Assembly: GCA_049696635.1 (NCBI GenBank)
Contig: JBAVUF010000341.1
Coordinates: forward strand, 1 to 56,499
Direction of reading: 5' to 3'
Length of the DNA stretch: 56,499 nt
From: Acidimicrobiales bacterium
GTDB taxonomy: Bacteria; Actinomycetota; Acidimicrobiia; Acidimicrobiales; Bog-793
A program made the position numbers and the translations under genes. Within the stretch, counting starts at the first letter, position 1; each line of letters begins with the position of its first letter. Of the stretch, positions 1 through 56,499 are shown in pieces. A model generated the notes under the pieces. It was not told where the DNA came from and did not search any database. It was given only the letters and a program-made list of their open reading frames with translations.

Positions 1-383
1 CCGCAGATGCGCCGTCGGTCGTGCGGGTTGGCGGGCGTCCCCTCGTACGAGTTGATCCCAGTCGTCCCGAAGGCGATCTCGTGCAGAGCCGTCTTGCCGA
101 CGATCGACGCGCCGGCGCGACGCAGGATCGCCACCACTTGAGCATCCGCATCGGCGGGCGGCGCTTGGTCGAACGCCGCGCAACCTGCCTTCGTCGGAAC
201 TCCGGCGACGTCGATGAGGTCTTTGACGGCGACCGGAACGCCGGCGAGAAACCCGCCGTCGCCGGTGAACTTCGGATCGAGGAACTGGGTGTACGCACCG
301 CCTTCGGCGACTGGACGTCGCAGCTCCAACGCGCGCCGGAGCGCCTCTTTCGGGTCGCGCCGCGCGTTGGTAAGCGAGATCAA
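1..383 (-). CDS. Amidase-signature family amidase, N-terminal part (gene runs off the left window edge)
   Basis: Absent from the ORF track because it is edge-truncated. Manual minus-strand translation gives ISLTNARRDPKEALRRALELRRPVAEGGAYTQFLDPKFTGDGGFLAGVPVAVKDLIDVAGVPTKAGCAAFD...GKTALHEIAFGTTGINSYEGTPANPHDRRRICG, the GxPxxVKD and GKTxxxExA blocks of AS amidases. Candidate TTG start at 383-381 overlaps the TGA of the upstream gene (TTGA). The exact start is uncertain. Confidence 0.7.
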   Translation of the reverse strand, partial: MISLTNARRDPKEALRRALELRRPVAEGGAYTQFLDPKFTGDGGFLAGVPVAVKDLIDVAGVPTKAGCAAFDQAPPADADAQVVAILRRAGASIVGKTALHEIAFGTTGINSYEGTPANPHDRRRIC

Positions 384-1213
384 CCGAGCAGACGCTGTTC
401 GAGTGCTTCGAGCCGCGCGCCGATCTGCGCGACGCGGTCCGAGCTCATCTCGACTCCGAACGACTGGGCGGCCGCGCCGACCCTCTCGGCTCCGGAAGCC
501 TCATCGGGTTGGGGAGTCGCGTCGGGAGGCGCGAGAAACGATCGGACGTCGATCCGGTACTGGAGCGCGAGGGCTGCGCCGGTGTGTCGATCGGACAGCT
601 CGGCGCGAAAGGCGTTTCCGACACGCAAGCCGCCGATCGCGGGAACCGTTCCGCACAGCACGACGAACGATTGCGCTCGCGACCTCCACGGAATCGCGTC
701 GAGGATATCGCCAGGCGACAAGAGCGCTTCCGTCGACCCGTCCTGGTACAAGTCGCCGTCGCCGATCCAGCTCCGCAGCCGCAGGTTGTCCCAATGATCG
801 ACAACGTCGCTGAGCTCCCACGCACTCTCCGCCAGCACTTTGTGACACATCGCTTTCGATAGCGCGACGTCAATCCGCTCGGCGGCGCGATCGGTGTGGT
901 CCGAGGCGACGGTGACGTAGACCTCGCCTCCCGCGACGAGGAGGGCGACTTCCGCCTCGCCCGAGGTCTCTTCCGACGCGGTGACGAGACTGTCGCTTTG
1001 GACCAATAGCGCGGGCGAGAGCGGGTAGAAGGTCGGCACGGCCGCTGGAGGCTCGATGCCGTGCTCGGCAAGCTCGCGGATGTGGGCGAGGACCTCTGCC
1101 TGGTCGCGCCCGGTGTACCCGGCGACGATAAGCACTTCCGGCTCCAAAAAGACGTCGGTGCCCGACGGTTCGAGTTTGAAGCGCAGGCGCGCCGTTGCCG
1201 CGGACCCGCTCAT
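380..1213 (-). CDS. DUF2848 domain protein with about 50-aa C-terminal extension
   Basis: 277-aa ORF. Blocks LIVAGYTGRD, VASDHTDR and DHWDNLRLRSW match my recollection of the DUF2848 family. It is co-directional with and abuts the downstream amidase. Confidence 0.65.
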   Translation of the reverse strand: MSGSAATARLRFKLEPSGTDVFLEPEVLIVAGYTGRDQAEVLAHIRELAEHGIEPPAAVPTFYPLSPALLVQSDSLVTASEETSGEAEVALLVAGGEVYVTVASDHTDRAAERIDVALSKAMCHKVLAESAWELSDVVDHWDNLRLRSWIGDGDLYQDGSTEALLSPGDILDAIPWRSRAQSFVVLCGTVPAIGGLRVGNAFRAELSDRHTGAALALQYRIDVRSFLAPPDATPQPDEASGAERVGAAAQSFGVEMSSDRVAQIGARLEALEQRLLG

Positions 1214-1340
1214 GACGAGATCTGAAAGCGTCGCAGGGCGACGCGTTCACCCAGCGGGTGGTGTCCGGTCGCCCTGCAACGTCGCCCCCCACATCGCGCC
1301 GCGCGGAGCACATGGGCACCCCGGAGCGCGCGCATGAACG

Positions 1341-1352
1341 GTAGTATACTAC
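1341..1352. promoter_or_regulatory. Perfect 12-bp AT-rich palindrome GTAGTATACTAC in divergent intergenic region (putative operator)
   Basis: Read directly. It lies between the DUF2848/amidase genes (minus) and the HCHL/CoA-transferase genes (plus) and stands out against the GC-rich flanks. It shares the core TAGTATACT with the site at 4746-4771. Confidence 0.5.
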
Positions 1353-1477
1353 ATGGCACGCCTCTTCAGCCAAGAGATTCGACCGATCTGTCAGCGCGAT
1401 AGAACCAGCGTCCGAGGCGCGAAGCGACCAGACGCGCCGGCGGGTTCCAAAGGTCCGAAGCGAGGTTGACCGTCGAA

Positions 1478-2296
1478 ATGTCCAGCTACAAGACCGTCAA
1501 GATCGAGCGTGAAAACGGCATCTCCTTCGTCGTGCTGAATCGCCCGGAAAAAAAGAACGCGATGAACCCGACGATGCACTACGAGATGCTCGAGGTGTGG
1601 GACGAGCTCGAATTCGACGAGGAAACCCGAGTCGTCGTGCTCACCGGCGAAGGCGAAAGCTGGTGCGCGGGGCAGGATCTGAAAGAGTCGTTCCTCGAAA
1701 CCGCCAACAACCCGTTGGAGCTGCGGCGCTCTACTTGGGCCGCGTCCGAGTGGAGATGGCGCCGGCTCCATTACTTCCCGAAGCCGACGATCGCGATGGT
1801 GAACGGCTACTGCTTCGGCGGCGGCTTCACCCAGCTCGTCGCCTGCGATTTCGCCATCGCCGCGGAGGAGGCGACCTTCGGGCTCAGCGAGGTGAACTGG
1901 GGCTCGTTCCCGGCCGGTCTCGTCAGCCGCGTCCTCGCCGAAGTGCTGGGGATGCGCGACGCGCTCTACTACATCATGACGGGAGAGACCTTCGACGGTC
2001 GCACGGCCGAGAAGATCCGCCTCGTCAACGAGGCGGTGCCGCTTTCGGATCTCCGAAAGGCAACCGTGACCCTCGCCGAAAAGCTGATGCGACTCAACCC
2101 GCACACGCTGCGCGCCTGCAAAGAGGTGTACAAGCACGTGAAGGACATGGACTACGAGGACGCCGAGGATTACATGTGGGCGAAGCTCGACATGTTGTCG
2201 GTTCTCGATCCGGGCGGCCGCCAGCGTGGGATCAGACAATTCGTCGAGGACAAGAGTTACCGACCGGGATTCGAGTCGTACAAGCACGATGAATAG
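1478..2296 (+). CDS. Crotonase-superfamily hydroxycinnamoyl-CoA hydratase-lyase (HCHL/Ech)-like enzyme
   Basis: It aligns along its full length with my recollection of Pseudomonas fluorescens HCHL: VVLNRPEKKNAM, KPTIAMVNGYCFGGGF, ATFGLSEVNWG, YYIMTGETF, EDYMWAKLD and the C-terminal KSYRPGFESYK. ATG 1478 (MSSYKTVKIE) fits the HCHL N-terminus. TTG 1466 is an alternative start. Confidence 0.85.
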   Translation: MSSYKTVKIERENGISFVVLNRPEKKNAMNPTMHYEMLEVWDELEFDEETRVVVLTGEGESWCAGQDLKESFLETANNPLELRRSTWAASEWRWRRLHYFPKPTIAMVNGYCFGGGFTQLVACDFAIAAEEATFGLSEVNWGSFPAGLVSRVLAEVLGMRDALYYIMTGETFDGRTAEKIRLVNEAVPLSDLRKATVTLAEKLMRLNPHTLRACKEVYKHVKDMDYEDAEDYMWAKLDMLSVLDPGGRQRGIRQFVEDKSYRPGFESYKHDE

Positions 2297-3500
2297 CGAG
2301 CAGTCGACGTCGCTGCTCGAGGGTTACACCGCGCTCGACCTGTCGGGGAATGAGGGGCAGTTCACCGGACGCCTCCTTTCCGACCTCGGGATGCGCGTCA
2401 TCAAGGTCGAGCCGCCAAGTGGGGATGTCGTCCGCAGCATCGGGCCGTTCAAGGATGATCTCGTCGACCGCGAGGCAAGCCTTCGCTTCGCATTTTTGAA
2501 CGGCGGCAAAGAGAGCATCACGCTCAACTTGGAGGATGTCGACGGCCGGGCGATGCTTCTCGATCTCGCCGCCCACGTCGACGTGTTAATCGAGAGCTTC
2601 ACCCCCGGATACCTCGACGATCTCGGCGTCGGTTTTCGCCGCCTACACGAACGTAACCGTCAGCTCGTCGTCGTCTCCATCACTCCGTTCGGACAGAACG
2701 GCCCGCACGCGAACTATCTGGCGACCGACATCGTCGGTGTGGCGATGGGCGGGATCATGTTCATCTCCGGAGATCCGAGCCTTCCGCCGGTCCGTCCCCC
2801 CGAGACGCAGTCGTTCTATTACGCCTCGATCTACGCGGCCTACGCGGTGTTGCTGGCGCTCTTCACGCGTGGCGAGGACGGCGACGGGCAATACATCGAT
2901 GTCTCGATCCAAGAGAGCGTCGCCTCACAAGAACACATGATCCGCGAAGCGGCATTCGACGGCGTTCAGATCACACGCAACGGCAGCCAGCACAAGCACA
3001 CGTCGCCGGCGAACATCTTTCCGTGCACCGACGGCTACGTCTATCTGTTCATCCTCGGCGCGCGTGACTGGGAGCGTCTGCTCGAGCTGTGGACCGATCA
3101 TCCGATCGAGCTAGACGCCCCGGAGCTGAAGGCACCGGGACGTCGCCGCGCCAAAGCGGCAATGATCAACCCGCTCGTCGAACAGTTCACCTCGCGTTAT
3201 TCCAAGCGTGAGCTGATGGGCTATCTGCAAGGAAACGGGATCCCGTGCCTGCCGGTCAATTCGCCGCGCGACTTCCTCGAAGAAGAGCAGGTCCGCGTCC
3301 GGGAGTTCTTCGGCGACGTGGAAAGCGCCTCCATCGGCCGATACCAGGCGCCACGGTTCCCAGCACTTTTCGACGGGCAGCGTCCGCCCGTCGCCGGCCC
3401 TCCACCGCGGCTCGGAGCCGACGGCGCGGCAATCTACCACGAATGGCTCGGCCTCGACGCCGAGGAGCTCGAGCTGCTCGCGGCGAGAGGCGCCGTCTAG
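2289..3500 (+). CDS. Family III CoA-transferase (CaiB/BaiF type), subunit/paralog 1
   Basis: MNSEQSTSLLEGYTALDLSGNEGQFTGRLLSDLGMRVIKVEPPSGD is the typical family III N-terminus. ATG 2289 overlaps the upstream stop (ATGAATAG). The longer track ORF from 2226 overlaps the HCHL-like gene. Confidence 0.85.
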   Translation: MNSEQSTSLLEGYTALDLSGNEGQFTGRLLSDLGMRVIKVEPPSGDVVRSIGPFKDDLVDREASLRFAFLNGGKESITLNLEDVDGRAMLLDLAAHVDVLIESFTPGYLDDLGVGFRRLHERNRQLVVVSITPFGQNGPHANYLATDIVGVAMGGIMFISGDPSLPPVRPPETQSFYYASIYAAYAVLLALFTRGEDGDGQYIDVSIQESVASQEHMIREAAFDGVQITRNGSQHKHTSPANIFPCTDGYVYLFILGARDWERLLELWTDHPIELDAPELKAPGRRRAKAAMINPLVEQFTSRYSKRELMGYLQGNGIPCLPVNSPRDFLEEEQVRVREFFGDVESASIGRYQAPRFPALFDGQRPPVAGPPPRLGADGAAIYHEWLGLDAEELELLAARGAV

Positions 3501-3502
3501 AA

Positions 3503-4702
3503 ATGGCGAGCTTCCTCTCCGGCATCCGCGTCGTCAGCCTGTCGACGGGCATCGCCGGCCCGAACGCGGCGCGCGGACTCGCCGTATTCGGTGCCGAGGT
3601 GTTCAAAGTCGAGTCGCGTGCCGGTGGGCTCGACGCGTTCCGCTCCTACGGCGACAACCCCGAAGCATCCCCGCGCTTCATCGAGGTGAACCTAAACACC
3701 CGATCGCTGACGCTCAACCTGAAGAACCCACAAGGGATCACGCTCTTCAAGGAGCTCGTCGCGAAGTCCGACGTCGTGATGGACAACTTCAGACCGCAGG
3801 TGCTCCCCCGCCTCGGTCTCGGACCCGACGACCTCCTCGCGATCAATCCGCGGGTGATCGTCGTGCGCATGCCCGGACTCGGCTCGCAAGGGCCGCTCAG
3901 CGCGTACGGCACGTGGGGTCCGACGCTCACCGCGTACTCCGGGCTCACCTATCTCTGGAATCATCCGGGCCAGGAGCGCCCGATCGGCTCACAAGGTGTC
4001 TACCCGGACTACCTCACAGGAGCAGTCGTGCCGGCGATCGTCGTTGCCGCCTTGTTGCGCCGCCGCCGCACCGGCAAGGGGGTGGCGATCGACGTCGCCC
4101 AGATGGACCTCGCCGCCTACACGCTCGGGACGACCTTCCTCGACGCCAACGTCAACGGTCGCGACCCACAGCCGATCGGCAACACCTCACCGCACATGGA
4201 GCCGCACAACAGCTTCCCGTGCCTCGGAGACGATCGTTGGTGCGTGATCGCCGTCGAAAACGACGCGCAATGGGCGGCGCTCTGCGCGGTGATCGGCGAA
4301 GAGGGGCTCGCCTCGGACGAACGATTCGCGACGCTGAGGGCGCGAAAGGCAAATCGCGACCAGCTCTTCGAGATCATCGCGAGTTGGACTCGAAACCACG
4401 AGGCCGCTTCGGTGATGGAACAGATGCAGCACGCCGGCGTCCCGGCCGGTGTCGTGCAGGGAGGCAGTGACCTCGCCGTGGACGAGCAGCTCGAGGCGCG
4501 CGGCTTCATCGAGATCGCCGATCACCCGATCCTCGGAAAGATGCCGATGGCTGGGCTGCCGATGCACTTCAGCGCCGGCCGCCACGAGGCGTTGAAAAGT
4601 CCTCCCCCGCTCGGGTCGGACAACGAATACGCGATCACCGAGATCCTCGGCCACAGCGCGGAGGACCTGAAGCGCTGGGAAGAAGAAGAGGTCGTCTACT
4701 AG
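3503..4702 (+). CDS. Family III CoA-transferase (CaiB/BaiF type), subunit/paralog 2
   Basis: MASFLSGIRVVSLSTGIAGPNAARGLAVFGAEVFKVES is a typical family III N-terminus. ATG 3503 lies 2 nt after the previous stop. The 5' part of track ORF 3245 is an Arg-rich out-of-context extension. Confidence 0.85.
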   Translation: MASFLSGIRVVSLSTGIAGPNAARGLAVFGAEVFKVESRAGGLDAFRSYGDNPEASPRFIEVNLNTRSLTLNLKNPQGITLFKELVAKSDVVMDNFRPQVLPRLGLGPDDLLAINPRVIVVRMPGLGSQGPLSAYGTWGPTLTAYSGLTYLWNHPGQERPIGSQGVYPDYLTGAVVPAIVVAALLRRRRTGKGVAIDVAQMDLAAYTLGTTFLDANVNGRDPQPIGNTSPHMEPHNSFPCLGDDRWCVIAVENDAQWAALCAVIGEEGLASDERFATLRARKANRDQLFEIIASWTRNHEAASVMEQMQHAGVPAGVVQGGSDLAVDEQLEARGFIEIADHPILGKMPMAGLPMHFSAGRHEALKSPPPLGSDNEYAITEILGHSAEDLKRWEEEEVVY

Positions 4703-4745
4703 CGGTGACCGCTCCGGTTCGTCGGGCGCCAACCCCGCTGCCAGC

Positions 4746-4771
4746 TAGTATTCTAGTATACTTGTATGCTA
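4746..4771. promoter_or_regulatory. 26-bp imperfect AT-rich palindrome TAGTATTCTAGTATACTTGTATGCTA centred on AGTATACT (putative operator/-10 region)
   Basis: Read directly: 10 of 13 symmetric positions pair, and the core AGTATACT (4755-4762) is a perfect palindrome. It lies at the 5' end of the ABC-importer operon and overlaps the first candidate ATG (4766). Confidence 0.5.
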
Positions 4772-5665
4772 CGGTTCGCGGACATGACGGCCTCCGTCGT
4801 CGCGTCCCCGTCGCGACGGCTTGCCCCAGCGCGTGAGTTGTCTCAGGCTTCTGCCGTGAGCGACGCATTCCTCGGCCCGGTCCTGCAGGTTCGCAACCTC
4901 TGCATCCGCTACACCGGCCACGACAACGGCCGGCCCTTCGAGGCCGTAAAGAACGTTTCCTTCGACGTCGGCCGTCATCAACTCGTCGCCGTCGTCGGTC
5001 CGAGCGGCTGTGGTAAGTCGACGCTCCTCGCCGCGATCGCCGGCCTGATCCCCTACCACCGCGGCGAGATCCTCTGTGAGAACGCGCGGGTGACGAAGCC
5101 GGGCAAGGACCGAGCCGTCGTGTTCCAGCACGCTGCGCTGTTGCCGTGGCTCACGGTGCGCAAGAACGTCGCCTTCGGGATCCGCCAACGCGGTGCCGAC
5201 AAGGCGACCGCGCTGCGCCGCGCCGACGAGATGCTCGAGCTCGTGCGCCTGACGCAGTTCGCGAACAACTACCCGTATCAGCTCTCCGGCGGCATGCAGC
5301 AACGGGTCAACCTGGCCCGCGCCCTCGCGACCGACCCGGAGATCATGCTGTTGGACGAGCCGTTCGCCGCGTTGGACGCGCAGCACCGCGAGCTCTTGCA
5401 GAACGAGTTGATGCGGATCTGGGACTCGACCGACAAGGCGGGCATCTTCATCACCCACCAGATCGAAGAAGCGATCTTCGTCGCCGACGTCGTCGTCGTG
5501 TTATCGAGCGGACCCGGGTCGGTCGTCAAAGAGGTCCTCGAGATCGACCTGCCACGTCCGCGCGACCGGAGCGTGACCGAGGGGGAGAAATTCGGCGCCT
5601 TCGCACGAAAGATCCGCAGTGTGCTCGAACAAAGCTGGTCGGACCAGTTCGAAGTCGACAAGTGA
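4766..5665 (+). CDS. ABC transporter ATP-binding protein, NitT/TauT (nitrate/sulfonate/taurine) type
   Basis: Walker A GPSGCGKST, signature LSGGMQQR and Walker B MLLDEPF are present. An alternative start is ATG 4784, because the palindrome covers 4766. Confidence 0.85.
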   Translation: MLRFADMTASVVASPSRRLAPARELSQASAVSDAFLGPVLQVRNLCIRYTGHDNGRPFEAVKNVSFDVGRHQLVAVVGPSGCGKSTLLAAIAGLIPYHRGEILCENARVTKPGKDRAVVFQHAALLPWLTVRKNVAFGIRQRGADKATALRRADEMLELVRLTQFANNYPYQLSGGMQQRVNLARALATDPEIMLLDEPFAALDAQHRELLQNELMRIWDSTDKAGIFITHQIEEAIFVADVVVVLSSGPGSVVKEVLEIDLPRPRDRSVTEGEKFGAFARKIRSVLEQSWSDQFEVDK

Positions 5666-5685
5666 AAGACAAAGGGGGGCATCGA

Positions 5686-6756
5686 ATGCAAGGTTCGAAC
5701 GAATGGAGCACGAAGCATATAAGGCTTTTCAAACCCGTCGTAATCGTGGCGGTCGCGGCGATCGGCCTCGTCTCTGTGTCAGTAGGCACGGCAGCCGCGG
5801 CCAATTCGCACAAGTCGCTCGTCACGGTGAACGTCGGCGTCCAGGCGCCCGTGCCGGTATTCGCCGCCTGGTGGTTCATGCAGGAGAACCCGGGGATCTG
5901 CAAGCCGTTCGGTATTAAGCCGAACTTCGAGACGGTCACTCCGGTGAGCGGACCTCCGGCGCTGCTCAGCGGATCGATCCCGGTTCAGGTCGAGGCCAAC
6001 GGCTCGTACTTCGAAGAAGCGGCGAAAGCCGCCGATTCGGTGATCCTGCTCGGCGGCTACGGACCGCTCGCCACCTACTTCTGGGGAACGAAGAGCATCA
6101 CGAGCCCGAAGGACTTCGCCGGCACGACCGTCGCCGCGACGACACCTGGCGGTGCTTCCGACCTCCTCGCCCGGTTGGCGATCAAGCTTGCCGGGCTCAA
6201 GCCCTCGCAGGTGAAGATCGACTACGTCGGGAGCGCGCAGGCGATCATCGCGCTCACCGAAACCGGCCAGACCTCCGGCTTCAGCGACCCGGCACCGCTT
6301 CCCCCGCAGGCGACTGCGGCAGGGCTGCACCCGGTCCTCAACCTCACCAACTCGACGTCGTCGCTTCCGCTCGACACGCTCGCGGTGGTGGCAGACGGTC
6401 CGTACTACCGGTCGCACAAAACCGCCGTCCACGCGTTGCTGCAGTGCGTCGCCCTGGCCGACCACGACTCCGTCGTCCACAAACAAGGCGTGATCACCTC
6501 GATCGAGGAGGTGCTCGGTTACCCGTTGTCCCTCGCGGCGCTCGCCTGGACCTACAACCACGCGACGTGGAACATCTTCCCGTTCACGAAGCCGCTCGCA
6601 CTGACAGCGATCGCGGCGGTTCGCTCGGGCGGACAGGCCGCAGCCGTCGCCGGATACAAGTACAACTCGGTCGACGTGGCGATGAATGCGCTCGTCGGTA
6701 TCAAGTACGCGCTGCAAACACCACCCGGCATCGTGAAGGCCTCGACATCGTCGTAA
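5686..6756 (+). CDS. Secreted NMT1/SsuA-like ABC substrate-binding protein
   Basis: ATG 5686 is preceded by AAAGGGGGG. The signal-like N-terminus is KHIRLFKPVVIVAVAAIGLVSVSVGTAAAA. The position between the ATPase and the permease fits. The 5' half of track ORF 5146 overlaps the ATPase gene and is discarded. Confidence 0.75.
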   Translation: MQGSNEWSTKHIRLFKPVVIVAVAAIGLVSVSVGTAAAANSHKSLVTVNVGVQAPVPVFAAWWFMQENPGICKPFGIKPNFETVTPVSGPPALLSGSIPVQVEANGSYFEEAAKAADSVILLGGYGPLATYFWGTKSITSPKDFAGTTVAATTPGGASDLLARLAIKLAGLKPSQVKIDYVGSAQAIIALTETGQTSGFSDPAPLPPQATAAGLHPVLNLTNSTSSLPLDTLAVVADGPYYRSHKTAVHALLQCVALADHDSVVHKQGVITSIEEVLGYPLSLAALAWTYNHATWNIFPFTKPLALTAIAAVRSGGQAAAVAGYKYNSVDVAMNALVGIKYALQTPPGIVKASTSS

Positions 6757-6822
6757 GGAGAAGGCCGTTTAGGTTTGAGCGCGAGCGACGCGGAGCCGTG
6801 AGGCATCGGTAGGGAGCACTTC

Positions 6823-7719
6823 TTGGGAATCTCGACACGGATGCACAATTGGCTCAACAGTTCCGGCAGCGTCGCCTCGCGCGAACCTGAGGTCGGCGTC
6901 GACAGCCCGATCGTCGACGCCGACACCGACTACACAAAGCCGACGCGTGCCCGCAGGTTGTGGCGACGGTGGGAGCGCTTGATCCTCGGCACGAGCGCCA
7001 TCGCTGTCGTCCTCGGGGCTTGGCAGCTTTCCGCCGCAGAGCACTGGGTGAACACCGAATTCACGAGCGAACCATCGGCGGTCGCGACCTCGCTCGTGAA
7101 CTACTTCCAACACGGAACTGGCTGGGGCGACCTCTGGGTGACGAGCCAGGAATTCTTGATCGGATTCGCGCTCTCCCTCGCGATCGGGATCCCGCTCGGC
7201 GTCCTGATGGGCTGGTACAAGAAGATCGACGAGCTTTTGAACCCGATGGTGATCTTCCTCAACAACATCCCGAGGATTGCGCTCGCTCCACTGTTTGTCA
7301 TCTGGTTCGGCATCGGCCTCGAGTCGAAGGTGGCAATCGTCCTTTGTGTCGCGACGATTCCTTTGATCTTCAACGCCCGCGCCGGTGTGGTAACGACCGA
7401 GCGCACGCTTGTCCAGATGGCGCGCTCGTATGGAACGCCGAACATCGCCCTTTTGTGGAAGGTCGTCCTCCCGGGCTCGGTGCCGACGATCGTCTCCGGC
7501 GTCCGCATCGCGGTCGGCCAGGGCTTGCAGGCGGTCGTCCTGGCCGAGTTCATCGCGGCCGAGCACGGCCTCGGATTCACGCTGTTCTCGGCGGCGGAGA
7601 CGCTCGACACGGCCCGGATGTTCGACGCCGTGACGGTCATCGCCGTCGCCGGCCTCATCCTCACCGCGCTGGCGACCCGGCTCGAGCGCTATTTCGACCG
7701 CTGGCGCGTCGCAGATTGA
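6823..7719 (+). CDS. ABC transporter permease (SsuC/TauC-like)
   Basis: The protein is multi-TM with the conserved block NNIPRIALAPLFVIWFGIGLESK. TTG 6823 is preceded by AGGGAG at a 6-nt spacing. Confidence 0.8.
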   Translation: MGISTRMHNWLNSSGSVASREPEVGVDSPIVDADTDYTKPTRARRLWRRWERLILGTSAIAVVLGAWQLSAAEHWVNTEFTSEPSAVATSLVNYFQHGTGWGDLWVTSQEFLIGFALSLAIGIPLGVLMGWYKKIDELLNPMVIFLNNIPRIALAPLFVIWFGIGLESKVAIVLCVATIPLIFNARAGVVTTERTLVQMARSYGTPNIALLWKVVLPGSVPTIVSGVRIAVGQGLQAVVLAEFIAAEHGLGFTLFSAAETLDTARMFDAVTVIAVAGLILTALATRLERYFDRWRVAD

Positions 7720-7813
7720 CGGCGTGAGCGGGCGAACGCGGCGCGTTCGTCGGCGGACGATCGCGCCACAACGAACGCAACCGCTTCTCTAGAACGCGCA
7801 GGAAGGACCTTCG

Positions 7814-8851
7814 ATGGAGTTCGGGCTGGTTCTCGGGCCATTCATGCCACCTCGGGACGAGATGTCGTCGACGGACGCCCTCGCTCTCGAGATGCGCTTC
7901 GCCGAGCGCGCTGCGAGTTCGGGCTTCGACTACGTGAGCATGGGCGACCACTATCTCTCAGGACCGCGCGCCCAGTTCTTCCAGCCGATCCCGCTCGCGG
8001 CGGCGATCCTCGCCACGCACCCCACGCTCTCGGTGGCGACGACGATCTTCTTGTTGCCGCACCACAACCCGGTCGAGGTCGCCGAGGCGGTCGCGACGCT
8101 CGATGCGCTCGCTCCCGGCCGCTTCGTCTTCGGCGTCGGACAGGGCTACCGCCGCGACGAGGCGGAGGCCGTCGGCATCGAGAACGCGACCCGCGGCGAC
8201 CGCCTCGCCGAGTCGATCACCGCCATGCGTCTTTTGTGGCGGGGCGGGCCGTCCACGTTCGAGGGCCGCTACTACCGATTCCACGACGCCGACATCGGCA
8301 TCGGCACCGCCGACCCACACGGGCCGTCGATCCTCGTCGGCGCGGACAAGATCGAGGCCATCGCGCGCATCCCTTCGATCGGCGGTGACCACTGGCTGCC
8401 GAGCCCGCGCAACAGCGTGTCTTTCATCAAGTCCACTCTGCCCACGTACGAGGAGGCGGTGCGCGGAGCCGGGCGGACGTTCACGGGCATCCCGATCATG
8501 CGCAGCGTCTACGCGTCAGACGACGAGGACGCCGCAAAGGCCGCCCTCGTCAGGGCTGGTCAGCAGATGGCCGCCATCCAGGGCGAATGGGGGCAACCCG
8601 GTGAGCACCGCGGGCCGTCGTTCGACGACCTCCGCCGCGAGAAGCAGATCATCCTCGGAAGCTCTGAGCAGATCGCCGAGTCCTTCGTCGAACTGCACCG
8701 TGACCTCTCCGTCGGCTGCGTCTTCATCCAGAACTACGCGCCCGGGATGGATCCCGAGGCATCACTCGACATGGTCAGCCAGATCGGCGAGGAGACACTC
8801 CCGCTCGTGCGCAAGGAAGTCGGAAGCGACTCACTCTTTTTCGACCGCTAA
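7814..8851 (+). CDS. Luciferase-like (LLM class) flavin/F420-dependent oxidoreductase
   Basis: MEFGLVLGPF...FDYVSMGDHYL...LLPHHNPVEVAEAVATLDALAPGRFVFGVGQGY is a typical LLM fold signature. The RBS AGGAAGG lies upstream. Confidence 0.8.
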   Translation: MEFGLVLGPFMPPRDEMSSTDALALEMRFAERAASSGFDYVSMGDHYLSGPRAQFFQPIPLAAAILATHPTLSVATTIFLLPHHNPVEVAEAVATLDALAPGRFVFGVGQGYRRDEAEAVGIENATRGDRLAESITAMRLLWRGGPSTFEGRYYRFHDADIGIGTADPHGPSILVGADKIEAIARIPSIGGDHWLPSPRNSVSFIKSTLPTYEEAVRGAGRTFTGIPIMRSVYASDDEDAAKAALVRAGQQMAAIQGEWGQPGEHRGPSFDDLRREKQIILGSSEQIAESFVELHRDLSVGCVFIQNYAPGMDPEASLDMVSQIGEETLPLVRKEVGSDSLFFDR

Positions 8852-8873
8852 CGAAGAAAGGACTCACGCTGCG

Positions 8874-10364
8874 ATGGCGAAAGCTGGAACGACCGAGGAG
8901 TTCGACGTCGTCGTCGTCGGCGGAGCGAGCGCCGCCTTCTCGGCGGCGATAAGCGCCCGCCAGCACGGGGCCGAAAAGGTGCTGATGCTCGAAAAGGCGG
9001 CGGAGCCCGAGATGGGTGGCAACGCCCGCTACTCGCACACCGGTTTTCGCTTCGTCCAGTCGGGCAAGGACGAGATCTTGGAGTTCTTCGACGTCACCGA
9101 AGACGAGCGCGACCACATGGAGATCCCCGCCTACAGCGAAGAGGACTTCATGGGCGATCTCTTGCGCGTCACCCGCGGTCGCATCAACGAGGAGCTGGCG
9201 AAGATCCTCGTCGGCGAGTCGAACGCCGCCGTGCACTGGATGAAAGACACCGGTATCAAGTGGGAGGCGACGCATTTCACGGTCATCGACGGCGTGAAGT
9301 ACTTCGGCATGGGTCATGTTCTCAATCCGCTCGGAGGAGGGATCGGGCAGGTCCGCCAGTGGCGCGAGATCGCCGACCGCATGGGGGGCGTCGACTTCCG
9401 CTGGGAGTCGTCGGTCGTCGGTCTCGTCGGAACCGACCGTCGCATTCGCGGCGTCACGGTCTCGAGCCCGGACGGCTCCTATGCCGTCGGGGCTAAGTCG
9501 GTGATCCTGTGTGCGGGCGGATTCCAGGCGAACGCGGCGATGCGCGCCCAGTACCTCCCCCAAGGCGGCGACCTGTTCAAGGTGCGCGGCAGCTACCACA
9601 ACACCGGCGAGGTGCTGCGCGCCGCGCTGGAACTCGGTGCGCGACCGGCAGGTCACTGGGCGGGCGCGCACGCCTCGCCGATCGGCGGCGACGCCCCCGA
9701 GGTCGGCGTGACGAACGACTACATCCGATACAGCTATCGCTACGGCATCACCGTCAACACCCTCGGCCTGCGCTTTTTCGACGAGGGCGAGGCGAACCCG
9801 GCGTTCACCTACGCGAAGACCGGATGGGCGGTGCAGAACCAGCCCGGCAGCGTCGCCTACCAGATCTTCGACCAGAAGGCGATTCCCCTCCTCGACCGTC
9901 AGTACGCGAACCAGACGCCCGCCGAGGCCCCGACGGTCGCCGAGCTCGCGGCGGCGATCAAGGTGCCCGAGCCGGTGCTGCGACGCACCATCGACGAGTA
10001 CAACGCGGCGATCAAAGACCACGTCGCGTTCGACCCGAAGCATTCGCGCGGCGACGGGAGGAGCACGTACGGCCTCGAGCCGCCGAAGTCGAACTGGGCC
10101 GTAGCGATCGACGAGCCGCCGTTCCGCGCCTACGAGGTGACGGGCGGGATCACCTTCACCTTCGGTGGCCTCGAGATCGACACCTCGGCGCGGGTGCTGA
10201 ACACGCGCCGCCAGCCGATCGAGGGTCTCTTCGCATCGGGGGACATCGTCGGCCTCTTCTTCCACAACTACCCCGCCTGCTCGGGCCAGACGCGCAACGC
10301 CGTCTTCGGCCGGATCGCCGGCGAAGGCGCGGCGAGCGGAAAGCCGGCCCGGGCGGGAAGTTGA
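8874..10364 (+). CDS. FAD-dependent dehydrogenase, TcuA (tricarballylate dehydrogenase)/fumarate-reductase flavoprotein-like
   Basis: EEFDVVVVGGASAAFSAAISA is a dinucleotide-binding fold. GGNARYSHTGFRF and the C-terminal GLFASGDIVGLFFHNYP resemble TcuA-type flavoproteins. No TcuB partner is present. Confidence 0.7.
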   Translation: MAKAGTTEEFDVVVVGGASAAFSAAISARQHGAEKVLMLEKAAEPEMGGNARYSHTGFRFVQSGKDEILEFFDVTEDERDHMEIPAYSEEDFMGDLLRVTRGRINEELAKILVGESNAAVHWMKDTGIKWEATHFTVIDGVKYFGMGHVLNPLGGGIGQVRQWREIADRMGGVDFRWESSVVGLVGTDRRIRGVTVSSPDGSYAVGAKSVILCAGGFQANAAMRAQYLPQGGDLFKVRGSYHNTGEVLRAALELGARPAGHWAGAHASPIGGDAPEVGVTNDYIRYSYRYGITVNTLGLRFFDEGEANPAFTYAKTGWAVQNQPGSVAYQIFDQKAIPLLDRQYANQTPAEAPTVAELAAAIKVPEPVLRRTIDEYNAAIKDHVAFDPKHSRGDGRSTYGLEPPKSNWAVAIDEPPFRAYEVTGGITFTFGGLEIDTSARVLNTRRQPIEGLFASGDIVGLFFHNYPACSGQTRNAVFGRIAGEGAASGKPARAGS

Positions 10365-10407
10365 ACATCGTGTCGCACGGCACCTGCACCGGCCCACCGG
10401 ACGATTG

Positions 10408-11772
10408 ATGGCGCCGTACGCGTCCGAGCGCGGCAACTTCGAGCTCGCCCTCGTCGGCGACGTGATGCCGTCGCGCCGGCTGACGGTGTTCGAGGAAGCC
10501 GAGTTCCTCGCGCTGCGCGACGTCCTTCGCGCCGCGGACGCGCGCTTCGCGAATCTGGAGACCGTCGTCTGCCGGTACGGCGAGGGCACGCCTGGTCTGC
10601 GCACCGGCACCTACATGCTCACCGAACCAGAGCTCCTCGACGATCTGCAGTGGCTCGGTTTCGACATTGTGAGCTGCGCGAACAGCCACTCGTTGAATTT
10701 CGGCGAGGACGGGCTGCTCGCCGAGATCCGTTATCTCGACGAAAGGCGCATCACGCACGCCGGCACAGGCGCCAACCTGCGCGAAGCGTCGCGCCCCGCT
10801 TATCGCGACACCCGCCAAGGACGCGTCGCGCTCACCTCGTGCACCGCGCACTTTCCCGAGAACCGCGCGCTCGACCAGCGCGCCGACTTTCGGGGAAAGC
10901 CCGGCGTCAACCCGCTCGGGTGGGAGACAACTTACGTCGTCGATCCCGAGGGCTTCGACGCGCTCGAGCGAATCTCGCTTTCGCTCGGATTGGACCGTGA
11001 GCGGGCGCGGATGGCCGAACTCGGCTTCCACACCTCGCGCGAGCTCGGCGCCGAGGGTCCTTCGACGATCAGCCTCGGCGCGAACAATTACGAACGCGGC
11101 GACCGCTTCGACATCCGGACCCGCTGCAACCCGGCCGACCTCGAAGAAAACCTCCGGCAGATCGCCGAGGCGAGGCGTCAGGCGGACTGGGTGATCGCCA
11201 CGTTGCACGCGCAGGACTCGGTGGGGCGCGCCTGGTTGACCGCAAAGCCAGGTGAGCACATCGACGTGCATCCCGACTTCGTCACCGAGTTCGCGCACGC
11301 GGTCATCGATGCCGGAGCCGACGTGGCGATGATCCACGGGCCGCACACGCTGATGGGGATCGAGATCTACCGCGAGAAGCCTGTCATCCACAGCCTCGGC
11401 AACTTCATCCTCGAAAACGAGACCTTGCGCCACATCCCCTCGTACGCGTACGACCGCATGGAGCTTCCCGCCACGAGCACGCCGTCGGATTTCTTCGATC
11501 GCCGTTCGGGAAACGGGACGAAAGGGATGGGCGCCTCGCCCCGTTACTGGGAAGCTGCGATCGCCAGCTGCCACTTCACCGATCGCCGGCTCGCCGGCAT
11601 CACCCTTCATCCCGTCGAACTCGGCTTTGGGCGCTCGCGCCCAGAGCGCGGACGGCCGATGCTCGCGACCGGCGAGCAGGCGGCCGCGATCGTCGAGCGG
11701 ATCAGCCAGCTGTCGGCCCCCTTTGGGACAAAGATCGAGCTCGTCGAGAGCCGCGGGGAGATCCGGCTTTGA
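10408..11772 (+). CDS. CapA/PGA_cap-family metallophosphoesterase-fold protein, no signal peptide or TM anchor
   Basis: FELALVGDVMPSRRL...FANLETV...GFDIVSCANSHSLNFGEDGL...ITHAGTGANLREA match the CapA family blocks. The N-terminus is hydrophilic. Confidence 0.7.
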   Translation: MAPYASERGNFELALVGDVMPSRRLTVFEEAEFLALRDVLRAADARFANLETVVCRYGEGTPGLRTGTYMLTEPELLDDLQWLGFDIVSCANSHSLNFGEDGLLAEIRYLDERRITHAGTGANLREASRPAYRDTRQGRVALTSCTAHFPENRALDQRADFRGKPGVNPLGWETTYVVDPEGFDALERISLSLGLDRERARMAELGFHTSRELGAEGPSTISLGANNYERGDRFDIRTRCNPADLEENLRQIAEARRQADWVIATLHAQDSVGRAWLTAKPGEHIDVHPDFVTEFAHAVIDAGADVAMIHGPHTLMGIEIYREKPVIHSLGNFILENETLRHIPSYAYDRMELPATSTPSDFFDRRSGNGTKGMGASPRYWEAAIASCHFTDRRLAGITLHPVELGFGRSRPERGRPMLATGEQAAAIVERISQLSAPFGTKIELVESRGEIRL

Positions 11773-11791
11773 GCGGCTCGCCGAGCGAGCG

Positions 11792-11814
11792 AATTGGTAT
11801 GTTACATTTCAGTT
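11792..11814. promoter_or_regulatory. AT-rich imperfect palindrome AATTGGTATGTTACATTTCAGTT, core ATGTTACAT (putative operator)
   Basis: Read directly. 8 of 11 symmetric pairs match, and the 9-bp core is perfect. It sits in the short gap between the CapA-like and isochorismatase-like genes. The core is nearly identical to the site at 17255-17267. Confidence 0.45.
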
Positions 11815-11847
11815 CAGGAGCAGGGTCTCCAGAGATTGGAGCGGCGG

Positions 11848-12561
11848 GTGACGAAGCGAATCTGGGACGACCTCATCACCGACCAGGATCGTGAGGTTTA
11901 CGGCAGCGGGGTCTTCGGCGGCGGCGTCGGCGTCGGCAAGCGCCCCGCGGTGCTCGTCATCGACGTCTTGAACAAGAGCATCGGCGACGAGCCGCTGCCG
12001 ATCCTCGAGGCGATGAAGCGCTTCGGCAAACCCTGTTGCGGCGAGTATGGCTGGGCGACGATCCCGAAGATCCAGGCGGTCCTCAAGGCCGCGCACGACG
12101 CCGGGTTGCCCGTCTTCTACACCACCCCGCAAGACCCAGAGGAGCGGCCGCCCGATACCTTCCGCCGCTTCGACGAAAAGATGCCGAACTGGTACGACTA
12201 CGCGGGGAATCGCGCCGGATACGCCTTCGCCGACGAGATCGCGCCGATCCCTTCCGATCAGATCTTCCACAAGCCGACGGCGAGCTCGTTCTATTTCACC
12301 GACTTCGAGGATCAGCTCCACAAAATGGACGTCGACACGCTCATCGTCACGGGTTGCTCGACGAGCGGTTGCGTGCGTGCCTCGGTCGTCGACGCGCATG
12401 CCCGCGGCTTCAAGGTGAACGTCGTCGAGGACGCAGTGTTCGATCGTGGCCAGGCGACGCACGCGATGAATCTCTTCGACATGCACGCGAAGTACGCCGA
12501 CGTCATCGACGCCGACGAGGCCGTCCGCCGGATCGGAGCGGTGGCCGCCGCGTCGTCATGA
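11848..12561 (+). CDS. Isochorismatase-family cysteine hydrolase (N-carbamoylsarcosine amidase / maleamate amidase-like)
   Basis: YGSGVFGGGVGVGKRPAVLVIDV and LIVTGCSTSGCVRAS (catalytic Cys block) are present. GTG 11848 is preceded by GGAG at a 6-nt spacing. Track start TTG 11794 would put the palindrome inside the CDS. Confidence 0.75.
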   Translation: MTKRIWDDLITDQDREVYGSGVFGGGVGVGKRPAVLVIDVLNKSIGDEPLPILEAMKRFGKPCCGEYGWATIPKIQAVLKAAHDAGLPVFYTTPQDPEERPPDTFRRFDEKMPNWYDYAGNRAGYAFADEIAPIPSDQIFHKPTASSFYFTDFEDQLHKMDVDTLIVTGCSTSGCVRASVVDAHARGFKVNVVEDAVFDRGQATHAMNLFDMHAKYADVIDADEAVRRIGAVAAASS

Positions 12562-13358
12562 CATCTTCGGGTGACACCGAGCCACGCGCCGTCGAGCCGA
12601 CAACGTGCCGGCGCTACGTCGGCCGCAACGTCATCGTCACCGGCGCGGGTGCCGGCATCGGCAAGGCGACCGCGGAGCGTATCCTCGCCGAGGGCGGAAC
12701 GGTCTTCATCACCGACCGGAACAAAAAAGCTCTCGACGGCGCCGTCGAAGAACTCTCCGATCTCGGCAGAGTCCATTCCTCGGTGAAGGACGTCTCCTCA
12801 GAAGACGACTGGGAACGCTGCATCGCAGAAGCGCGTGAGGCGTTCTCGACTCTCGATCTGCTCGTCAACAACGCCGGGTTCAGTCACGTCGGAAAGGTCA
12901 CCGAGTACCCGGCGGAGGATTGGAAGCTGCTGCACGACACACAGCTGTTCGGAACGTTCCTCGGCATCAAGCACGCAATCCCCTTTTTGCGCGAAGGGGG
13001 CGGCGGCGCGATCGTCAACGTCGCCTCGACCATGGGGCTGATGGGCTTTCCGAGTATTCCCGCCTATTCGGCGGCGAAGGGTGGCGTCATCGCCCTCACG
13101 AGGCAGGTCGGGCTCGATTTCGCGCCCGACCGCATCCGGGTGAACTGCGTCTGCCCCGGGCCGACACGAACCGAGCGGTTGCGCGGCATCGTCGATTCGG
13201 GCGACGTCGACGAGAACTACCTGATCGGCAACGTCCCGCTCGGCCGCTGGGCGCACCCGAGTGAGGTCGCGGCGGTGATCGCGTTCCTCGGCAGCGACGA
13301 CGCGTCGTTCGTGACCGGGGCGGCTCTTCCGGTCGACGGGGGGCAGACGTCACACTGA
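12558..13358 (+). CDS. Short-chain dehydrogenase/reductase (SDR)
   Basis: TGAGAGIG cofactor motif, NNAG and YSAAK catalytic motif are present, with the C-terminal PVDGGQT. ATG 12558 overlaps the upstream TGA (ATGA). Confidence 0.85.
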   Translation: MTSSGDTEPRAVEPTTCRRYVGRNVIVTGAGAGIGKATAERILAEGGTVFITDRNKKALDGAVEELSDLGRVHSSVKDVSSEDDWERCIAEAREAFSTLDLLVNNAGFSHVGKVTEYPAEDWKLLHDTQLFGTFLGIKHAIPFLREGGGGAIVNVASTMGLMGFPSIPAYSAAKGGVIALTRQVGLDFAPDRIRVNCVCPGPTRTERLRGIVDSGDVDENYLIGNVPLGRWAHPSEVAAVIAFLGSDDASFVTGAALPVDGGQTSH

Positions 13359-14185
13359 TCCGCTTCGGACACGTCGCCAATCCCTTCTCCGCGCCTCTCA
13401 CGCGCGCGATCGACGAGGGGCACTTCACCGCGGCCGGAGTCGATTTGGCCGTGACCATGTTCCGAAACGGTTCGGAAGTCGCGGACTTGATTGACCGTGG
13501 CGAGCTCGATGCCGGCCTCGGCGGTCATCTGCAGACGCTCGCCGCCGCGCTCGCCTGGTCGGATCAGTCGTTCTTCGCCGCGGTCGGATTCGAAGAGGCG
13601 CCCGACCATCTCCCCGTCGCGATGGTCGTCGGCGCCCGCGCATCGACGGGAATCGCGAGGGGCGCGACGGTCGCGATGAGTACACGCGCCGCAATCAGCG
13701 ACTTGCAGCTGCGCATCTTCGCCGCCGCGAAAGGGATCGACTATTCATCGCTCAGGATCGTGACGATGCCCTTCGCGGAGATGCATGCGGCGCTCGCGAA
13801 CGGAGAGGTCGACGCGGCGTCGGTGCCCGACCCGTTCGCCACCCAGATCGAGCGCTCGGGCGAAGGGACGATCGTCGACCGTGGCACGCTCAGCAAGAGG
13901 ATGCCCGCCGGCGACCGCGTGATGATCACCGGGCTCGTCTCAAAGAAGCGATGGATCGAGGATCATCGCGATCTCGCCGCTCGAATCGCCGAAGTCGTCG
14001 GCCAGGTCATCACCGATCGTCCTTCGGTGGCCGGAGCCGGCGAGAGCGTCGACGCACGGGTCCACAAGCCGACCTTCGACGTTCGCCTGCGCCGCGACGA
14101 CCTGCAGCTCGCCTTTGACCTCGCGGCCGACTTCGGCGTCGTTCCCGGCCACCTGGACGCGGAGAACCTGATCGCGATCCCCTGA
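13355..14185 (+). CDS. Cytosolic NMT1/SsuA-like (periplasmic-binding-protein fold) protein with apparent non-canonical start
   Basis: The in-frame translation from 13355 reads L-IRFGHVANPFSAPLTRAIDEGHFTAAGVDLAVTMFRNGSEVADLIDRGELDAGLGG, the conserved N-terminal strand-helix-strand of this family. No ATG/GTG/TTG exists in frame before TTG 13445. CTG 13355-57 overlaps the SDR stop TGA 13356-58. There is no signal peptide. Confidence 0.55.
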   Translation: MIRFGHVANPFSAPLTRAIDEGHFTAAGVDLAVTMFRNGSEVADLIDRGELDAGLGGHLQTLAAALAWSDQSFFAAVGFEEAPDHLPVAMVVGARASTGIARGATVAMSTRAAISDLQLRIFAAAKGIDYSSLRIVTMPFAEMHAALANGEVDAASVPDPFATQIERSGEGTIVDRGTLSKRMPAGDRVMITGLVSKKRWIEDHRDLAARIAEVVGQVITDRPSVAGAGESVDARVHKPTFDVRLRRDDLQLAFDLAADFGVVPGHLDAENLIAIP

Positions 14186-14227
14186 AGCCCTACTCCCCCA
14201 TCAAACCGCGAGCAAACCGCCTGCGAC

Positions 14228-14257
14228 GTAGCGCCGCTCCGGTCGGACCAGCGCTAC
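14228..14257. terminator. Inverted repeat GTAGCGC-N16-GCGCTAC between convergent genes (possible bidirectional terminator)
   Basis: Read directly. The 7-bp arms sit at 14228-14234 and 14251-14257, and the right arm overlaps the hydantoinase stop codon. There is no clear U-tract. Confidence 0.3.
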
Positions 14258-15663
14258 ACCCGGGCTAAAGCCCGCGACTCGGCGAAGAGGTCGATGGCGC
14301 TCGACGGCGGACGGCGCAGGTACTCGCCGAAGCCTTCGGTGCCGACGATCTCACCGTCTTTCATCACCGTCTCTCCGCGCACGAGCGTCTGCACGGACCA
14401 CCCCTTCAGTCGTTCACCCTCCCACGGCGAGAAGTCCGCCCGCGACTGCAGGTAGCCCGCGTCGACGACCATCTCTTTTTCGAGATCGACGATCGCGAGA
14501 TCGGCATCGCTTCCAACCTCGATCGTCCCCTTGCGGGGATAGAGGTTAAAGATGCGCGCCGTGTTGTAGGAAGAGATCTCCGCGATCCGCTGCAGGCTGA
14601 CGCCACGTCGGTGGTAACCCTCGGTGAGGAGTATCGAGAGCATCGTTCCGACACCAGGGAAGGCGGAGCCTGCCTTCCACACACCGCCCTCCTTGTCGGC
14701 ACGAAAGCGCGCCGAGTGGTCGCAGCCGACGGTGTCGACGAGGCCCGCCTTCACCGCGTCCCACATTGCCTCGACGTCCTTCGCCTTGCGCACGGGTGGG
14801 TTGACCTTCGCCAGCAACCCGCAGGGTGAGTCGATCGTGAGCGAGAGGTAGTGCGGTGTCGTCTCGATGAATACGGGTGACCCGCTGCTGCGGACGCTGG
14901 CGAACTCTCGCGCGGACTCCTCGCAGCTCATGTGTACGAAGTACACGGGACAATCGGTCGAGCGCGACATGAACGCCGCGGTCATCATCGCCGTGGCCTC
15001 CGCGACAGGCGGGCGCGCCGCGTAATGCGCCGCGAGGCCCTCGAGACCTTGTTTCTTCACTTCCTCCTCGGCCCGCCAGATCATCTCGATGTTCTCGGTG
15101 TGGACGTTGACGATCGCGCCCGGGATCCCGGCGATCGTCTCTAACAATTCGTAAAAGAGCCCCTCGTCGGTCGTGCCGACGCCGCGGGCCGTGCCCTCGT
15201 TGCCCTTGTAGCTCATGAAGAGCTTGAACGACGAAACGCCGAGATCGTTGATGTAGTGAGGAATCTTCGCGATGTGCTGAGACGAGAAGATCCCGAGGTG
15301 GATGCCCATGTCGACGTACGCGAGACGGTCGATGTGATCGAGGAACTCGTCGTAATCGGCCCTGTAGGAGTCGGGCTTCAAGATGTAGTTGAGAATCGAG
15401 GTCACACCGCCGATCGCCGCGGAGCGGGTCTCGCTGCGTACGTCGGTGAGCGGCTGACCGACGAAGCCGATGTGCATGTGCGGATCGATGAGGCCAGGGA
15501 AGATGAAGCGGCCCTTGGCATCGATTTCCGAGCTCGCACTGACCGACTCGTCGGGCTCCAAGAGAGCGGCGATCTTTCCCTCGTGGATGGCGAGGTTCAC
15601 CTTGCGTAAACCCTGAGCCGGAATGACGGCCGTGCCGTTCCTGATCACCGTGTCGAAACTCAT
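14254..15663 (-). CDS. Cyclic amidohydrolase (D-hydantoinase/dihydropyrimidinase family)
   Basis: PGLIDPHMH metal-binding motif and FKLFMSYKG (carboxylated-Lys block) are present, together with NVHTEN and GCDHS, in a 469-aa protein. Confidence 0.85.
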   Translation of the reverse strand: MSFDTVIRNGTAVIPAQGLRKVNLAIHEGKIAALLEPDESVSASSEIDAKGRFIFPGLIDPHMHIGFVGQPLTDVRSETRSAAIGGVTSILNYILKPDSYRADYDEFLDHIDRLAYVDMGIHLGIFSSQHIAKIPHYINDLGVSSFKLFMSYKGNEGTARGVGTTDEGLFYELLETIAGIPGAIVNVHTENIEMIWRAEEEVKKQGLEGLAAHYAARPPVAEATAMMTAAFMSRSTDCPVYFVHMSCEESAREFASVRSSGSPVFIETTPHYLSLTIDSPCGLLAKVNPPVRKAKDVEAMWDAVKAGLVDTVGCDHSARFRADKEGGVWKAGSAFPGVGTMLSILLTEGYHRRGVSLQRIAEISSYNTARIFNLYPRKGTIEVGSDADLAIVDLEKEMVVDAGYLQSRADFSPWEGERLKGWSVQTLVRGETVMKDGEIVGTEGFGEYLRRPPSSAIDLFAESRALARV

Positions 15664-15744
15664 CGCGCTCGTTCGCCTTTCTTGTTCAGGTCGTCAACGA
15701 CTTCAGCCGAGCGGATCCGCCCGGCGGTACTACGTGTCCGAAAC

Positions 15745-16794
15745 TCAGTAGCCGTATTTCGCGGCGACTTGTTCCGCCCTTTCGAGATCGCCGCTCAGCT
15801 CTGGCCGCGTCGAGAGCTCGGCGAACGCGTCTTTAGCCATCTCGAGCTGGGAGATCTTCGCTGGATCGATGAAGGAATCGATCGCCCCGATGGCGACCGC
15901 CTCCTTCAGGTACTGCTCGAGCCCGGTCGGCAGCCCGTCGATCGGAAACGGCATCATCTCGGCCTGAACCGACGATCCGAACTGCGCCATGCGGGCGCGC
16001 TCGTCGGGATCCGGACTGTGGCGACGAAGGCGTGCTTCGATCGCTGCGGTCAGCTCGATGTTCTCGGGCTGTTTGCGGATGAACCAGTACGCCCGGATCA
16101 TCCCTTTGATGAAGGCCTTCAGATCATCGCCTCGCTCATCGATCGCCTTTTCGGTCGCGGCGATCACCCGATCGGGACGACCGTCGGGGTAGTGGGCGGC
16201 GACCACGAAGATCTGCTCGTACCCGTCGTCGAGCAGTCCGGGAAGGTCGAGGCCGTCGGCGAACACCGCGTCGACACGCCCCTCTCTCAGCGCGAACGGT
16301 CCGCGTCGAGTGTCGATCCCGGTCACCCATTCGATGTCTTTCTTCGGATCGATGCCCTCTTGCACCAGCCAGTAGGTGAGCATCGTGACCAAGATGTCAT
16401 CGGGGTCGATGATGCCGACTTTCTTTCCGACGAGATCCCTCAAGTTCGACAGACCAGCGCGCCCGACGACGAAAAAGGCCATCTGATTGCGCCAGCCGGC
16501 GATGATCCGCAGCCCTTTGCCCTGTTGCTGCAAGAAGGCGACGGTCGACGGCTTCACGTCCATCGTCACGTCGATGCCGCGCTCTTTCATCGTCTGCCAG
16601 AGCGTTTGCTTTTCGAACATGAACGGCGCGTGGCTGTCCGGGACGATCTCGTAGGCCTCGAGGCCGTCCTCGTCACGCAGCCCCTCGTCGTAGAAGTAGT
16701 TGAGGTCGTCGGCGATCGTCGGCGGGACGAGGTGCAGGACGTGATAGCAGGAGGGTCCGATGCGAAGCGGCCTGCGGCCACGGCCGGGAGTCAC
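15745..16794 (-). CDS. Cytosolic NMT1/SsuA-like (binding-protein fold) protein
   Basis: GTG 16794 overlaps the cupin stop (GTGA). The N-terminus is VTPGRGRRPLRIGPSCYHVLHLVPPTIADDLNYFYDEGL, followed by RIIAGWRN and GKKVGIID blocks typical of the family. There is no hydrophobic signal segment. The longer track ORF (to 17118) overlaps the cupin gene. Confidence 0.65.
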   Translation of the reverse strand: MTPGRGRRPLRIGPSCYHVLHLVPPTIADDLNYFYDEGLRDEDGLEAYEIVPDSHAPFMFEKQTLWQTMKERGIDVTMDVKPSTVAFLQQQGKGLRIIAGWRNQMAFFVVGRAGLSNLRDLVGKKVGIIDPDDILVTMLTYWLVQEGIDPKKDIEWVTGIDTRRGPFALREGRVDAVFADGLDLPGLLDDGYEQIFVVAAHYPDGRPDRVIAATEKAIDERGDDLKAFIKGMIRAYWFIRKQPENIELTAAIEARLRRHSPDPDERARMAQFGSSVQAEMMPFPIDGLPTGLEQYLKEAVAIGAIDSFIDPAKISQLEMAKDAFAELSTRPELSGDLERAEQVAAKYGY

Positions 16795-17201
16795 GCCCCG
16801 CCCTGGACCTTTTTGATGTTCGTGCTGAACGCCTCGATCGTGTCGGCCGCCTCCTTCGCCGGGTTGAACTCGATGTTCTCGAAGTCCTCGATCGCGTAGA
16901 GCTTGTGGCCGGGCGGGGCGTAGTAGAGGTCGCCGCCGTTGATCGTGACCTCGCGGCCGTCCGCCATCCGCAACAGCGCTTTTCCCTTCACGAGGTAGCC
17001 CCAGTGTGGACACTGGCAGAGGTCTTCGGGTAACCCTTCCCAAGCTGCCTCGCCGCCCGGCGGAAACCCCCCGGGTACTCGCTCGAAGGCGAGCGCGTAC
17101 CCCTCCCATTGCGCCCATTGCGCCTGGTAGGCGCCCATGCTGACGACGGGAAGGTCATCCTTGGCGATCGTCAAGCCGTCCGGCGAAAAGAGTTCGGCCA
17201 T
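16791..17201 (-). CDS. Cupin-domain protein
   Basis: CPHWGYLVKGKALLRMADGREVTINGGDLYYAPPGH has a cupin_2-like beta-barrel pattern. ATG 17201 is preceded by GAGGAG at a 9-nt spacing. Confidence 0.65.
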   Translation of the reverse strand: MAELFSPDGLTIAKDDLPVVSMGAYQAQWAQWEGYALAFERVPGGFPPGGEAAWEGLPEDLCQCPHWGYLVKGKALLRMADGREVTINGGDLYYAPPGHKLYAIEDFENIEFNPAKEAADTIEAFSTNIKKVQGGA

Positions 17202-17254
17202 TTCCAATGACTCCTCTACTGTTCTGGGCGACCAGGGCTACTGGTGTCGGGTTC

Positions 17255-17267
17255 GTATGTAACATAC
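17255..17267. promoter_or_regulatory. Perfect 13-bp AT-rich palindrome GTATGTAACATAC in divergent intergenic region (putative operator)
   Basis: Read directly. It lies in the 138-nt gap between the cupin (minus) and aldehyde dehydrogenase (plus) genes. Confidence 0.5.
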
Positions 17268-17339
17268 TAGGGCCGGTTCGGACAAGAAAATCCAGGCCAC
17301 GGGCGGCTGCCCGGCGCCGATGCCCTGTCAGGGAGAGCT

Positions 17340-18863
17340 ATGACCGCCACCGAAACATCCTTCGCCCGGGATTTCGTCGCTGACCAGTCCTTCAAGATGC
17401 TGATCGGCGGTGAGTTCGCCGGCGCGGACGAGCATCACGGCGGAGTAACCGAGACAGTGGATCCGTCGACCGGCCTCGTCCTCACCCGCGTCCCCGAAGC
17501 CGACAGCGGCGACGTGCACCGCGCCGTGGAGGCGGCAAGCGCGGCGCAACCGGCGTGGCGAGAACTCGGACTGTGGGGTCGAGCGGCGTGCTTCGCACGC
17601 TTCTCGAAGCTGTTGAAAGAGAACCGCGAGCGGCTCGCGATGCTTGACGCGGTCGACTGCGGAAACCCGATCCGTGCGATGCGCATCGACGTCGACCTGT
17701 GCGAGGAGTATCTGCGCGCCTATCCCCCGATGGCGTGGGGCTTGCACGGTCGCGTGCACGAGATGAACCGCGGCGGGCTTCACTACACGCTCTCCCGCCC
17801 GTACGGCGTGACCGGTCGGATCCTCGCCTTCAACCACCCGCTGTTGTTCGCGGTGTCGCGCGCCCTTCCCGCACTCATCGTCGGCAACACCCTTGTCATG
17901 AAGCCCGCTCCACAGACGCCGCTCTCCGCGCTCGCGCTGGGAGAGCTCTTCGCAGAGGCGTTCCCCCCTGGTGTCGTCAACATCTTGAGCGGAGGCGCGG
18001 CCGTCGGCGACGCGATCGTTCGCCATCCCGAGATCAAGCGGATCTCTTTCACGGGAAGCGTTCAAACGGGTCTCGCTATCCAGCGATCGGCTGCCGAGAG
18101 CGGTCATGTAAAGCACGTTTCACTCGAGCTCGGGGGGAAGAACGCGATGGTCGTCTTCCCCGACGTCGACGTCCAAACAGCCGTCGAAGGCGCGGTGTTC
18201 GGTATGAACCTCGGCGTATGCCAGGGCCAGTCATGCGGCTCGAACTCGCGCGTTCTTGTGCATCGGAGTATCCACGATGAGTTCGTCGAAGCGCTCGGGG
18301 CTCGCCTCGATCGCTTCCGAGTCGCGACGGCGTACGAGGACAACTCGGAGATGGGGCCGCTCGTCACGCAGGCGCACTTCGACCGCGTCGCGGGCTATCT
18401 CGCGCGGGGCAAGGAGGAAGGCGCGCGCCTCGTAACGGGGGGCGGGCGTCCGACGGACGTTCCGGACGGGGGATTTTTCATGCGCCCCGCCGCATTCGAC
18501 GGCGTCCAACAGGGGATGACGATCGCGCGCGAGGAAATCTTCGGCCCAGTCGTCAGCGTGCTCGCCTGGAGCGAATTTGACGAGATGATCGCCGCCGCAA
18601 ACGCCGTCGAACTCGGCCTGACGGCGAGCGTCTGGACGGACGACTTGAATCTCGCCCACAAGACCGCGGAACTACTCGATGCCGGATACGTGTGGGTCAA
18701 CGACAGCACGGTCCACTACGTCGGCACGCCTTTCGGTGGCACGAAGGACAGTGGAACGGGCCGCGAGGAATCAGAAGAGGAGCTCCTCAGCTTTCTCGAG
18801 CTAAAAGCGGTGAATACCAAGCTCTCGAATCCTGGCGTCGCAATGGAAAGGCACGGCTGGTAG
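17340..18863 (+). CDS. NAD(P)-dependent aldehyde dehydrogenase
   Basis: SLELGGKNAMVVFPD and the Cys block GQSCGSNSR are present, together with EEIFGPV, in a 507-aa protein. The RBS AGGGAGAG lies upstream. Confidence 0.9.
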   Translation: MTATETSFARDFVADQSFKMLIGGEFAGADEHHGGVTETVDPSTGLVLTRVPEADSGDVHRAVEAASAAQPAWRELGLWGRAACFARFSKLLKENRERLAMLDAVDCGNPIRAMRIDVDLCEEYLRAYPPMAWGLHGRVHEMNRGGLHYTLSRPYGVTGRILAFNHPLLFAVSRALPALIVGNTLVMKPAPQTPLSALALGELFAEAFPPGVVNILSGGAAVGDAIVRHPEIKRISFTGSVQTGLAIQRSAAESGHVKHVSLELGGKNAMVVFPDVDVQTAVEGAVFGMNLGVCQGQSCGSNSRVLVHRSIHDEFVEALGARLDRFRVATAYEDNSEMGPLVTQAHFDRVAGYLARGKEEGARLVTGGGRPTDVPDGGFFMRPAAFDGVQQGMTIAREEIFGPVVSVLAWSEFDEMIAAANAVELGLTASVWTDDLNLAHKTAELLDAGYVWVNDSTVHYVGTPFGGTKDSGTGREESEEELLSFLELKAVNTKLSNPGVAMERHGW

Positions 18864-18947
18864 CGACGGGGTACCCGTGGATCGCGGCACAGAGAAGCGT
18901 TGGTTCGCGACCTTGCGAGCTAAGCCTGGCGACCGGCACGACGTCAC

Positions 18948-19703
18948 GTGGTGACGCTCATCGAGCTCGTCGTGCTCGTCGGTGTGCTCTCGTTCATCTC
19001 GGGGATGCTCGGCATCGGCGCGGCGCTCGTCGTCGCTCCAGTCCTCGCCCTGTACGGATATGCGCTGAAAGATGTGATTCAACCGTGGGTGCTCTTCCTC
19101 AACGGTGCGACCGCCTTGAGCGCAAGCGTCGGATTCGTCCGCGCCCGGTTGGTCGATTACCGCACAACGGCGCCCATTGCGCTGATCTGCACGCTCGGTG
19201 CTCCACTCGGAGTCCTGATTGCCAAGTGGAGTCCGGCCACCCTCATTTGGTGGCTGTACATCGCGGCGCTCCTGTTCGTCGCGCTCCGCATGCTCGTGCA
19301 GCCAACACAAACGATCGAGTCGGTCGTCAAGCTTCCACGACGGTCGAGGCGAGCGATGAACATCGCTTCAGCTCCGATCAGCGTCTTCTCCGCTTTCCTC
19401 GGGGTCGGACCGGGCTTTCTGCTCGTTCCGGCGATGATGGTGGTCGGTTTCTCCGCGCGTCTTGCAGCCGCGACGAACTCCCTAGCTGTCGTCCTGCCTT
19501 CGTTCACCGGCTTCGGCACGCACCTGCCGTCGGCCCGGCTCGATTGGACGACGGTGATTGCAACGTGCGCGGTCGGTGTCGTAACGAGTTATTTCGGAGC
19601 CAGGTTCATGGTCCGGAAGGTTCGCTCCCGCCCGCTGGCCATCGTGTTCGCGCTCGTCATGATTGGGTTGGCGATCGAAAGGGCAATCGTCCTCATGAAT
19701 TAG
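18948..19703 (+). CDS. TauE/SafE-family (sulfite/organosulfonate exporter-like) membrane protein
   Basis: 251 aa and highly hydrophobic, with the family-like N-terminus LVGVLSFISGMLGIGAALVVAPVL and a second repeat FLGVGPGFLLVPAMM. Confidence 0.75.
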   Translation: MVTLIELVVLVGVLSFISGMLGIGAALVVAPVLALYGYALKDVIQPWVLFLNGATALSASVGFVRARLVDYRTTAPIALICTLGAPLGVLIAKWSPATLIWWLYIAALLFVALRMLVQPTQTIESVVKLPRRSRRAMNIASAPISVFSAFLGVGPGFLLVPAMMVVGFSARLAAATNSLAVVLPSFTGFGTHLPSARLDWTTVIATCAVGVVTSYFGARFMVRKVRSRPLAIVFALVMIGLAIERAIVLMN

Positions 19704-19758
19704 CGGGCGACCAACTCCTCGCATCCGCTATCGCGCATTCGACCAGTCGAACTCGAAG

Positions 19759-20574
19759 GTGAGCCAGTTCGTGCCCGAGAATTCGAAATGGAGATCTTCG
19801 ATGTCGATTCTGAAGTCGCCCTTCCCGAAATCCGTTGCGGGCAATGACGAAGAATCAACGCCGTTGACAGCACCGATGACTGCTCCTACGCTCAGCGCCG
19901 TGGCGATCCCGGAAGTTGCGAAACCGCCTGGTCAGCGACTTTCGCGTGATGCGATCATCGAGGCGTACCTGCGCATCGCGGATGGACAGGGCCACGACGG
20001 TGTGAACATGCGCCGCCTCGGGCGCGAACTCGGCGTCGACGCCACCGCGGTCTACCGATACTTCCGCGACAAAGACGAGATCCTCGCGATGGCGGCCGCC
20101 AGGTTGCTGCAAGAAGTCGTCCGTGACATCCCGGAAGAAGGTCCGTGGCGCGACAGGCTCCGAACGCTTTTGCTTTCGCTCCGTCGTGTCTACCTCGCCC
20201 ACCCGAATGCCCTTCTCGCTTTGCAGCTCACGGCGCCGATGCTGGAAGAGGGCTACGACAACGTCGATCTGGCGCTCGCTCTACTGCGTGAATCGGGCTT
20301 GCCCGAAGAAGAGATTCCGCTCGCCTTCGAAGCACTGGAGACCTACACAATCGGCGGCACCGTGTTCGACGCGAGGGCGACCGAGGAGAGTCTGGAGCGC
20401 TGGCGGAGGGTCTACAGCGGGATGCCGGAAGGTCGCTTTCCCAATCTCGCTTCAACGGGTCGGCGCCTCTACAACGACGTGGAAAAGGCGTTCAGGTACG
20501 GCCTCGACCTGCTTTTCGACGCCATCGAGGCAAAGGCGCGTCCCGGACAAGGTGGCGCTACCGCAGTCAGATGA
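19759..20574 (+). CDS. TetR/AcrR-family transcriptional regulator
   Basis: The HTH block is GVNMRRLGRELGVDATAVYRYFRDKDEIL. The start is uncertain: GTG 19759 or a downstream ATG near 19801. Confidence 0.8.
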   Translation: MSQFVPENSKWRSSMSILKSPFPKSVAGNDEESTPLTAPMTAPTLSAVAIPEVAKPPGQRLSRDAIIEAYLRIADGQGHDGVNMRRLGRELGVDATAVYRYFRDKDEILAMAAARLLQEVVRDIPEEGPWRDRLRTLLLSLRRVYLAHPNALLALQLTAPMLEEGYDNVDLALALLRESGLPEEEIPLAFEALETYTIGGTVFDARATEESLERWRRVYSGMPEGRFPNLASTGRRLYNDVEKAFRYGLDLLFDAIEAKARPGQGGATAVR

Positions 20575-20585
20575 TGAAGGAAGAG

Positions 20586-20608
20586 CCTCACGCGATCCTC
20601 GCGTGAGG
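20586..20608. promoter_or_regulatory. Perfect inverted repeat CCTCACGCGA-TCC-TCGCGTGAGG (10-bp arms)
   Basis: Read directly. It lies between the TetR stop (20574) and the SBP start (20632), immediately upstream of the RBS GGGGGAGG. It may be a TetR operator or an attenuating hairpin. Confidence 0.5.
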
Positions 20609-20631
20609 AGGTCAAAGGGGGAGGACTGAAC

Positions 20632-22518
20632 ATGGCCGATCGGAAACACGTTCGCCGGGGCAAGAGGGGTTTCGGTGATCGTCACGGGAGGGGGCCTCTC
20701 CTTGGGAAGTTGGCGCTTCTCCCCGCTTTGCTGCTCGCCGCCGGCGCGTACGTCCCTGCTCATCTCACCGAGCACACGACCCAGGGCGCGACGGTCACGT
20801 TCGCTGAACAACCCGGATCACCGCCGGACTACGTCTTCCCGTTGCAGCCGGCGGAATGGTTCACGTTCGCGAACGATCAGGAATTCAGCTACCTGCTGTA
20901 CCCGACGCTTTATTGGATCGACAGCAATGGCGAGCCGGTCGTGAACGACGCGATGAGCTTGGCCAATCCGCCCGTCTTCAGCGTCAACGCGGCGCATGAC
21001 ACCGTTGCCACCATCACGTTGAAGAACCTTCACTGGTCAGACGGCGTCCAGCTGACGACACGCGACGTTGAGTTCTGGATGAATCTGTTGTCCGCCAACA
21101 AAACCGACTGGGGCGATTACGTGCCGGGTCAGTTCCCCGACAACGTGAAGTCCATCAGCTACCTGTCGAAAACGACCTTTGCCATCACCTTCAACCGAAC
21201 GTACAACCAATATTGGCTGCAACAGAACGAACTGAACACGATCATTCCGATGCCGCAACACGTATGGGACCGCACGTCTTTGAGTGGGCCGGTCGGGAAC
21301 TATGACGAATCGAAGAAGGGCGCGGTCGCGGTCTGGACTTTTCTGAACAAGCAGTCGACCGAAGGAAGCACGTACGCGACGAGTCCGTTGTGGCGTGTGG
21401 TCGACGGGGCGTGGGAGATCGAGCCAAACGTCGGCTACAACGCGACGACCGGCTATCTCGTACTCGTGCCGAATCCCCGCTATTTCGGTAAGTCCACCCA
21501 CAGCATCGCCAAGTTCATCGAAGAGCCGTTTACGAGCACGTCAGCGGAATTCAACGCGGTCCGCTCCGGAAGCGTCGACTACGGATTTCTGCCATTGGAG
21601 GACGCCACGTCGGGACTGGAATCGGCGGTGCGCTCGGAGGGCTACCAGATCGATCCTTGGAACATCTGGGGTTGGAACTTCTGGCCGCTCAACTTCGCCC
21701 AGCCGACAGCGGGTCCAATCTTCAAACAGCTCTACATCCGGCAGGCGCTTCAGCATCTCGTCGACCAGAGCGCGTGGGTGAAGTACTTCCTGCGAGGGTT
21801 CGGATATCCCGAATACAGCGACATTCCGACGGTGATCAAGAACCCGTACGCCGACGCCTACGTCAGCGAAGACCATTACCCATTCAGCGTGTCGGCGGCT
21901 CGGAAGTTGCTCACCAGTCATGGATGGAAGGTCGTCTCCGGAGGGACCTCCACCTGTGTGCACCCGGGTACTGGCAGCGGGGAGTGTGGTGCCGGAGTCA
22001 AATCCGGTGCGGAGTTGAACTTCTCTTTTGAGTACACCTCCGGAAACACAGCACTCGGTCAGGAGGTGCTCAACTTCAAGACCACCGCCTCCGAAGTCGG
22101 CGTTCAACTCACGCTCACCAGCCATCCATTCAGCAAGGTGTTCGCCGACTACTTCTCGTGCTTCGGCGTCAAGCCGTCGGCCTGCCATTGGCAAATGCTC
22201 GCCGGCACGCTGAGTGACGAATACGGCTGGTACCCCTACTACTACCCGGACGGTGCCGAGAACTACAACACCGGCTCCGGGTTCAACGGCGGCCAGTACA
22301 GCAATCCCGAGATGGACGCCCTGACTAAGGCAGCGCACGAGCTGCCCGGTCTGGCGCCGCTGCACGCCGCGGACAATTACGCCGCGTCCCAGCTGCCGAC
22401 GCTTTGGGTTCCGAACGGCCCGTACCAGATCTCCGTTATCAAAAAGACGCTGCACGTTCCGCTGCCACAGGGCTTGGAGACGAACCTGTACCCGCAGCTC
22501 TGGACGGTGTCGAGCTGA
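20632..22518 (+). CDS. ABC substrate-binding protein, family 5 (peptide/nickel/opine type), secreted
   Basis: 628 aa with the N-terminal signal-like segment LGKLALLPALLLAAGAYVPA. Its size and aromatic-rich composition are typical of the DppA/OppA family, and it is followed by DppB/C-like permeases. Confidence 0.75.
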   Translation: MADRKHVRRGKRGFGDRHGRGPLLGKLALLPALLLAAGAYVPAHLTEHTTQGATVTFAEQPGSPPDYVFPLQPAEWFTFANDQEFSYLLYPTLYWIDSNGEPVVNDAMSLANPPVFSVNAAHDTVATITLKNLHWSDGVQLTTRDVEFWMNLLSANKTDWGDYVPGQFPDNVKSISYLSKTTFAITFNRTYNQYWLQQNELNTIIPMPQHVWDRTSLSGPVGNYDESKKGAVAVWTFLNKQSTEGSTYATSPLWRVVDGAWEIEPNVGYNATTGYLVLVPNPRYFGKSTHSIAKFIEEPFTSTSAEFNAVRSGSVDYGFLPLEDATSGLESAVRSEGYQIDPWNIWGWNFWPLNFAQPTAGPIFKQLYIRQALQHLVDQSAWVKYFLRGFGYPEYSDIPTVIKNPYADAYVSEDHYPFSVSAARKLLTSHGWKVVSGGTSTCVHPGTGSGECGAGVKSGAELNFSFEYTSGNTALGQEVLNFKTTASEVGVQLTLTSHPFSKVFADYFSCFGVKPSACHWQMLAGTLSDEYGWYPYYYPDGAENYNTGSGFNGGQYSNPEMDALTKAAHELPGLAPLHAADNYAASQLPTLWVPNGPYQISVIKKTLHVPLPQGLETNLYPQLWTVSS

Positions 22519-22559
22519 TCGCGGAGCGATATCAGCTTTGAAAACAGAAAGGGCGAGGC

Positions 22560-23993
22560 GTGGAGGTTCGTGAGTTCGCGCGGTACGACGCGACCGGGCT
22601 GTCCGAACTCGTACGGAAAAAGGAGGTGAAACCGGGCGAGCTCGTGGAAACCGCCTTGCGGGCGATCGAGCGGGTCAACCCGGAATTGAACGCGGTCATC
22701 GAAGTCTACGAGGACGCCCTCAAAGCCGTTTCCGACGACGAATCGAGCGGTGCGCCGTTTGCCGGCGTGCCCTTCGTCGCGAAAGACCTCGGCTGGTCCG
22801 TTGCCGGCCGACGTGTGGAAGCCGGTAGCCGGCTGCTCGCCGGTTGGACGAGTAAGCGGAACGGAGAGTTGCCACGCCGCTTCAAAGCGGCCGGCCTGAT
22901 TCAGATTGGCCGAAGCGCGACGTCCGAATTCGGCGAGGTCGTGACTGTCGAGACCGCTCTATACGGTGCGACCCGGAATCCGTGGGACGTCGCGAAGAGC
23001 ACGGGCGGTTCGAGCGGTGGTTCTGCCGCCGCAGTGGCAGCCGGCATGGTGCCCCTTGCTCACGGCAACGACGGGGGTGGTTCCATCCGCATGCCGGCGT
23101 CCTGTTGCGGGTTGGTGGGCTTGAAACCGAGCAGGGGGCGAATTTGGTCGGAGCCGACGCGCGTGTTCCTCGGCGATATCACGACCGAGTTCGCCCTCAC
23201 CCGGTCGGTGAGAGACGCAGCCACGTTGCTCGGAGCGATCGAAGGTGCGGGCCTGGGCGCTCCTTTTCATGCGCCGACCGGCGACCTGCGGGGTGCAGAA
23301 GACCTGAGAGCCATGCCGGACCACGTGCGCATCGGTTTCACCGCCAGCAATTTATGGGGAAGACGCGTCGATGCGGAGGTCGCGCGCGCGACGCTCGACG
23401 TCGCAAACCTCTGCGCGGAGCTCGGACACGAGGTGACCGAGCGTCCATTGACCTTCGATGTCGAGCGGTACCTCGCGTCGACCATCGACATCTGGGCGGC
23501 GATGGCGGCCGTTGAAATCGACGCTGCCGCTAAAGCGCTCGGCCGCGCCCCTGGCGTTGAGACCCTCGAGGGCTACACGCTCGCGCTGTATGAACACGGC
23601 CGCCGTCTCGATGCGAAACGCGTCATCGAGGCACTCGAGACCTATCGCGAGACCACCCGGGTGGTTGACGAGCAGTTGCAGGACTGCGACATCTACCTGC
23701 TCCCGACGATGCCGGCGCTCCCGCCGACGCTCGGCTCGTACGATCCGTACCGACAGGTCGCCGTCGATTGGTACTTCGAGAGCGACCTCGGGAACTTTGA
23801 GTCAGGGACGTCGCTGTTCAATTGCACAGGACAGCCTGCGATCAGTCTGCCGCTCGCGAACGACGCTGGTCTGCCGATCGGCGTGCAGTTCGTCGGACGG
23901 TGGGGTGAGGAGAAATTGCTGCTGCAGCTGGCGAGCGTCCTCGAGGAAGCACGCCCGTGGTCGGAGCGACAACCGCCGGTCCACGCGCAATGA
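22560..23993 (+). CDS. Amidase-signature family amidase (cytosolic)
   Basis: [55 protein letters not shown] and the N-terminal [22 protein letters not shown] are present. The start is GTG. Confidence 0.9.
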
Positions 23994-24020
23994 CCGATAC
24001 GTCGGAGTGACGTAACAGCG

Positions 24021-24974
24021 GTGATCGGTTACATCGTCCGGCGGCTGATCCAGGCTGTCATCGTCGTCATCGGGGTGACGATCATCGCCTTCATCCTGCA
24101 GAACCTGGTCGCCACGGGCCCGGCGCTCGCCCGCGCGGTGATCGGGATCCGCGCGGGACCCACCCAGGTGCACGCGTTCATCAAGGAATACGGTCTCAAT
24201 TCGCCGCTTCCCGTGCAATATGCGCACTACTTCTGGCAGATGCTGCAGGGAAACCTCGGCTACTCGTACAAGTTGAACGACTCCGTCGACGCCTTGATCG
24301 CCCACGACCTGCCGAGGGACCTGTTACTCGTCGGATCGGCGATTGTCATCGCGTTGCTCATCGCCATTCCAGTTGGATTGGTGCAGGCCGCTCACCGCAA
24401 CGGCCTCATCGATTACGTCGGGACCGCCGTGTCCTTCCTGCTCTACTCGATGCCGTATTTCCTTCTCGGCTTGCTTCTCATCGCGGCATTCTCCGTGAAC
24501 CTCGGAATCCTGCCCGCAGAAGCGCCGCAGGGAACCACCATCACTCAGGTGCTGTCACAGCCATCCGCGTTGATCCTCCCGATCGCCACCCTCGCGCTCG
24601 GCACCTACGCACTCTTCAGTCAGTACATGCGGTCCGCCGCGGTCGAGAACCTCGCGCAGGACTACGTCCGCACGGCCCGAGCCAAAGGTGCCACGAAACG
24701 CCGCATTCTGTGGCGCCACGTTCTTCGGAACTCGCTGCTTTCGGTTGTAACGCTGGTCGGCCTTTCTGTGCCGGCCATCCTCACGCTCGGGTTCGTGGTC
24801 GAATACGTCTTCAATTTTCCAGGAATCGGGCTGTTGTTCTACAACGCGGCCGTGAGCGCCGACTACCCCGTCGAGCTTGGCATCACCATTCTCGTGAGCG
24901 TCGCCACGGTCGCGGGGAACCTGGCGGCCGACCTCGCGTACGCCGCGCTCGACCCACAGGTGCGCTACACGTGA
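24021..24974 (+). CDS. ABC transporter permease (DppB/OppB-like)
   Basis: MIGYIVRRLIQAVIVVIGVTIIAFIL is the canonical N-terminus. The protein is multi-TM. Confidence 0.85.
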   Translation: MIGYIVRRLIQAVIVVIGVTIIAFILQNLVATGPALARAVIGIRAGPTQVHAFIKEYGLNSPLPVQYAHYFWQMLQGNLGYSYKLNDSVDALIAHDLPRDLLLVGSAIVIALLIAIPVGLVQAAHRNGLIDYVGTAVSFLLYSMPYFLLGLLLIAAFSVNLGILPAEAPQGTTITQVLSQPSALILPIATLALGTYALFSQYMRSAAVENLAQDYVRTARAKGATKRRILWRHVLRNSLLSVVTLVGLSVPAILTLGFVVEYVFNFPGIGLLFYNAAVSADYPVELGITILVSVATVAGNLAADLAYAALDPQVRYT

Positions 24975-25011
24975 CGGCAAGCGACCACATCCGCTGCGCC
25001 GTGTCCGCGCG

Positions 25012-25953
25012 GTGAACGAGGTGAGCGCAACCCCACCCGCCGGCGTCGCGCTCGTTCAGCCGGTACGCGCCGGCGACGAAACCGAAGACTCGGCCGGCGA
25101 AGGCCGACACCGCAGCGCCTGGCGGCTGATCGGCACGACCTTCCTCGAAAACAAACTTGCTCGCGTCGGACTCGCGTACGTGCTCCTCGAGGTGGGGTTC
25201 TGCTTCATCGGGCCGCTCCTTTACCGGACCAACCAGTACCGCTCGAGCATTTTCATCAACTTGGCTCCATCGATGTCACATCCTTTGGGCACCGACAACA
25301 ACGGCTTCGATGTCCTCGGACGGCTGATGGCGGGTGGTCGGACGTCGCTCGAGATCTCGTTCGGGGTCGCGGTGTGTTCAACGGTGCTCGGCATGGTCTG
25401 GGGCGCGATTTCGGGGTTCACCGGCGGCAGGACCGACGCGGTGATGTCGCGCGTACTCGACGTCTTCATCTCAATTCCGCCGTTGTTCGTTTTCATCTAC
25501 CTCGCCACGGTGTACCGCCCGACGTTGTTGCTTCTCATCTTGGTTCTGACAGGTCTCTCGTGGCTGGTCCCTGCGCGTCTCGTACGAGGCGAGACAATCG
25601 CTCTACGAACCCGTGAGTACGTACAGGCAGCACAGATCATGGGTGGACACAACGCGGGGATCATGCGACGCCACATTTTTCACAATGTCATCGGCACCAT
25701 TGTCGTGAGCGCGACCTTTCAGATCACCAACGCGATACTCATCCTCGCGACCCTCGACTTCTTCGGATTCGGACTGCCGCCACCCGCCCCGACGTGGGGC
25801 GGGATGCTCTCGAACGGGATCAACTACCTCTATGACGGCTACTGGTGGCAGATCTATCCGGTGGCTGCCTTGATCGTTTTCACCGTCGTCGCGATCAGTT
25901 TCATCGGGGACGCGCTTCGCGACGCCTTCGAAGTGAGGCTGCAGCGCCGATAG
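25012..25953 (+). CDS. ABC transporter permease (DppC/OppC-like)
   Basis: HPLGTDNNGFDVLGRLMAGGRTSL is the canonical DppC/OppC block. The protein is multi-TM. Confidence 0.85.
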   Translation: MNEVSATPPAGVALVQPVRAGDETEDSAGEGRHRSAWRLIGTTFLENKLARVGLAYVLLEVGFCFIGPLLYRTNQYRSSIFINLAPSMSHPLGTDNNGFDVLGRLMAGGRTSLEISFGVAVCSTVLGMVWGAISGFTGGRTDAVMSRVLDVFISIPPLFVFIYLATVYRPTLLLLILVLTGLSWLVPARLVRGETIALRTREYVQAAQIMGGHNAGIMRRHIFHNVIGTIVVSATFQITNAILILATLDFFGFGLPPPAPTWGGMLSNGINYLYDGYWWQIYPVAALIVFTVVAISFIGDALRDAFEVRLQRR

Positions 25954-26022
25954 CGAAATCAGGAACGATGCCGCGCGACAGCGCGAAGCACGAGAGCCAT
26001 GTTCGATCGAATCTTCGACAAG

Positions 26023-27654
26023 TCAGTGCGTCGCGAAAGCAAGGTGATCATGAACCGATTTCACGGCGGCCGAGCCTTCGCCTACCGCAGCGGCGACGCG
26101 TTTGATCGAGCCAGATCGGAGATCTCCGACGGCGAACAATCCCGGGTAGCTCGTCTCGAATGGAAGTGGACCCCGACCAACGCTGGACCATCGTTCGTCG
26201 AACACGTCACCAGGCAGGGAACGGTCTGTGAGCACGAAACCTCGGTCGTCGAGGATCACGCAACCCGAAAGCCAATCCGAAGACGGCTCTGCACCGATGA
26301 ACGAAAATAGGGCCGCGCAGCGAAGGCTCGCCTCGCCGCCGGGCCCCGAGACTCGAACGCCGCTAAGAGCCCGGTCTCCTTCCAGGCCGACGACCCTGGT
26401 CTCGGTAAGGATGTCGATCGCCGCGTGGCTCATGAGACGGTCGACGAGGTAGCGGGACATGCTGGCGTTCAAATCGGGGCTGCGGACCACCACGGTGACC
26501 GGGCTTCCCTGATCCGCGAGGAATACCGCCGCCTGTCCGGCCGAGTTGCCGCCGCCGACGATGACCGCGGGTTCACCCGCGCACCGGCGCGCTTCGAGGT
26601 CCGTCGCGGCGTAGTAGACGCCGTTGGACTCGAACTCTGACAGTCGGTCCACGTCCAGCCGTCGGTAGCGCGCACCGGTGGCCGCGATGACGGCTCGTCC
26701 GGCGACCTCGGTTCCGTCGGACAACTCGACGACGAGGTGTCCGTCTTGCTCCCGCAACTTGACCGCGGCGCAGGGAGCGCTGAGGAAAGCGCCGAACTTC
26801 TCGGCCTGGACGAGACCCCGCTCGGTGAGTTCACCTCCAGAGATGCCGGTCGGAAAGCCGAAGTAGTTCTCGATCCGCGAGGTGGTGCCGGCCTGGCCGC
26901 CGGGGGCGACCATCTCTACGCCCAGCGTGCGCAGGCCTTCCGAGGCACCGTAGACGGCGGCAGCGAGACCAGCCGGTCCTCCGCCCACGATGACGAGATC
27001 GAAGCAACGCTCCGGGAGCCGCCCGACGGTGAGGCCCAAGTAGTCGGCCAGCGTTCCCGGGGTCGGCCGCCGCAGCACCGTTCCCGAGGCGATCACAACG
27101 GGCAGCTCTGAGGGCTGGACCTCGAACTGCCGGAGGAGGTCTTCCACTTGGGGGTCGGCATCGGGGTCGAGCCACTCGTGAGGCCGCCGAATGCGGACCA
27201 GGTATTCCCTGATCCGGAGCGACTCCGGTGAGTACCGGGATCCGATCACCCTCATCGCGACGGCTGCGTCCTGCAGCAGGTCGCTACGCCGGGCCATGAA
27301 GGCGGCCAAGATCTTGTCGCTTAGCCGGGGCTGGGTGGCGATGACCCGTCGGAGGGCCTCGACCGGGACGACGAGCACCTCGCCCGGCTCCGCCATCCGG
27401 GCAGAGACGAAAACCCGCGAGCCGGTCAGGAGGCTGAGCTCACCGAGGAACCGCCCGGCGCCGTGCGTGATGATCGGCTCATCCCGGCCGCTCACGGTGA
27501 TTTCGACGAGTCCGGAGAGCACGACAAAGAAGTCGTAGGCGGCGTCTCCCTCGCGGTAGAGGTACTCGCCGGCGTCGACCCTTCGGCGAGTGCCAAGCGG
27601 TTCGAGGATCTCCAGCTCGGCCTCGTCGAGAGTGGGAACCGGTTGGTCGCTCAC
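26023..27654 (-). CDS. Cyclic-nucleotide-binding domain fused to thioredoxin-reductase-like FAD/NAD(P) oxidoreductase (no CxxC)
   Basis: The N-terminal cNMP-binding pattern is GDAAYDFFVVLSG...GRFLGELSLLTG. It is followed by VIVGGGPAGLAAAVYGA, GGQAGTTSRIENYFGFP and VIVGGGNSAGQAA. The position of the TrxR CATC motif reads YAATD. Confidence 0.8.
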   Translation of the reverse strand: MSDQPVPTLDEAELEILEPLGTRRRVDAGEYLYREGDAAYDFFVVLSGLVEITVSGRDEPIITHGAGRFLGELSLLTGSRVFVSARMAEPGEVLVVPVEALRRVIATQPRLSDKILAAFMARRSDLLQDAAVAMRVIGSRYSPESLRIREYLVRIRRPHEWLDPDADPQVEDLLRQFEVQPSELPVVIASGTVLRRPTPGTLADYLGLTVGRLPERCFDLVIVGGGPAGLAAAVYGASEGLRTLGVEMVAPGGQAGTTSRIENYFGFPTGISGGELTERGLVQAEKFGAFLSAPCAAVKLREQDGHLVVELSDGTEVAGRAVIAATGARYRRLDVDRLSEFESNGVYYAATDLEARRCAGEPAVIVGGGNSAGQAAVFLADQGSPVTVVVRSPDLNASMSRYLVDRLMSHAAIDILTETRVVGLEGDRALSGVRVSGPGGEASLRCAALFSFIGAEPSSDWLSGCVILDDRGFVLTDRSLPGDVFDERWSSVGRGPLPFETSYPGLFAVGDLRSGSIKRVAAAVGEGSAAVKSVHDHLAFATH

Positions 27655-28001
27655 CGTGACCGCAGTAATGGGCAGCGGAGGTGTTGCTTCACGCGCATCG
27701 GATCTCCTTCGAGAGGGACGTCTTCCATTGACTCACGAGCCTGGTCACACGAGCGCCAGCATTTGCAGTCGCATGTCAGATGAGGGACAAGCTAACGACT
27801 CGCTCCTAGGATTCGCGTGCCCGCTTCACGCGCGTGGCCGCGTAACCAGGGCTACGGTCGACTGCTCACCGTCTTCCTCGACACCCCGATCGCTGGACGC
27901 AGCTCATGACGGCACGGCCGATGACCGCCAAGGAAGACCGAAGCTACGAGTCGGCCTGAAGGTCAACCGTCATCGCAGGACCCTAAACCGACGTGCGAGA
28001 A

Positions 28002-28031
28002 GACAAGGGGCGAATGGCTGCGGCCCTTGTC
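28002..28031 (-). terminator. GC-rich hairpin about 50 nt downstream of the last gene of the long minus-strand gene array (putative intrinsic terminator)
   Basis: GACAAGGG (28002-28009) pairs with CCCTTGTC (28024-28031), plus 2 further pairs after a G-G mismatch. On the minus strand it is followed by TTCTCGC, which is only a weak U-tract. Confidence 0.4.
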
Positions 28032-28081
28032 GAGTGTCGGGAGCTCGAAAGAAATGAGGTGCACCGGTTCACGGATTTGTT

Positions 28082-29218
28082 TCAACTCGACGCGATTGCT
28101 TGCTCGACGAGGGCCGCGGTCGCAATCAATAGGTCCTCGCTCCCCGCGGCCGCGACTAGCTGAAGGCTCGCGGGTGGGCGTCCTTCGGCGGGAACAGGCA
28201 AGGCGATCGCTGGGAGGCCGGCGAGACTGATCGGTGCGGTGAGAATCGGCATCCACCCGCCCCTCTCGCCGAGGTAGGGCGGCCGCCGGGCGAGGGTCGG
28301 CAGCGCCAGAACACCTAACCGCTCGACGGTTTTGCGGAACATCGACGACCACTGATCCCCCCGCTTCTTCGCCGAGCTAGCGATTTCGCTCGGAACATCC
28401 GAGTCTCGAAAGCGTTGCAGCGTGTCGGATCCAATCGTCTGTGCCGGGTCGTCGTCGAAGAGCGCGGCGTTACTCACAAGTGCCTCGACACCGACCAAGG
28501 TTTGCTGATCGCGCCAGGCCGATTCCCAGCCGTCGATGGGAACGGATTGCACGTCAAGTTCGGCCCGGCGAAGCGCCGCGTCGATGGCCTCCTCTATGAC
28601 GGGGTCGATCTCGATCTGTGCGTTGAATTCGATCCGGCCGACCGCATCGGCGGGTCTTTCGGCCTGCTCGAATTTCGGTTCGAGAAGGCGCATGGCGCGG
28701 ACGATGTCGGCGACATTCCTTGCCAACGGCCCGACTGTGTCGAAACTCGGCGCGAGCGGCCATACCCCGTCGATTGGAATCCGTCCGTAGGTGGTCTTCA
28801 GCCCGACCACCCCGCAGCAGGCTGCGGGAATGCGTACGGAGCCGGCGGTGTCGGTTCCGAGCGCCACGTCCGTCTCACCCAAGGCGACCGCTGCGGCGGA
28901 GCCTGATGACGAGCCGCCCGGAACGCGCCCCGGATCAGCGGGATTCGGAGGCGTTCCATACCACGGATTCACTCCGGTGACCCCGAACGCAAGCTCGTGC
29001 AGATTGGTCTTCCCGGCGATCCGCCCTCCTTGACCCCTCACGCGGGCGACGCAGCTCGCGTCGCGAGCGGCGACCTCAGCGCGAAGCGCGAGTGCGCGGC
29101 ACCCCGCGGTCGTGATCGATCCCACCACGTCGATGTTGTCCTTCACCGCCACGATCGGGCCATCGCCCGTTCCGTGGTCGAACCTCTCGATCCAGATGGC
29201 ATCGCGCTCCGAGCTCAT
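28082..29218 (-). CDS. Amidase-signature family amidase (short N-terminus)
   Basis: PIVAVKDNIDVVG, GKTNLHELAFGVTG and GGSSSGSAAAVALGETDVALGTDTAGSVRIPAACCGVVGLKTTYGR are present. ATG 29218 is preceded by GGAG at a 9-nt spacing. Track start TTG 29332 adds an acidic low-complexity 38 aa and overlaps the coxG-like gene. Confidence 0.8.
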   Translation of the reverse strand: MSSERDAIWIERFDHGTGDGPIVAVKDNIDVVGSITTAGCRALALRAEVAARDASCVARVRGQGGRIAGKTNLHELAFGVTGVNPWYGTPPNPADPGRVPGGSSSGSAAAVALGETDVALGTDTAGSVRIPAACCGVVGLKTTYGRIPIDGVWPLAPSFDTVGPLARNVADIVRAMRLLEPKFEQAERPADAVGRIEFNAQIEIDPVIEEAIDAALRRAELDVQSVPIDGWESAWRDQQTLVGVEALVSNAALFDDDPAQTIGSDTLQRFRDSDVPSEIASSAKKRGDQWSSMFRKTVERLGVLALPTLARRPPYLGERGGWMPILTAPISLAGLPAIALPVPAEGRPPASLQLVAAAGSEDLLIATAALVEQAIASS

Positions 29219-29303
29219 CGCTTCGGACTCCGCGTACTCCCCGGGCGCTTCGGATTTCGACTGAGGAGCGTGCTCATCGTCCTCCGTGACGTGTGAACAG
29301 CAA

Positions 29304-30029
29304 TCAAAGTTCGGACTTGCGCGAGGCGACAATCCTGCGAACTATCGCGACGAGAGTCAGGAATGCCGCCACCGACCAGAAGGCCGGAACCAATCGTCGG
29401 GCGATCGCGCCTCGTGCGAGTGCAATGACATCAACCGGATCGGTGGATCGGCCCTCGCCGACCGACGCGACTCGAGACTTCGTTGCGACGTCGTTTTCAG
29501 CTAGCGGCGGCTCGACAGCAACCTCATGGCGTGCAGATGTGTCGGGCACGGCTGCGCCAGGTTCGCGTCCGCGCTCGGCGGACACGTTGTGGAGCACCGT
29601 CGATTCGAGATTCTCGACGAACTGACCAAGCAGGGTCGATGAGATCTCGGCGAGTAGGCCTCGGCCGAACTGCGCGACTTTGCCAGTGATCTGGAGATCG
29701 GTCTCCACCTTCACCTTTGTGCCGGTGTCCGTCGGCCCGAGGCGCGCCGTGATCGTGGCCGATGCATTTCCCTGGCCGCGCGCCTCTCTTCCTTCGGCTC
29801 GTAAAGTTGCGACGAGAGCCGCGTCGTCTTTTTCCACAAATCGCGCGACCCCGCGGTACTCCACCGTGATGGCGCCGAGTTTGACCTTGACAACGCCGCG
29901 ATATTCATCCCCCTTGACCTCTCTCAGTTCCGCCCCGGGCATGCAGGGGGCGATGCGTTCGATGTCGGTGAGCACCGTCCAGGTCTCATCGATCGGCGAG
30001 GTCACTTCGAACTCGTTGTTCAGCTTCAT
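29304..30029 (-). CDS. CoxG/SRPBCC-family protein with C-terminal linker and predicted TM anchor
   Basis: MKLNNEFEVTSPIDETWTVLTDIERIAPCMPGAEL...KVETDLQITGKVAQFGRGLL is the CoxG pattern. The C-terminal segment LVPAFWSVAAFLTLVAIV is hydrophobic and followed by RRIVASRK. Confidence 0.75.
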   Translation of the reverse strand: MKLNNEFEVTSPIDETWTVLTDIERIAPCMPGAELREVKGDEYRGVVKVKLGAITVEYRGVARFVEKDDAALVATLRAEGREARGQGNASATITARLGPTDTGTKVKVETDLQITGKVAQFGRGLLAEISSTLLGQFVENLESTVLHNVSAERGREPGAAVPDTSARHEVAVEPPLAENDVATKSRVASVGEGRSTDPVDVIALARGAIARRLVPAFWSVAAFLTLVAIVRRIVASRKSEL

Positions 30030-30736
30030 CTCGCACGCTCCTCACCGCGATCGGGTGCAACCTCTTGATGTACGGAAGGAACGCGACCGCGGTTGGCGTC
30101 TGCCTCCCGCTCAAGCGCCCGCGCCTGACCTGATGCTTCGAGCATGACTGCCTTCACGCGCTCGACGGCTTGCTTGTCCAATTCGGCGAACTCAAAGCCG
30201 AGCGCTAGCGCGGCCGCTTCTGGTTCGTCGGCCACTCGATCGACGAGGCCTATTCGCAGCGCCTCTTCGGCGCCGACCGCTCGCATCGTGAGGCAGAGAT
30301 CCATCGCCCGTCCCCTGCCGATCAAACCCGGCAATGCCCACGAACCAACGGCGAGTCCGTGAGCCGGTCCAGGAAATCGGATCTCGCTGCCAGGCGCGAC
30401 GACGCGAAGATCGCTCGCCACCAAGAGCTGAGCCCCCGCCCCCATCGCATGGCCGCGCGCTGCCGCAAGGATCGGCCGCGGAAACCTGACCATCAGGGAG
30501 TAGAGCTCATAGAGCCGGTCGCTTACCTCCTCACGTTCGCGGTCTGCCATCGAAAGGTCGAGCCCGGAACAGAAGCTGCCGTTTGCGCTCAGGACGACTA
30601 CCGACGTGTCACCGTCATCTTCCGCGAAGGCGTCGATGAGGCACTCGACCATGGCGCGGTCGAGTGCGTTGCGACGTTCGGGGCGATTAAGCCGGAGTCT
30701 GAGGACGTCCGTTCGCGGTCGGTCGAAGTCGATCAC
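30026..30736 (-). CDS. Enoyl-CoA hydratase/isomerase (crotonase) family protein
   Basis: LRLNRPERRNALD, FCSGLDL and AAARGHAMGAGAQLLVASDLRV are present. The stop overlaps the coxG-like start (ATGA). Confidence 0.8.
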   Translation of the reverse strand: MIDFDRPRTDVLRLRLNRPERRNALDRAMVECLIDAFAEDDGDTSVVVLSANGSFCSGLDLSMADREREEVSDRLYELYSLMVRFPRPILAAARGHAMGAGAQLLVASDLRVVAPGSEIRFPGPAHGLAVGSWALPGLIGRGRAMDLCLTMRAVGAEEALRIGLVDRVADEPEAAALALGFEFAELDKQAVERVKAVMLEASGQARALEREADANRGRVPSVHQEVAPDRGEERAR

Positions 30737-30769
30737 GCGGCCACCCGGTCTCGCAACAGATCTCCTCGC

Positions 30770-31552
30770 TCAGATCATCGTGTAGCCGCCGCTCACCGAG
30801 AGCGTCTGGCCGGTGATATAGGAGGCGTGGTCGGAAGCAAACAAAAGCACCGGGCCAACCACGTCATCGGGGCGACCGAGTCGCCGTAGCGGGTACGACC
30901 GAGCGACCTTTTCGAGCAGTTCCTGGGTGAATTGCTCACCCTGCTCGCCGCGCCAGATCGACTCTGCCCCCGACGTGTCCGGATCGCCCGGGGTGAATCC
31001 CGGACAGACGACGTTCAAGGTGATGCCCATTTTTCCGACCTCCTTGGCGAGTGACTTCGTCATCGCAATCACACTCGCCTTCGTGCCGGAATAGACCGCC
31101 TCCCGCCACTCTCCGATTCGGCCTGCATCGGAGGCAATCGACACGACACGACCGCGGCGGCGCTCGACCATGTGGGCGAGAACCGGCCGGGTGAAGTTGA
31201 TGAAACCCCACATGTCGACCGCGATCTCTTTTTCGAACTCCTCCCGCGGTTTGTCCAAGAAGAGACGATCGATCGTCCAGCCTGCGCAGTTGACGAGAAC
31301 GTCGATCGAGCCCAGGCTCGCAATCGCAAACGCGACGGTAGCCTCGACGGATTCGGGATCGGTGACGTCAGTCGTTCGCGTAAGGATCGTTCCCCCGGAC
31401 GCGTCAGCAGCGACGCGCTTCGCCTGCACCTCGTCGATGTCGGCGATCACGACATTCGCGCCTTCCTTGGCGAAGCCGATGCTAATCGCACGTCCGATGT
31501 TCGAGGCGCCGCCCGAAACGACGACGTTCGCACCCGAAAGACCAAGATCCAC
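30770..31552 (-). CDS. SDR-family oxidoreductase (3-hydroxyacyl-CoA/BadH-like)
   Basis: VVSGGASNIGRA, NCAG and YSGTKASV are present. GTG 31552 is preceded by GGGAGAA. Confidence 0.8.
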   Translation of the reverse strand: MDLGLSGANVVVSGGASNIGRAISIGFAKEGANVVIADIDEVQAKRVAADASGGTILTRTTDVTDPESVEATVAFAIASLGSIDVLVNCAGWTIDRLFLDKPREEFEKEIAVDMWGFINFTRPVLAHMVERRRGRVVSIASDAGRIGEWREAVYSGTKASVIAMTKSLAKEVGKMGITLNVVCPGFTPGDPDTSGAESIWRGEQGEQFTQELLEKVARSYPLRRLGRPDDVVGPVLLFASDHASYITGQTLSVSGGYTMI

Positions 31553-31561
31553 GGCTTCTCC

Positions 31562-32563
31562 CTACGCGAAAAGCAGTGACGGCGCGATCGCATCACGCAG
31601 AATCCGCAAGCGCTCAACGCGGCCCGATCCCATCAGCGGAAAGATGAAGCCATCGACGCCAGTCGCATGCAGAGTCGCGAGTCGCGCGTTGCACTCGTCC
31701 GCCGTTCCGGCGATGGCGAGCGTGCGGACGAGTTCTTCACTTATTACCTCCTGATGATCGGCACGCGTCGAAAGATGCTCTGAGTAGTCGTAGGCAGAGC
31801 GCGCGTGCGCGAACTCGGCCCGGTACTGGTTCAAGCTATCTGGAAGGTCGGCGACGTCGGCGAGCAACCGAGCCTGGGCCGTCGCCCAGGAGCGGACGTC
31901 GCGCAACGCCTTGCCGACGTCGTCGGCGACGGACATGGTCGACATCGCACAGATTTCAACTTCGGAGCGGTCGCGTCCTTCCTCGGCGATCCCGTCGAGC
32001 ACCCAGTGGACCTGTCGGCTGAGCACGTCTTGTTGGGCCGGACCCATGACGATCGCACCGTCGGCAAAGCGCCCAGCGAGCCGGCACATCTTCTCCTGGG
32101 TCACCGCCAAGTACACCTTCACCGTCGTCGGGCGGTGCGCGAGCGTAAAGTGCCTTCCCTCCCACTCCCCCTCGCCGCCAGAAAACATTGCTCGAAAGAA
32201 CCTGAGGGACGATTCGATCTCGCGCATCCGTGATGGGGACTTGCCGAGTCCATAGACCGCCGAGTCCCCGGCGCCGAGGCCGAGCAGGGCGCGACCTTGC
32301 GACAATTCGCCGATCGACGCGATCGCGTTGGCGGTGACCGTCGGGTGACGGGTGACAAGATTGGTCACCCCGGTGCCGAGCTCTAGTCGGTCGGTGGCGA
32401 TGGCAGCGGTCGCCATTCCTACATAGACGTCTTTCATCGCCAGCTGCGAGTCGATGAGCCAGATGCGTCCCACCCCCTCGTCCTCCAAGCGCTTGGTAAA
32501 TGCCATCCAATCGGCGAAGGACTCCCGCGGGCTGATCCCGATGCTTATGCTCAAGCGGCTCAC
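31562..32563 (-). CDS. Luciferase-like (LLM class) flavin/F420-dependent oxidoreductase
   Basis: GTG 32563 is preceded by TAAGGAG at a 9-nt spacing. The blocks LSISIGISP...FTKRLEDEGVGRIWLIDS...TGVTNLVTRHPTVTANAIASIGELSQGRALLGLGAGD are present. The 5' extension in the ORF track overlaps the upstream hydrolase gene. Confidence 0.8.
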   Translation of the reverse strand: MSRLSISIGISPRESFADWMAFTKRLEDEGVGRIWLIDSQLAMKDVYVGMATAAIATDRLELGTGVTNLVTRHPTVTANAIASIGELSQGRALLGLGAGDSAVYGLGKSPSRMREIESSLRFFRAMFSGGEGEWEGRHFTLAHRPTTVKVYLAVTQEKMCRLAGRFADGAIVMGPAQQDVLSRQVHWVLDGIAEEGRDRSEVEICAMSTMSVADDVGKALRDVRSWATAQARLLADVADLPDSLNQYRAEFAHARSAYDYSEHLSTRADHQEVISEELVRTLAIAGTADECNARLATLHATGVDGFIFPLMGSGRVERLRILRDAIAPSLLFA

Positions 32564-32594
32564 GCTTATCGATCTCCTTATCTGTTCGATCGCG

Positions 32595-33377
32595 CTACGC
32601 GTCAAGGCTGCGAATGGCTTCGGCAACCTCTCTCGGTCGCTCGACAGGGATTGGGTGTCCGGTGGCGCCAATCACCCGCAGCGAGGCGTTCTTGAGGCCG
32701 TTGGCGATGATTTCTCCGGCGCGCGGCGGGCAGTGCTGGTCGGCTTCGCCAGACATCACGACGGTCGGCGCGACTATGCGTCCGAGCTCGTCGTCGAGGG
32801 GGTGTTCATGCAGGCCCGCCATGGCCCGGCAGGCGTTCGCGAATCCGCGCGGATCGGCCGTCGACTGACGGCGGATGACGAGACCCTCTTCGAGTTCGCC
32901 GGGTTCGTTGCGATAGACGTCCGCCGTGTCCTGGTCAAGGCGCTGGCGGAGCCCCGCTTCGCCCGACGCCACCGCCTCAGCGCGCTCTTGGTACCACTGC
33001 GCCGCCGCGGCATTCACCCGACTCGACGTCGCGACGAGCGCCAGCCCCGCCACACGCTCGGGTTGGTCTATGCCAACGCGCATCGCGACCGTGCCCCCGA
33101 GCGAAAAGCCGGCGATGATCGCTTGGTCGAGGTGGACCGCGTCCATTAGTCCGACGAGATCCGTGGCGAGCTGCGCGAGGGTGCCGTCCGGCTCACCGAG
33201 TTCGGTTTCGCCGTGGCCACGGAGGTCGTAGAGGAACACGTGGTGATCGAGAACGAGGTCGGGTAGCACCTTTCGCCAGGCGCGGTGGTCGTCGGCGAGC
33301 CCGTGCACAAGCACGACTGGTCGCCCGCGCCCGACTTCGCGCCACGAGACCGAGATGCCGTTAGCGGTGGAGCGCAC
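32595..33377 (-). CDS. Alpha/beta-fold hydrolase (3-oxoadipate enol-lactonase / RutD-like)
   Basis: PVVLVHGLADD and the nucleophile elbow GFSLGG are present. GTG 33377 is preceded by AGGAGG at a 5-nt spacing. It overlaps the ligase 3' end by 17 nt. Confidence 0.8.
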   Translation of the reverse strand: MRSTANGISVSWREVGRGRPVVLVHGLADDHRAWRKVLPDLVLDHHVFLYDLRGHGETELGEPDGTLAQLATDLVGLMDAVHLDQAIIAGFSLGGTVAMRVGIDQPERVAGLALVATSSRVNAAAAQWYQERAEAVASGEAGLRQRLDQDTADVYRNEPGELEEGLVIRRQSTADPRGFANACRAMAGLHEHPLDDELGRIVAPTVVMSGEADQHCPPRAGEIIANGLKNASLRVIGATGHPIPVERPREVAEAIRSLDA

Positions 33378-34920
33378 ACTCGCCTCCTGAGTTGAGCGGC
33401 GCGTCGGCGAACGCGCTCGCGGCGCGCTCGCGCAATTCGTTGCGCGCCACTTTGCCGGAGCTACCGAGCGGTAATTCCTCGACCACGAGGAGGCGCTCCA
33501 CCCACTTGTAGTGGGCAAGACCGCGCTCCGCGAGAAATTCGCGTAACGACTCGAGAGTCAACTCGTGTTCAGGACGAACGACAACGCAGGCTGCGATGCG
33601 TTCGCCCAGGTCCGAGTCGGCGAGACCGACAAGACAGACCTCGGCAACATCCCGGTGCTCGAGGAGAACGGCCTCGACCTCGTACGGATTGATGTTCTCC
33701 CCGCCCCTGATGATGATGTCCTTCGTCCGCCCGACGACGTGGACGAAACCGTCGTCGTCGATGAAACCGACGTCGCCAAAGTGCGCCCAGCCGTCCTCCG
33801 CGAACGGGCCGTTTTCCTCGTTCCAGTACCGCTTCTGCACGAGCGGGCCGCGCATGCAGATCTCGCCGACCTTCCCGGGGCCTAACGACCGGCCATCGGA
33901 GTCGCAGATCATCGCCTCGGCGCGTGCGTGCGGCCGTCCGACCGTGTGCCAACGCTTTTCTGGCGGATCGTCCGGGCTCGCGACAGCGAGCTGACCGATG
34001 TCCATCGCGCCGTAGAAAGCACACAGACGCGACCCGGTGAGTCGCTCCCAGTTTTCGGCGAGATCCGGCGGCATCGGCGCGCCGGCTACCGCGGTCACGC
34101 GCGCCAACGCCAGTGCTGCGGGATCGAACTGCTCGTCGCGAAACATCCGACCGATCATCGTCGGCACGCCGCCGATGACGGTCGCCCGCGACTCTCGGGC
34201 GACCCGAAGCCCGAGGTCGGCAGAGAATCGTCGTTCGCTGGTCATGACGAGACAGGCGCCGACGCGCAGCGAGTACAGGCACATCTCCCCAACGCCCTGG
34301 GAGATCGGCGAGAGCGGCAGTACCCGGTCGTCCGGCACGATGCCGAGCCGGCTCGTGAATCCTTCGAACGTCAGCTGCTTGAGCTCGGCCGAAAGTGCGG
34401 CGAGCTTGGGCGGTCCGGTCGTGCCGGACGTCAGCGCGATCTGGACGATCTCTTCCGGCTGCGTCGGATACGGCTCGATCGCTGCGGTACTGCAACGCCC
34501 GACGGCCGCAACTTGGCCGACGTCGACCACGAGACGAACACCCGGTGCCGACTTCGCGACGTCACGCAGACCGTCAAGGGCCTGCTCGTCGGTAACGGCG
34601 ACGGCAGCTGACGAACGTGAGAGCACTGAGAAAAGCTCATAGCTCCCGAGCGAAGGCGCGAGCGGCAAAGTCACGGCGCCGAGTGCCGGGATGGCGATCT
34701 CGAGCGCGACGTACTCCCACGCATTCGGGAGCGAGACCCCGACGACCTCGCCCCGTTGCACTCCGAGCTCCTCAAGCGCCCGCATCGCGCCCCGAACCCG
34801 ATCGAAGAACTCGGCAAACGAGATCGTCGCGCCGTCCTCATAGATCGCTGGCGCGTCCGGCCGGCGCGCCGCGTGCGCGGCAAGGTAGGTGAGCGGGCGA
34901 TACGGAGCGGGTTCCGTCAT
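33361..34920 (-). CDS. AMP-dependent acyl/aryl-CoA synthetase
   Basis: The AMP-binding motif LTSGTTGPPK is present, with GEICMRGP, the GDVGFIDDDGFVHVVGRTKD hinge region and the C-terminal SGKVAR. ATG 34920 overlaps the upstream stop (ATGA). Confidence 0.9.
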   Translation of the reverse strand: MTEPAPYRPLTYLAAHAARRPDAPAIYEDGATISFAEFFDRVRGAMRALEELGVQRGEVVGVSLPNAWEYVALEIAIPALGAVTLPLAPSLGSYELFSVLSRSSAAVAVTDEQALDGLRDVAKSAPGVRLVVDVGQVAAVGRCSTAAIEPYPTQPEEIVQIALTSGTTGPPKLAALSAELKQLTFEGFTSRLGIVPDDRVLPLSPISQGVGEMCLYSLRVGACLVMTSERRFSADLGLRVARESRATVIGGVPTMIGRMFRDEQFDPAALALARVTAVAGAPMPPDLAENWERLTGSRLCAFYGAMDIGQLAVASPDDPPEKRWHTVGRPHARAEAMICDSDGRSLGPGKVGEICMRGPLVQKRYWNEENGPFAEDGWAHFGDVGFIDDDGFVHVVGRTKDIIIRGGENINPYEVEAVLLEHRDVAEVCLVGLADSDLGERIAACVVVRPEHELTLESLREFLAERGLAHYKWVERLLVVEELPLGSSGKVARNELRERAASAFADAPLNSGGECALHR

Positions 34921-35684
34921 CGCCCCGACCACTTCGGCACTCGCTTTTCGTTGAACGCAGCGGCTCCCTCCGCCGCGTCTTCGCTCGACAACACCTCGGC
35001 GGCGAGCTTGGCGTTCAACTCCCAGAGTTCACCCTCAGAGGTCTCGAGCGAGCGTCGCAACAACTGTTTCGAGGCACGCAGCGCGAGTGGCGCGTTCTGG
35101 GCGATCCGTTGTCCGATCTCTATGGCAGTCTCGAGCGCGCGTCCGCGTTCGACGACGCGGTTGACGAGACCGAGGCGTTCGGCGCGTTCGGCGTCGATCG
35201 TCTCGCCGGTAAACGCGAGCTCGAAAGCCGCGGGCGGAGCGATCCGGCGCGCCAGACGGACGAGGCCCCCGGACGCGGCGAAAAGTCCCCGCTTCACCTC
35301 AGGAAGTCCAAAAGTGGCGTGATCTGCCGCAACAACGAGATCGCAGGCGAGGACAATCTCGAAGCCGCCGCCGACCGCGGCACCGTTGACCGCGGCGATG
35401 AGGGGAAACGGAAAATCACGGCGCACAATGCCGGCAAATCCTCCCGGGACGAGATTGATGGAATCCGCCTCACCACGGCGCACGGCTCCGAGGTCCATTC
35501 CGGCGCAAAAGACGCGATCTCCGGCGCCGGTGAGCACGACGGCGCGCACCTCGTCGTCGTGCTCGAGCTCGTCAAAAACGTTGGCGAGGGCGTGCGACGT
35601 TTCGAAATCGATCGCGTTTGCCACCTTCTCCCGGTCGATGACGAGGATCTCCACCGCACCGCGGCGCTGCCGACCGAGCGGCAT
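34917..35684 (-). CDS. Enoyl-CoA hydratase (crotonase family)
   Basis: FCAGMDL, IAAVNGAAVGGGFEIVLACDLVVA and FGLPEVKRGL are present. ATG 35684 shares 1 nt with the TetR stop (TGATG). Confidence 0.85.
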   Translation of the reverse strand: MPLGRQRRGAVEILVIDREKVANAIDFETSHALANVFDELEHDDEVRAVVLTGAGDRVFCAGMDLGAVRRGEADSINLVPGGFAGIVRRDFPFPLIAAVNGAAVGGGFEIVLACDLVVAADHATFGLPEVKRGLFAASGGLVRLARRIAPPAAFELAFTGETIDAERAERLGLVNRVVERGRALETAIEIGQRIAQNAPLALRASKQLLRRSLETSEGELWELNAKLAAEVLSSEDAAEGAAAFNEKRVPKWSGR

Positions 35685-36424
35685 CAAAAACGACCGTCCG
35701 CGCCGTCTGCTGAGATGTCGGCTCCGATCACGGCGCGGTACCAGATCTGGGCGAGAACCGAGGCAACGTTCGGGATCTCGTCTATCGAGGCGGGACCGTA
35801 TTCCTCATCGATGAACGCCTGCGCCGCGTAGGCATCCACCATGGCAAGCAGAGCGCGGATGGCGATCTCGGGATCGAGCGGCGGTGCCGATCCGAGAGCG
35901 AGGTCCTGTTCGAGGCGCGCCCGCATCCGTTCGCGCAGCGCCTTCCGCATCGACCACCACGTGTCACGCACGGTGTCGGACGTCGAAACAAGACTCAGTG
36001 CAAGGCGCAAGAACGTGCGCTCTTCGAAGAACGCCTCGAGGTACGCAACCGTCGTCCGTTCGAAGTTCACCTCGGGGGGATCGTCGCGGCGCCAGATGCC
36101 CCGCGACGCCTTGTACATCCTCCAGAACGAGTTCGATAGAACGAGGTGCAAGAGGTCCTCTTTGCTCTCGAAGTACCGGTAGATCGTTCCGACGGACGTC
36201 TTGCTCGCCCGCGCGATGTCGGCCACGCCGATGTTGTCGTAGCTCGACGCCGTTCGGAACAGCTGCTCGGCTGCCTCGATGATCCGCTGACGCGTGCGCT
36301 CGCCACGCGCCGTCGGAGCGAGGGCCGGCGCGTGCACCCACGTCGGCGCCTCGACCGTCCCATCGAAGGACGCTGCCATCTCGATCTCGTCGGGCGCGAC
36401 CCGACTCGTCGTCGTCTCCGTCAT
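35684..36424 (-). CDS. TetR/AcrR-family transcriptional regulator embedded in the operon
   Basis: The HTH block is IGVADIARASKTSVGTIYRYFESKEDLL. ATG 36424 overlaps the stop of the molybdopterin subunit gene (ATGA). Confidence 0.85.
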   Translation of the reverse strand: MTETTTSRVAPDEIEMAASFDGTVEAPTWVHAPALAPTARGERTRQRIIEAAEQLFRTASSYDNIGVADIARASKTSVGTIYRYFESKEDLLHLVLSNSFWRMYKASRGIWRRDDPPEVNFERTTVAYLEAFFEERTFLRLALSLVSTSDTVRDTWWSMRKALRERMRARLEQDLALGSAPPLDPEIAIRALLAMVDAYAAQAFIDEEYGPASIDEIPNVASVLAQIWYRAVIGADISADGADGRF

Positions 36425-38811
36425 GACATCCCCTCGGCGATGTCGGTCGCCGAATGTCCGTTGAAGGCGCGGAACAGTTGCAACGGCGTTCCCGGAAGCG
36501 AGTTGAGCGCACCGCCACGATCGCTGATCGCATCGGAGAGAGCACAACCCACTGCACCCACGGCGCCGATCGTCCCCGCTTCACCAACCCCTTTCGCACC
36601 GGATTCGCTCCGTGCGGTGAACAAGCGGGGGTCGTCGGCGAGAGCGAGATCGAACTCCGGCGCCTCGCTCACGGTCGGAAGCAGATAGTCCATGAAGGAC
36701 GACGTGAGGATCTCGCCGTCGTTGCTGTAAATATGCTCCTCCAAGATGGCGTCGCCGATTCCCATGACGATCCCCCCGCGCAGCTGTCCGAGGACCACCT
36801 GCTCGTCGAACACGCGTCCGCAGTCCTCGAGCGCCGAGATCTTGCGCACCTTGGCGACAAAGGTCTCGGGGTCGACGTCGACGACGGCAAGCACGGCGCA
36901 GTTCGGATAGGTCGGGCCGCCGTCCCAGTAGCCTGACTCGACGACGGGTACCTCGAAGGTGCGCCCCGCGCGCGGAGCGTCAGGAAAGTACAGCCAGTGG
37001 GCGAGCTCTTTAAGGCTGACGCTCGCGTCGCCCGCGCCACTTTCGAAGCGCTCACCTTCGCGCTTCACTTCGTCGATGGCGCAAGAGAGGTACCCCGCTG
37101 CCGCCTCGACGAGGCGCTCGGACATCCGCGTCGACGCCCGGAGCGCGGCACTCATTTGCGCGACAGCGAAGCGCGACGCAAAGGTGCCGGTCCCTTTCGG
37201 ACAACGCCCGGTGTCCCCCTCGACAACCGAAACGTCGCCCGCTTCGACGCCGAGCACGTCGGCGACCTGTCGCTGGCAGATGTCCGCGTGGCGTTGGCCG
37301 GCGTCGGCCGAGCTGAGCGCGACGACGAAGGTTCCGTCCTCGCGTAACTCGACGCGAGAGGCGTCGTAGCCGGGAACCTCGGTTACGCCGCGCCCGCGAT
37401 AAATCGTGCTCCCCGGTGCGCTGTGCTCGGCGAACACCGAGAGCCCGACGCCGACGAGCGGTGACTCGCTCGGCATGGGAGCCGGCGATCCAGACCGAGC
37501 GAGCGCCGCCTTCACCCGATCGTCCTCATCGAGGCGGTCGAGCAGACGTTCGAACAGTTCGCGCGGGTCGCCAGAATCGATCAAGCCGCCGATCGGATGC
37601 TGGTACGGGATGTCGCCCGCGCCGAGCAGGTTCCGCCGGCGGATCTCGATCCGGCTCACCTCAAGCTCTCGCGCTGCTTCATCCAACAGTCGTTCGGTGG
37701 CGAAATTCGCCACCGAACCGCCAACGCCGCGATACGCACCCGACGGGCACTTGTTCGTCGCGATCCCCCGCGAGGTGATCCGAGCGGCGGCGACGCGATA
37801 ACTGCCAAACAGGTGCACCGAGGTACTCGATGGCTCAAGCGCAACCGACAGCGGGTACGACGAGTGAGCGCCGACGTCGACGGTGATTTCGGCGTCGACC
37901 GCGGCGATCGCCCCGTCCATCGCAAACCCGACGCGCAGCCGCACCCGCTCGTCGTGCGCGTGGTTGCTCGCCACGAGATTCTCCCAGCGATCCTCCAGCC
38001 ACGCGACGCGACGGCCCAAGTGGTGGGCGACCCACGCGACGAGGCACTCCTCAGCCGCCACCTGGCATTTGAGCCCGAACCCACCCCCGACATCGGGGAC
38101 CACGACGCGCACCGACTCCTCTCGCCGTCCGAGCACCGTAGAGACGGCGACACGCAGGATGTGCGGAATCTGCGTTGAGGTGCAGACGACCAGCTCTCCG
38201 GTGAGCGGCTCTTCGTAGCCGAGGACGCCGCGGTTTTCGAGCGGACAGGCGCTCTGGCGGGCGAGCTGGAAGGTCCGTTCGACGACGACGTGAGCCGACG
38301 CGAGCAACGCTTCCACGTCGCCAGCTCCTCTCTGCCCCGAAAAAAGGACGTTCGAACCGGCTTCGGGTCGCACCAATTCTGCGTTCGCCTGGGCGACGTC
38401 GACGTCGACCACCGCGTCGAGCGGCTCGTAGTCGATGGCGGCGAGTTCGCATGCCTCCTCGACACTTCCTCGGTCGACACCGACGACGAGAGCGATCGGC
38501 TCGCCGACGAAGGAGACGTACTCATCGGCCAGAAGTCGCCAGTCGTAGGTCTTTCCAGGTCCGAAGCGGACGGGAAGCGGGCCGACGTGACCGAGAAGAT
38601 CCTTTGCGTCGAACGCCGCGACGATGCCGGAGCTCGCCTTCACCTCGGTGAGATCGACGCTGCGCAGTCGGGCGCGGGCAAGCGTGCTGCGAACGAATCC
38701 GACCGCGAGCGTGTCGGTCGCCGCGAGGTCGCCGACGTAGCTGCCACCGCCGCGCGCGAACCGTCCGCGACCGTCGGTGTTGCCGGGAACCTGCAGGCTG
38801 CTTTGGGGCAT
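36421..38811 (-). CDS. Xanthine-dehydrogenase-family molybdopterin-binding large subunit (CoxL/QorL/NdhL-like hydroxylase)
   Basis: 796 aa with FVGEPIALVV, PLENRG, CTSTQIPH, VGGGFGLK and SGAYRGVGG blocks. It lacks the CO-dehydrogenase form I motif VAYRCSFR. Confidence 0.85.
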   Translation of the reverse strand: MPQSSLQVPGNTDGRGRFARGGGSYVGDLAATDTLAVGFVRSTLARARLRSVDLTEVKASSGIVAAFDAKDLLGHVGPLPVRFGPGKTYDWRLLADEYVSFVGEPIALVVGVDRGSVEEACELAAIDYEPLDAVVDVDVAQANAELVRPEAGSNVLFSGQRGAGDVEALLASAHVVVERTFQLARQSACPLENRGVLGYEEPLTGELVVCTSTQIPHILRVAVSTVLGRREESVRVVVPDVGGGFGLKCQVAAEECLVAWVAHHLGRRVAWLEDRWENLVASNHAHDERVRLRVGFAMDGAIAAVDAEITVDVGAHSSYPLSVALEPSSTSVHLFGSYRVAAARITSRGIATNKCPSGAYRGVGGSVANFATERLLDEAARELEVSRIEIRRRNLLGAGDIPYQHPIGGLIDSGDPRELFERLLDRLDEDDRVKAALARSGSPAPMPSESPLVGVGLSVFAEHSAPGSTIYRGRGVTEVPGYDASRVELREDGTFVVALSSADAGQRHADICQRQVADVLGVEAGDVSVVEGDTGRCPKGTGTFASRFAVAQMSAALRASTRMSERLVEAAAGYLSCAIDEVKREGERFESGAGDASVSLKELAHWLYFPDAPRAGRTFEVPVVESGYWDGGPTYPNCAVLAVVDVDPETFVAKVRKISALEDCGRVFDEQVVLGQLRGGIVMGIGDAILEEHIYSNDGEILTSSFMDYLLPTVSEAPEFDLALADDPRLFTARSESGAKGVGEAGTIGAVGAVGCALSDAISDRGGALNSLPGTPLQLFRAFNGHSATDIAEGMS

Positions 38812-39306
38812 TTACCGGTCACCGTCCTCGCGCAGTCGACCCGCCGAGGCGAGCACCGATTCGAAAGTGTCGACGATCGGCTCGTAACCCGTGCAGCGAC
38901 AGATCTGGCCGGAGAGCTGGTCGGCGATGGCCGATTGCTCGATCGCCTCGCCGCACGCGAGCAGCTCCTCGAGGGCGACGACCATGCCCGATGTGCAGAA
39001 GCCGCATTGGAAGGCGCCGTTATCGACAAACGTCGACTCGATCTCTTGCCAGGCGTCGCCGCGTCGCCGGGCAATTCCCTCGGCGGTCGTGATCGCTCGC
39101 CCGTCCGCTTGCACGGCGAGCGTGAGACACGAGCGCACCGCTTGCTCATCGATGAGGACTGCGCACGCTCCGCACACACCTTGCTCGCACCCGAGATGAA
39201 CGCTCGTCGCGCCGAGTTGTGAGCGCAAGACATCCGCGAGACTCACTGACGGTTCGACATCGATCTCGACGCGCTCGCCGTTGAGCTCGAACGCCACCTT
39301 TATCAT
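38812..39306 (-). CDS. [2Fe-2S]-binding small subunit of molybdenum hydroxylase
   Basis: CEQGVCGACAV, CGFCTSG and CRCTGY cysteine clusters are present. TAA abuts the large-subunit ATG (TAAATG). Confidence 0.9.
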   Translation of the reverse strand: MIKVAFELNGERVEIDVEPSVSLADVLRSQLGATSVHLGCEQGVCGACAVLIDEQAVRSCLTLAVQADGRAITTAEGIARRRGDAWQEIESTFVDNGAFQCGFCTSGMVVALEELLACGEAIEQSAIADQLSGQICRCTGYEPIVDTFESVLASAGRLREDGDR

Positions 39307-40163
39307 GCAGCCGCCTTTTTCTCGCCATCCGACGCGCTGACGTACGCTCGGCGCGCGACCACCGCCGCGAGATGCCGACGAAAGCGCGCGTCGGCGTGGC
39401 TGTCCTCGACGACGTCGCCGAGGATCGACACGAACTCTTCCCAGTACGCGTCATCACTCGAAGACCGAGCTCGGTCGAGGTCGAGCTCGAAACGTCGCGG
39501 TTTCGCCTCGACGCCGAAGAAGGTGACCGTTGCTTTCGTACGCGCGTCATCGTCGTCGAGGACGCAGATCGCTCCAGCGAGTGCGAAGTCCCCGGCGCGC
39601 AGCGCGACCTCTGCAACTCCCGCCAGCCTGCCAGCCGGAGTTGGGAAGGACACGCGAGTTACGAACTCGTTGTCACGAAGCGATGTCTGGTACGGACCTG
39701 TGACGAACGACTCGACGCGTTCGCGACGGGTCCCGTCCACGGATGCAATCACCACCTCGGCGTCCAGAGCGATGCACGCAGCAGGAAGCTCCGCAGCCGG
39801 ATCTGCGTGCGCGATCGATCCGCCAACCGTTCCTCGGTTTCGGATCGGCGGGTGGCCGATGAGGCGAGCGACCGCGGCGAGCACCGGAATGTTCGTGCGC
39901 ACCGCTGCGCTCGACTCGAGTTCGCTGTGCGTCGTGATTCCTCCGACTTCGAGCACGTTCTTGCCATCCTGTCCGGAATCGAACCCCGCCAGCGCGTCGA
40001 TACGTGTCAGGTCGACGAGGATCGATGGGCGCGCCAAACGCAACGCCATCAAAGGCAGCAGACTCTGTCCTCCGCCGAGTGGGCGCGCCCCGTCCACAGC
40101 GAGCATCTCGCAGGCTTCGTCGAGGCTTCCGGCACGGCAATAGACGAACGGTGGGAACTTCAT
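39303..40163 (-). CDS. FAD-binding medium subunit of molybdenum hydroxylase (CoxM-like)
   Basis: MKFPPFVYCRAGSLDEA...GGGQSLLPLMALRLARP is the family block. ATGA overlaps occur at both ends. Confidence 0.85.
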   Translation of the reverse strand: MKFPPFVYCRAGSLDEACEMLAVDGARPLGGGQSLLPLMALRLARPSILVDLTRIDALAGFDSGQDGKNVLEVGGITTHSELESSAAVRTNIPVLAAVARLIGHPPIRNRGTVGGSIAHADPAAELPAACIALDAEVVIASVDGTRRERVESFVTGPYQTSLRDNEFVTRVSFPTPAGRLAGVAEVALRAGDFALAGAICVLDDDDARTKATVTFFGVEAKPRRFELDLDRARSSSDDAYWEEFVSILGDVVEDSHADARFRRHLAAVVARRAYVSASDGEKKAAA

Positions 40164-41284
40164 CGCTTCACCACCATCACGACGCCGCCACCGTTTTCCC
40201 CACCACCGAGGTTCTGGCAGAGCCCGACCGACGGCCGCGGCTCAATCTGGCGCGCGCCGGCATCTCCGTTCAACTGTCGCGCGATCTCGATCAGCTGCGC
40301 GACCCCGGTCGCGCCAACAGGATGACCCCGGCCGAGCAGTCCGCCGTCGGTATTCGTCGGTAGGCGCCCCCCGAGAGAGGTCATCCCCTTCGCTGTCCAG
40401 ACGAGACCCTCGCCTTCTGGAACGAGCGAGAGGGCCTCGAGTCGGAGCGGCTCGGCGATCGTGAAGGCGTCATGCACTTGCGCGACTTCCACATCGCCGG
40501 GCCCGATCCCGGCCAGTTCGTACGCCTGGCGGGCAAGGCGCGAGGTGAACGACTCCGGTACTCCGACGGCACGTGATTCCGCCGCTTCCGGGGTTCCGAT
40601 GCTCCAACTCGCGATCCGCGCGCGTCTCGACCTGGCGCCGCCCTTGGCTCGTCCCAGCACAACCGCCGCCGCGCCGTCGCTCGTCGGGCAGCACTGCAGT
40701 CGTGTGAGCGGCGACGAGACCATCGGCGAGGTGAGCACCTCTTCGACCGAAGTCTCGGACCGCATGTGCGCGTCGCCGTTCAGCGCGGAGTGCGTGCGGC
40801 TCTTCACGGTGACTTCCGCGAGCGCGGACTCCTCGGCCCCGTACATGTCGAGATAGCGGCTCGCCTTCAGTGCGTAGCGAACCGGTTGGAGATCGAAGCC
40901 GAGAAACTCATCATCGCCGCCGTGAGGCTGGCTGAGTCGGACGAAGCCCGACCCCATCTTCTCGAAACCGACGACGAGCACCCTCTCGTGTTCCCCGGCG
41001 CGAAGTGCCAGAGCGGCGAGTGCGATCGCGGTCGCGCTGCTCGCGCACGCCTGATCGAGATTGATGACGGGGATCCCACGTATCCCTGACGCGGCGAGCA
41101 CCGCTGCGCCGCCACCGCTTTCGGGATTCGAGTGTCCCGTGTACACGGCGTCGATCGACTCGAGCGGAACCACGGCGCTCGCGAGTGCGCGCTCGATCGC
41201 CGTCCGTGCCATTGCGGCTGGGAGCTTGTCCGGAAATCGACCGAACGGATGGACGCCGTAGCCAAGGACCTCGATGCCACTCAC
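40160..41284 (-). CDS. Thiolase-superfamily protein (SCP-x/DUF35-partnered type)
   Basis: The active-site Cys block is NLDQACASSATAI. The C-terminal NTDGGLLGRGHPVGATG and GGGENGG blocks are present. GTG 41284 overlaps the DUF35 stop (GTGA). Confidence 0.85.
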   Translation of the reverse strand: MSGIEVLGYGVHPFGRFPDKLPAAMARTAIERALASAVVPLESIDAVYTGHSNPESGGGAAVLAASGIRGIPVINLDQACASSATAIALAALALRAGEHERVLVVGFEKMGSGFVRLSQPHGGDDEFLGFDLQPVRYALKASRYLDMYGAEESALAEVTVKSRTHSALNGDAHMRSETSVEEVLTSPMVSSPLTRLQCCPTSDGAAAVVLGRAKGGARSRRARIASWSIGTPEAAESRAVGVPESFTSRLARQAYELAGIGPGDVEVAQVHDAFTIAEPLRLEALSLVPEGEGLVWTAKGMTSLGGRLPTNTDGGLLGRGHPVGATGVAQLIEIARQLNGDAGARQIEPRPSVGLCQNLGGGENGGGVVMVVKR

Positions 41285-41724
41285 GGCGCACCACCCGTGA
41301 CGAGAAAGTGCGCGCGATGGAGCCGGACGTAGGAGATGACCTCACCATCTCGCACGACTTCGTCAAGATCGAGGACGACGCGGTCCCCGACGTGCAGCTT
41401 GTCGTCAGCGTCGGCGACACCGAAGCTCTCCGCGCCATCGACCAAGCGGACAAGTGCCACCGCGTAAGGGGGTGCGAGGACGACGTCGTCTGGCACTCGC
41501 GCGACAGTCGTCACGGCGAGCACCTCGCCCATTGGGTCGCTCCCCGTTTCGTCGAGCACTCCGCCGCAGCGACGGCACGTCGCCCCCGACCAGGCAAGGG
41601 CGGAACAGGCGCTACATCGAAGCACGGCGGGCCGTTGCCGCTCGTCTCGTTCGATCGAGTTCGTAAACCCGTAATCCATCCGGTTCCGTTCAGTCGGCCT
41701 CAGCGAATTCGCCGTCGTCTTCAC
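41281..41724 (-). CDS. DUF35 Zn-ribbon/OB-fold protein (thiolase partner)
   Basis: The rubredoxin-like motif LRCSACSALAWSGATCRRCGG is followed by the OB-fold segment PYAVALVRLVDG...VGDRVVLD. The start is either GTG 41724 or ATG 41679. Confidence 0.75.
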   Translation of the reverse strand: MKTTANSLRPTERNRMDYGFTNSIERDERQRPAVLRCSACSALAWSGATCRRCGGVLDETGSDPMGEVLAVTTVARVPDDVVLAPPYAVALVRLVDGAESFGVADADDKLHVGDRVVLDLDEVVRDGEVISYVRLHRAHFLVTGGAP

Positions 41725-41726
41725 CG

Positions 41727-42182
41727 TTATCGGCGGTCCAACTCGTCGTACCGCTGGTCGAGGAGGTACCTCGCGTATTCGTACCGCGGCTGGAACAGCG
41801 ACACGTGCACATATGGTTCGCCGTCGGGGACGTCGAAGCGAGCGCGCGTGCCGGCGAGGATCAACACGGCGTCGCCTTCACGGATCGACGTCGTCAAGAC
41901 TTGCTGGTGGTTTGGGGGCAGCGTGTAGGTCACCTCCGCCGAGCCGCCGAGGCAAACGTGAAACTCAGAGTGCCAAAACGCCCACTCCGTCGAGCGCCCA
42001 GCGTCGAATGCCTCCCAGCACACGACGCCCTGGGGGTCGTTGATCGGAAAGGTCAGGCGGAACGACTCCTTGTCACCGGGCGACGTGCCGCCGAAGACCG
42101 TTGGCTCACGCCTGAGGAGCTCTTCTCTGTCGAGATGAGTGATGATCACTTCGCCTGCCTCTCTTTTTTCACTCGGTCGCAT
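41727..42182 (-). CDS. Small cupin-like protein (EutQ/DUF861-like), function unknown
   Basis: A 151-aa ORF that fills the gap between the permease and DUF35 genes. The pattern WAFWHSEFHVCLGGSAEVTY...GDAVLILAGTRARFDV resembles a single cupin barrel. The family assignment is tentative. Confidence 0.5.
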   Translation of the reverse strand: MRPSEKREAGEVIITHLDREELLRREPTVFGGTSPGDKESFRLTFPINDPQGVVCWEAFDAGRSTEWAFWHSEFHVCLGGSAEVTYTLPPNHQQVLTTSIREGDAVLILAGTRARFDVPDGEPYVHVSLFQPRYEYARYLLDQRYDELDRR

Positions 42183-42201
42183 CGCTTCGCAACGTCTGCC
42201 G

Positions 42202-43128
42202 CTACCCCACCCGCCGCAATCGCATGCCCAAGGACCCGGGCGCCGCGCCGCGCCCGCGGGCGCGAACCGCCCAGGCGATCAAGATCACGACCGCGCCGAT
42301 GTACGGCATCATGTCGAGGAAGTCCGACGACACCGGCCAGCCGAGGGCACCTCCAAGATCGGCGAGGATAAGGAGCAGACCGAAGACGTAGGCACCGACG
42401 ATGAGGCGCATCGATCGCCAGGCAGAGAAGATCACGACGGCGAGCGCGATGAAGCCGCGCCCGGCAGTAACGTCGATTCCCCACTCACCGATGGCGATCA
42501 CGGCGAGCACGGCACCGGCGAAACCACCGAGAAGGCCGTTCACCCCGACATAGACGAAGCGCCATGGGCGCACGGCGATTCCCGCGCCGGCCGAAGCCGC
42601 AACGGGATCCTCGCCAATCGCGCGCAGGTTCCTCCCGTGGCGCGTTTGGCTGAGCACCCAAGCTACGAAGAACGGAAGGACGAACGCGAGGTACACCGGC
42701 CACGGATACCGGCCGATCAGTGCCTTCACCACCGGGATGCGGTCGATACCTGGCAGGCCGACGTTCGTCGACTGACTGTTGACGGTCGAGTTCTCGTAGT
42801 TGCTGCCGATCAATTGGGAAAGTCCGAGTCCGACGAACCACACCCCGAAGCCCGGTAAGACCTGTTCGGTCCCGAATACGACCACCGGCAGCGCGTAGAA
42901 GATCAGTAGAAACGCCGCGCCGGCGAGAGCGCCGGCGAGCAGCCCGAGATTGGCATCGTGCGTGTGAAGAGTCACGACGACACCGGTCACCGCCCCCATC
43001 AACATGAGCCCTTCGATGCCGATGTTGATCATGCCCACCGTCTCGCCGAGCATCTCCCCCGTCGCCGCGAGCAGCAGAGGTGTCCCCGCCAAGATGGCCG
43101 CTGCGAAATAGAGCTCGAAGGTGTGCAC
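42202..43128 (-). CDS. ABC transporter permease (BMP/nucleoside-type, YufQ/NupQ-like)
   Basis: The N-terminal block is AAILAGTPLLLAATGEMLGETVGMINIGIEGLMLMGA. The protein is multi-TM. Confidence 0.8.
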   Translation of the reverse strand: MHTFELYFAAAILAGTPLLLAATGEMLGETVGMINIGIEGLMLMGAVTGVVVTLHTHDANLGLLAGALAGAAFLLIFYALPVVVFGTEQVLPGFGVWFVGLGLSQLIGSNYENSTVNSQSTNVGLPGIDRIPVVKALIGRYPWPVYLAFVLPFFVAWVLSQTRHGRNLRAIGEDPVAASAGAGIAVRPWRFVYVGVNGLLGGFAGAVLAVIAIGEWGIDVTAGRGFIALAVVIFSAWRSMRLIVGAYVFGLLLILADLGGALGWPVSSDFLDMMPYIGAVVILIAWAVRARGRGAAPGSLGMRLRRVG

Positions 43129-43136
43129 CGCGAACC

Positions 43137-44354
43137 TCAGACTTCCCCGACGTCGCGCCCGATCAGGGCGGCATCGCCAGGTGTCGAAAGCGCGACGACT
43201 CGATCGGAGGAGGCGCGATCCGCGCCGTTATCCGGCGGTCGTCGCACCATTCGGAAGTGGGCGGCGACCTCGGCTATCGTCGCCAGCAGAAGGAGCAGGC
43301 CAATCAAGATGAAGACGTCTTCAGATGAGACGCCGTAGATCTGGACCGCCTGTCCAACGGACAACAGGATCGCGAACAGACACGCCATGACGATGACTCC
43401 GAGGATCGACCCTCCCGCCAGGACGGCGACGGCGATCCCGAGGTAGCCGGTGTTGTTCGAGAGCCCCGGAGTCAGCTGGTAGGAGTTGCCGGCGAGCTGT
43501 AGGACGCCGCCTATGCCCGCCAGCGCTCCGCCGAGCAGCAGGCTGAGGGCGATCATCCGACGAACTCGCACTCCGGCGTATGAAGCGACGGATCGTCCCG
43601 AACCGACGATGAGCGTTCGATAGCCGAAAATTGAATACCGAACGCCGACGCCCACGACAATCGTCAGTGCCACGGCGATGATCAGACCCGAGTCGAGTCC
43701 GCCAGCGAGGTGGACGAGCGGCAAGTGAGACTGGGTCGGCAAGAAGCGGCTTTCGATCGTGCCGCCTTGCGTGTTCGGATACCGCCAGGTGCCGGTAATC
43801 CAGTACGCGACCCACGAGATCATGACGAGGTTCAGCATCAGCGTGGTGATGATCTCGTTGACGTTCAAATAGGCCCTGGCGAGCATCGGGATGGTCACCC
43901 AAACCGCGCCGCCGACCGCGCCGGCGACGAGCATCCCGATGATCAACAGTGGACCAGGAGCGTGCGGCCACTCGAACGCCAATCCGGTCGCCAGCCAGGC
44001 GCCAGCGAAGAATTGCCCTTCGCCACCGATGTTCCACAGTGCGACGCGGCGCGGAATCTGGACGGCGAGAGCGGTCAGGAAGAACGGCGTCGCCAGCACG
44101 ACGAGCTCCTGTAGGCCGGGCTGGGTCGTGAACGTGGTGCGGAGCACCTGCCCGAGGACGTCCGGAATGTGCACCGTGGCGACGAGATAGATCGCCGCGA
44201 CGCCGAGGGCGATCACGATCGCGACCAGCCGGTAAACCCAGCTGCGCGTCTCGGATGCTTCTTCGCGAATAAGGGTCCAACGCGTGTGCACTGACCGGAA
44301 TCCGATCCGTCGCAGCACCCCGGCGTCGCCGATGACAGCCATCGCGCCGCTCAC
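43137..44354 (-). CDS. ABC transporter permease (BMP/nucleoside-type, YufP/NupP-like)
   Basis: 405 aa and multi-TM, with the NIGGEGQFFAGAWLATG block. GTG 44354 overlaps the ATPase stop (GTGA). Confidence 0.8.
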   Translation of the reverse strand: MSGAMAVIGDAGVLRRIGFRSVHTRWTLIREEASETRSWVYRLVAIVIALGVAAIYLVATVHIPDVLGQVLRTTFTTQPGLQELVVLATPFFLTALAVQIPRRVALWNIGGEGQFFAGAWLATGLAFEWPHAPGPLLIIGMLVAGAVGGAVWVTIPMLARAYLNVNEIITTLMLNLVMISWVAYWITGTWRYPNTQGGTIESRFLPTQSHLPLVHLAGGLDSGLIIAVALTIVVGVGVRYSIFGYRTLIVGSGRSVASYAGVRVRRMIALSLLLGGALAGIGGVLQLAGNSYQLTPGLSNNTGYLGIAVAVLAGGSILGVIVMACLFAILLSVGQAVQIYGVSSEDVFILIGLLLLLATIAEVAAHFRMVRRPPDNGADRASSDRVVALSTPGDAALIGRDVGEV

Positions 44355-45973
44355 GCCTCGACACGCGCCACGGTCGGTTCCGCGACGACTTGCTGGCGGG
44401 ATCCCCCCATCAGCATCCCGAGGTATTCGCGCGAGGGGGGTTTTCTCGTGTTATCGATTTCGCCGACGATGCGCCCGGCGAAGAGCACGATGATCCGGTC
44501 GGAAAGTCCGAGGACTTCGTCGAGGTCCTCGGAAATCAACAACACCCCGATACCTTCGTCGCGGGCCGAGAGCAGAACCCGCCAGACCCGCTCGGCCGCC
44601 CCGACGTCAAGTCCGCTCGTTGGGTGCACGGCGACGAGAAAGTCACGAGCCGCCCGGAGCTCGCGAGCAATCAGAAATCGCTGGATGTTGCCGCCTGAGA
44701 GGTTGCCGACCTTGACCTTCGGATCACGCGTCGACACCTGGCCCGCGGCGAGCACCTCTTTTGCGAAACGGTCTACTTCGCCACGTCGCAGCCACGCGCC
44801 GCGAGTAAGGCGCTTTCGATCAGCGTCGACATCTAGCGCCTTCATGATCGCGTTGTTTGCGATCGATTCGCGCAGGATCATTCCTGTCGTGAGCCGATCC
44901 TCGGGGATGAAGCCGACGCCAGCGCGCACGAAGGCGACGGCGCTCTTGCCGGTGAGTTCCTCACCGCGCAGATAGATGGACCCGGATTCGACAGGTCGCA
45001 CTCCCGTAACGGCCTCAGAAAGTTCGCGTTGACCGTTTCCCGCGACGCCGGCGACGCCCACGATCTCGTGCATTCGCACTTCGAATGACACATCGTTGAG
45101 AACCACCGATCCGCGCCTGTCGCGCACCCTGAGACATTCGGCGCGGAGGATCGCCTCATGCGATGAGCATGACGATGAGCGAGCCTTGAGCACGACATCT
45201 ATGTCGCGACCGAGCATTTCCCGCGCGAGCAGACGCTCGTCGAACTCGCCCGCGGCGAGTGACGCAACGCGCTCGCCTGAACGGAGCACGGTAACCCGGG
45301 TTGATACCTCGACCACCTCACGTAACTTGTGCGTGATGAACAGAACGGCGCGTCCGTCATTTGCGAGATTGCGCATAACGCGGAATAGGACCTCGACTTC
45401 TTGAGGGGTGAGCGTCGCCGTCGGCTCGTCGAGGATGAGGATCGATGCTCCCCGGATAAGCGCGCGCAGAATCGCGACGCGTTGCTGCTCGCCGACGGAG
45501 AGGTCGCGGACGCTCACCTTCGGGTCGAGCTTGAAGCCGTACCGTTCGATCATCGCCGCCGCCTGCGCCGCGAGCGACCTCGTTCCCGAGATGCGACGAG
45601 CACCGTCCCATCCGATGAAGAGGTTCTCCGCGACACTGAAGCGCTCCACGAGCTGATAGTCCTGGTGGACCATGCCGACGCCATGGCGCATCGCTTGTTT
45701 CGGTGACGACGGCCGATACTGCTCGCCGTCGATCCGCATAACGCCGGAGTCTGGTGCGAATATGCCGGCGACGACTTTCATCAGCGTCGACTTTCCGGCC
45801 CCGTTTTCGCCGAGGATCGAATGCACTTCCCCGGCATAACTGTCGAAGTCGACACCGCGCACCGCTTCGAGCAGCCCGAAGGACTTTCTGACCCCCCGCA
45901 GCTGCAACTTGGCGGTGCGCGCGTCATTTCCCTCCGGGAGGGGCACGACCGTCTGAGTGTCGACGGTTCTCAC
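44351..45973 (-). CDS. Tandem-domain ABC transporter ATP-binding protein (sugar/nucleoside type)
   Basis: The first domain has GENGAGKST, LSVGEQQRV and LILDEPT. The second has GVAGNGQRE and LSGGNIQRF. The exact start is uncertain because the AGGGAG sits directly against GTG 45973. Confidence 0.85.
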   Translation of the reverse strand: MRTVDTQTVVPLPEGNDARTAKLQLRGVRKSFGLLEAVRGVDFDSYAGEVHSILGENGAGKSTLMKVVAGIFAPDSGVMRIDGEQYRPSSPKQAMRHGVGMVHQDYQLVERFSVAENLFIGWDGARRISGTRSLAAQAAAMIERYGFKLDPKVSVRDLSVGEQQRVAILRALIRGASILILDEPTATLTPQEVEVLFRVMRNLANDGRAVLFITHKLREVVEVSTRVTVLRSGERVASLAAGEFDERLLAREMLGRDIDVVLKARSSSCSSHEAILRAECLRVRDRRGSVVLNDVSFEVRMHEIVGVAGVAGNGQRELSEAVTGVRPVESGSIYLRGEELTGKSAVAFVRAGVGFIPEDRLTTGMILRESIANNAIMKALDVDADRKRLTRGAWLRRGEVDRFAKEVLAAGQVSTRDPKVKVGNLSGGNIQRFLIARELRAARDFLVAVHPTSGLDVGAAERVWRVLLSARDEGIGVLLISEDLDEVLGLSDRIIVLFAGRIVGEIDNTRKPPSREYLGMLMGGSRQQVVAEPTVARVEA

Positions 45974-46019
45974 CTCCCTGCCACGACAACGATTGCGACG
46001 TCGACTAATGACCGCGTTC

Positions 46020-47177
46020 TTACTTGCTGATCGTCACTCCGCGGACGTACCAGTTCCACTGGTCGTAGATGTACATCGTGCTCAGGCACTTACCCTTCGA
46101 CACCCGAAGCTTGCCCGAAGTGTCGTAGATCGGGCCGCAGAATAAGTTCTTGCCGCTTTTCATCTGCGCGTATGTGGCGTTGACCTTGGTGCGGACGGAC
46201 TGCGGCACCTTGGAACCCCACGGCGCCAGCCTCAGTCCCGGCCCGAACCCGAACACTTCGATCCTGCCGCCGCGGAACGTCCCGTCGGCAACCTGCTTCG
46301 TCAGCTGCTCCAGCGCCGGAGCCCAGTTGATGATCTGCGACGTCACGAAGGAGTTTGGTCCTGACGAAACGCTGTTGCCCCAGCTGCCGAGTCCCCAGAC
46401 GTGACGCTTCTGCGCGACGACGACGGCAACCGGGTCGTTTTCGGTGGATCCGATGACGTCAGCTCCCGCGTCGATGAGCGCGTTCGCGTCCTCGGTCTCC
46501 TTCGGCGGGTTGTACCACGAGTTGACGACATCGACGATCGCCTTGCAACCAGGATGGGTTGATTGGCAGCCCAGGACGAGCGCGTTGAGCGTTTCGTTCA
46601 CCGGCGCCGGGAGGTTCGAGAACGCCGCAAGGAATCCGATCTTGCCGGTCTTGGTCAAAAGTCCCGCCGCCATACCCTCGAGGTACGCCGGTAACCAGTT
46701 TTCGTCGTAGAGCGAAACGACGTTGTTCGGGAAAGGTTTCACGCCGTTGCTTTCGACGCACGCCACCTTCGGGTACTTGGCGCACGCGGCGTAAAAGAGC
46801 GAACCACCGTCACCCGGATCGAAAAGGATCTTCGCTCCAGATGCCACCATGCCCTCGCCGGTAGTCGTCCATTGGCTCGTATATGGCGTGTTCTGCGTGT
46901 AAGTCGCCTTGATCCCGAGGTTGTGCTCGAGATACTGCTGGGCGAGGTACCACTCCTCGTCATAGCCCTTATCGCCGACCGAACCGTCATAGATCCAGCC
47001 GGTCTTCAGCCCGACCGTCGTCGATCTCGACCTTCCCGTCTTGTGCGACGTCTTCGCCGCCGACGCGACCGTCGCACTTCCCGCGACGACAATCGAAAGC
47101 GCGCCCAGTACTAACGCGACCTGGGCCACGCCGGGAAAGCGCTTCCCGAACCTCGAGACTTTCGCTCTTTCGCTCAT
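46020..47177 (-). CDS. BMP-family (Med/PnrA-like) ABC substrate-binding lipoprotein/secreted protein
   Basis: ATG 47177 is preceded by AAGGAGG. The signal-like segment is FPGVAQVALVLGALSIVVAGSATVASAA. The block GWIYDGSVGDKGYDE is typical of the BMP family. Confidence 0.8.
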   Translation of the reverse strand: MSERAKVSRFGKRFPGVAQVALVLGALSIVVAGSATVASAAKTSHKTGRSRSTTVGLKTGWIYDGSVGDKGYDEEWYLAQQYLEHNLGIKATYTQNTPYTSQWTTTGEGMVASGAKILFDPGDGGSLFYAACAKYPKVACVESNGVKPFPNNVVSLYDENWLPAYLEGMAAGLLTKTGKIGFLAAFSNLPAPVNETLNALVLGCQSTHPGCKAIVDVVNSWYNPPKETEDANALIDAGADVIGSTENDPVAVVVAQKRHVWGLGSWGNSVSSGPNSFVTSQIINWAPALEQLTKQVADGTFRGGRIEVFGFGPGLRLAPWGSKVPQSVRTKVNATYAQMKSGKNLFCGPIYDTSGKLRVSKGKCLSTMYIYDQWNWYVRGVTISK

Positions 47178-47251
47178 GCTCCCCCTCCTTAGTTTGTCGA
47201 ATGTGGAATGAACATCGTCGAGCACTCGGTCTCGTGACTTCGCCGCTCGCA

Positions 47252-47965
47252 CTAGGTCGAAGCCTGCGCCGCGGCAGCCGTGACGTGCGCGCCGACACTC
47301 GTGACTCGCGCCGCATCCTCACCGGTACCCTCAACCCGCGCGATCACATCGCTGACCGAAGCGACTTCACAGAATCCCGCAGCAAGCGTCGACAGTACGA
47401 CGCGCTGCACTTCCGCGTGGCTGATTGGACCCCAACCGAGGTCGGGAATGTCGAGCGCCGCGTTCCCATCCGAGAGGAAGATGACTCGGTAATCACGGAA
47501 CATCGCGTCGCGCGCAGTCGATTCGCAGCAAATATTCGTCGCTACCCCGCCGACGATGAGCGTCGTTATTCCTTTCGTGTGCAACACGGTCTCGAGGTCG
47601 GTGTTATAAAACGCGCTGTATCGAGACTTCCGGATGACGATCTCACCTGGGGCCGGTGCGAGCGCATCGACGACCTCGACACCTCGTGTCCCCTCAATCA
47701 AGGTAATCGGACGGCGATCCGAATCGACGAGGTGCGTGAAAGACTCCGCCATACGACCCATGTCGCTGCCGTCGGCGCGGTGCATATGAGAGGTGTACAA
47801 GACTTCGACGCCAGCCCGTCGACAGACATCGATCAGCTCGGCGAGCCTCGGGATGATCTCCCGTCCGGCGGCGCACTCTTGGGGGACGCCGGGCTCGAGA
47901 AAGTCGTTAGTCATGTCGACCACGACGAGCGCGGTCGAATCCCGATCGACGCGGAAACGCTCCAC
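47252..47965 (-). CDS. Isochorismatase-family cysteine hydrolase (RutB/ureidoacrylate amidohydrolase-like)
   Basis: ALVVVDMTNDF, KSRYSAFYNTDL and LIVGGVATNICCESTARDA are present. GTG 47965 is preceded by AAGGGGGAA. Confidence 0.8.
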   Translation of the reverse strand: MERFRVDRDSTALVVVDMTNDFLEPGVPQECAAGREIIPRLAELIDVCRRAGVEVLYTSHMHRADGSDMGRMAESFTHLVDSDRRPITLIEGTRGVEVVDALAPAPGEIVIRKSRYSAFYNTDLETVLHTKGITTLIVGGVATNICCESTARDAMFRDYRVIFLSDGNAALDIPDLGWGPISHAEVQRVVLSTLAAGFCEVASVSDVIARVEGTGEDAARVTSVGAHVTAAAAQAST

Positions 47966-48134
47966 GGGTTCCCCCTTAAAGGTGTCTCACAAATCCGGCG
48001 TCCACGCTCAGGGCAGGCTTGCCCGCGTTCGTGAGTCCTGATTCATGATTTACGTCTGAGATGGGACCATATCTGCGCGAAGCGAGAGCGTCAAGACATC
48101 ACAGCGCCGTCATAGGAGCTATTCGACGGCGGCG

Positions 48135-49529
48135 TTACGCCTCGTGAACCCACAGCGGGGAGGCGCCAGGTGTCGAGCGGAGGTCCTTCCAACGTCGGGG
48201 CTTTCCGTCCACGAGCCCGGTTTCGTCGACTTCGCCGCTGTCTAGCGCGCGTGCCGTGAGTTCGAAACGGAGTCCGGTCTCCTCGCGAAGGCACCTGGAC
48301 AGTTCCACCGTGATCAATCCGATCGCGTCAGCGCCGACCGTCGGTTCGAGCGCGAGCTCCATTGACAGCCGCACCTGGGCGCGAGCGTCGATCCACACGA
48401 CCGCGTTGTAGTCGAGCACGGACGGCGTCGAAAGAACGACGCGGTCCACGATGTTGGGCCAAAGATTGCGATCTCGAATCCGCAACATGTCGTCGATTCG
48501 CCCGACTGAACCGGCCTCGATCCCATCGAAGCAACGCCCGCAGGGACACGAAGTGCCCGAGCGAAAGGTCGCCCGATCGCCGGTACCGTACCGAACTAGC
48601 GGCATCGCACGTCGCCCGAGCACAGTGAGCACGATCTCGCCTTCGTCGCCCTCGTCGACGTGTTCGTTGGTCTTCGGGTCGATCACTTCGAGGACGTATT
48701 GGTCAGGCAAACCGTGGATAACGCCGGGCCTACCTTGGGCAACCATCCCTCGCTCGCATGTCCAGGCTATGCACCGTTGACTGCTGCCATACTGCTCGTA
48801 CAAAGTGGCTCCCCATGCCTCCGACCACCGTTCCGCGATTTCGACGTTCCATCCACCTCCCGTCAAAAGAATCGATTTAAGACCGGGAAAATCGCGCCGC
48901 AATTCGTAACCATTTTCCGAGGCGAGATACATCAGTCGTTGGAGGTAATGGCTCCCGAGGAGCATCTGTTCAACACCATATCGATGCATATATTCGAGAC
49001 GGCCGATTGTGCGTTGACCACCAAGGCGAATCGTGTTGCAGCCGAGCTCGTATAGCGCGAGCGTCCACCAGTAACCCGCTGCCGTCATCCCCACAGGGAA
49101 GTACAACGCGACGACTGTCCCTTCGGTGGCGCCCGCCCAGATAAATCCCGCCTTTTCCGCCCTGACGATCGCGTTCAGATCGGCGGCGTCGAGCGCCTGC
49201 ACCTCGCGTCCTGCAGCGGTCGTTCCACTCGATTCAACGACGTTCACAATCGAAGAGGACGATCCGCCAAGGCGGCTCCCGTAAGGCGGATGGTCGGCGA
49301 TGTCATCGAGGATGTCAGTTTTGCGCACGATTGGGAGATCACGAAGACCCGCCACACCACGGACGCGGTCGAGACGAATGCCTTCCTTCTTGTAACGGGA
49401 TGTGAAGAACGCGTTCTTTTGGATCGCGTCGAGGGTCTCCGCCACAAGGCTGTCTTGAAGTCTTCCGATCTCACGAGCGTCGAGCGTTTCCAATTCTCGA
49501 TCGAAATACCGCGGAGTACTTGTGATCAC
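48135..49529 (-). CDS. PaaK-like adenylate-forming aryl/arylacetate-CoA ligase (coenzyme F390 synthetase family)
   Basis: The N-terminal ELETLDAREIGRLQDSLV...LRDLPIVRKTDI, the SSGTTAAGRE P-loop equivalent, YGSSQ, and LVRYGTGDRA followed by GRIDDMLRIR match the PaaK architecture. GTG 49529 is preceded by GGAGGT. Confidence 0.75.
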   Translation of the reverse strand: MITSTPRYFDRELETLDAREIGRLQDSLVAETLDAIQKNAFFTSRYKKEGIRLDRVRGVAGLRDLPIVRKTDILDDIADHPPYGSRLGGSSSSIVNVVESSGTTAAGREVQALDAADLNAIVRAEKAGFIWAGATEGTVVALYFPVGMTAAGYWWTLALYELGCNTIRLGGQRTIGRLEYMHRYGVEQMLLGSHYLQRLMYLASENGYELRRDFPGLKSILLTGGGWNVEIAERWSEAWGATLYEQYGSSQRCIAWTCERGMVAQGRPGVIHGLPDQYVLEVIDPKTNEHVDEGDEGEIVLTVLGRRAMPLVRYGTGDRATFRSGTSCPCGRCFDGIEAGSVGRIDDMLRIRDRNLWPNIVDRVVLSTPSVLDYNAVVWIDARAQVRLSMELALEPTVGADAIGLITVELSRCLREETGLRFELTARALDSGEVDETGLVDGKPRRWKDLRSTPGASPLWVHEA

Positions 49530-49750
49530 GATCGCGAAGACCTCCGCGTCATTATTGGCATCCCTTCCTCGTCACCCGACGCTGGAGCAACCAATGCTCG
49601 CTGATTCCTTACTTCCTTCTCTCGAATTCTGCAGGAAGATCGCGGCTTCGGCTGTCTACCAGCGGAGTTCACGGCTTTCAACAAGCAGGGACGCGGTCGG
49701 TTGCGCTCGTCGCGCGCGCATAGCAACGAGTGGTTCCCAGTCAGTCGTCG

Positions 49751-50356
49751 TTAACGCGTCGAGTCGTCCACAACCTCGGCACCGCGTCGGGTCAACTCGC
49801 CCACAGTGGCATCCGTAATGCCCTCCGGTTCAGCCAAGTCCGCGCAAAGATCCAGCAGAACCCGGGTGTGAAGTCCGTTTTCGAGTGCGGCAAGCGCCGT
49901 TGCCTTAACGCAGACGCTCGTCGCAATCCCGACAACGTCGACGGATTCGACCTCTTGATTTTTGAGCCATTCAGCGAGCGGCACGCCATCGATATCTTCA
50001 CCTTCGAATCCCGAATATGCAGCAGCGTACGCGCCTTTGCGGAAAACGCTGTCGAACACCTTGGACACATCGACCATCGATCCGAGATTCGGGTGGAACT
50101 CGGCGCCGTCCGTATTCGCGATGCAGTGCACCGGCCACGAGTCAACCCAATCCGGTGGGTCGCCAAAGTGCCCTTTGGGGTCTACGTGCCAATCTTGTGT
50201 GGCAGTAACCGCCGCGTATGACCCGCCAAATTGAGCGAGGTACTCGGAGACCCGAGATGCGCACGACGCGCCGCCAGGTACAGGGAGTGAGCCTCCCTCG
50301 CAGAAATCCCGCTGCAGGTCGACGACGATGAGGGCGCTAGGCCTACATTTCGACAT
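49751..50356 (-). CDS. pncA: Nicotinamidase/pyrazinamidase
   Basis: ALIVVDLQRDFCEGGSLPVPGG, TQDWH, WPVHCIANTDGAEFHP, YSGFEG and VDVVGIATSVCV (catalytic Cys) follow the PncA pattern throughout. Confidence 0.85.
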   Translation of the reverse strand: MSKCRPSALIVVDLQRDFCEGGSLPVPGGASCASRVSEYLAQFGGSYAAVTATQDWHVDPKGHFGDPPDWVDSWPVHCIANTDGAEFHPNLGSMVDVSKVFDSVFRKGAYAAAYSGFEGEDIDGVPLAEWLKNQEVESVDVVGIATSVCVKATALAALENGLHTRVLLDLCADLAEPEGITDATVGELTRRGAEVVDDSTR

Positions 50357-50486
50357 CGAATCGATCCCGGATAGACAACGCGTCGACGCTCACTACTCGT
50401 GAGAATAAGGGACCCCGCGACGCCATGCAGGCGAGCCCGCGAAACGAGCACGAGTCAAATTCTCGGTCCGTTTCACGCACCGCTGT

Positions 50487-50499
50487 GCCTTGGCAAGGC
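50487..50499. promoter_or_regulatory. Perfect 13-bp palindrome GCCTTGGCAAGGC upstream of pncA
   Basis: Read directly. It lies about 130 nt upstream of the pncA ATG in a 302-nt non-coding gap. A single-nucleotide centre makes a hairpin unlikely, so a protein-binding site is more plausible. Confidence 0.3.
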
Positions 50500-50658
50500 C
50501 AACGCGTGGCCGTTGTGGCACGCGCACGGTTGACTCGCCAGCGGACACCTGGCTAGCTGCGCGGATCGTTGGACCGAGTGGACGTCCGACCTTCGGGTTG
50601 TCGGCCCGAAGATACCTCGACCGCGCGACAAGCTCTGTCGTAAACCCCGACTTCGCTC

Positions 50659-50952
50659 TTACGGTTGACAGGTGCTGCACCTATCAGCATGTATTCCGCA
50701 CGTCACCATCGTCCAGCTGTCGATGTCCTCCTTTGTTGGGCTGCACACCTTGCTTTGGTCCGTAGTAGTCCAGGGCACATCTCCCTCAAGGTGCATGCAT
50801 GGCACCCGGTGCAACATCAGGTAATGCGCTGATGGTTTACGAGCTGCATTCAAGACGTAGCCTTGCCAATGTTGGCGATACCAGTCGTTATAGGCACCTT
50901 CATCATCAACGAACGCCTCGAGAGGTTCCGGAGCATCGAAGTCAGCCGCCAT
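50659..50952 (-). CDS. Hypothetical small Cys/His-rich protein (97 aa)
   Basis: ATG 50952 is preceded by GAGG at a 7-nt spacing, and the ORF lies in a locally lower-GC stretch. It contains HRVPCMH, KVCS, VTCGIH and CSTC. I recognise no family. Confidence 0.5.
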   Translation of the reverse strand: MAADFDAPEPLEAFVDDEGAYNDWYRQHWQGYVLNAARKPSAHYLMLHRVPCMHLEGDVPWTTTDQSKVCSPTKEDIDSWTMVTCGIHADRCSTCQP

Positions 50953-51055
50953 TTTTCAACCTCATCAACGAGTAATTGATGGGCAGCGTATGGGCTCCTC
51001 CACGCTCCCCGCGCGAGCAATCAGGCGGTAGCGCGAGTCCGGGCACGCGATCGGC

Positions 51056-51325
51056 TTAGCTCGGTCGATAAATGTCGCGTCTTCGGCCTACTCGCTCGAC
51101 TCTCACGATGTCGTCCGTCTCATCGATGCGATATATGACCCGATACTCGGCGCGCCTTGCCGAGTAGCGGCCTTCGAGTTCGAATCGAAGCGGCTTTCCG
51201 ACGCGACGAGGATCTCGCGCCAGTTCGCCGTAGATGAACTCGACGACGGCGGCCGCCACTCGCGGGGAACGTTCGGCGATCTCGTCCATGTCGCGAGACG
51301 CCCGCGGCGTCCAGCGAATCTCCAC
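51056..51325 (-). CDS. Type II toxin, RelE/ParE family
   Basis: VEIRWTPRASRDMDEI...GKPLRFELEGRYSARRAEYRVIYRIDETDDIVRVERVGRRRDIY is the classical RelE/ParE pattern. GTG 51325 has an in-frame TAA immediately upstream. Confidence 0.85.
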   Translation of the reverse strand: MEIRWTPRASRDMDEIAERSPRVAAAVVEFIYGELARDPRRVGKPLRFELEGRYSARRAEYRVIYRIDETDDIVRVERVGRRRDIYRPS

Positions 51326-51376
51326 GCGTTAGAGCAAGTCTCGGCGAACTGCAGTGCTCATCGACAGTGGCTCGGA

Positions 51377-51405
51377 GATCAGCCTGTCGCACCGACAATC
51401 TGATC
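51377..51405 (-). other. Hairpin in the antitoxin-toxin spacer: GATCAG-AT-TGTCG-GTG-CGACA-GG-CTGATC (minus-strand reading)
   Basis: Read directly. It has 6-bp plus 5-bp stems with a 2x2 internal loop and a 3-nt apical loop, and lies inside the 88-nt gap between the phd/yefM stop (51414) and the relE/parE start (51325). Confidence 0.5.
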
Positions 51406-51413
51406 CGTTGTCA

Positions 51414-51689
51414 TTAGCGAATCCAGCGCGCCCGCGCGTCGGCTTCGGTGACCGACTCATCCAAATCCTTCGCGATCTGGTCCTCCGATTCCCCTAGCGC
51501 GGCGAGGGTTTCGCGATCGGAGAGGATTTCGAGCGTTTCTTCGAGGCTTTCGAGGTCCTCGACACTAACGACGACAACCGCCGGGACGCCGTTGCGGGTG
51601 ACGACGACGCGATCATGCTGCTTGGTCACCCGGTCGACGATCTCGGAGAACCGGTCCTTGACGGCAGCGAGCGGGAGGGTGTCGGACAT
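51414..51689 (-). CDS. Type II antitoxin, Phd/YefM family
   Basis: MSDTLPLAAVKDRFSEIVDRVTKQHDRVVVTRNGVPAVVVVSVEDLESLEETLEILSD is the classical Phd/YefM pattern. ATG 51689 is chosen over TTG 51710. Confidence 0.85.
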   Translation of the reverse strand: MSDTLPLAAVKDRFSEIVDRVTKQHDRVVVTRNGVPAVVVVSVEDLESLEETLEILSDRETLAALGESEDQIAKDLDESVTEADARARWIR

Positions 51690-51696
51690 GGCCAGA

Positions 51697-51702
51697 ATTA
51701 TA
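51697..51702 (-). promoter_or_regulatory. Consensus -10 hexamer TATAAT 7 nt upstream of the antitoxin ATG (possible leaderless transcript)
   Basis: The minus strand reads GGC-TATAAT-TCTGGCC-ATG. There is no Shine-Dalgarno sequence between the hexamer and the ATG. The -35 is only weak (CTGAAC, 15-nt spacer). Confidence 0.45.
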
Positions 51703-51789
51703 GCCACCAAAGACCCGGTTCAGCCTGTCGGCGCGAACGTCTCCCGCAGGAATCGCAATGAAGCGGTGCTCGCGCACCCCTTCCCGCGA

Positions 51790-52377
51790 TCACAAGCTTC
51801 GGCCGTCGCAAACGTGGGAAACGAGCCGCGAGACGAGCTCGGCGGCGGTGATGTTCGTCGAGTCGAGCTCAAGATCGTAGGAGGCGTGCCGGTGGACGAC
51901 GGCACTCAACCCGCGGGCTAGGCCCGGCGCTCGGTCACCCCGGTCGTGCTCTCGGGCCTCGGCGACGTCCGGATCACAACGCAGAGCGACCCACGTCACG
52001 TCGAGTCCGACGAGCGCCCCTCGCCAGTCCGCGGCCGCCTCCGCGTCGAGACAAACTTCGTCGACGATGACGTCGAAACCCTCTCGGGCGCAGACGGCGA
52101 CGGTGCGGTGGTAGGCGGCTTGCAGCCGCCGACCCCGCTTTCCGAGATGGACTCGTATCCCAAACGGTTCCTGGACGAACCGCATCCCGTCCTCTCCAAA
52201 CGGCCCATCGGTGGCCCACTCCCGCACGAGCTTCATGTTGAAGTCGTCGGTCGCAACCGGCAGCCACCATTCGCCGGCGGCCGCTCGCTGTTCGATGAAC
52301 AGGCTGACGATCGTCGACTTTCCCGAGCTTGACGTGCCGTTGAGAATGACGACGCGTCCGGGCGACAATTCAGTCAT
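51790..52377 (-). CDS. Chloramphenicol-phosphotransferase-like (CPT family) P-loop kinase
   Basis: VVILNGTSSSGKST P-loop, DDFNMKL, VIVDEVCL, LDVTWVALRCDPDVAEAREHDRGDR and YDLELDST parallel my recollection of Streptomyces venezuelae CPT. The start is ATG 52377, with 52410 and 52452 as alternatives. Confidence 0.75.
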   Translation of the reverse strand: MTELSPGRVVILNGTSSSGKSTIVSLFIEQRAAAGEWWLPVATDDFNMKLVREWATDGPFGEDGMRFVQEPFGIRVHLGKRGRRLQAAYHRTVAVCAREGFDVIVDEVCLDAEAAADWRGALVGLDVTWVALRCDPDVAEAREHDRGDRAPGLARGLSAVVHRHASYDLELDSTNITAAELVSRLVSHVCDGRSL

Positions 52378-52669
52378 CTCGCCGGAGCGTTCTCTCGCGA
52401 TCTCAGGCATCGATCCCCCGGGGCTCAGACTGGGATCAGTGTCCCATCTCACTACTGCTTCGCCGGGAACTTGCTTGCGAGCTTCGACCAGATCTCTTGC
52501 TCGCGATCCTCGATCTCCGACTTTCTCGTCCTTAAGGAGTCCGGCGAGTTCACGTGGCCCGATGATTAACGCGTCGCCAAACTTCAGCGATCGAGGAGTT
52601 GTATTAAGGATGCCATGAGCGAGATCCCCGGGAACAAATCACCACCTTTGCTCCTATTTCGACCTGGAA

Positions 52670-53014
52670 TCAGAAGTACAGCGCCACCCGACTGATCTTC
52701 GCGTCCGTCACCTGGTAGACCGCGATTCCCCGAATCGAGGTCGGGAAGCCCGGCAGGTTGATGCCTTCGATCTCTTCGTGGTCGGCGACAAAGTTTCCGA
52801 CGACAATGCGGTTGGCGATCCGGCCGGCGAGCCGTGGGCTGTTCTCGAAGAGCTCGCCGTACATCTGGCGCATGGCGTCGGGGCCTTCCGCCACCACCTG
52901 ACCGGCAGCATCGCTGATCACGACACCGGGCGCGTAGCAGGCAACGAAGCGCTCGAGGTCGCGGGCGAAGTAGGCGTCGATCTGGGCGTCGACGAGATCG
53001 GTGACTTCGGACAT
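52670..53014 (-). CDS. NTF2/SnoaL-like fold protein
   Basis: ATG 53014 is preceded by GGAGGTG. The pattern AQIDAYFARDLERFVACYAPGVVISD...IANRIVVGNFVADHE...GIAVYQVTDAKISRV is typical of SnoaL-like small proteins. Confidence 0.65.
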   Translation of the reverse strand: MSEVTDLVDAQIDAYFARDLERFVACYAPGVVISDAAGQVVAEGPDAMRQMYGELFENSPRLAGRIANRIVVGNFVADHEEIEGINLPGFPTSIRGIAVYQVTDAKISRVALYF

Positions 53015-53136
53015 CTTCACCTCCGTGTTGTTCGGCACGCGACCACATTTGTCGTATCCCGCCAAGTGAGCCTGATTGTTGTCCGCCGCCCGGCTCTAGG
53101 AGATACCGCCCGCGTCCGCGATGATCAGCCGGCTAC

Positions 53137-54339
53137 TTACCGCGACCCGGCTTTACGTTTTGCGGGGGGCAGAGCAGTTTTCTTTTGCTCGCTAACGAGC
53201 TTTTCAACGAGCCCCCGGACCTCGCTTGGATGAAATGCGAGCGTCGCGTCGCCGATCGGGAATTCGATTCGCTGCAACGATGCTCCTTCTGAGACGAAGG
53301 GTCGCGCGAAAGTCCAAACCTTCTCTGTTCTGGCGATCTCGAAAGCACGAGCACGTAGGTCTTCGAGACCGACGGACAGACGAAGGTGCATCATCGGCGC
53401 CTGCACCGGATTCGGGAGCACCTCGACGCCAGGGAGGTCGCGCAGCGCCTTTGCGATTGCAACGGCCTGCCTGTGGTACTTCGGCATGAGCGGCAAGCGC
53501 GTGTGGAGCACGGTTTGCGCGGATGCTGCGTATGGCCACAGGCCAAACAACCGGCCGCCGTGGCGGGTCCGCCACGTCGAGAGTTCGTCAATGACGTCCA
53601 GGTCTCCCGCGACACAACATCCGGAAATGCCACCGAGGCCCTTATAAAAGGAGACATAAACGGAATCGAATAGCGCCGCGATCTCCGCGAGGGTTTTTTT
53701 GTAAAAGGGAGTGGACTCCCAAAGGCGCGCGCCATCAAGATGAACCGCCCCGCCGTTTTCACGTGCCCACGCCACTTGGGCCAGAAGCTCGCCCCATGCC
53801 GGGAGAGTTCCGCCCAGGTCTCGTTGCGGGAGCTCGATGAGCAGCGCTGCCAGTGGCTCCTTGACCTCCGTGAGATTGCTTACCGACAGCGGTTCGAATC
53901 GCGACCCAACCGGCACACCGAATAATCCGTGCAAACGCTGATAACCGCGCTCCTCGTGTGAATCGAGGTGGCATGCCGGGTGATACGCAATGGCCTGTCT
54001 TCGCCTGCGATCCGCGTGCACCCGGAGGGTCGCTTGTTGCGCCATCGTCCCACTCGGGACGAACAATGCAGCTTGCTTCCCGAGAAGCGATGCGACTTCA
54101 ACTTCGAGGTCGCGGACAACTCCGCCGAGCCCGTAGTAGTCAATCTTGGTGTCGGCAGGGATCGTGGCGAGTAAATCGCGTGTTCGACGGGGCCCGTGTC
54201 CGGATAAAAAGCGCGTGCAGGTCTCGGCAATCGCTTCGGCCTCGGTATCCCGCGCAACCGCCGACGCGCCGCTCCGGGCCGCAGATCGCCGCGATGTCCG
54301 CGTGGGGTTCTTCACCACCCCCACACTACGAATTCCCAC
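53137..54339 (-). CDS. PLP-dependent threonine-aldolase/beta-eliminating-lyase family protein
   Basis: DYYGLGGVVRDLEVEVASLLGKQAALFVPSGTMAQQATL, HLDGARLWE and SFYKGLGG (PLP-Lys block) are present. The start is uncertain, with several GTG codons near the 5' end. Confidence 0.7.
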   Translation of the reverse strand: MGIRSVGVVKNPTRTSRRSAARSGASAVARDTEAEAIAETCTRFLSGHGPRRTRDLLATIPADTKIDYYGLGGVVRDLEVEVASLLGKQAALFVPSGTMAQQATLRVHADRRRRQAIAYHPACHLDSHEERGYQRLHGLFGVPVGSRFEPLSVSNLTEVKEPLAALLIELPQRDLGGTLPAWGELLAQVAWARENGGAVHLDGARLWESTPFYKKTLAEIAALFDSVYVSFYKGLGGISGCCVAGDLDVIDELSTWRTRHGGRLFGLWPYAASAQTVLHTRLPLMPKYHRQAVAIAKALRDLPGVEVLPNPVQAPMMHLRLSVGLEDLRARAFEIARTEKVWTFARPFVSEGASLQRIEFPIGDATLAFHPSEVRGLVEKLVSEQKKTALPPAKRKAGSR

Positions 54340-54446
54340 TTTGGCATGAAAACCCGACTACTCCAGCGCGCAGTATCCGCGGCCAGCTCGACGTGATGAC
54401 GGGCGCGACGGCGCGCGCTTCTCTCGGGCGCTTACGCTCGGTTGGC

Positions 54447-55415
54447 ATGCGGTACGTCGACGTCGGCGGAGTGCACCTTTCGAGGATTGGCGTCGGGACG
54501 TGGCAGTTCGGATCCCGCGAATGGGGCTACGGCGTGGAGTACGCACAAGGCGAGGCAGTTCGGATCGTGCGGCGCGCGCTCGACCTCGGAATCAACCTTC
54601 TCGACACGGCCGAGATCTACGGCTTCGGCCAATCTGAGCACGTCGTTGGGCGCGCCATTGCGGGCCGACGTGATGAGGCGTTCGTCGCTACGAAGGTCTT
54701 TCCGCTGCTTCCGGTTGCACCCGTGATCGAGTGGCGCGCAAGAGCGAGCGCCCGTCGTCTCGGGATCGCGGCGATCGACCTCTACCAGATCCATCAGCCC
54801 AACCCCGTGGTTCCGATCCGCATCCAGATGGAAGGCTTGCGCCGCCTCCTCGATGACGGCCTCGTGCGTCATGTCGGCGTCAGCAACTTTTCGCTCTCAC
54901 ACTGGCAGGCGGCGGAGACATCCCTCGGTCACCCGGTCCTTTCCAATCAGGTCCGCTTCAGCCTCGTCGACCGGCGGCCGCTCCAAACTCTCGTGCCGTG
55001 GGCGACCGAACACGATCGGCTCGTCATCGCCTACAGCCCGCTCGGGCAGGGATTGCTCTCGGCCCGCTACGACGCCACGAACGCGCCGCGGCGAGGAGTT
55101 CGGGCGATGAACCCGCACTTTCTGCCAGAGAATCTCAGCCGCGCGAGCGACATCCTCGAGTTGCTGCGGGACATCGCGAAGAGCCACGACGCGACGCCCG
55201 CACAGGTTGCGCTTGGGTGGGTCATCCGGCAACCGAACGTTGTCGCGATTCCCGGCGCGAGCACCGTGGAACAGCTTGAACACAACGCCGCCGCCGCCGA
55301 GCTCGAGCTCACAGACGACGAGGAGGCGCGGCTGAAAGAGGCGGCCGAATTGTTTCACCCAGTCGAACGTTCGGCTGCCCTCCCGCAGTTGCTCCGGAAG
55401 CGGCTTCCGTACTGA
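54447..55415 (+). CDS. Aldo/keto reductase
   Basis: MRYVDVGGVHLSRIGVGTWQFG, INLLDTAEIYG, IDLYQIHQP, VGVSNF and the C-terminal IPGASTVEQLEHN are present. The 5' part of track ORF 53958 is antisense to the aldolase-like gene. Confidence 0.9.
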   Translation: MRYVDVGGVHLSRIGVGTWQFGSREWGYGVEYAQGEAVRIVRRALDLGINLLDTAEIYGFGQSEHVVGRAIAGRRDEAFVATKVFPLLPVAPVIEWRARASARRLGIAAIDLYQIHQPNPVVPIRIQMEGLRRLLDDGLVRHVGVSNFSLSHWQAAETSLGHPVLSNQVRFSLVDRRPLQTLVPWATEHDRLVIAYSPLGQGLLSARYDATNAPRRGVRAMNPHFLPENLSRASDILELLRDIAKSHDATPAQVALGWVIRQPNVVAIPGASTVEQLEHNAAAAELELTDDEEARLKEAAELFHPVERSAALPQLLRKRLPY

Positions 55416-55691
55416 ACAAAGAAAGAAGCCGTTCGATGCCTCAAGTGCTAAGTCGCTCGAAAGGTCTTCGCGCAGTTACCTAGGAGACTTCTTCTTTAGT
55501 GGCGGCCCACCTCAATGGTGGACCGCGGGTTCTACGCCACTTCAGATGACGTCAACTTGGGCGGCTTTTAGTGCAGTTTAGTTCGTAGGTAAGAGCTCAC
55601 TCACCCCCCTTCGGGAATAGGGATGATCGTTTGGCTCCGCCTGGTTTACTGACCTCGCCGCCCGAACCAGACAGCCGCGTAGTGTCGGCTC

Positions 55692-56261
55692 GTGCAGACC
55701 GATGGCCCACGGGTCCCCACCCAGAGCGTTTTCTGTCTACGCATTCAGCTCCGCGACGTCGAGCCCATCGTGTGGCGACGCGTGCTGGTTCCCGGCTCGG
55801 TGCGACTGGACAAGTTGAGCGAGATGTTGCTCGCCGCGACGGGGTGGTCGAATTCGCATCCGCACGCGTTCCGGATCGGAGACACGCAGTTTGGAGTGGA
55901 GCCCGACGAGTGGCCAGAGGATGAGATCGACGAGACGGATGTGAACGTCCTCGAGGCCTTACGCGAGGAGCAGCGATTCTTCCTCGACTACGACTTCGGA
56001 GATGGCTGGGAACACGAGGTAGTGATAGAGGAGCTCACTTGGTCGTCTTACGACCTCAAGTTCGCGGTCTGTCTTGACGGCCAGAACGCCTGTCCGCCCG
56101 AGGACGTCGGTGGCACCCATGGCTATGCGGACTTCGTCGAAGCGATCGCGAATCCGGCTCACGAGCAGCACAAGAGCTGTCTCGAGTGGGTCGGCGGCTC
56201 CTTCGATCCCGCCGAGTTCGACCTCTCGGAGGCGAACGCTCGCTGTCAGCGGGTCAGCTGA
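55692..56261 (+). CDS. PRiA4_ORF3-like (plasmid pRiA4b ORF-3 family) protein
   Basis: LRIQLRDVEPIVWRRVLVPGSVRLDKLSEMLLAATGWSNSHPHAFRIGD, YDFGDGWEHEVVIE and CPPEDVGGTHGY are hallmark blocks of this family. Confidence 0.8.
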   Translation: MQTDGPRVPTQSVFCLRIQLRDVEPIVWRRVLVPGSVRLDKLSEMLLAATGWSNSHPHAFRIGDTQFGVEPDEWPEDEIDETDVNVLEALREEQRFFLDYDFGDGWEHEVVIEELTWSSYDLKFAVCLDGQNACPPEDVGGTHGYADFVEAIANPAHEQHKSCLEWVGGSFDPAEFDLSEANARCQRVS

Positions 56262-56327
56262 GCTGCTCGCTTCGCAACCACCGAAGCGCGTCGCCGGACA
56301 GGCTTTGGCTGGGAGTCGAGGAGCGAG

Positions 56328-56494
56328 GTGAAAGACTCCTCACCTTTGATACACGCCCCCGCGCTTCGACTCCCCGTTTCTTCGGCACGACCGAGCCCTT
56401 CTGGCTCAATCTGCAGGCGAGATACGACGTCGAAGTCGAACGGGTCCGGATTCTCAACAAGCTCGAGGCGATCACGCCGCTCAAGGGCGCGTGA
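56328..56494 (+). pseudogene. higA: 5'-truncated, frameshifted remnant of a HigA-type (XRE HTH) antitoxin gene
   Basis: One frame reads ...SPLIHAPALRLP up to about 56375. The -1 frame then continues RFFGTTEPFWLNLQARYDVEVERVRILNKLEAITPLKGA*. Restoring one nucleotide in the C-run near 56373 gives ALRLARFFGTTEPFWLNLQ, the HigA C-terminal consensus. No N-terminal HTH half and no higB are present. Confidence 0.55.
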
Positions 56495-56499
56495 CGGCT

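Follow-up and report, generated by a model that had tools for sequence, protein, structure and literature searches.

An uncultured soil actinobacterium carries a three-gene operon in which a crotonase resembling hydroxycinnamoyl-CoA hydratase-lyase (HCHL) is followed by two family-III CoA-transferase subunits, referred to here as CoAT1 and CoAT2 (Table 1). This module has what is probably a two-subunit CoA-transferase where the usual route has an ATP-using ligase. We consider, with a probability of roughly 0.55, that it combines ATP-independent CoA transfer with hydration and retro-aldol cleavage of a non-phenolic, possibly N-heterocyclic acid. The DNA analysed (the window) is a stretch of 56,499 nt, contig JBAVUF010000341.1 (GCA_049696635.1), from an Acidimicrobiales bacterium (GTDB Bog-793). 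In this 2.55-Mb metagenome-assembled genome (MAG) the lyase is the only HCHL-family gene, and CoAT1 and CoAT2 are the only family-III CoA-transferases.

The coordinates and gene content of the trio are those given in an earlier note on this DNA. The lyase start was placed at the ATG at 1478 rather than the TTG at 1466 because homologues begin MSSYKT. The lyase stop codon (TAG, 2294–2296) lies within an 8-nt overlap with CoAT1, the CoAT2 ATG follows the CoAT1 stop after just 2 nt, and the lyase gene is translationally coupled to both transferase genes. The same order (ECH-CoAT1-CoAT2) occurs in all eight related loci that reach downstream (L008–L013, L099 and L100; CoAT2 is truncated in L012). 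These belong to Acidimicrobiaceae, an 'Actinomycetes' MAG, Solirubrobacteraceae and, by source annotation, Dehalococcoidia, and their lyases are 72–97% identical. That the three genes are chance neighbours, with the transferases serving another pathway, is therefore hardly credible: nothing speaks for it beyond the usual warning that neighbouring genes need not share a function, and against it stand reading frames that overlap or lie almost end to end and an order kept across several classes.

Table 1. Features of the lyase/CoA-transferase locus (positions in the window)
Feature	Position	Strand	Remarks
DUF2848 protein	380..1213	-	PF11010, 220 bits; divergently transcribed
TAGTATACT palindrome, candidate operator	1342..1350		within the 264 nt that separate the divergent DUF2848 gene and lyase operon
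HCHL-family crotonase, hydratase/retro-aldol lyase type	1478..2296	+	272 aa
Ser71 (HCHL Tyr75)	codon 1688-1690	+	KEYF to KESF in alignment to 2J5I/2VSS
Thr118 (HCHL Ser123)	codon 1829-1831	+	GGGFS to GGGFT
Gln119 (HCHL Pro124)	codon 1832-1834	+	alignment to HCHL
Glu138 (HCHL catalytic Glu143)	codon 1889-1891	+	LSEINWG to LSEVNWG, Glu kept
His220 (HCHL Arg225)	codon 2135-2137	+	alignment to HCHL
Trp234 (HCHL Tyr239)	codon 2177-2179	+	DYLYAK to DYMWAK
CoAT1, family-III CoA-transferase subunit without catalytic Asp	2289..3500	+	403 aa; resembles BbsEF chain A
CoAT1 Asp147 at Frc Glu140 site	codon 2727-2729	+	
CoAT1 Phe176 at catalytic-Asp site (Frc Asp169)	codon 2814-2816	+	
CoAT2, catalytic family-III CoA-transferase subunit	3503..4702	+	399 aa; resembles BbsEF chain B
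CoAT2 Asp169 in GVYPDYL, catalytic	codon 4007-4009	+	
TAGTATACT, second copy	4754..4762		between CoAT2 stop (4702) and ABC-transporter operon (ATG 4766)
Isochorismatase-family amidase	11794..12561	+	Pfam; orthologues 67-72% identical in L008, L009, L012, L013, L100
SDR oxidoreductase, conserved cluster partner	12558..13358	+	
NMT1/THI5-like binding-protein-fold protein, conserved partner	13355..14185	+	
Hydantoinase/dihydropyrimidinase-like cyclic amidohydrolase	14254..15663	-	Pfam, NCBIfam
Second NMT1-like protein	15745..17118	-	start probably later, because orthologues have ~345 aa
Aldehyde dehydrogenase (ALDH)	17340..18863	+	Pfam 487 bits; orthologues 69-74% identical in L009, L012, L013, L100

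The lyase belongs to the HCHL family. It has the crotonase fold and scores 391 bits against the HCHL model NF006588 of NCBIfam (cut-off 276), covering profile positions 6–275 of 276. The closest known enzymes are the HCHL/Ech/FCHL proteins of P. fluorescens AN103 (2J5I/2VSS), P. putida (6L3O), a consortium (6P5U) and Sphingobium SYK-6 (7XWC). In a phmmer search of the PDB, residues 4–269 align with residues 8–275 of 2J5I/2VSS (E about 2e-95), with ~54–58% identity to P. fluorescens HCHL (54% being the Foldseek figure). HCHL has a single-residue insertion at loop 84–85, which shifts the numbering offset from +4 to +5, and a second one in the C-terminal tail. The AlphaFold2 model is of moderate confidence (pLDDT 74.9), and its top Foldseek matches are 2VSS and 2J5I (TM 0.80–0.91). 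The window lyase thus shares with HCHL the crotonase subfamily, an end-to-end alignment, the fold, the GG oxyanion-hole motif and the catalytic Glu, which is kept in all 121 close homologues examined; the earlier note was right on the alignment and on this residue.

Ordinary hydratases have two catalytic Glu residues and HCHL a single one. In the window lyase, Glu138 lies in the LSE(I/V)NWG motif, and Thr118 occupies the position at which ordinary hydratases carry the second Glu. This bears on the idea that the crotonase is a hydratase only, in the role of BbsH, within a β-oxidation-like route that uses the SDR enzymes of the cluster and includes no retro-aldol step. The Bbs pathway includes both an enoyl-CoA hydratase and a hydroxyacyl-CoA dehydrogenase of the SDR type, the transferase resembles BbsEF and the cluster retains one or two SDR genes across loci, all of which would fit such a route. 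We nevertheless regard it as improbable, since the lyase has the single-Glu arrangement and its sequence is far closer to HCHL (E about 1e-95) than to any hydratase in the PDB (E≤1e-42). In addition, the conserved part of the cluster lacks thiolase and acyl-CoA dehydrogenase genes but includes an ALDH, as expected where an aldehyde forms.

The lyase differs from HCHL in several residues of the pocket region. Tyr75, which binds the substrate 4-hydroxyl, and Tyr239 of the neighbouring subunit, which hydrogen-bonds the phenolic hydroxyl, are both absent, being replaced by Ser71 and Trp234; HCHL Met70, Ser123, Pro124 and Arg225 are replaced by Gln, Thr, Gln and His. The alignment to 2J5I/2VSS bears out the Tyr75, Tyr239 and Ser123 substitutions listed in the earlier note, whose HCHL reference and register were therefore right. 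The note had gone on to argue from these residues for a substrate other than 4-hydroxycinnamoyl-CoA; this part of its interpretation, which as a whole is partly supported, is weakened. A hydrogen bond to the phenolic hydroxyl has been proposed from docking for Tyr248, the equivalent of Tyr239 (PMC10487757). In the crystal structure 6P5U, a hydratase/aldolase from a consortium, however, the Tyr239 site holds Ala, and of the six plasmid HCHLs examined that adjoin an annotated CoA-ligase gene, four have Ser or Val there. Thr is the commonest residue at position 123 among close relatives, and Ser71 and Trp234, which can donate hydrogen bonds, could still hold a phenol directly or via water. Another substrate is still favoured on three counts: Tyr75, present in each of the seven plasmid HCHLs examined, is lost here and is Ser in 28 of 28 sequences of the group that shows the S-T-E-W pattern of the window lyase; the lyase sits in a separate clade having its own invariant residues; and its gene context is of amide or N-heterocycle type.

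Trees were built with IQ-TREE and FastTree, with SH-aLRT as support, and placed the lyase among the HCHLs in a separate, well-supported clade. The HCHL-proper clade (SH-aLRT 99) splits into two groups. The seven plasmid HCHLs examined all fall in one of them (94); the other is a sister clade of 37 rows lacking Tyr239 (97), within which the window lyase falls in a 13-row subclade with the S-T-E-W pattern (96). Ser71, Gln119, His220 and Trp234 are invariant in the S-T-E-W group (28 sequences) and differ from the residues of both other groups. On these trees the window lyase appears to belong to a well-supported clade of its own, sister to the plasmid HCHL group.

Both transferases match Pfam CoA_transf_3 over their full length (284 bits for CoAT1 and 322 for CoAT2) and are 27% identical to each other. 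Their scores against the CaiB model NF002914 (90 and 88 bits) are far below its cut-off of 413. Their nearest solved relative is BbsEF, the succinyl-CoA:(R)-benzylsuccinate CoA-transferase (9FN0), whose subunits they match one-to-one: CoAT1 is closer to 9FN0_A (E 2e-47) than to 9FN0_B (8e-24), while CoAT2 is closer to 9FN0_B (2e-51) than to 9FN0_A (8e-23). In CoAT2 the catalytic Asp169 is accompanied by Gly139 at the Frc Glu140 site, whereas CoAT1 has an aromatic residue and an Asp at these two sites. Asp is kept in all full-length CoAT2 orthologues and the CoAT1 orthologues have Phe or Tyr. BbsEF shows the same one-subunit asymmetry (Asp in 9FN0_B, Tyr in 9FN0_A), with Gly at the Glu140 site of the former and Asp in the latter, and its genes are likewise in tandem. 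The BbsEF-type likeness that the earlier note had pointed out is thus apparent in both sequence and catalytic residues. The HMMER scores to BbsEF are nevertheless moderate (165 and 179 bits, compared with 145 and 166 bits to the homodimeric formyl-CoA transferase) and the contexts differ. BbsEF is found in anaerobic toluene degraders, together with a glycyl-radical synthase, BbsG, BbsCD and BbsAB and with a full β-oxidation set downstream. CoAT1 and CoAT2, from a soil actinobacterial MAG, accompany a lyase-type crotonase, and bssABC, bbsG, bbsH, bbsCD and bbsAB are all absent from the window and related loci. As judged by sequence, CoAT1/CoAT2 is BbsEF-like in architecture and does not appear to be a benzylsuccinate enzyme.

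A model of the CoAT1–CoAT2 complex scored 0.96, the best of three controls reaching 0.00. Among solved complexes 58 of 80 pass the mark applied, and among mismatched pairs 2 of 110 do. Contacts agreed between runs at ≥96% and partner pLDDT was ≥92, although the pass may be owed to likeness to solved family-III dimers. Natural fusions also exist. A fused CoAT1-CoAT2 protein is matched by 765 proteins at E≤1e-50, of which 121 were examined, so that at least 121 natural single-chain fusions exist. These CaiB-like proteins of ~790–855 aa come from uncultured Acidobacteriota, Chloroflexota, Binatia and Deltaproteobacteria. In every one of the 121, the N-terminal half is best matched by CoAT1 (45–53% identity) and the C-terminal half by CoAT2 (44–52%). 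The catalytic-site asymmetry is also retained: in the C-terminal domain the Glu140 and Asp169 sites are Gly and Asp without exception, and in the N-terminal domain they are Asp (121/121) and Tyr or Phe (118/121). Together, the fusions and the complex model point indirectly to CoAT1 and CoAT2 forming a heteromer.

An HCHL-family gene lies within 3.5 kb of the fused transferase in the four loci examined, which also speaks against a chance association of the three genes. NMT1-like genes lie beside the fusions as well: in L008, L099, L102 and L103 one is the immediate neighbour of the transferase, be it fused or split. In contrast to the window, their lyases keep Tyr75, and LigB, a LigXa-like Rieske oxygenase, Amidohydro_2 or acyl-CoA dehydrogenase genes are found nearby. 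HCHL with a family-III transferase, split or fused, thus occurs in Acidobacteriota, Chloroflexota and a MAG of Binatia or Deltaproteobacteria type, and the pairing is widespread in uncultured bacteria beyond the window.

HCHL is usually partnered by a feruloyl-CoA synthetase, an AMP- or ADP-forming ligase. Five annotated plasmid HCHL loci carry the classical partners (ligase, aromatic aldehyde dehydrogenase and often MarR). As the earlier note had it, the window departs from this: no CoA ligase or MarR gene lies next to the lyase in the window or the eight related loci, and no vanillin-dehydrogenase-type context accompanies it in those eight. Ring-cleavage dioxygenase, vanillate demethylase and MarR genes are also absent from the window ORFs scanned and from the related loci. 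The conserved partners are of another type: within the window clade the trio is in every case syntenic with genes for a hydantoinase-like amidohydrolase, a carbamoyl/maleamate-type amidase, an SDR, an ALDH and NMT1-like proteins. The nearest solved relatives of the isochorismatase-family amidase are N-carbamoylsarcosine amidase and 3OT4/3UAO, which we take to be maleamate amidohydrolase. The hydantoinase-like gene directly follows CoAT2 in L009, L013 and L100, and the DUF2848 gene is adjacent and divergent to the trio in L009–L013, L026 and L100. UbiD/UbiX and DUF2848 accompany the trio in most or some loci, and an aldehyde:ferredoxin oxidoreductase is found near one sister-clade lyase. Overall, the window encodes amidases, isochorismatase-like hydrolases, the hydantoinase-like enzyme and a Mo-hydroxylase; the ABC importer, LLM, TcuA-like and PGA_cap-like neighbours are restricted to the closest relatives.

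These data can be set against ordinary side-chain cleavage of ferulate, coumarate or caffeate, in which the CoA-transferase would simply stand in for the ligase and Ser71 and Trp234 would hold the 4-hydroxyl. The lyase exceeds the curated HCHL cut-off and all databases call it HCHL, Tyr239 is dispensable as described above, and the fused-transferase modules adjoin lignin-type genes, so that the substrate could still be aromatic, even phenolic. Some related loci also lie next to ABC systems of the Liv type, which handle aromatic acids. We think this explanation rather unlikely for three reasons. Tyr75 is kept in the plasmid HCHLs and in the fused-transferase lyases, but all S-T-E-W sequences examined have Ser there. 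The window clade has its own fixed residues at four positions of the pocket region. The conserved neighbours are a cyclic amidohydrolase and an amidase of carbamoyl type, in place of ring-cleavage, demethylase and MarR genes. The replaced pocket residues (Tyr75 and Tyr239, with the clade-specific changes at Pro124 and Arg225) and the conserved partners suggest that the clade acts on a more polar acid, possibly N-heterocyclic, and probably not on ferulate or coumarate; the N-heterocycle idea is drawn solely from the neighbouring genes, some of which are, as noted above, restricted to the closest relatives.

For the preferred reading, in which the side chain of a carboxylic acid is shortened without ATP, we infer the following scheme. 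CoAT1 and CoAT2 would form an interlocked BbsEF-type heterodimer in which only CoAT2 supplies the catalytic Asp169. With a small acyl-CoA (succinyl- or acetyl-CoA) as donor, it would transfer CoA to an α,β-unsaturated (acrylate-type) or β-hydroxy acid. The HCHL-type crotonase would hydrate the enoyl-CoA and, through its single Glu138, carry out retro-aldol cleavage to an aldehyde and a short acyl-CoA. The latter could recharge the transferase, and the cluster ALDH is a candidate for oxidising the aldehyde. There are precedents for parts of this scheme. In carnitine metabolism, the family-III CoA-transferase CaiB feeds the crotonase CaiD, although CaiB is a homodimer and CaiD only (de)hydrates. 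In the 3-hydroxypropionate bi-cycle, the two-subunit family-III transferase SmtAB feeds a C–C lyase, malyl-CoA lyase, which has another fold, and the CoA ester is recycled.

Finally, the palindrome TAGTATACT is present in two copies in the window, one upstream of the lyase operon and the other ahead of the next operon.

The window is an entire 56.5-kb contig from a metagenome-assembled genome (MAG) of 2.55 Mb (84.5% complete), whose closest public relatives are Acidimicrobiaceae MAGs from Danish soil with lyases 94–97% identical to the one studied here. The gene for this lyase, a crotonase resembling hydroxycinnamoyl-CoA hydratase-lyase (HCHL), overlaps the start of the first of two family-III CoA-transferase genes (CoAT1) by 8 nt, and 2 nt separate the CoAT1 stop from the start of the second (CoAT2). 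Elsewhere in the MAG, neither a further HCHL-family gene nor a further family-III transferase was found. Two copies of the palindrome TAGTATACT, and no more, are present in the 56.5 kb, both times immediately 5′ of an operon start. No regulator gene adjoins either copy in the window; a GntR/FCD gene is present in related loci.

Table. Features of the window and of the loci compared with it (L numbers designate these loci).
Feature	Position	Orientation	Remark
DUF2848 gene, then amidase-signature gene cut by contig end	window 3-1213	(-)	constant divergent neighbour of the lyase and transferase genes
Palindrome TAGTATACT	window 1342-1350		upstream of lyase operon
ECH_1 crotonase (HCHL-like)	within window 1478-4702	co-directional with CoAT1, CoAT2	272 aa
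CoAT1	within window 1478-4702	co-directional	CoA_transf_3 protein, 403 aa
CoAT2	within window 1478-4702	co-directional	CoA_transf_3 protein, 399 aa
Palindrome TAGTATACT, second copy	window 4754-4762		just before next operon (ABC operon)
NitT/TauT ABC importer, LLM-class oxidoreductase, TcuA-like flavoprotein, cytosolic PGA_cap	window 4766-13358	co-directional	between CoAT2 and conserved amidase
Molybdenum hydroxylase large and FAD subunits with thiolase-like gene	window 36421-41284	(-)	
Both transferases as a single reading frame	L036:9703-12123		806 aa, Acidobacteria
Two overlapping transferase genes	L017:5877-8287		near-identical relative of L036
Truncated CoAT2	L012:12675 onward		182 aa
Truncated CoAT1-like subunit	L097:12858-13439		193 aa
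UbiD (L008, L100), UbiX (L100)	L008:15070-16766; L100:5920-6546 and 20566 onward	UbiD divergent	thioredoxin gene directly upstream of UbiD; conserved cluster

The lyase is a member of the HCHL family. Its residues 4–269 align with residues 8–275 of P. fluorescens HCHL (phmmer against the PDB, E about 2e-95), the sole gaps being a one-residue HCHL insertion at loop 84–85 and another in the C-terminal tail, and it scores 391 bits with the NCBIfam HCHL model (cut-off 276). HCHL structures were also the first matches in a fold search with its AlphaFold2 model, which is of moderate quality (pLDDT 74.9, with residues 138–143 below 50). In the phmmer alignment Tyr75, Ser123 and Tyr239 of HCHL correspond to Ser71, Thr118 and Trp234, and Glu143 is retained as Glu138. 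The earlier note had listed the same three changes and the kept catalytic Glu; its residues and register proved correct. As in HCHL, the catalytic set-up comprises one Glu, with none at the site of the second hydratase Glu. A role as hydratase only is distinctly improbable beside this arrangement.

The earlier note had further argued from these residues for a substrate other than 4-hydroxycinnamoyl-CoA. In HCHL, Tyr75 and Tyr239 are the residues that bind the 4-hydroxyl of the substrate. Tyr at both positions is found in none of the 120 closest database proteins. At positions 75/123/143/239, these proteins and the window lyase display the patterns S-T-E-W (22 including the window lyase, whose group this is), F-T-E-A (36), Y-T-E-S (16), Y-T-E-A (15), F-T-E-G (14) and others. 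Thr is the most frequent residue at 123 among close homologues, so the change at this position is uninformative. Seven plasmid-borne HCHLs were examined. Beside five of them an AMP-binding, FerA-type or feruloyl-CoA-synthase gene is annotated, together with MarR or aldehyde dehydrogenase (two of the seven records carry no annotation). All seven retain Tyr75; Tyr239 is kept only by the Rhizobium and Ralstonia proteins, the remaining ones having Ser or Val. The structure 6P5U ([quoted passage not shown]), presumably the vanillin-producing enzyme of that consortium, carries Ala at 239. Work on the consortium describes vanillin made with a hydratase/aldolase of the 6P5U type (PMC6388921), and docking to a Streptomyces enzyme has Tyr248 (equivalent to Tyr239) of the neighbouring chain hydrogen-bonding the phenolic hydroxyl (PMC10487757). 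From the Ala of 6P5U and the Ser or Val of the plasmid HCHLs, Tyr239 appears useful yet dispensable. As a marker Tyr75 seems preferable, and the window lyase has lost it. What speaks for another substrate is this loss, along with the separate clade and its own fixed residues and a neighbourhood of amide- and N-heterocycle-type genes; the changes at 239 and 123 are less diagnostic than had been assumed.

Trees computed with FastTree (125 rows) and IQ-TREE (61 rows, LG+C20) are concordant and recover an “HCHL proper” clade (SH-aLRT 99), which splits into a 10-row group containing all seven plasmid HCHLs (94) and a 37-row clade without Tyr239 (97). The window lyase was found inside “HCHL proper” and apart from the plasmid group, in a 13-row subclade (96) of the clade without Tyr239; 12 of these 13 rows are S-T-E-W. 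Fixed in the S-T-E-W group (n=28), and unlike both other groups, are Ser71, Gln119 (HCHL Pro124), His220 (Arg225) and Trp234, while Gln66 (Met70), Cys63, His34, Trp87 and Phe125 are common to this group and the wider sister clade. A search at the level of 50%-identity representatives was too coarse to separate the subclades. A survey of 400 other genomes from this class gave no HCHL-family match at E<=1e-70. Gln at HCHL position 124 together with a neighbouring transferase is found in the window's clade, in L017/L036 and in L018. As a marker of an adjoining transferase this change was rejected: the homologue P0039 (locus L096) has Gln and no transferase within 8 kb, and P0122 (L097) has Pro with transferases nearby.

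The two transferases are 27% identical to each other and each has its own counterpart in BbsEF, the succinyl-CoA:(R)-benzylsuccinate CoA-transferase (structure 9FN0). The top solved match of CoAT1 is chain A (E 2e-47; chain B, 8e-24) and that of CoAT2 is chain B (E 2e-51; chain A, 8e-23). In the formyl-CoA transferase (Frc) of O. formigenes the catalytic sites are Asp169 in GDSNSG and Glu140 in YEN, and this numbering was transferred by aligning the proteins with the formyl-CoA transferase structure 10UH. In CoAT2 the Asp site is occupied by Asp169 (GVYPDYL) and the Glu140 site by Gly; in CoAT1 the two sites hold Phe176 and Asp147, respectively. BbsEF has the corresponding pairs, chain B being Asp/Gly like CoAT2 and chain A Tyr/Asp where CoAT1 is Phe/Asp. 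The asymmetry is kept in every full-length orthologue recovered. Since a subunit without the nucleophile cannot act alone, it argues for an obligate heteromer. The analogy with the two-subunit BbsEF-type enzyme drawn in the earlier note is upheld chain by chain, with the catalytic Asp in CoAT2 only. Modelled as a complex from both alignments, the pair scored 0.96 in three runs (best of three controls 0.00); 58 of 80 solved complexes attain this mark, as do 2 of 110 mismatched pairs. Between runs, contacts agreed at >=96% and partner pLDDT was >=92. This predicted interface may mirror mere resemblance to solved family-III dimers.

Natural fusions offer independent support for the putative heteromer. 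In the Acidobacteria locus L036 both transferase genes form a single reading frame, and in the near-identical L017 they are two overlapping genes. With the L036 fusion as query, 765 proteins reached E<=1e-50; among them, the top 120 are 765–855 aa long with query coverage of 96–100%. Full-length fused homologues (790–855 aa) number in the hundreds and occur in Acidobacteriota, Chloroflexota, Binatia and Deltaproteobacteria. In all 121 fusions compared, the N-terminal half is best matched by CoAT1 (45–53% identity) and the C-terminal half by CoAT2 (44–52%). At the Asp169 and Glu140 sites the C-terminal domain carries Asp and Gly, respectively, in 121/121; the N-terminal domain carries Asp at the second of these sites in 121/121 and Tyr or Phe at the first in 118. 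Truncated subunits occur in two MAG loci, L012 and L097 (Table), and may be frameshifts or assembly errors.

The association with HCHL-type lyases extends to these relatives. An HCHL-family gene lies <=3.5 kb from the fused transferase in all three contexts looked up, with an NMT1-like gene directly upstream in two, and the fused-transferase loci also hold LigB, LigXa-like Rieske oxygenases, Amidohydro_2 or acyl-CoA dehydrogenase. At the two such loci with DNA, Tyr75 is retained in the lyases and position 239 is Met, Ile or Ala. In the sister clade, two CoA_transf_3 genes of L097 lie 4 kb from the lyase, and in L017/L036 the transferases lie 1.2 kb away, behind an acyl-CoA dehydrogenase. From these sister-clade and fused-transferase loci, the pairing of an HCHL-type lyase with a BbsEF-like transferase appears to be an uncharacterised module that is widespread among uncultured soil bacteria, and the window holds one retuned branch of it. 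Six other loci, in Acidiferrales, Binatia, Syntrophobacterales and Chloroflexota MAGs (L014, L019, L020, L021, L016, L098), carry two or three tandem HCHL-family paralogues that differ at 75 and 239; one adjoins TctABC carboxylate transporters.

The order lyase–CoAT1–CoAT2 is found in 8/8 related loci that reach downstream (lyase identity 72–97%; CoAT2 truncated in L012), from Acidimicrobiaceae, an “Actinomycetes” MAG, Solirubrobacteraceae, metagenome contigs and Dehalococcoidia (source annotation of the protein). Set against this recurrence, a chance neighbourhood is scarcely credible. Outside Acidimicrobiaceae (L008, L009, L012, L013, L100) the partners are shared in shuffled order at 41–74% identity. 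All five of these loci have a hydantoinase/dihydropyrimidinase-like amidohydrolase (mostly right after CoAT2), an isochorismatase-family amidase and two NMT1-like proteins; four, L008 being the exception, have an SDR, an aldehyde dehydrogenase (ALDH) and a divergent DUF2848 gene. The nearest solved relatives of the amidase are N-carbamoylsarcosine amidase and 3OT4/3UAO, which we take to be maleamate amidohydrolase. UbiD is present in three loci (L008, L009, L100), with a UbiX prenyltransferase gene in L100; the only UbiD of the window's genome is on a separate contig (C241). GntR/FCD and a Liv-type ABC system accompany some related loci. Besides the window, L010 and L011, its two closest relatives, are the sole loci with the block between CoAT2 and the conserved amidase; the flavoprotein of this block scores 442 bits for TcuA, tricarballylate dehydrogenase (cut-off 369), and the sole NCBIfam match of its PGA_cap protein is the lasso-peptide Trp epimerase MslH, at 296 bits under a cut-off of 700. 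No ring-cleavage dioxygenase, vanillate demethylase or MarR was found among the scanned window ORFs. An ordinary hydroxycinnamate system, with which family membership and a dispensable Tyr239 are compatible and the lost Tyr75 and this gene content less so, is in our judgement unlikely.

Observed directly are the families to which the proteins belong, the changed residues, the asymmetry of the transferase subunits, the fusions and the synteny; the following sequence of steps is proposed by inference. The heterodimer would move CoA from a small acyl-CoA onto the substrate acid; the crotonase would hydrate the enoyl-CoA and cleave it to an aldehyde and a short acyl-CoA, which would recharge the transferase without requiring ATP; and the ALDH would oxidise the aldehyde. 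More speculatively, the (hetero)aromatic acid so formed could be decarboxylated by UbiD/UbiX, and an N-containing ring could be opened by the amidohydrolase together with the amidase. The donor would be acetyl-CoA, or succinyl-CoA with an alkylidene- or arylidene-succinate substrate, and CoA would be catalytic, the net reaction being acid + H2O to aldehyde + acetate or succinate. As a whole, we give a probability of about one in four to the reading that the three proteins form such a self-recharging, ATP-free system, in which the lyase-released acyl-CoA is the transferase donor and S71/Q119/H220/W234 are retuned for a non-phenolic N-heterocyclic acid, the ring then being decarboxylated by UbiD/UbiX and opened by the hydantoinase-like amidohydrolase and carbamoyl-type amidase. 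If true, this would be a catabolic pathway so far undescribed in any organism. Cleavage of crotonobetainyl/carnitinyl-CoA to betaine aldehyde, with the Trp as cation-pi partner, was dropped because the ALDH, whose best NCBIfam match is betaine-aldehyde dehydrogenase, falls far under the cut-off (406 versus 669 bits) and the conserved amidohydrolase, amidase and UbiD do not fit. Among the pathways compared with the gene set (Rut-like, nicotinate, creatinine, ergothioneine, cyclic-imide and phthalate), none explains all conserved partners.

HCHL is a textbook and industrial enzyme that converts feruloyl-CoA to vanillin. All HCHL pathways known to us are fed by an ATP-consuming ligase, and no other feeding route was found in the literature searched; nor did this literature yield a paper combining feruloyl-CoA hydratase with a family-III CoA-transferase, a mention of DUF2848 or a description of this gene set. 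The locus and its many relatives would represent a second, undescribed feeding route: HCHL-type lyases served by a family-III CoA-transferase, heteromeric or fused, which could reuse the acyl-CoA that the lyase releases and so spare ATP. To our knowledge, BbsEF-type transferases come solely from anaerobic hydrocarbon and phthalate degradation; here they occur in soil Actinomycetota. Many database entries named “p-hydroxycinnamoyl-CoA hydratase/lyase” are without one or both phenol-binding tyrosines and stand in non-lignin contexts, and “ferulate degradation” gene counts in soil metagenomes are therefore probably inflated. The window's clade is a natural starting point for lyases releasing non-phenolic or heteroaromatic aldehydes.

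Neither DUF2848 nor the long NMT1-like protein had sequence matches in the PDB. The Atlas gave DUF2848 clusters only, in one of which 10% of members are also FAA_hydrolase, hinting at a fumarylacetoacetase-like fold. The remainder of the window includes three amidase-signature genes, a second isochorismatase-like gene, a Mo-hydroxylase and more ECH, SDR and LLM genes. The Mo-hydroxylase genes have CoxG, ECH, SDR, LLM, AMP-binding ligase and TetR genes nearby; this region resembles another catabolic cluster, one of the type that hydroxylates N-heterocycles.

What the first reader, a model, noticed from the sequence alone, without database searches (positions are those of the whole stretch)
28082..50356. 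22 co-directional genes joining a nucleoside-type importer, PncA, aryl-CoA ligases, a Mo-hydroxylase and a Bad-like CoA module: candidate undescribed CoA-dependent N-heterocyclic amide/acid pathway
From pncA (50356) to the terminal amidase (28082), every gene is on the minus strand. Ten junctions are overlaps or direct abutments:
- GTGA at 44351 and 41281.
- ATGA at 40160, 39303, 36421, 34917 and 30026.
- TAAATG at 38811.
- TGATG at 35684.
- A 17-nt overlap at 33361-33377.

The only plausible terminator hairpin follows the last gene.

The gene content suggests this route:
- **Deamidation:** PncA and a RutB-like hydrolase.
- **Uptake:** a BMP-family ABC system, normally for purine/pyrimidine-like ligands.
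- **Thioesterification:** a PaaK-like ligase plus an AMP-ligase.
- **Ring hydroxylation:** a coxMSL-ordered Mo enzyme with CoxG.
- **Hydration, oxidation and ring hydrolysis:** two crotonases plus an SDR, as in BadK/BadH/BadI, together with an LLM and an alpha/beta hydrolase.
- **C-C cleavage:** a thiolase with its DUF35 partner.
- **Final amide hydrolysis:** an AS amidase.

The described aerobic nicotinate/pyrazine-type routes I know hydroxylate free acids. A CoA-ester-based variant, analogous to furoyl-CoA dehydrogenase logic, would be new.
Basis: inference. Interest (0 to 1): 0.75.

Follow-up and report, generated by a model that had tools for sequence, protein, structure and literature searches.

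The report
Orphan N-heterocycle CoA catabolic gene island
A 22.7-kb block of 22 same-strand genes, conserved in uncultured soil Acidimicrobiia, most likely breaks down a nitrogen-containing ring acid or amide (best guess: something nicotinamide- or nicotinate-like) through coenzyme-A thioesters; no described pathway matches it, but the substrate is unproven.

Summary
There are 22 minus-strand genes from 50356 to 28082, and all ten stated overlaps or abutments are real. A relative that is ~95% identical in DNA loses synteny at ~27950 and ~50611, so the block is one discrete unit. Gene order is conserved in at least 8 Acidimicrobiia/Actinomycetes MAG populations.

- The LLM is an F420/Mer-type reductase, not an oxygenase.
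- The second crotonase lacks both catalytic glutamates and is EchA6-like, not BadI-like.
- The binding protein is closest to AtzT, which binds free guanine and hydroxy-triazine rather than nucleosides.

A conserved 18-bp palindrome sits behind a promoter-like site at the head of the rutB-like-to-amidase operon, in this window and in its relatives.

More distant loci keep the PaaK-like ligase, cupin, LLM, SDR, alpha/beta-hydrolase and an amide hydrolase, but have a different Mo hydroxylase or none. The hydroxylase therefore looks like a peripheral add-on.

Best reading: a new CoA- and F420-dependent reductive route for a hydroxylated N-heterocyclic acid. All steps and the substrate are inferred.

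The parts
49751..50356 (-). pncA-like nicotinamidase/pyrazinamidase-type cysteine hydrolase (201 aa)
   Evidence: Pfam Isochorismatase 78 bits. NCBIfam nicotinamidase/pyrazinamidase model scores 106 bits, below its cutoff of 174. Carries D13, K107, C159 and a QDWH..H..H metal motif. A pncA-like gene sits in the same position in L012 (88%) and L015 (51%).
48135..49529 (-). PaaK-like (phenylacetate-CoA-ligase-like) acyl/aryl-CoA ligase (464 aa)
   Evidence: Pfam AMP-binding. NCBIfam PaaK models score 87-130 bits, far below their cutoffs. Closest PDB entries are PaaK 4r1l and 2-hydroxyisobutyryl-CoA synthetase. Conserved next to the cluster in L001, L008, L012, L013/14 and L015, and fused by overlap to the cupin gene in L017 and L018.
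48066..48094 (-). Sigma-70-like promoter TTGACG-17-TATGGT upstream of the rutB-like gene
   Evidence: It is the only promoter-like site found in 39500-51500, and is partly conserved in the alignment of orthologous intergenic regions. A consensus match only.
48030..48047 (-). Operator-like 18-bp palindrome CATGAATC-AG-GACTCACG (perfect form CATGAGTC-AG-GACTCATG in relatives); presumed site of the embedded TetR
   Evidence: Unique in the window, with 0 expected by chance. Invariant core in 5 orthologous intergenic regions. Variants lie at the head of the transporter operon in L002, L009 and L003, and twice in the divergent TetR/PaaK-like region of L013/14. Binding by TetR is inferred.
47252..47965 (-). 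RutB/BiuH-like isochorismatase-family cysteine amidohydrolase (237 aa)
   Evidence: Pfam 146 bits. RutB scores 100.6 against a cutoff of 378, and BiuH 95 against 370. Closest PDB entry is 3irv, 'cysteine hydrolase'. D17, K113 and C147 are present.
46020..47177 (-). BMP-family substrate-binding lipoprotein
   Evidence: Pfam Bmp. Closest solved structures are AtzT 6pi5 (142 bits) and Brucella 3s99. AtzT binds guanine and 2-hydroxyatrazine (PMC6834077).
44351..45973 (-). ABC ATPase with two ABC_tran domains
43137..44354 (-). ABC permease 1 (BPD_transp_2)
42202..43128 (-). ABC permease 2 (BPD_transp_2)
41727..42149 (-). Small monocupin of a rare family with no Pfam model (140 aa). It is one of the best conserved proteins of the close loci and the best conserved in the distant ones.
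   Evidence: No Pfam, NCBIfam or PDB sequence hit. 88-89% identical in L001 and L008 where the other proteins are 52-87%. Invariant residues W59, H60, E62, H64, H81, R102, R104, Y113, H115 and Y125. AF2 model pLDDT 87. Foldseek top hits are generic cupins with TM about 0.55. Only 70 representatives at E<=1e-10 among 1.84 billion.
41281..41679 (-). DUF35/OB-fold protein with Cys4 zinc ribbon; partner of the thiolase
   Evidence: Pfam OB_ChsH2_C. CxxC...CxxC motif. GTGA overlap with the thiolase gene.
40160..41284 (-). SCP2-type thiolase (374 aa)
   Evidence: Pfam Thiolase_N/C_1. Closest PDB entry is BbsB, the benzoylsuccinyl-CoA thiolase subunit, 7pxp at 175 bits. The nucleophile Cys and the His residues align.
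39303..40163 (-). Mo-hydroxylase FAD subunit (CoxM-type)
   Evidence: Pfam FAD_binding_5.
38812..39306 (-). Mo-hydroxylase 2x[2Fe-2S] subunit (CoxS-type)
   Evidence: Pfam Fer2 and Fer2_2. Both Cys motifs present.
36421..38811 (-). Mo-hydroxylase molybdopterin subunit (CoxL-type, 796 aa)
   Evidence: Pfam. No NCBIfam equivalog cutoff reached. Closest PDB entry is quinoline 2-oxidoreductase 1t3q (380 bits), ahead of CoxL 8uem, KdhL 7dqx and CODH; HcrA scores 220. Loop GAYRGVGG rather than the CODH VAYRCSFR; GVGEAG glutamate present. Arthrobacter NdhL 33%, E 7e-105.
35684..36424 (-). TetR-family regulator embedded in the operon (246 aa)
   Evidence: Pfam TetR_N. ATGA overlap with coxL and TGATG with ECH1. 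Orthologues are 67-83% identical in relatives.
34917..35684 (-). Canonical crotonase/enoyl-CoA hydratase (ECH1)
   Evidence: Pfam ECH_1 197 bits. NCBIfam PRK08252 scores 296.7, above its cutoff of 282. Both catalytic Glu residues present, E109 and E129.
33361..34932 (-). FadD-type AMP-forming acyl-CoA ligase
   Evidence: Pfam AMP-binding and AMP-binding_C. No specific NCBIfam or PDB relative.
32595..33377 (-). Alpha/beta hydrolase similar to PcaD (3-oxoadipate enol-lactonase)
   Evidence: Pfam. PcaD model scores 139 against a cutoff of 256, and RutD 79 against 238. GFSLG nucleophile elbow. 63% identical in the distant loci L016 and L019.
31562..32563 (-). Luciferase-like F420-dependent (Mer-like) oxidoreductase
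   Evidence: Pfam Bac_luciferase. 18 of the 21 NCBIfam hits, including all the strongest, are F420-dependent LLM families; three weak FMN or unspecified LLM families also hit. All seven PDB hits are F420 enzymes: six Mer entries, best 1z69 at 111 bits, plus F420-dependent glucose-6-phosphate dehydrogenase.
30770..31552 (-). SDR similar to BadH (2-hydroxycyclohexanecarboxyl-CoA dehydrogenase)
   Evidence: BadH model TIGR03206 scores 224 bits against a cutoff of 431. YxxxK motif present. 68-70% identical in the distant loci L016 and L019.
30026..30736 (-). Non-canonical crotonase-fold protein (ECH2), EchA6-like
   Evidence: Pfam ECH_1. Q and A replace the two catalytic Glu residues. Closest PDB entry is M. 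tuberculosis EchA6, which has the same substitutions in the alignment.
29304..30029 (-). CoxG (SRPBCC) protein with a C-terminal hydrophobic anchor
   Evidence: Pfam COXG 68.8 bits. Hydrophobic segment at residues 212-230.
28082..29332 (-). Amidase-signature amidase; the likely true start is ATG 29218 (378 aa)
   Evidence: Pfam Amidase 219 bits. PRK08310 scores 247 against a cutoff of 391. GGSSSG motif at residue 139. Homologues are 376-378 aa and align from residues 29-38.
28002..28031 (-). Hairpin with an 8-bp stem followed by TTCTCGC; a weak terminator candidate
   Evidence: Not called by the consensus scan.

Best explanation
This is a self-contained catabolic island, 27950-50611, probably from an Acidimicrobiales bacterium. 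It most likely degrades a nitrogen-containing ring carboxamide or carboxylate. My best single guess is nicotinamide/nicotinate or a close pyridine or diazine analogue.

Every step below is inferred from family membership, motifs and conserved gene linkage.

1. Uptake. A BMP-type ABC system of the AtzT/free-base clade imports the planar heterocycle.
2. Deamidation. The pncA-like and/or RutB-like cysteine hydrolases convert a carboxamide to the acid.
3. Hydroxylation. The CoxMSL-type molybdenum hydroxylase hydroxylates the carbon next to the ring nitrogen. CoxG tethers the enzyme to the membrane so that electrons go to the respiratory chain. This most likely happens on the free acid.
4. Activation. 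The PaaK-like ligase makes the CoA thioester.
5. Ring reduction. The F420H2-dependent Mer-like LLM delivers hydride to the electron-poor pyridone-CoA ring and removes its aromaticity.
6. Hydration and oxidation. ECH1 hydrates the remaining enoyl-CoA double bond, and the BadH-like SDR oxidises the product to a beta-oxo (cyclic imide-like) acyl-CoA.
7. Ring opening and trimming. The PcaD-like alpha/beta hydrolase, the cupin and the EchA6-like ECH2 open and trim the ring. Their order and exact chemistry are unknown.
8. C-C cleavage. The BbsB-like thiolase with its DUF35 partner cleaves a branched beta-oxoacyl-CoA.
9. Ammonia release. The AS amidase releases the ring nitrogen as ammonia from a half-amide.
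10. Second ligase. The FadD-type ligase re-activates a free-acid intermediate.

Regulation. The embedded TetR probably represses the 20-gene rutB-like-to-amidase operon at the conserved palindrome behind its promoter. pncA and the PaaK-like gene are separate, adjacent transcription units.
For: A discrete, conserved unit:
- All ten junctions are verified.
- Synteny with ~95%-identical contigs breaks exactly at the ends of the block.
- Gene order recurs in L001/7, L002/9, L003, L006, L008, L010/13/14, L011, L012 and L015.

A single regulatory logic:
- The conserved palindrome is unique in the window and lies at the operon head in every architecture, next to the orthologous TetR.

A nitrogen heterocycle as substrate:
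- The SBP is closest to AtzT, which binds guanine and hydroxy-atrazine.
- CoxL is closest to Qor, NdhL and KdhL and has a non-CODH active-site loop.
- The window encodes three amide hydrolases, and every distant variant keeps some amide hydrolase.
- pncA has nicotinamidase motifs.

CoA chemistry:
- Two ligases, and a canonical hydratase with both Glu residues.
- A BadH-like SDR.
- A thiolase that keeps its catalytic Cys.

A reductive step:
- The LLM matches mainly F420-dependent families, and its closest solved structures are F420 enzymes, chiefly Mer.

Core versus accessory parts:
- The cupin, SDR and hydrolase are 63-75% identical in loci where the ligase and LLM are 33-56% identical and the Mo enzyme is only 33-38% identical or missing.
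Against: - No protein reaches an NCBIfam equivalog cutoff, so no function is assigned by homology.
- The substrate is unknown. Nothing distinguishes nicotinate from picolinate, isonicotinate, pyrazine or pyrimidine carboxylates, or cyclic imides.
- pncA is a common NAD-salvage gene, it is only 51% conserved in L015, and it is missing in L013/14.
- Neither pncA nor the PaaK-like gene has the operator upstream.
- F420 use is inferred from family membership only, and no F420 biosynthesis genes are in the window.
- ECH2 may be catalytically inert, as EchA6 is.
- The roles of the cupin, the DUF35/thiolase pair and the second ligase are guesses.
- All relatives are MAGs, so there is no physiology to lean on.
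Confidence: 0.55

Rival explanations
1. The acid is thioesterified first, and the Mo hydroxylase then hydroxylates the heteroaryl-CoA ester, as furoyl-CoA dehydrogenase does in the Hmf/Trudgill pathway. Bad-like ring processing follows.
For: - A ligase, a Mo hydroxylase and crotonase-fold proteins are clustered as in hmfABCDE, where hydroxylation of the CoA ester is documented (PMC3223595).
- The thiolase, coxMSL, TetR, ECH1, ligase and hydrolase genes are translationally coupled.
- A thioester would activate the ring.
Against: - The Mo enzyme is dispensable or replaced in distant versions of the same core (L018 and L019 have none; L016 and L017 are 33-38% identical), while the PaaK-like ligase is always kept.
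- CoxL is much closer to free-substrate N-heterocycle hydroxylases (Qor 380 bits) than to the one solved CoA-ester enzyme, HcrA (220 bits).
- All known nicotinate and isonicotinate hydroxylases act on free acids.
Confidence: 0.22
2. The substrate is not an aromatic heterocycle. It could be a saturated or partly oxidised cyclic amide, imide or ureide, or a pyrimidine- or purine-derived acid (for example a piperidine or pyrrolidone carboxylate, a cyclic imide or an orotate-like compound). The Mo enzyme would then play a dehydrogenase role unrelated to dearomatisation.
For: - RutB/BiuH-like, RutD/PcaD-like and AtzE-like similarities.
- L017 pairs the core with a dihydropyrimidinase-type Amidohydro_1, a CN_hydrolase and an Amdase-family protein.
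- The SBP clade binds purine bases.
Against: - None of the Rut, Biu or Atz equivalog cutoffs is approached.
- There is no RutA-type FMN LLM.
- An F420 hydride donor together with a Qor/Ndh-like hydroxylase is best explained by an aromatic ring that must first be hydroxylated and then reduced.
Confidence: 0.15
3. The block is a chance mosaic of unrelated operons placed side by side: nucleobase salvage transport, a CODH-like dehydrogenase and lipid beta-oxidation.
For: - Every family present is common in Actinomycetota.
- Three intergenic gaps of 74-221 nt allow separate promoters.
- pncA and the PaaK-like gene have lower GC3 than the rest.
Against: - Stop/start overlaps cross every supposed boundary.
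- The same gene set recurs in shuffled order in other lineages.
- A conserved operator sits at the operon head.
- Synteny breakpoints bracket the whole block.
- CoxL lacks the CODH active-site loop.
Confidence: 0.05

Closest known systems
Furoate (Trudgill/Hmf) pathway, hmfABCDE (PMC3223595)
   Same: A heteroaromatic acid, an acyl-CoA synthetase, a three-subunit molybdenum hydroxylase of the xanthine-dehydrogenase family and a crotonase-fold CoA enzyme are encoded together. The ring is opened after hydroxylation next to the heteroatom.
   Different: Here there are about 15 further genes: an F420-type reductase, an SDR, a thiolase with DUF35, a cupin, three amide hydrolases and a BMP importer. 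A reductive step is implied. Hydroxylation of the CoA ester is not supported here. The gene order differs.
Reductive nicotinate routes via 6-hydroxynicotinate and 1,4,5,6-tetrahydro-6-oxonicotinate (Eubacterium barkeri, Azorhizobium caulinodans; summarised in PMC3511419)
   Same: The logic is the same: Mo-dependent hydroxylation next to the ring nitrogen, then ring reduction, then hydrolytic C-N cleavage.
   Different: The known routes use free acids, a ferredoxin-linked Fe-S flavoprotein reductase and an amidohydrolase-fold enamidase. None of these families is in the cluster. Here the pathway would use CoA esters, an F420 LLM and beta-oxidation-like enzymes instead.
Isonicotinate catabolism in Mycobacterium sp. 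INA1 (Kretzer, Frunzke and Andreesen 1993; the reference is cited in PMC4548258, the pathway details are from my own recollection)
   Same: As I recall it: two Mo hydroxylations on the free acid, then CoA activation of the dihydroxy acid (citrazyl-CoA), reduction to a dioxopiperidine-carboxyl-CoA and hydrolysis. This is the only described aerobic actinobacterial N-heterocycle route with CoA esters.
   Different: No genes are known for that pathway, as far as I know. It uses NADPH and two hydroxylases, while this window has only one Mo enzyme. The hydratase, SDR and thiolase here are not required in that scheme.
Bad pathway for cyclohex-1-ene-carboxyl-CoA (BadK/BadH/BadI)
   Same: An enoyl-CoA hydratase followed by a 2-hydroxyacyl-CoA dehydrogenase on a ring CoA ester. 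The SDR's best family hit is BadH.
   Different: The BadH score is about half the cutoff. ECH2 lacks catalytic residues and resembles EchA6, not BadI or MenB. Ring hydrolysis here is more likely done by the alpha/beta hydrolase.
F420-dependent hydride transferases of picrate/dinitrophenol degradation (Npd; from my own knowledge)
   Same: LLM-fold, Mer-like enzymes that use F420H2 to add hydride to an electron-poor aromatic ring.
   Different: Those substrates are nitroaromatics, not CoA esters.

Membership tests
Furoyl-CoA pathway (hmfABCDE) | HmfA, HmfD and HmfE homologues at 40% similarity or more, in the conserved order hmfABCDE (PMC3223595) | tested here: inconclusive
   No Hmf sequences were available for comparison. 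The gene order here is M-S-L...ECH-ligase, embedded among 22 genes. The best match in 72,556 plasmids, which include many Burkholderiales replicons, is 37% or lower.
Furoyl-CoA pathway (hmfABCDE) | The Mo enzyme acts on the CoA thioester | not testable with these tools
   Indirect evidence argues against it: the Mo enzyme is absent or replaced in L016-L019.
Aerobic nic cluster (NicAB, NicC, NicX, NicD, NicF, NicE) | An FAD monooxygenase NicC and a 2,5-dihydroxypyridine dioxygenase NicX are present | tested here: not met
   No FAD-monooxygenase or NicX-like domain occurs among the 22 proteins.
Eubacterium barkeri nicotinate fermentation cluster | 6-hydroxynicotinate reductase and an amidohydrolase-fold enamidase | tested here: not met
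   There is no Amidohydro_1 protein and no Fe-S flavoprotein reductase in the block. An Amidohydro_1 gene at 14254-15663 lies outside the block, in a different plus-strand region.
Aerobic CO dehydrogenase (form I CoxMSL) | Active-site loop VAYRCSFR in CoxL, and the NCBIfam CO_dehy_Mo_lg cutoff | tested here: not met
   The loop is GAYRGVGG. TIGR02416 scores 375 bits against a cutoff of 991.
4-hydroxybenzoyl-CoA reductase (HcrCAB) | Equivalog scores for the alpha, beta and gamma subunits | tested here: not met
   Scores against cutoffs are 313 vs 995, 83 vs 405 and 117 vs 258. HcrA is only the eighth-best PDB hit.
Bad pathway (BadK/BadH/BadI) | A BadH equivalog, and a BadI-type ring-cleaving crotonase | tested here: not met
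   BadH scores 224 against a cutoff of 431. ECH2 lacks catalytic residues and is closest to EchA6; MenB-type hits score only about 65 bits.
Rut pyrimidine pathway (RutA-G, RutR) | An FMN-dependent RutA LLM, and RutB and RutD equivalogs | tested here: not met
   RutB scores 100.6 against 378 and RutD 79 against 238. The LLM matches mainly F420 families and no RutA model.
Nicotinamidase/pyrazinamidase PncA | Asp-Lys-Cys triad, the metal site (D, H, H), and the NF008623 cutoff | tested here: inconclusive
   The triad and the QDWH..H..H motif are present, but the score is 106, below the cutoff of 174.
F420-dependent LLM oxidoreductases | Similarity to F420 rather than FMN subfamilies; F420 binding | tested here: inconclusive
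   The top NCBIfam and PDB hits are F420 enzymes, but all are below the subfamily cutoffs. Cofactor binding cannot be tested here.
BMP/PnrA-family ABC importers | A Bmp-domain SBP with a tandem ABC ATPase and two BPD_transp_2 permeases | tested here: met
   The closest structure is AtzT.

The most novel reading that the evidence does not exclude
The island encodes the first CoA-thioester- and F420-dependent dearomatising pathway for a pyridine carboxylate such as nicotinate or 6-hydroxynicotinate in aerobic Actinomycetota. An LLM hydride transferase would play the part that benzoyl-CoA reductase plays for benzoate. A previously unrecognised metal-cupin family, kept at 65-75% identity in distant relatives, including one whose protein carries a Candidatus Dormibacteria name, would catalyse a new ring-processing step on a cyclic-imide-type acyl-CoA.
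Probability: 0.2. Interest if true: 0.8.

Novelty: new variant of a known kind. Interest (0 to 1): 0.6.

Why it matters
N-heterocyclic acids are abundant soil nitrogen and carbon sources. They include nicotinate from NAD turnover, picolinate, dipicolinate from spores, and drug and pesticide metabolites. Their known aerobic catabolism runs through free acids and oxygenases.

If this island works as proposed, it would have several consequences:
- A conserved CoA- and F420-dependent reductive alternative would add a fourth strategy after hydroxylation.
- It would extend F420 biology to heteroaryl-CoA dearomatisation.
- It would give a function to a rare cupin family.
- It would say something about what uncultured Acidimicrobiia eat.

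The conserved TetR operator and the SBP offer cheap experimental handles for finding the true substrate.

Tried and rejected
- Rfam scans found nothing, so there is no riboswitch clue to the ligand. I scanned the whole window at gathering thresholds and 47800-51900 at E<=1.
- Repeat searches and alignments of the regions upstream of pncA and the PaaK-like gene showed no shared operator.
- The cupin had no sequence match in PDB or in plasmids. Foldseek gave only generic cupins, so no function could be transferred.
- NCBIfam gave no equivalog-level assignment for any of the 22 proteins.
- PDB searches for the FadD-type ligase and the RutB-like hydrolase returned only generic or uncharacterised relatives.
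- Literature searches for nicotinoyl-, picolinoyl-, isonicotinoyl- or pyrazinoyl-CoA catabolism, and for combinations of F420, CoA ligase and Mo hydroxylase, found nothing relevant.
- The Kretzer 1993 paper was not available.
- I considered and rejected CO dehydrogenase, 4-hydroxybenzoyl-CoA reductase, the Rut pathway, the s-triazine/biuret pathway (no cyanuric-acid hydrolase, and CoA enzymes would be unexplained) and the classical nic cluster (see the membership tests).

Full report
**1. Observation**

The region 28082-50356 contains 22 consecutive minus-strand ORFs with high third-position GC.

- GTGA at 44351 and 41281.
- ATGA at 40160, 39303, 36421, 34917 and 30026.
- TAAATG at 38811.
- TGATG at 35684.
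- A 17-nt overlap at 33361-33377.

The larger gaps are 221 nt (pncA to PaaK-like), 169 nt (PaaK-like to rutB-like), 74 nt (rutB-like to BMP) and 85 nt (CoxG to amidase, if the amidase starts at ATG 29218 as its 376-378-aa homologues suggest).

The 'only terminator' claim is weak. The consensus scan finds none after the last gene, although a hairpin with an 8-bp stem plus TTCTCGC lies at 28002-28031.

**2. Gene content**

Pfam and NCBIfam confirm, in order: a pncA-like isochorismatase-fold hydrolase, a PaaK-like ligase, a RutB/BiuH-like hydrolase, a BMP SBP, a tandem ABC ATPase, two permeases, DUF35, an SCP2-type thiolase, CoxM, CoxS, CoxL, ECH, a FadD-type ligase, an alpha/beta hydrolase, an LLM, an SDR, a second ECH, CoxG and an AS amidase.

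- A TetR regulator (35684-36424), translationally coupled to coxL and ECH1.
- A 140-aa protein (41727-42149) with no Pfam, NCBIfam or PDB sequence match.

No protein reaches an NCBIfam equivalog cutoff, so none of the functions is assigned by homology.

**3. Refinements from closer inspection**

- **LLM.** 18 of its 21 NCBIfam hits, including all the strongest, are F420-dependent families. All seven of its PDB hits are F420 enzymes, chiefly Mer. It is therefore a reductase type, not an oxygenase.
- **ECH1 and ECH2.** ECH1 has both crotonase glutamates. ECH2 has Q and A at those positions. Its closest structure is M. tuberculosis EchA6, which carries the same substitutions. ECH2 is not a BadI analogue.
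- **Thiolase.** It keeps the nucleophile Cys and is closest to BbsB.
- **CoxL.** It has the loop GAYRGVGG rather than the CODH loop, and it has the catalytic GVGEAG glutamate. The closest solved enzyme is quinoline 2-oxidoreductase at 380 bits. HcrA, the one solved CoA-ester enzyme, scores only 220 bits. Arthrobacter nicotine dehydrogenase is an equally good match at 33% identity, E 7e-105.
- **SBP.** Its closest structures are AtzT, which binds guanine and 2-hydroxyatrazine (PMC6834077), and a Brucella BMP protein of the same family. This points to a free planar heterocycle rather than a nucleoside.
- **pncA.** It carries the catalytic triad and the QDWH..H..H metal motif of nicotinamidases but scores below the equivalog cutoff.
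- **CoxG.** It ends in a hydrophobic anchor.

**4. The 140-aa protein**

An alignment of 29 homologues shows invariant W59, H60, E62, H64, H81, R102, R104, Y113, H115 and Y125. The AlphaFold model (pLDDT 87) is a monocupin, and Foldseek returns only generic cupins with TM about 0.55.

The family is tiny: 70 representatives at E<=1e-10 and 7 at E<=1e-30 among 1.84 billion cluster representatives. None occur in plasmids. It is among the best conserved proteins of the close loci (88-89% against 52-87% for the others), and the best conserved in the distant ones.

**5. Conservation elsewhere**

The CoxL subfamily is small: nine hits at 59% identity or above, then a drop to 47% and then to the generic ~40% level.

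Its contigs, all Acidimicrobiales/Actinomycetes MAGs, keep the order rutB-like, BMP ABC, cupin, DUF35, thiolase, coxMSL, TetR, ECH1, ligase, hydrolase, LLM, SDR, ECH2, CoxG, amidase. There are occasional losses: the thiolase module in L002, L003 and L009, and ECH1 and CoxG in L001.

The PaaK-like ligase is also conserved upstream in L001, L008, L012, L013/14 and L015. A pncA-like gene precedes it in L012 and L015, whose further flanks differ.

Two contigs with 94-95% DNA identity align only over 39997-50611 and 27950-37170, with synteny lost beyond 50611 and below 27950. The flanks beyond are unrelated, and a transposase lies nearby in L012. The block is therefore a discrete unit of about 22.7 kb that includes pncA.

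**6. Regulation**

A promoter-like TTGACG-17-TATGGT (48094-48066) precedes the rutB-like gene. Between it and the ribosome-binding site lies CATGAATC-AG-GACTCACG (48030-48047). This site is unique in the window, with 0 expected by chance.

In L001, L007 and L015 the site is the perfect palindrome CATGAGTC-AG-GACTCATG, and it is conserved in L008 and L012. Variants sit upstream of the BMP gene where rutB-like is absent (L002, L009, L003). Two copies lie in the divergent TetR/PaaK-like region of L013/14.

This is the expected operator of the orthologous TetR; binding itself is inferred. It supports one regulon for the 20 genes from rutB-like to amidase. pncA and the PaaK-like gene lack the site in the window, so the block holds at least two or three transcription units.

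**7. Core and accessory parts**

I used the cupin as a marker for more distant loci:

| Locus | Cupin identity | What accompanies it |
|---|---|---|
| L016 | 73% | ECH, hydrolase (63%), thiolase, acyl-CoA dehydrogenase, SDR (68%), PaaK-like ligase (39%), LLM (38%), amidase, and a CoxLSM only 38% identical |
| L017 | 65% | TetR, LLM (56%), PaaK-like ligase overlapping the cupin gene, CoxMSL (33%), BMP ABC, plus CN_hydrolase, Amidohydro_1 and Amdase |
| L018 | 48% | UbiD, M20, PaaK-like ligase overlapping the cupin gene, thiolase, CN_hydrolase, LLM; no Mo enzyme |
| L019 | 75% | ECH, hydrolase (63%), SDR (70%), PaaK-like ligase, LLM, amidase; no Mo enzyme |

The recurrent core is therefore the PaaK-like ligase, the LLM, the cupin and an amide hydrolase, usually with the SDR, the hydrolase, an ECH and a thiolase.

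The Mo hydroxylase is variable. It is no closer to the window's CoxL than thousands of generic homologues are, so it looks independently recruited. This favours a peripheral hydroxylation of the free acid that feeds a common CoA-dependent lower pathway.

**8. Proposed mechanism (all steps inferred)**

1. Import of the free heterocycle.
2. Deamidation by the pncA-like and/or RutB-like hydrolase.
3. Mo-dependent hydroxylation next to the ring nitrogen, with CoxG anchoring the enzyme to the membrane.
4. CoA ligation by the PaaK-like enzyme.
5. F420H2-dependent hydride addition to the pyridone-CoA ring.
6. Hydration by ECH1.
7. Oxidation by the SDR to a beta-oxo, cyclic-imide-like acyl-CoA.
8. Ring opening and trimming by the alpha/beta hydrolase, the cupin and ECH2.
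9. Thiolysis by the thiolase with DUF35.
10. Ammonia release by the AS amidase.

For nicotinate this sequence would lead through 6-hydroxynicotinoyl-CoA and a tetrahydro-6-oxonicotinoyl-CoA towards a glutaramoyl- or glutaryl-CoA-type product. That is a chemically consistent CoA version of the known reductive route.

In L017 an Amidohydro_1 and a CN_hydrolase accompany the core, and no alpha/beta hydrolase or AS amidase was found within the 20 kb examined. This fits an 'imidase plus half-amidase' pair acting on such an intermediate.

**9. Comparison with known systems**

- The Hmf furoate pathway shares the ligase, the Mo hydroxylase and a crotonase-fold enzyme, and it does hydroxylate a CoA ester (PMC3223595). 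It has none of the reductive, thiolytic or amide-hydrolysing parts.
- The three described fates of 6-hydroxynicotinate all use free acids (PMC3511419). Their signature enzymes (NicC and NicX, a second hydroxylase, or the Hnr reductase with enamidase) are absent here.
- The isonicotinate pathway of Mycobacterium sp. INA1 is the nearest precedent for CoA esters after hydroxylation. The reference is confirmed in PMC4548258, but the CoA details come from my memory. As far as I know no genes are known for it.
- CO dehydrogenase, 4-hydroxybenzoyl-CoA reductase, Rut and Bad memberships were tested and not met (see the membership table).
- Literature searches found no CoA-dependent catabolism of pyridine carboxylates.

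**10. Verdict**

A new CoA-dependent N-heterocycle or amide pathway is the best reading, at a confidence of about 0.55. The specific substrate, the order of ligation and hydroxylation, and the roles of the cupin, ECH2, the thiolase and the second ligase are unproven.

It is a new variant of a known kind: a Mo-hydroxylase-initiated heterocycle catabolic cluster. Interest is 0.6. That reflects a well-defined and testable orphan pathway with a rare new cupin family. It is held down because the host is uncultured, the function rests on inference alone, and such clusters are common in soil Actinomycetota.

Noticed in passing
window 41727-42149: The 140-aa cupin belongs to a very small family with no Pfam model: 70 representatives at E<=1e-10 among 1.84 billion. 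It has an invariant WHxExH...H...R.R signature. In distant loci (L017, L018) its gene overlaps the stop codon of the PaaK-like ligase gene.
   Followed up: yes
window 48030-48047; L001 794-811; L002 785-802; L013 9612-9629 and 9896-9913: A conserved 18-bp palindrome, CATGAGTC-NN-GACTCATG, sits at the head of the transporter/catabolic operon in every close architecture. It is a likely TetR operator and would serve as a probe for finding the inducer.
   Followed up: yes
window ~27950 and ~50611: DNA identity of about 95% to contigs L011 and L012 stops at both ends of the block, and the flanks are unrelated. L012 has an rve-family transposase 1.5-2.7 kb upstream of pncA. This suggests a movable or recombination-prone island.
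   Followed up: partly
window 1-26000 (mostly + strand): The rest of the window is also rich in catabolic genes: DUF2848, an ECH, two family-III CoA-transferases, an NMT1-type ABC system, a second LLM (7814-8851), another isochorismatase (11794-12561), an Amidohydro_1 (14254-15663), an aldehyde dehydrogenase, a second TetR and an SBP_5/Opp-type transporter with a 477-aa amidase (20632-25953). It may be a second amide or heterocycle module.
   Followed up: partly
window 26023-27654 (-): A 543-aa fusion of a cyclic-nucleotide-binding domain with a thioredoxin-reductase-like flavoprotein lies directly downstream of the island on the same strand, but outside the conserved block.
   Followed up: no
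L011 2241-3807: In the 95%-identical relative, the FadD-type ligase gene is split over three reading frames. This is either assembly frameshifts in the MAG or a pseudogene.
   Followed up: no
L004 6119-12328 and L005: A more distant CoxL (45%) keeps the DUF35-thiolase-coxM-coxS-coxL linkage but pairs it with an Amidohydro_2 enzyme, a zinc ADH, a divergent TetR and a Peripla_BP_6 ABC system. The thiolase/DUF35 pair seems more tightly tied to this Mo-enzyme lineage than the rest of the cluster, and I have no explanation for that.
   Followed up: partly
window 48135-50356: pncA and the PaaK-like gene have lower third-position GC (0.65-0.68) than most of the island (mostly 0.72-0.82, although ECH2 at 0.69 and CoxG at 0.71 are also low).
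   Followed up: no
window 50357-51790: About 1.4 kb upstream of pncA contains only short ORFs of 89-98 aa. The two I scanned have no Pfam match. The first ~255 bp are conserved with L012.
   Followed up: no
L013/L014 10001-13652: In this variant the PaaK-like gene heads the operon and is followed by an Amidohydro_2 and a glyoxalase-fold protein before the rutB-like gene. TetR, the FadD-type ligase, the hydrolase and the SDR are transcribed divergently. A KstD-like FAD_binding_2 flavoprotein and a 4HBT thioesterase lie nearby.
   Followed up: no
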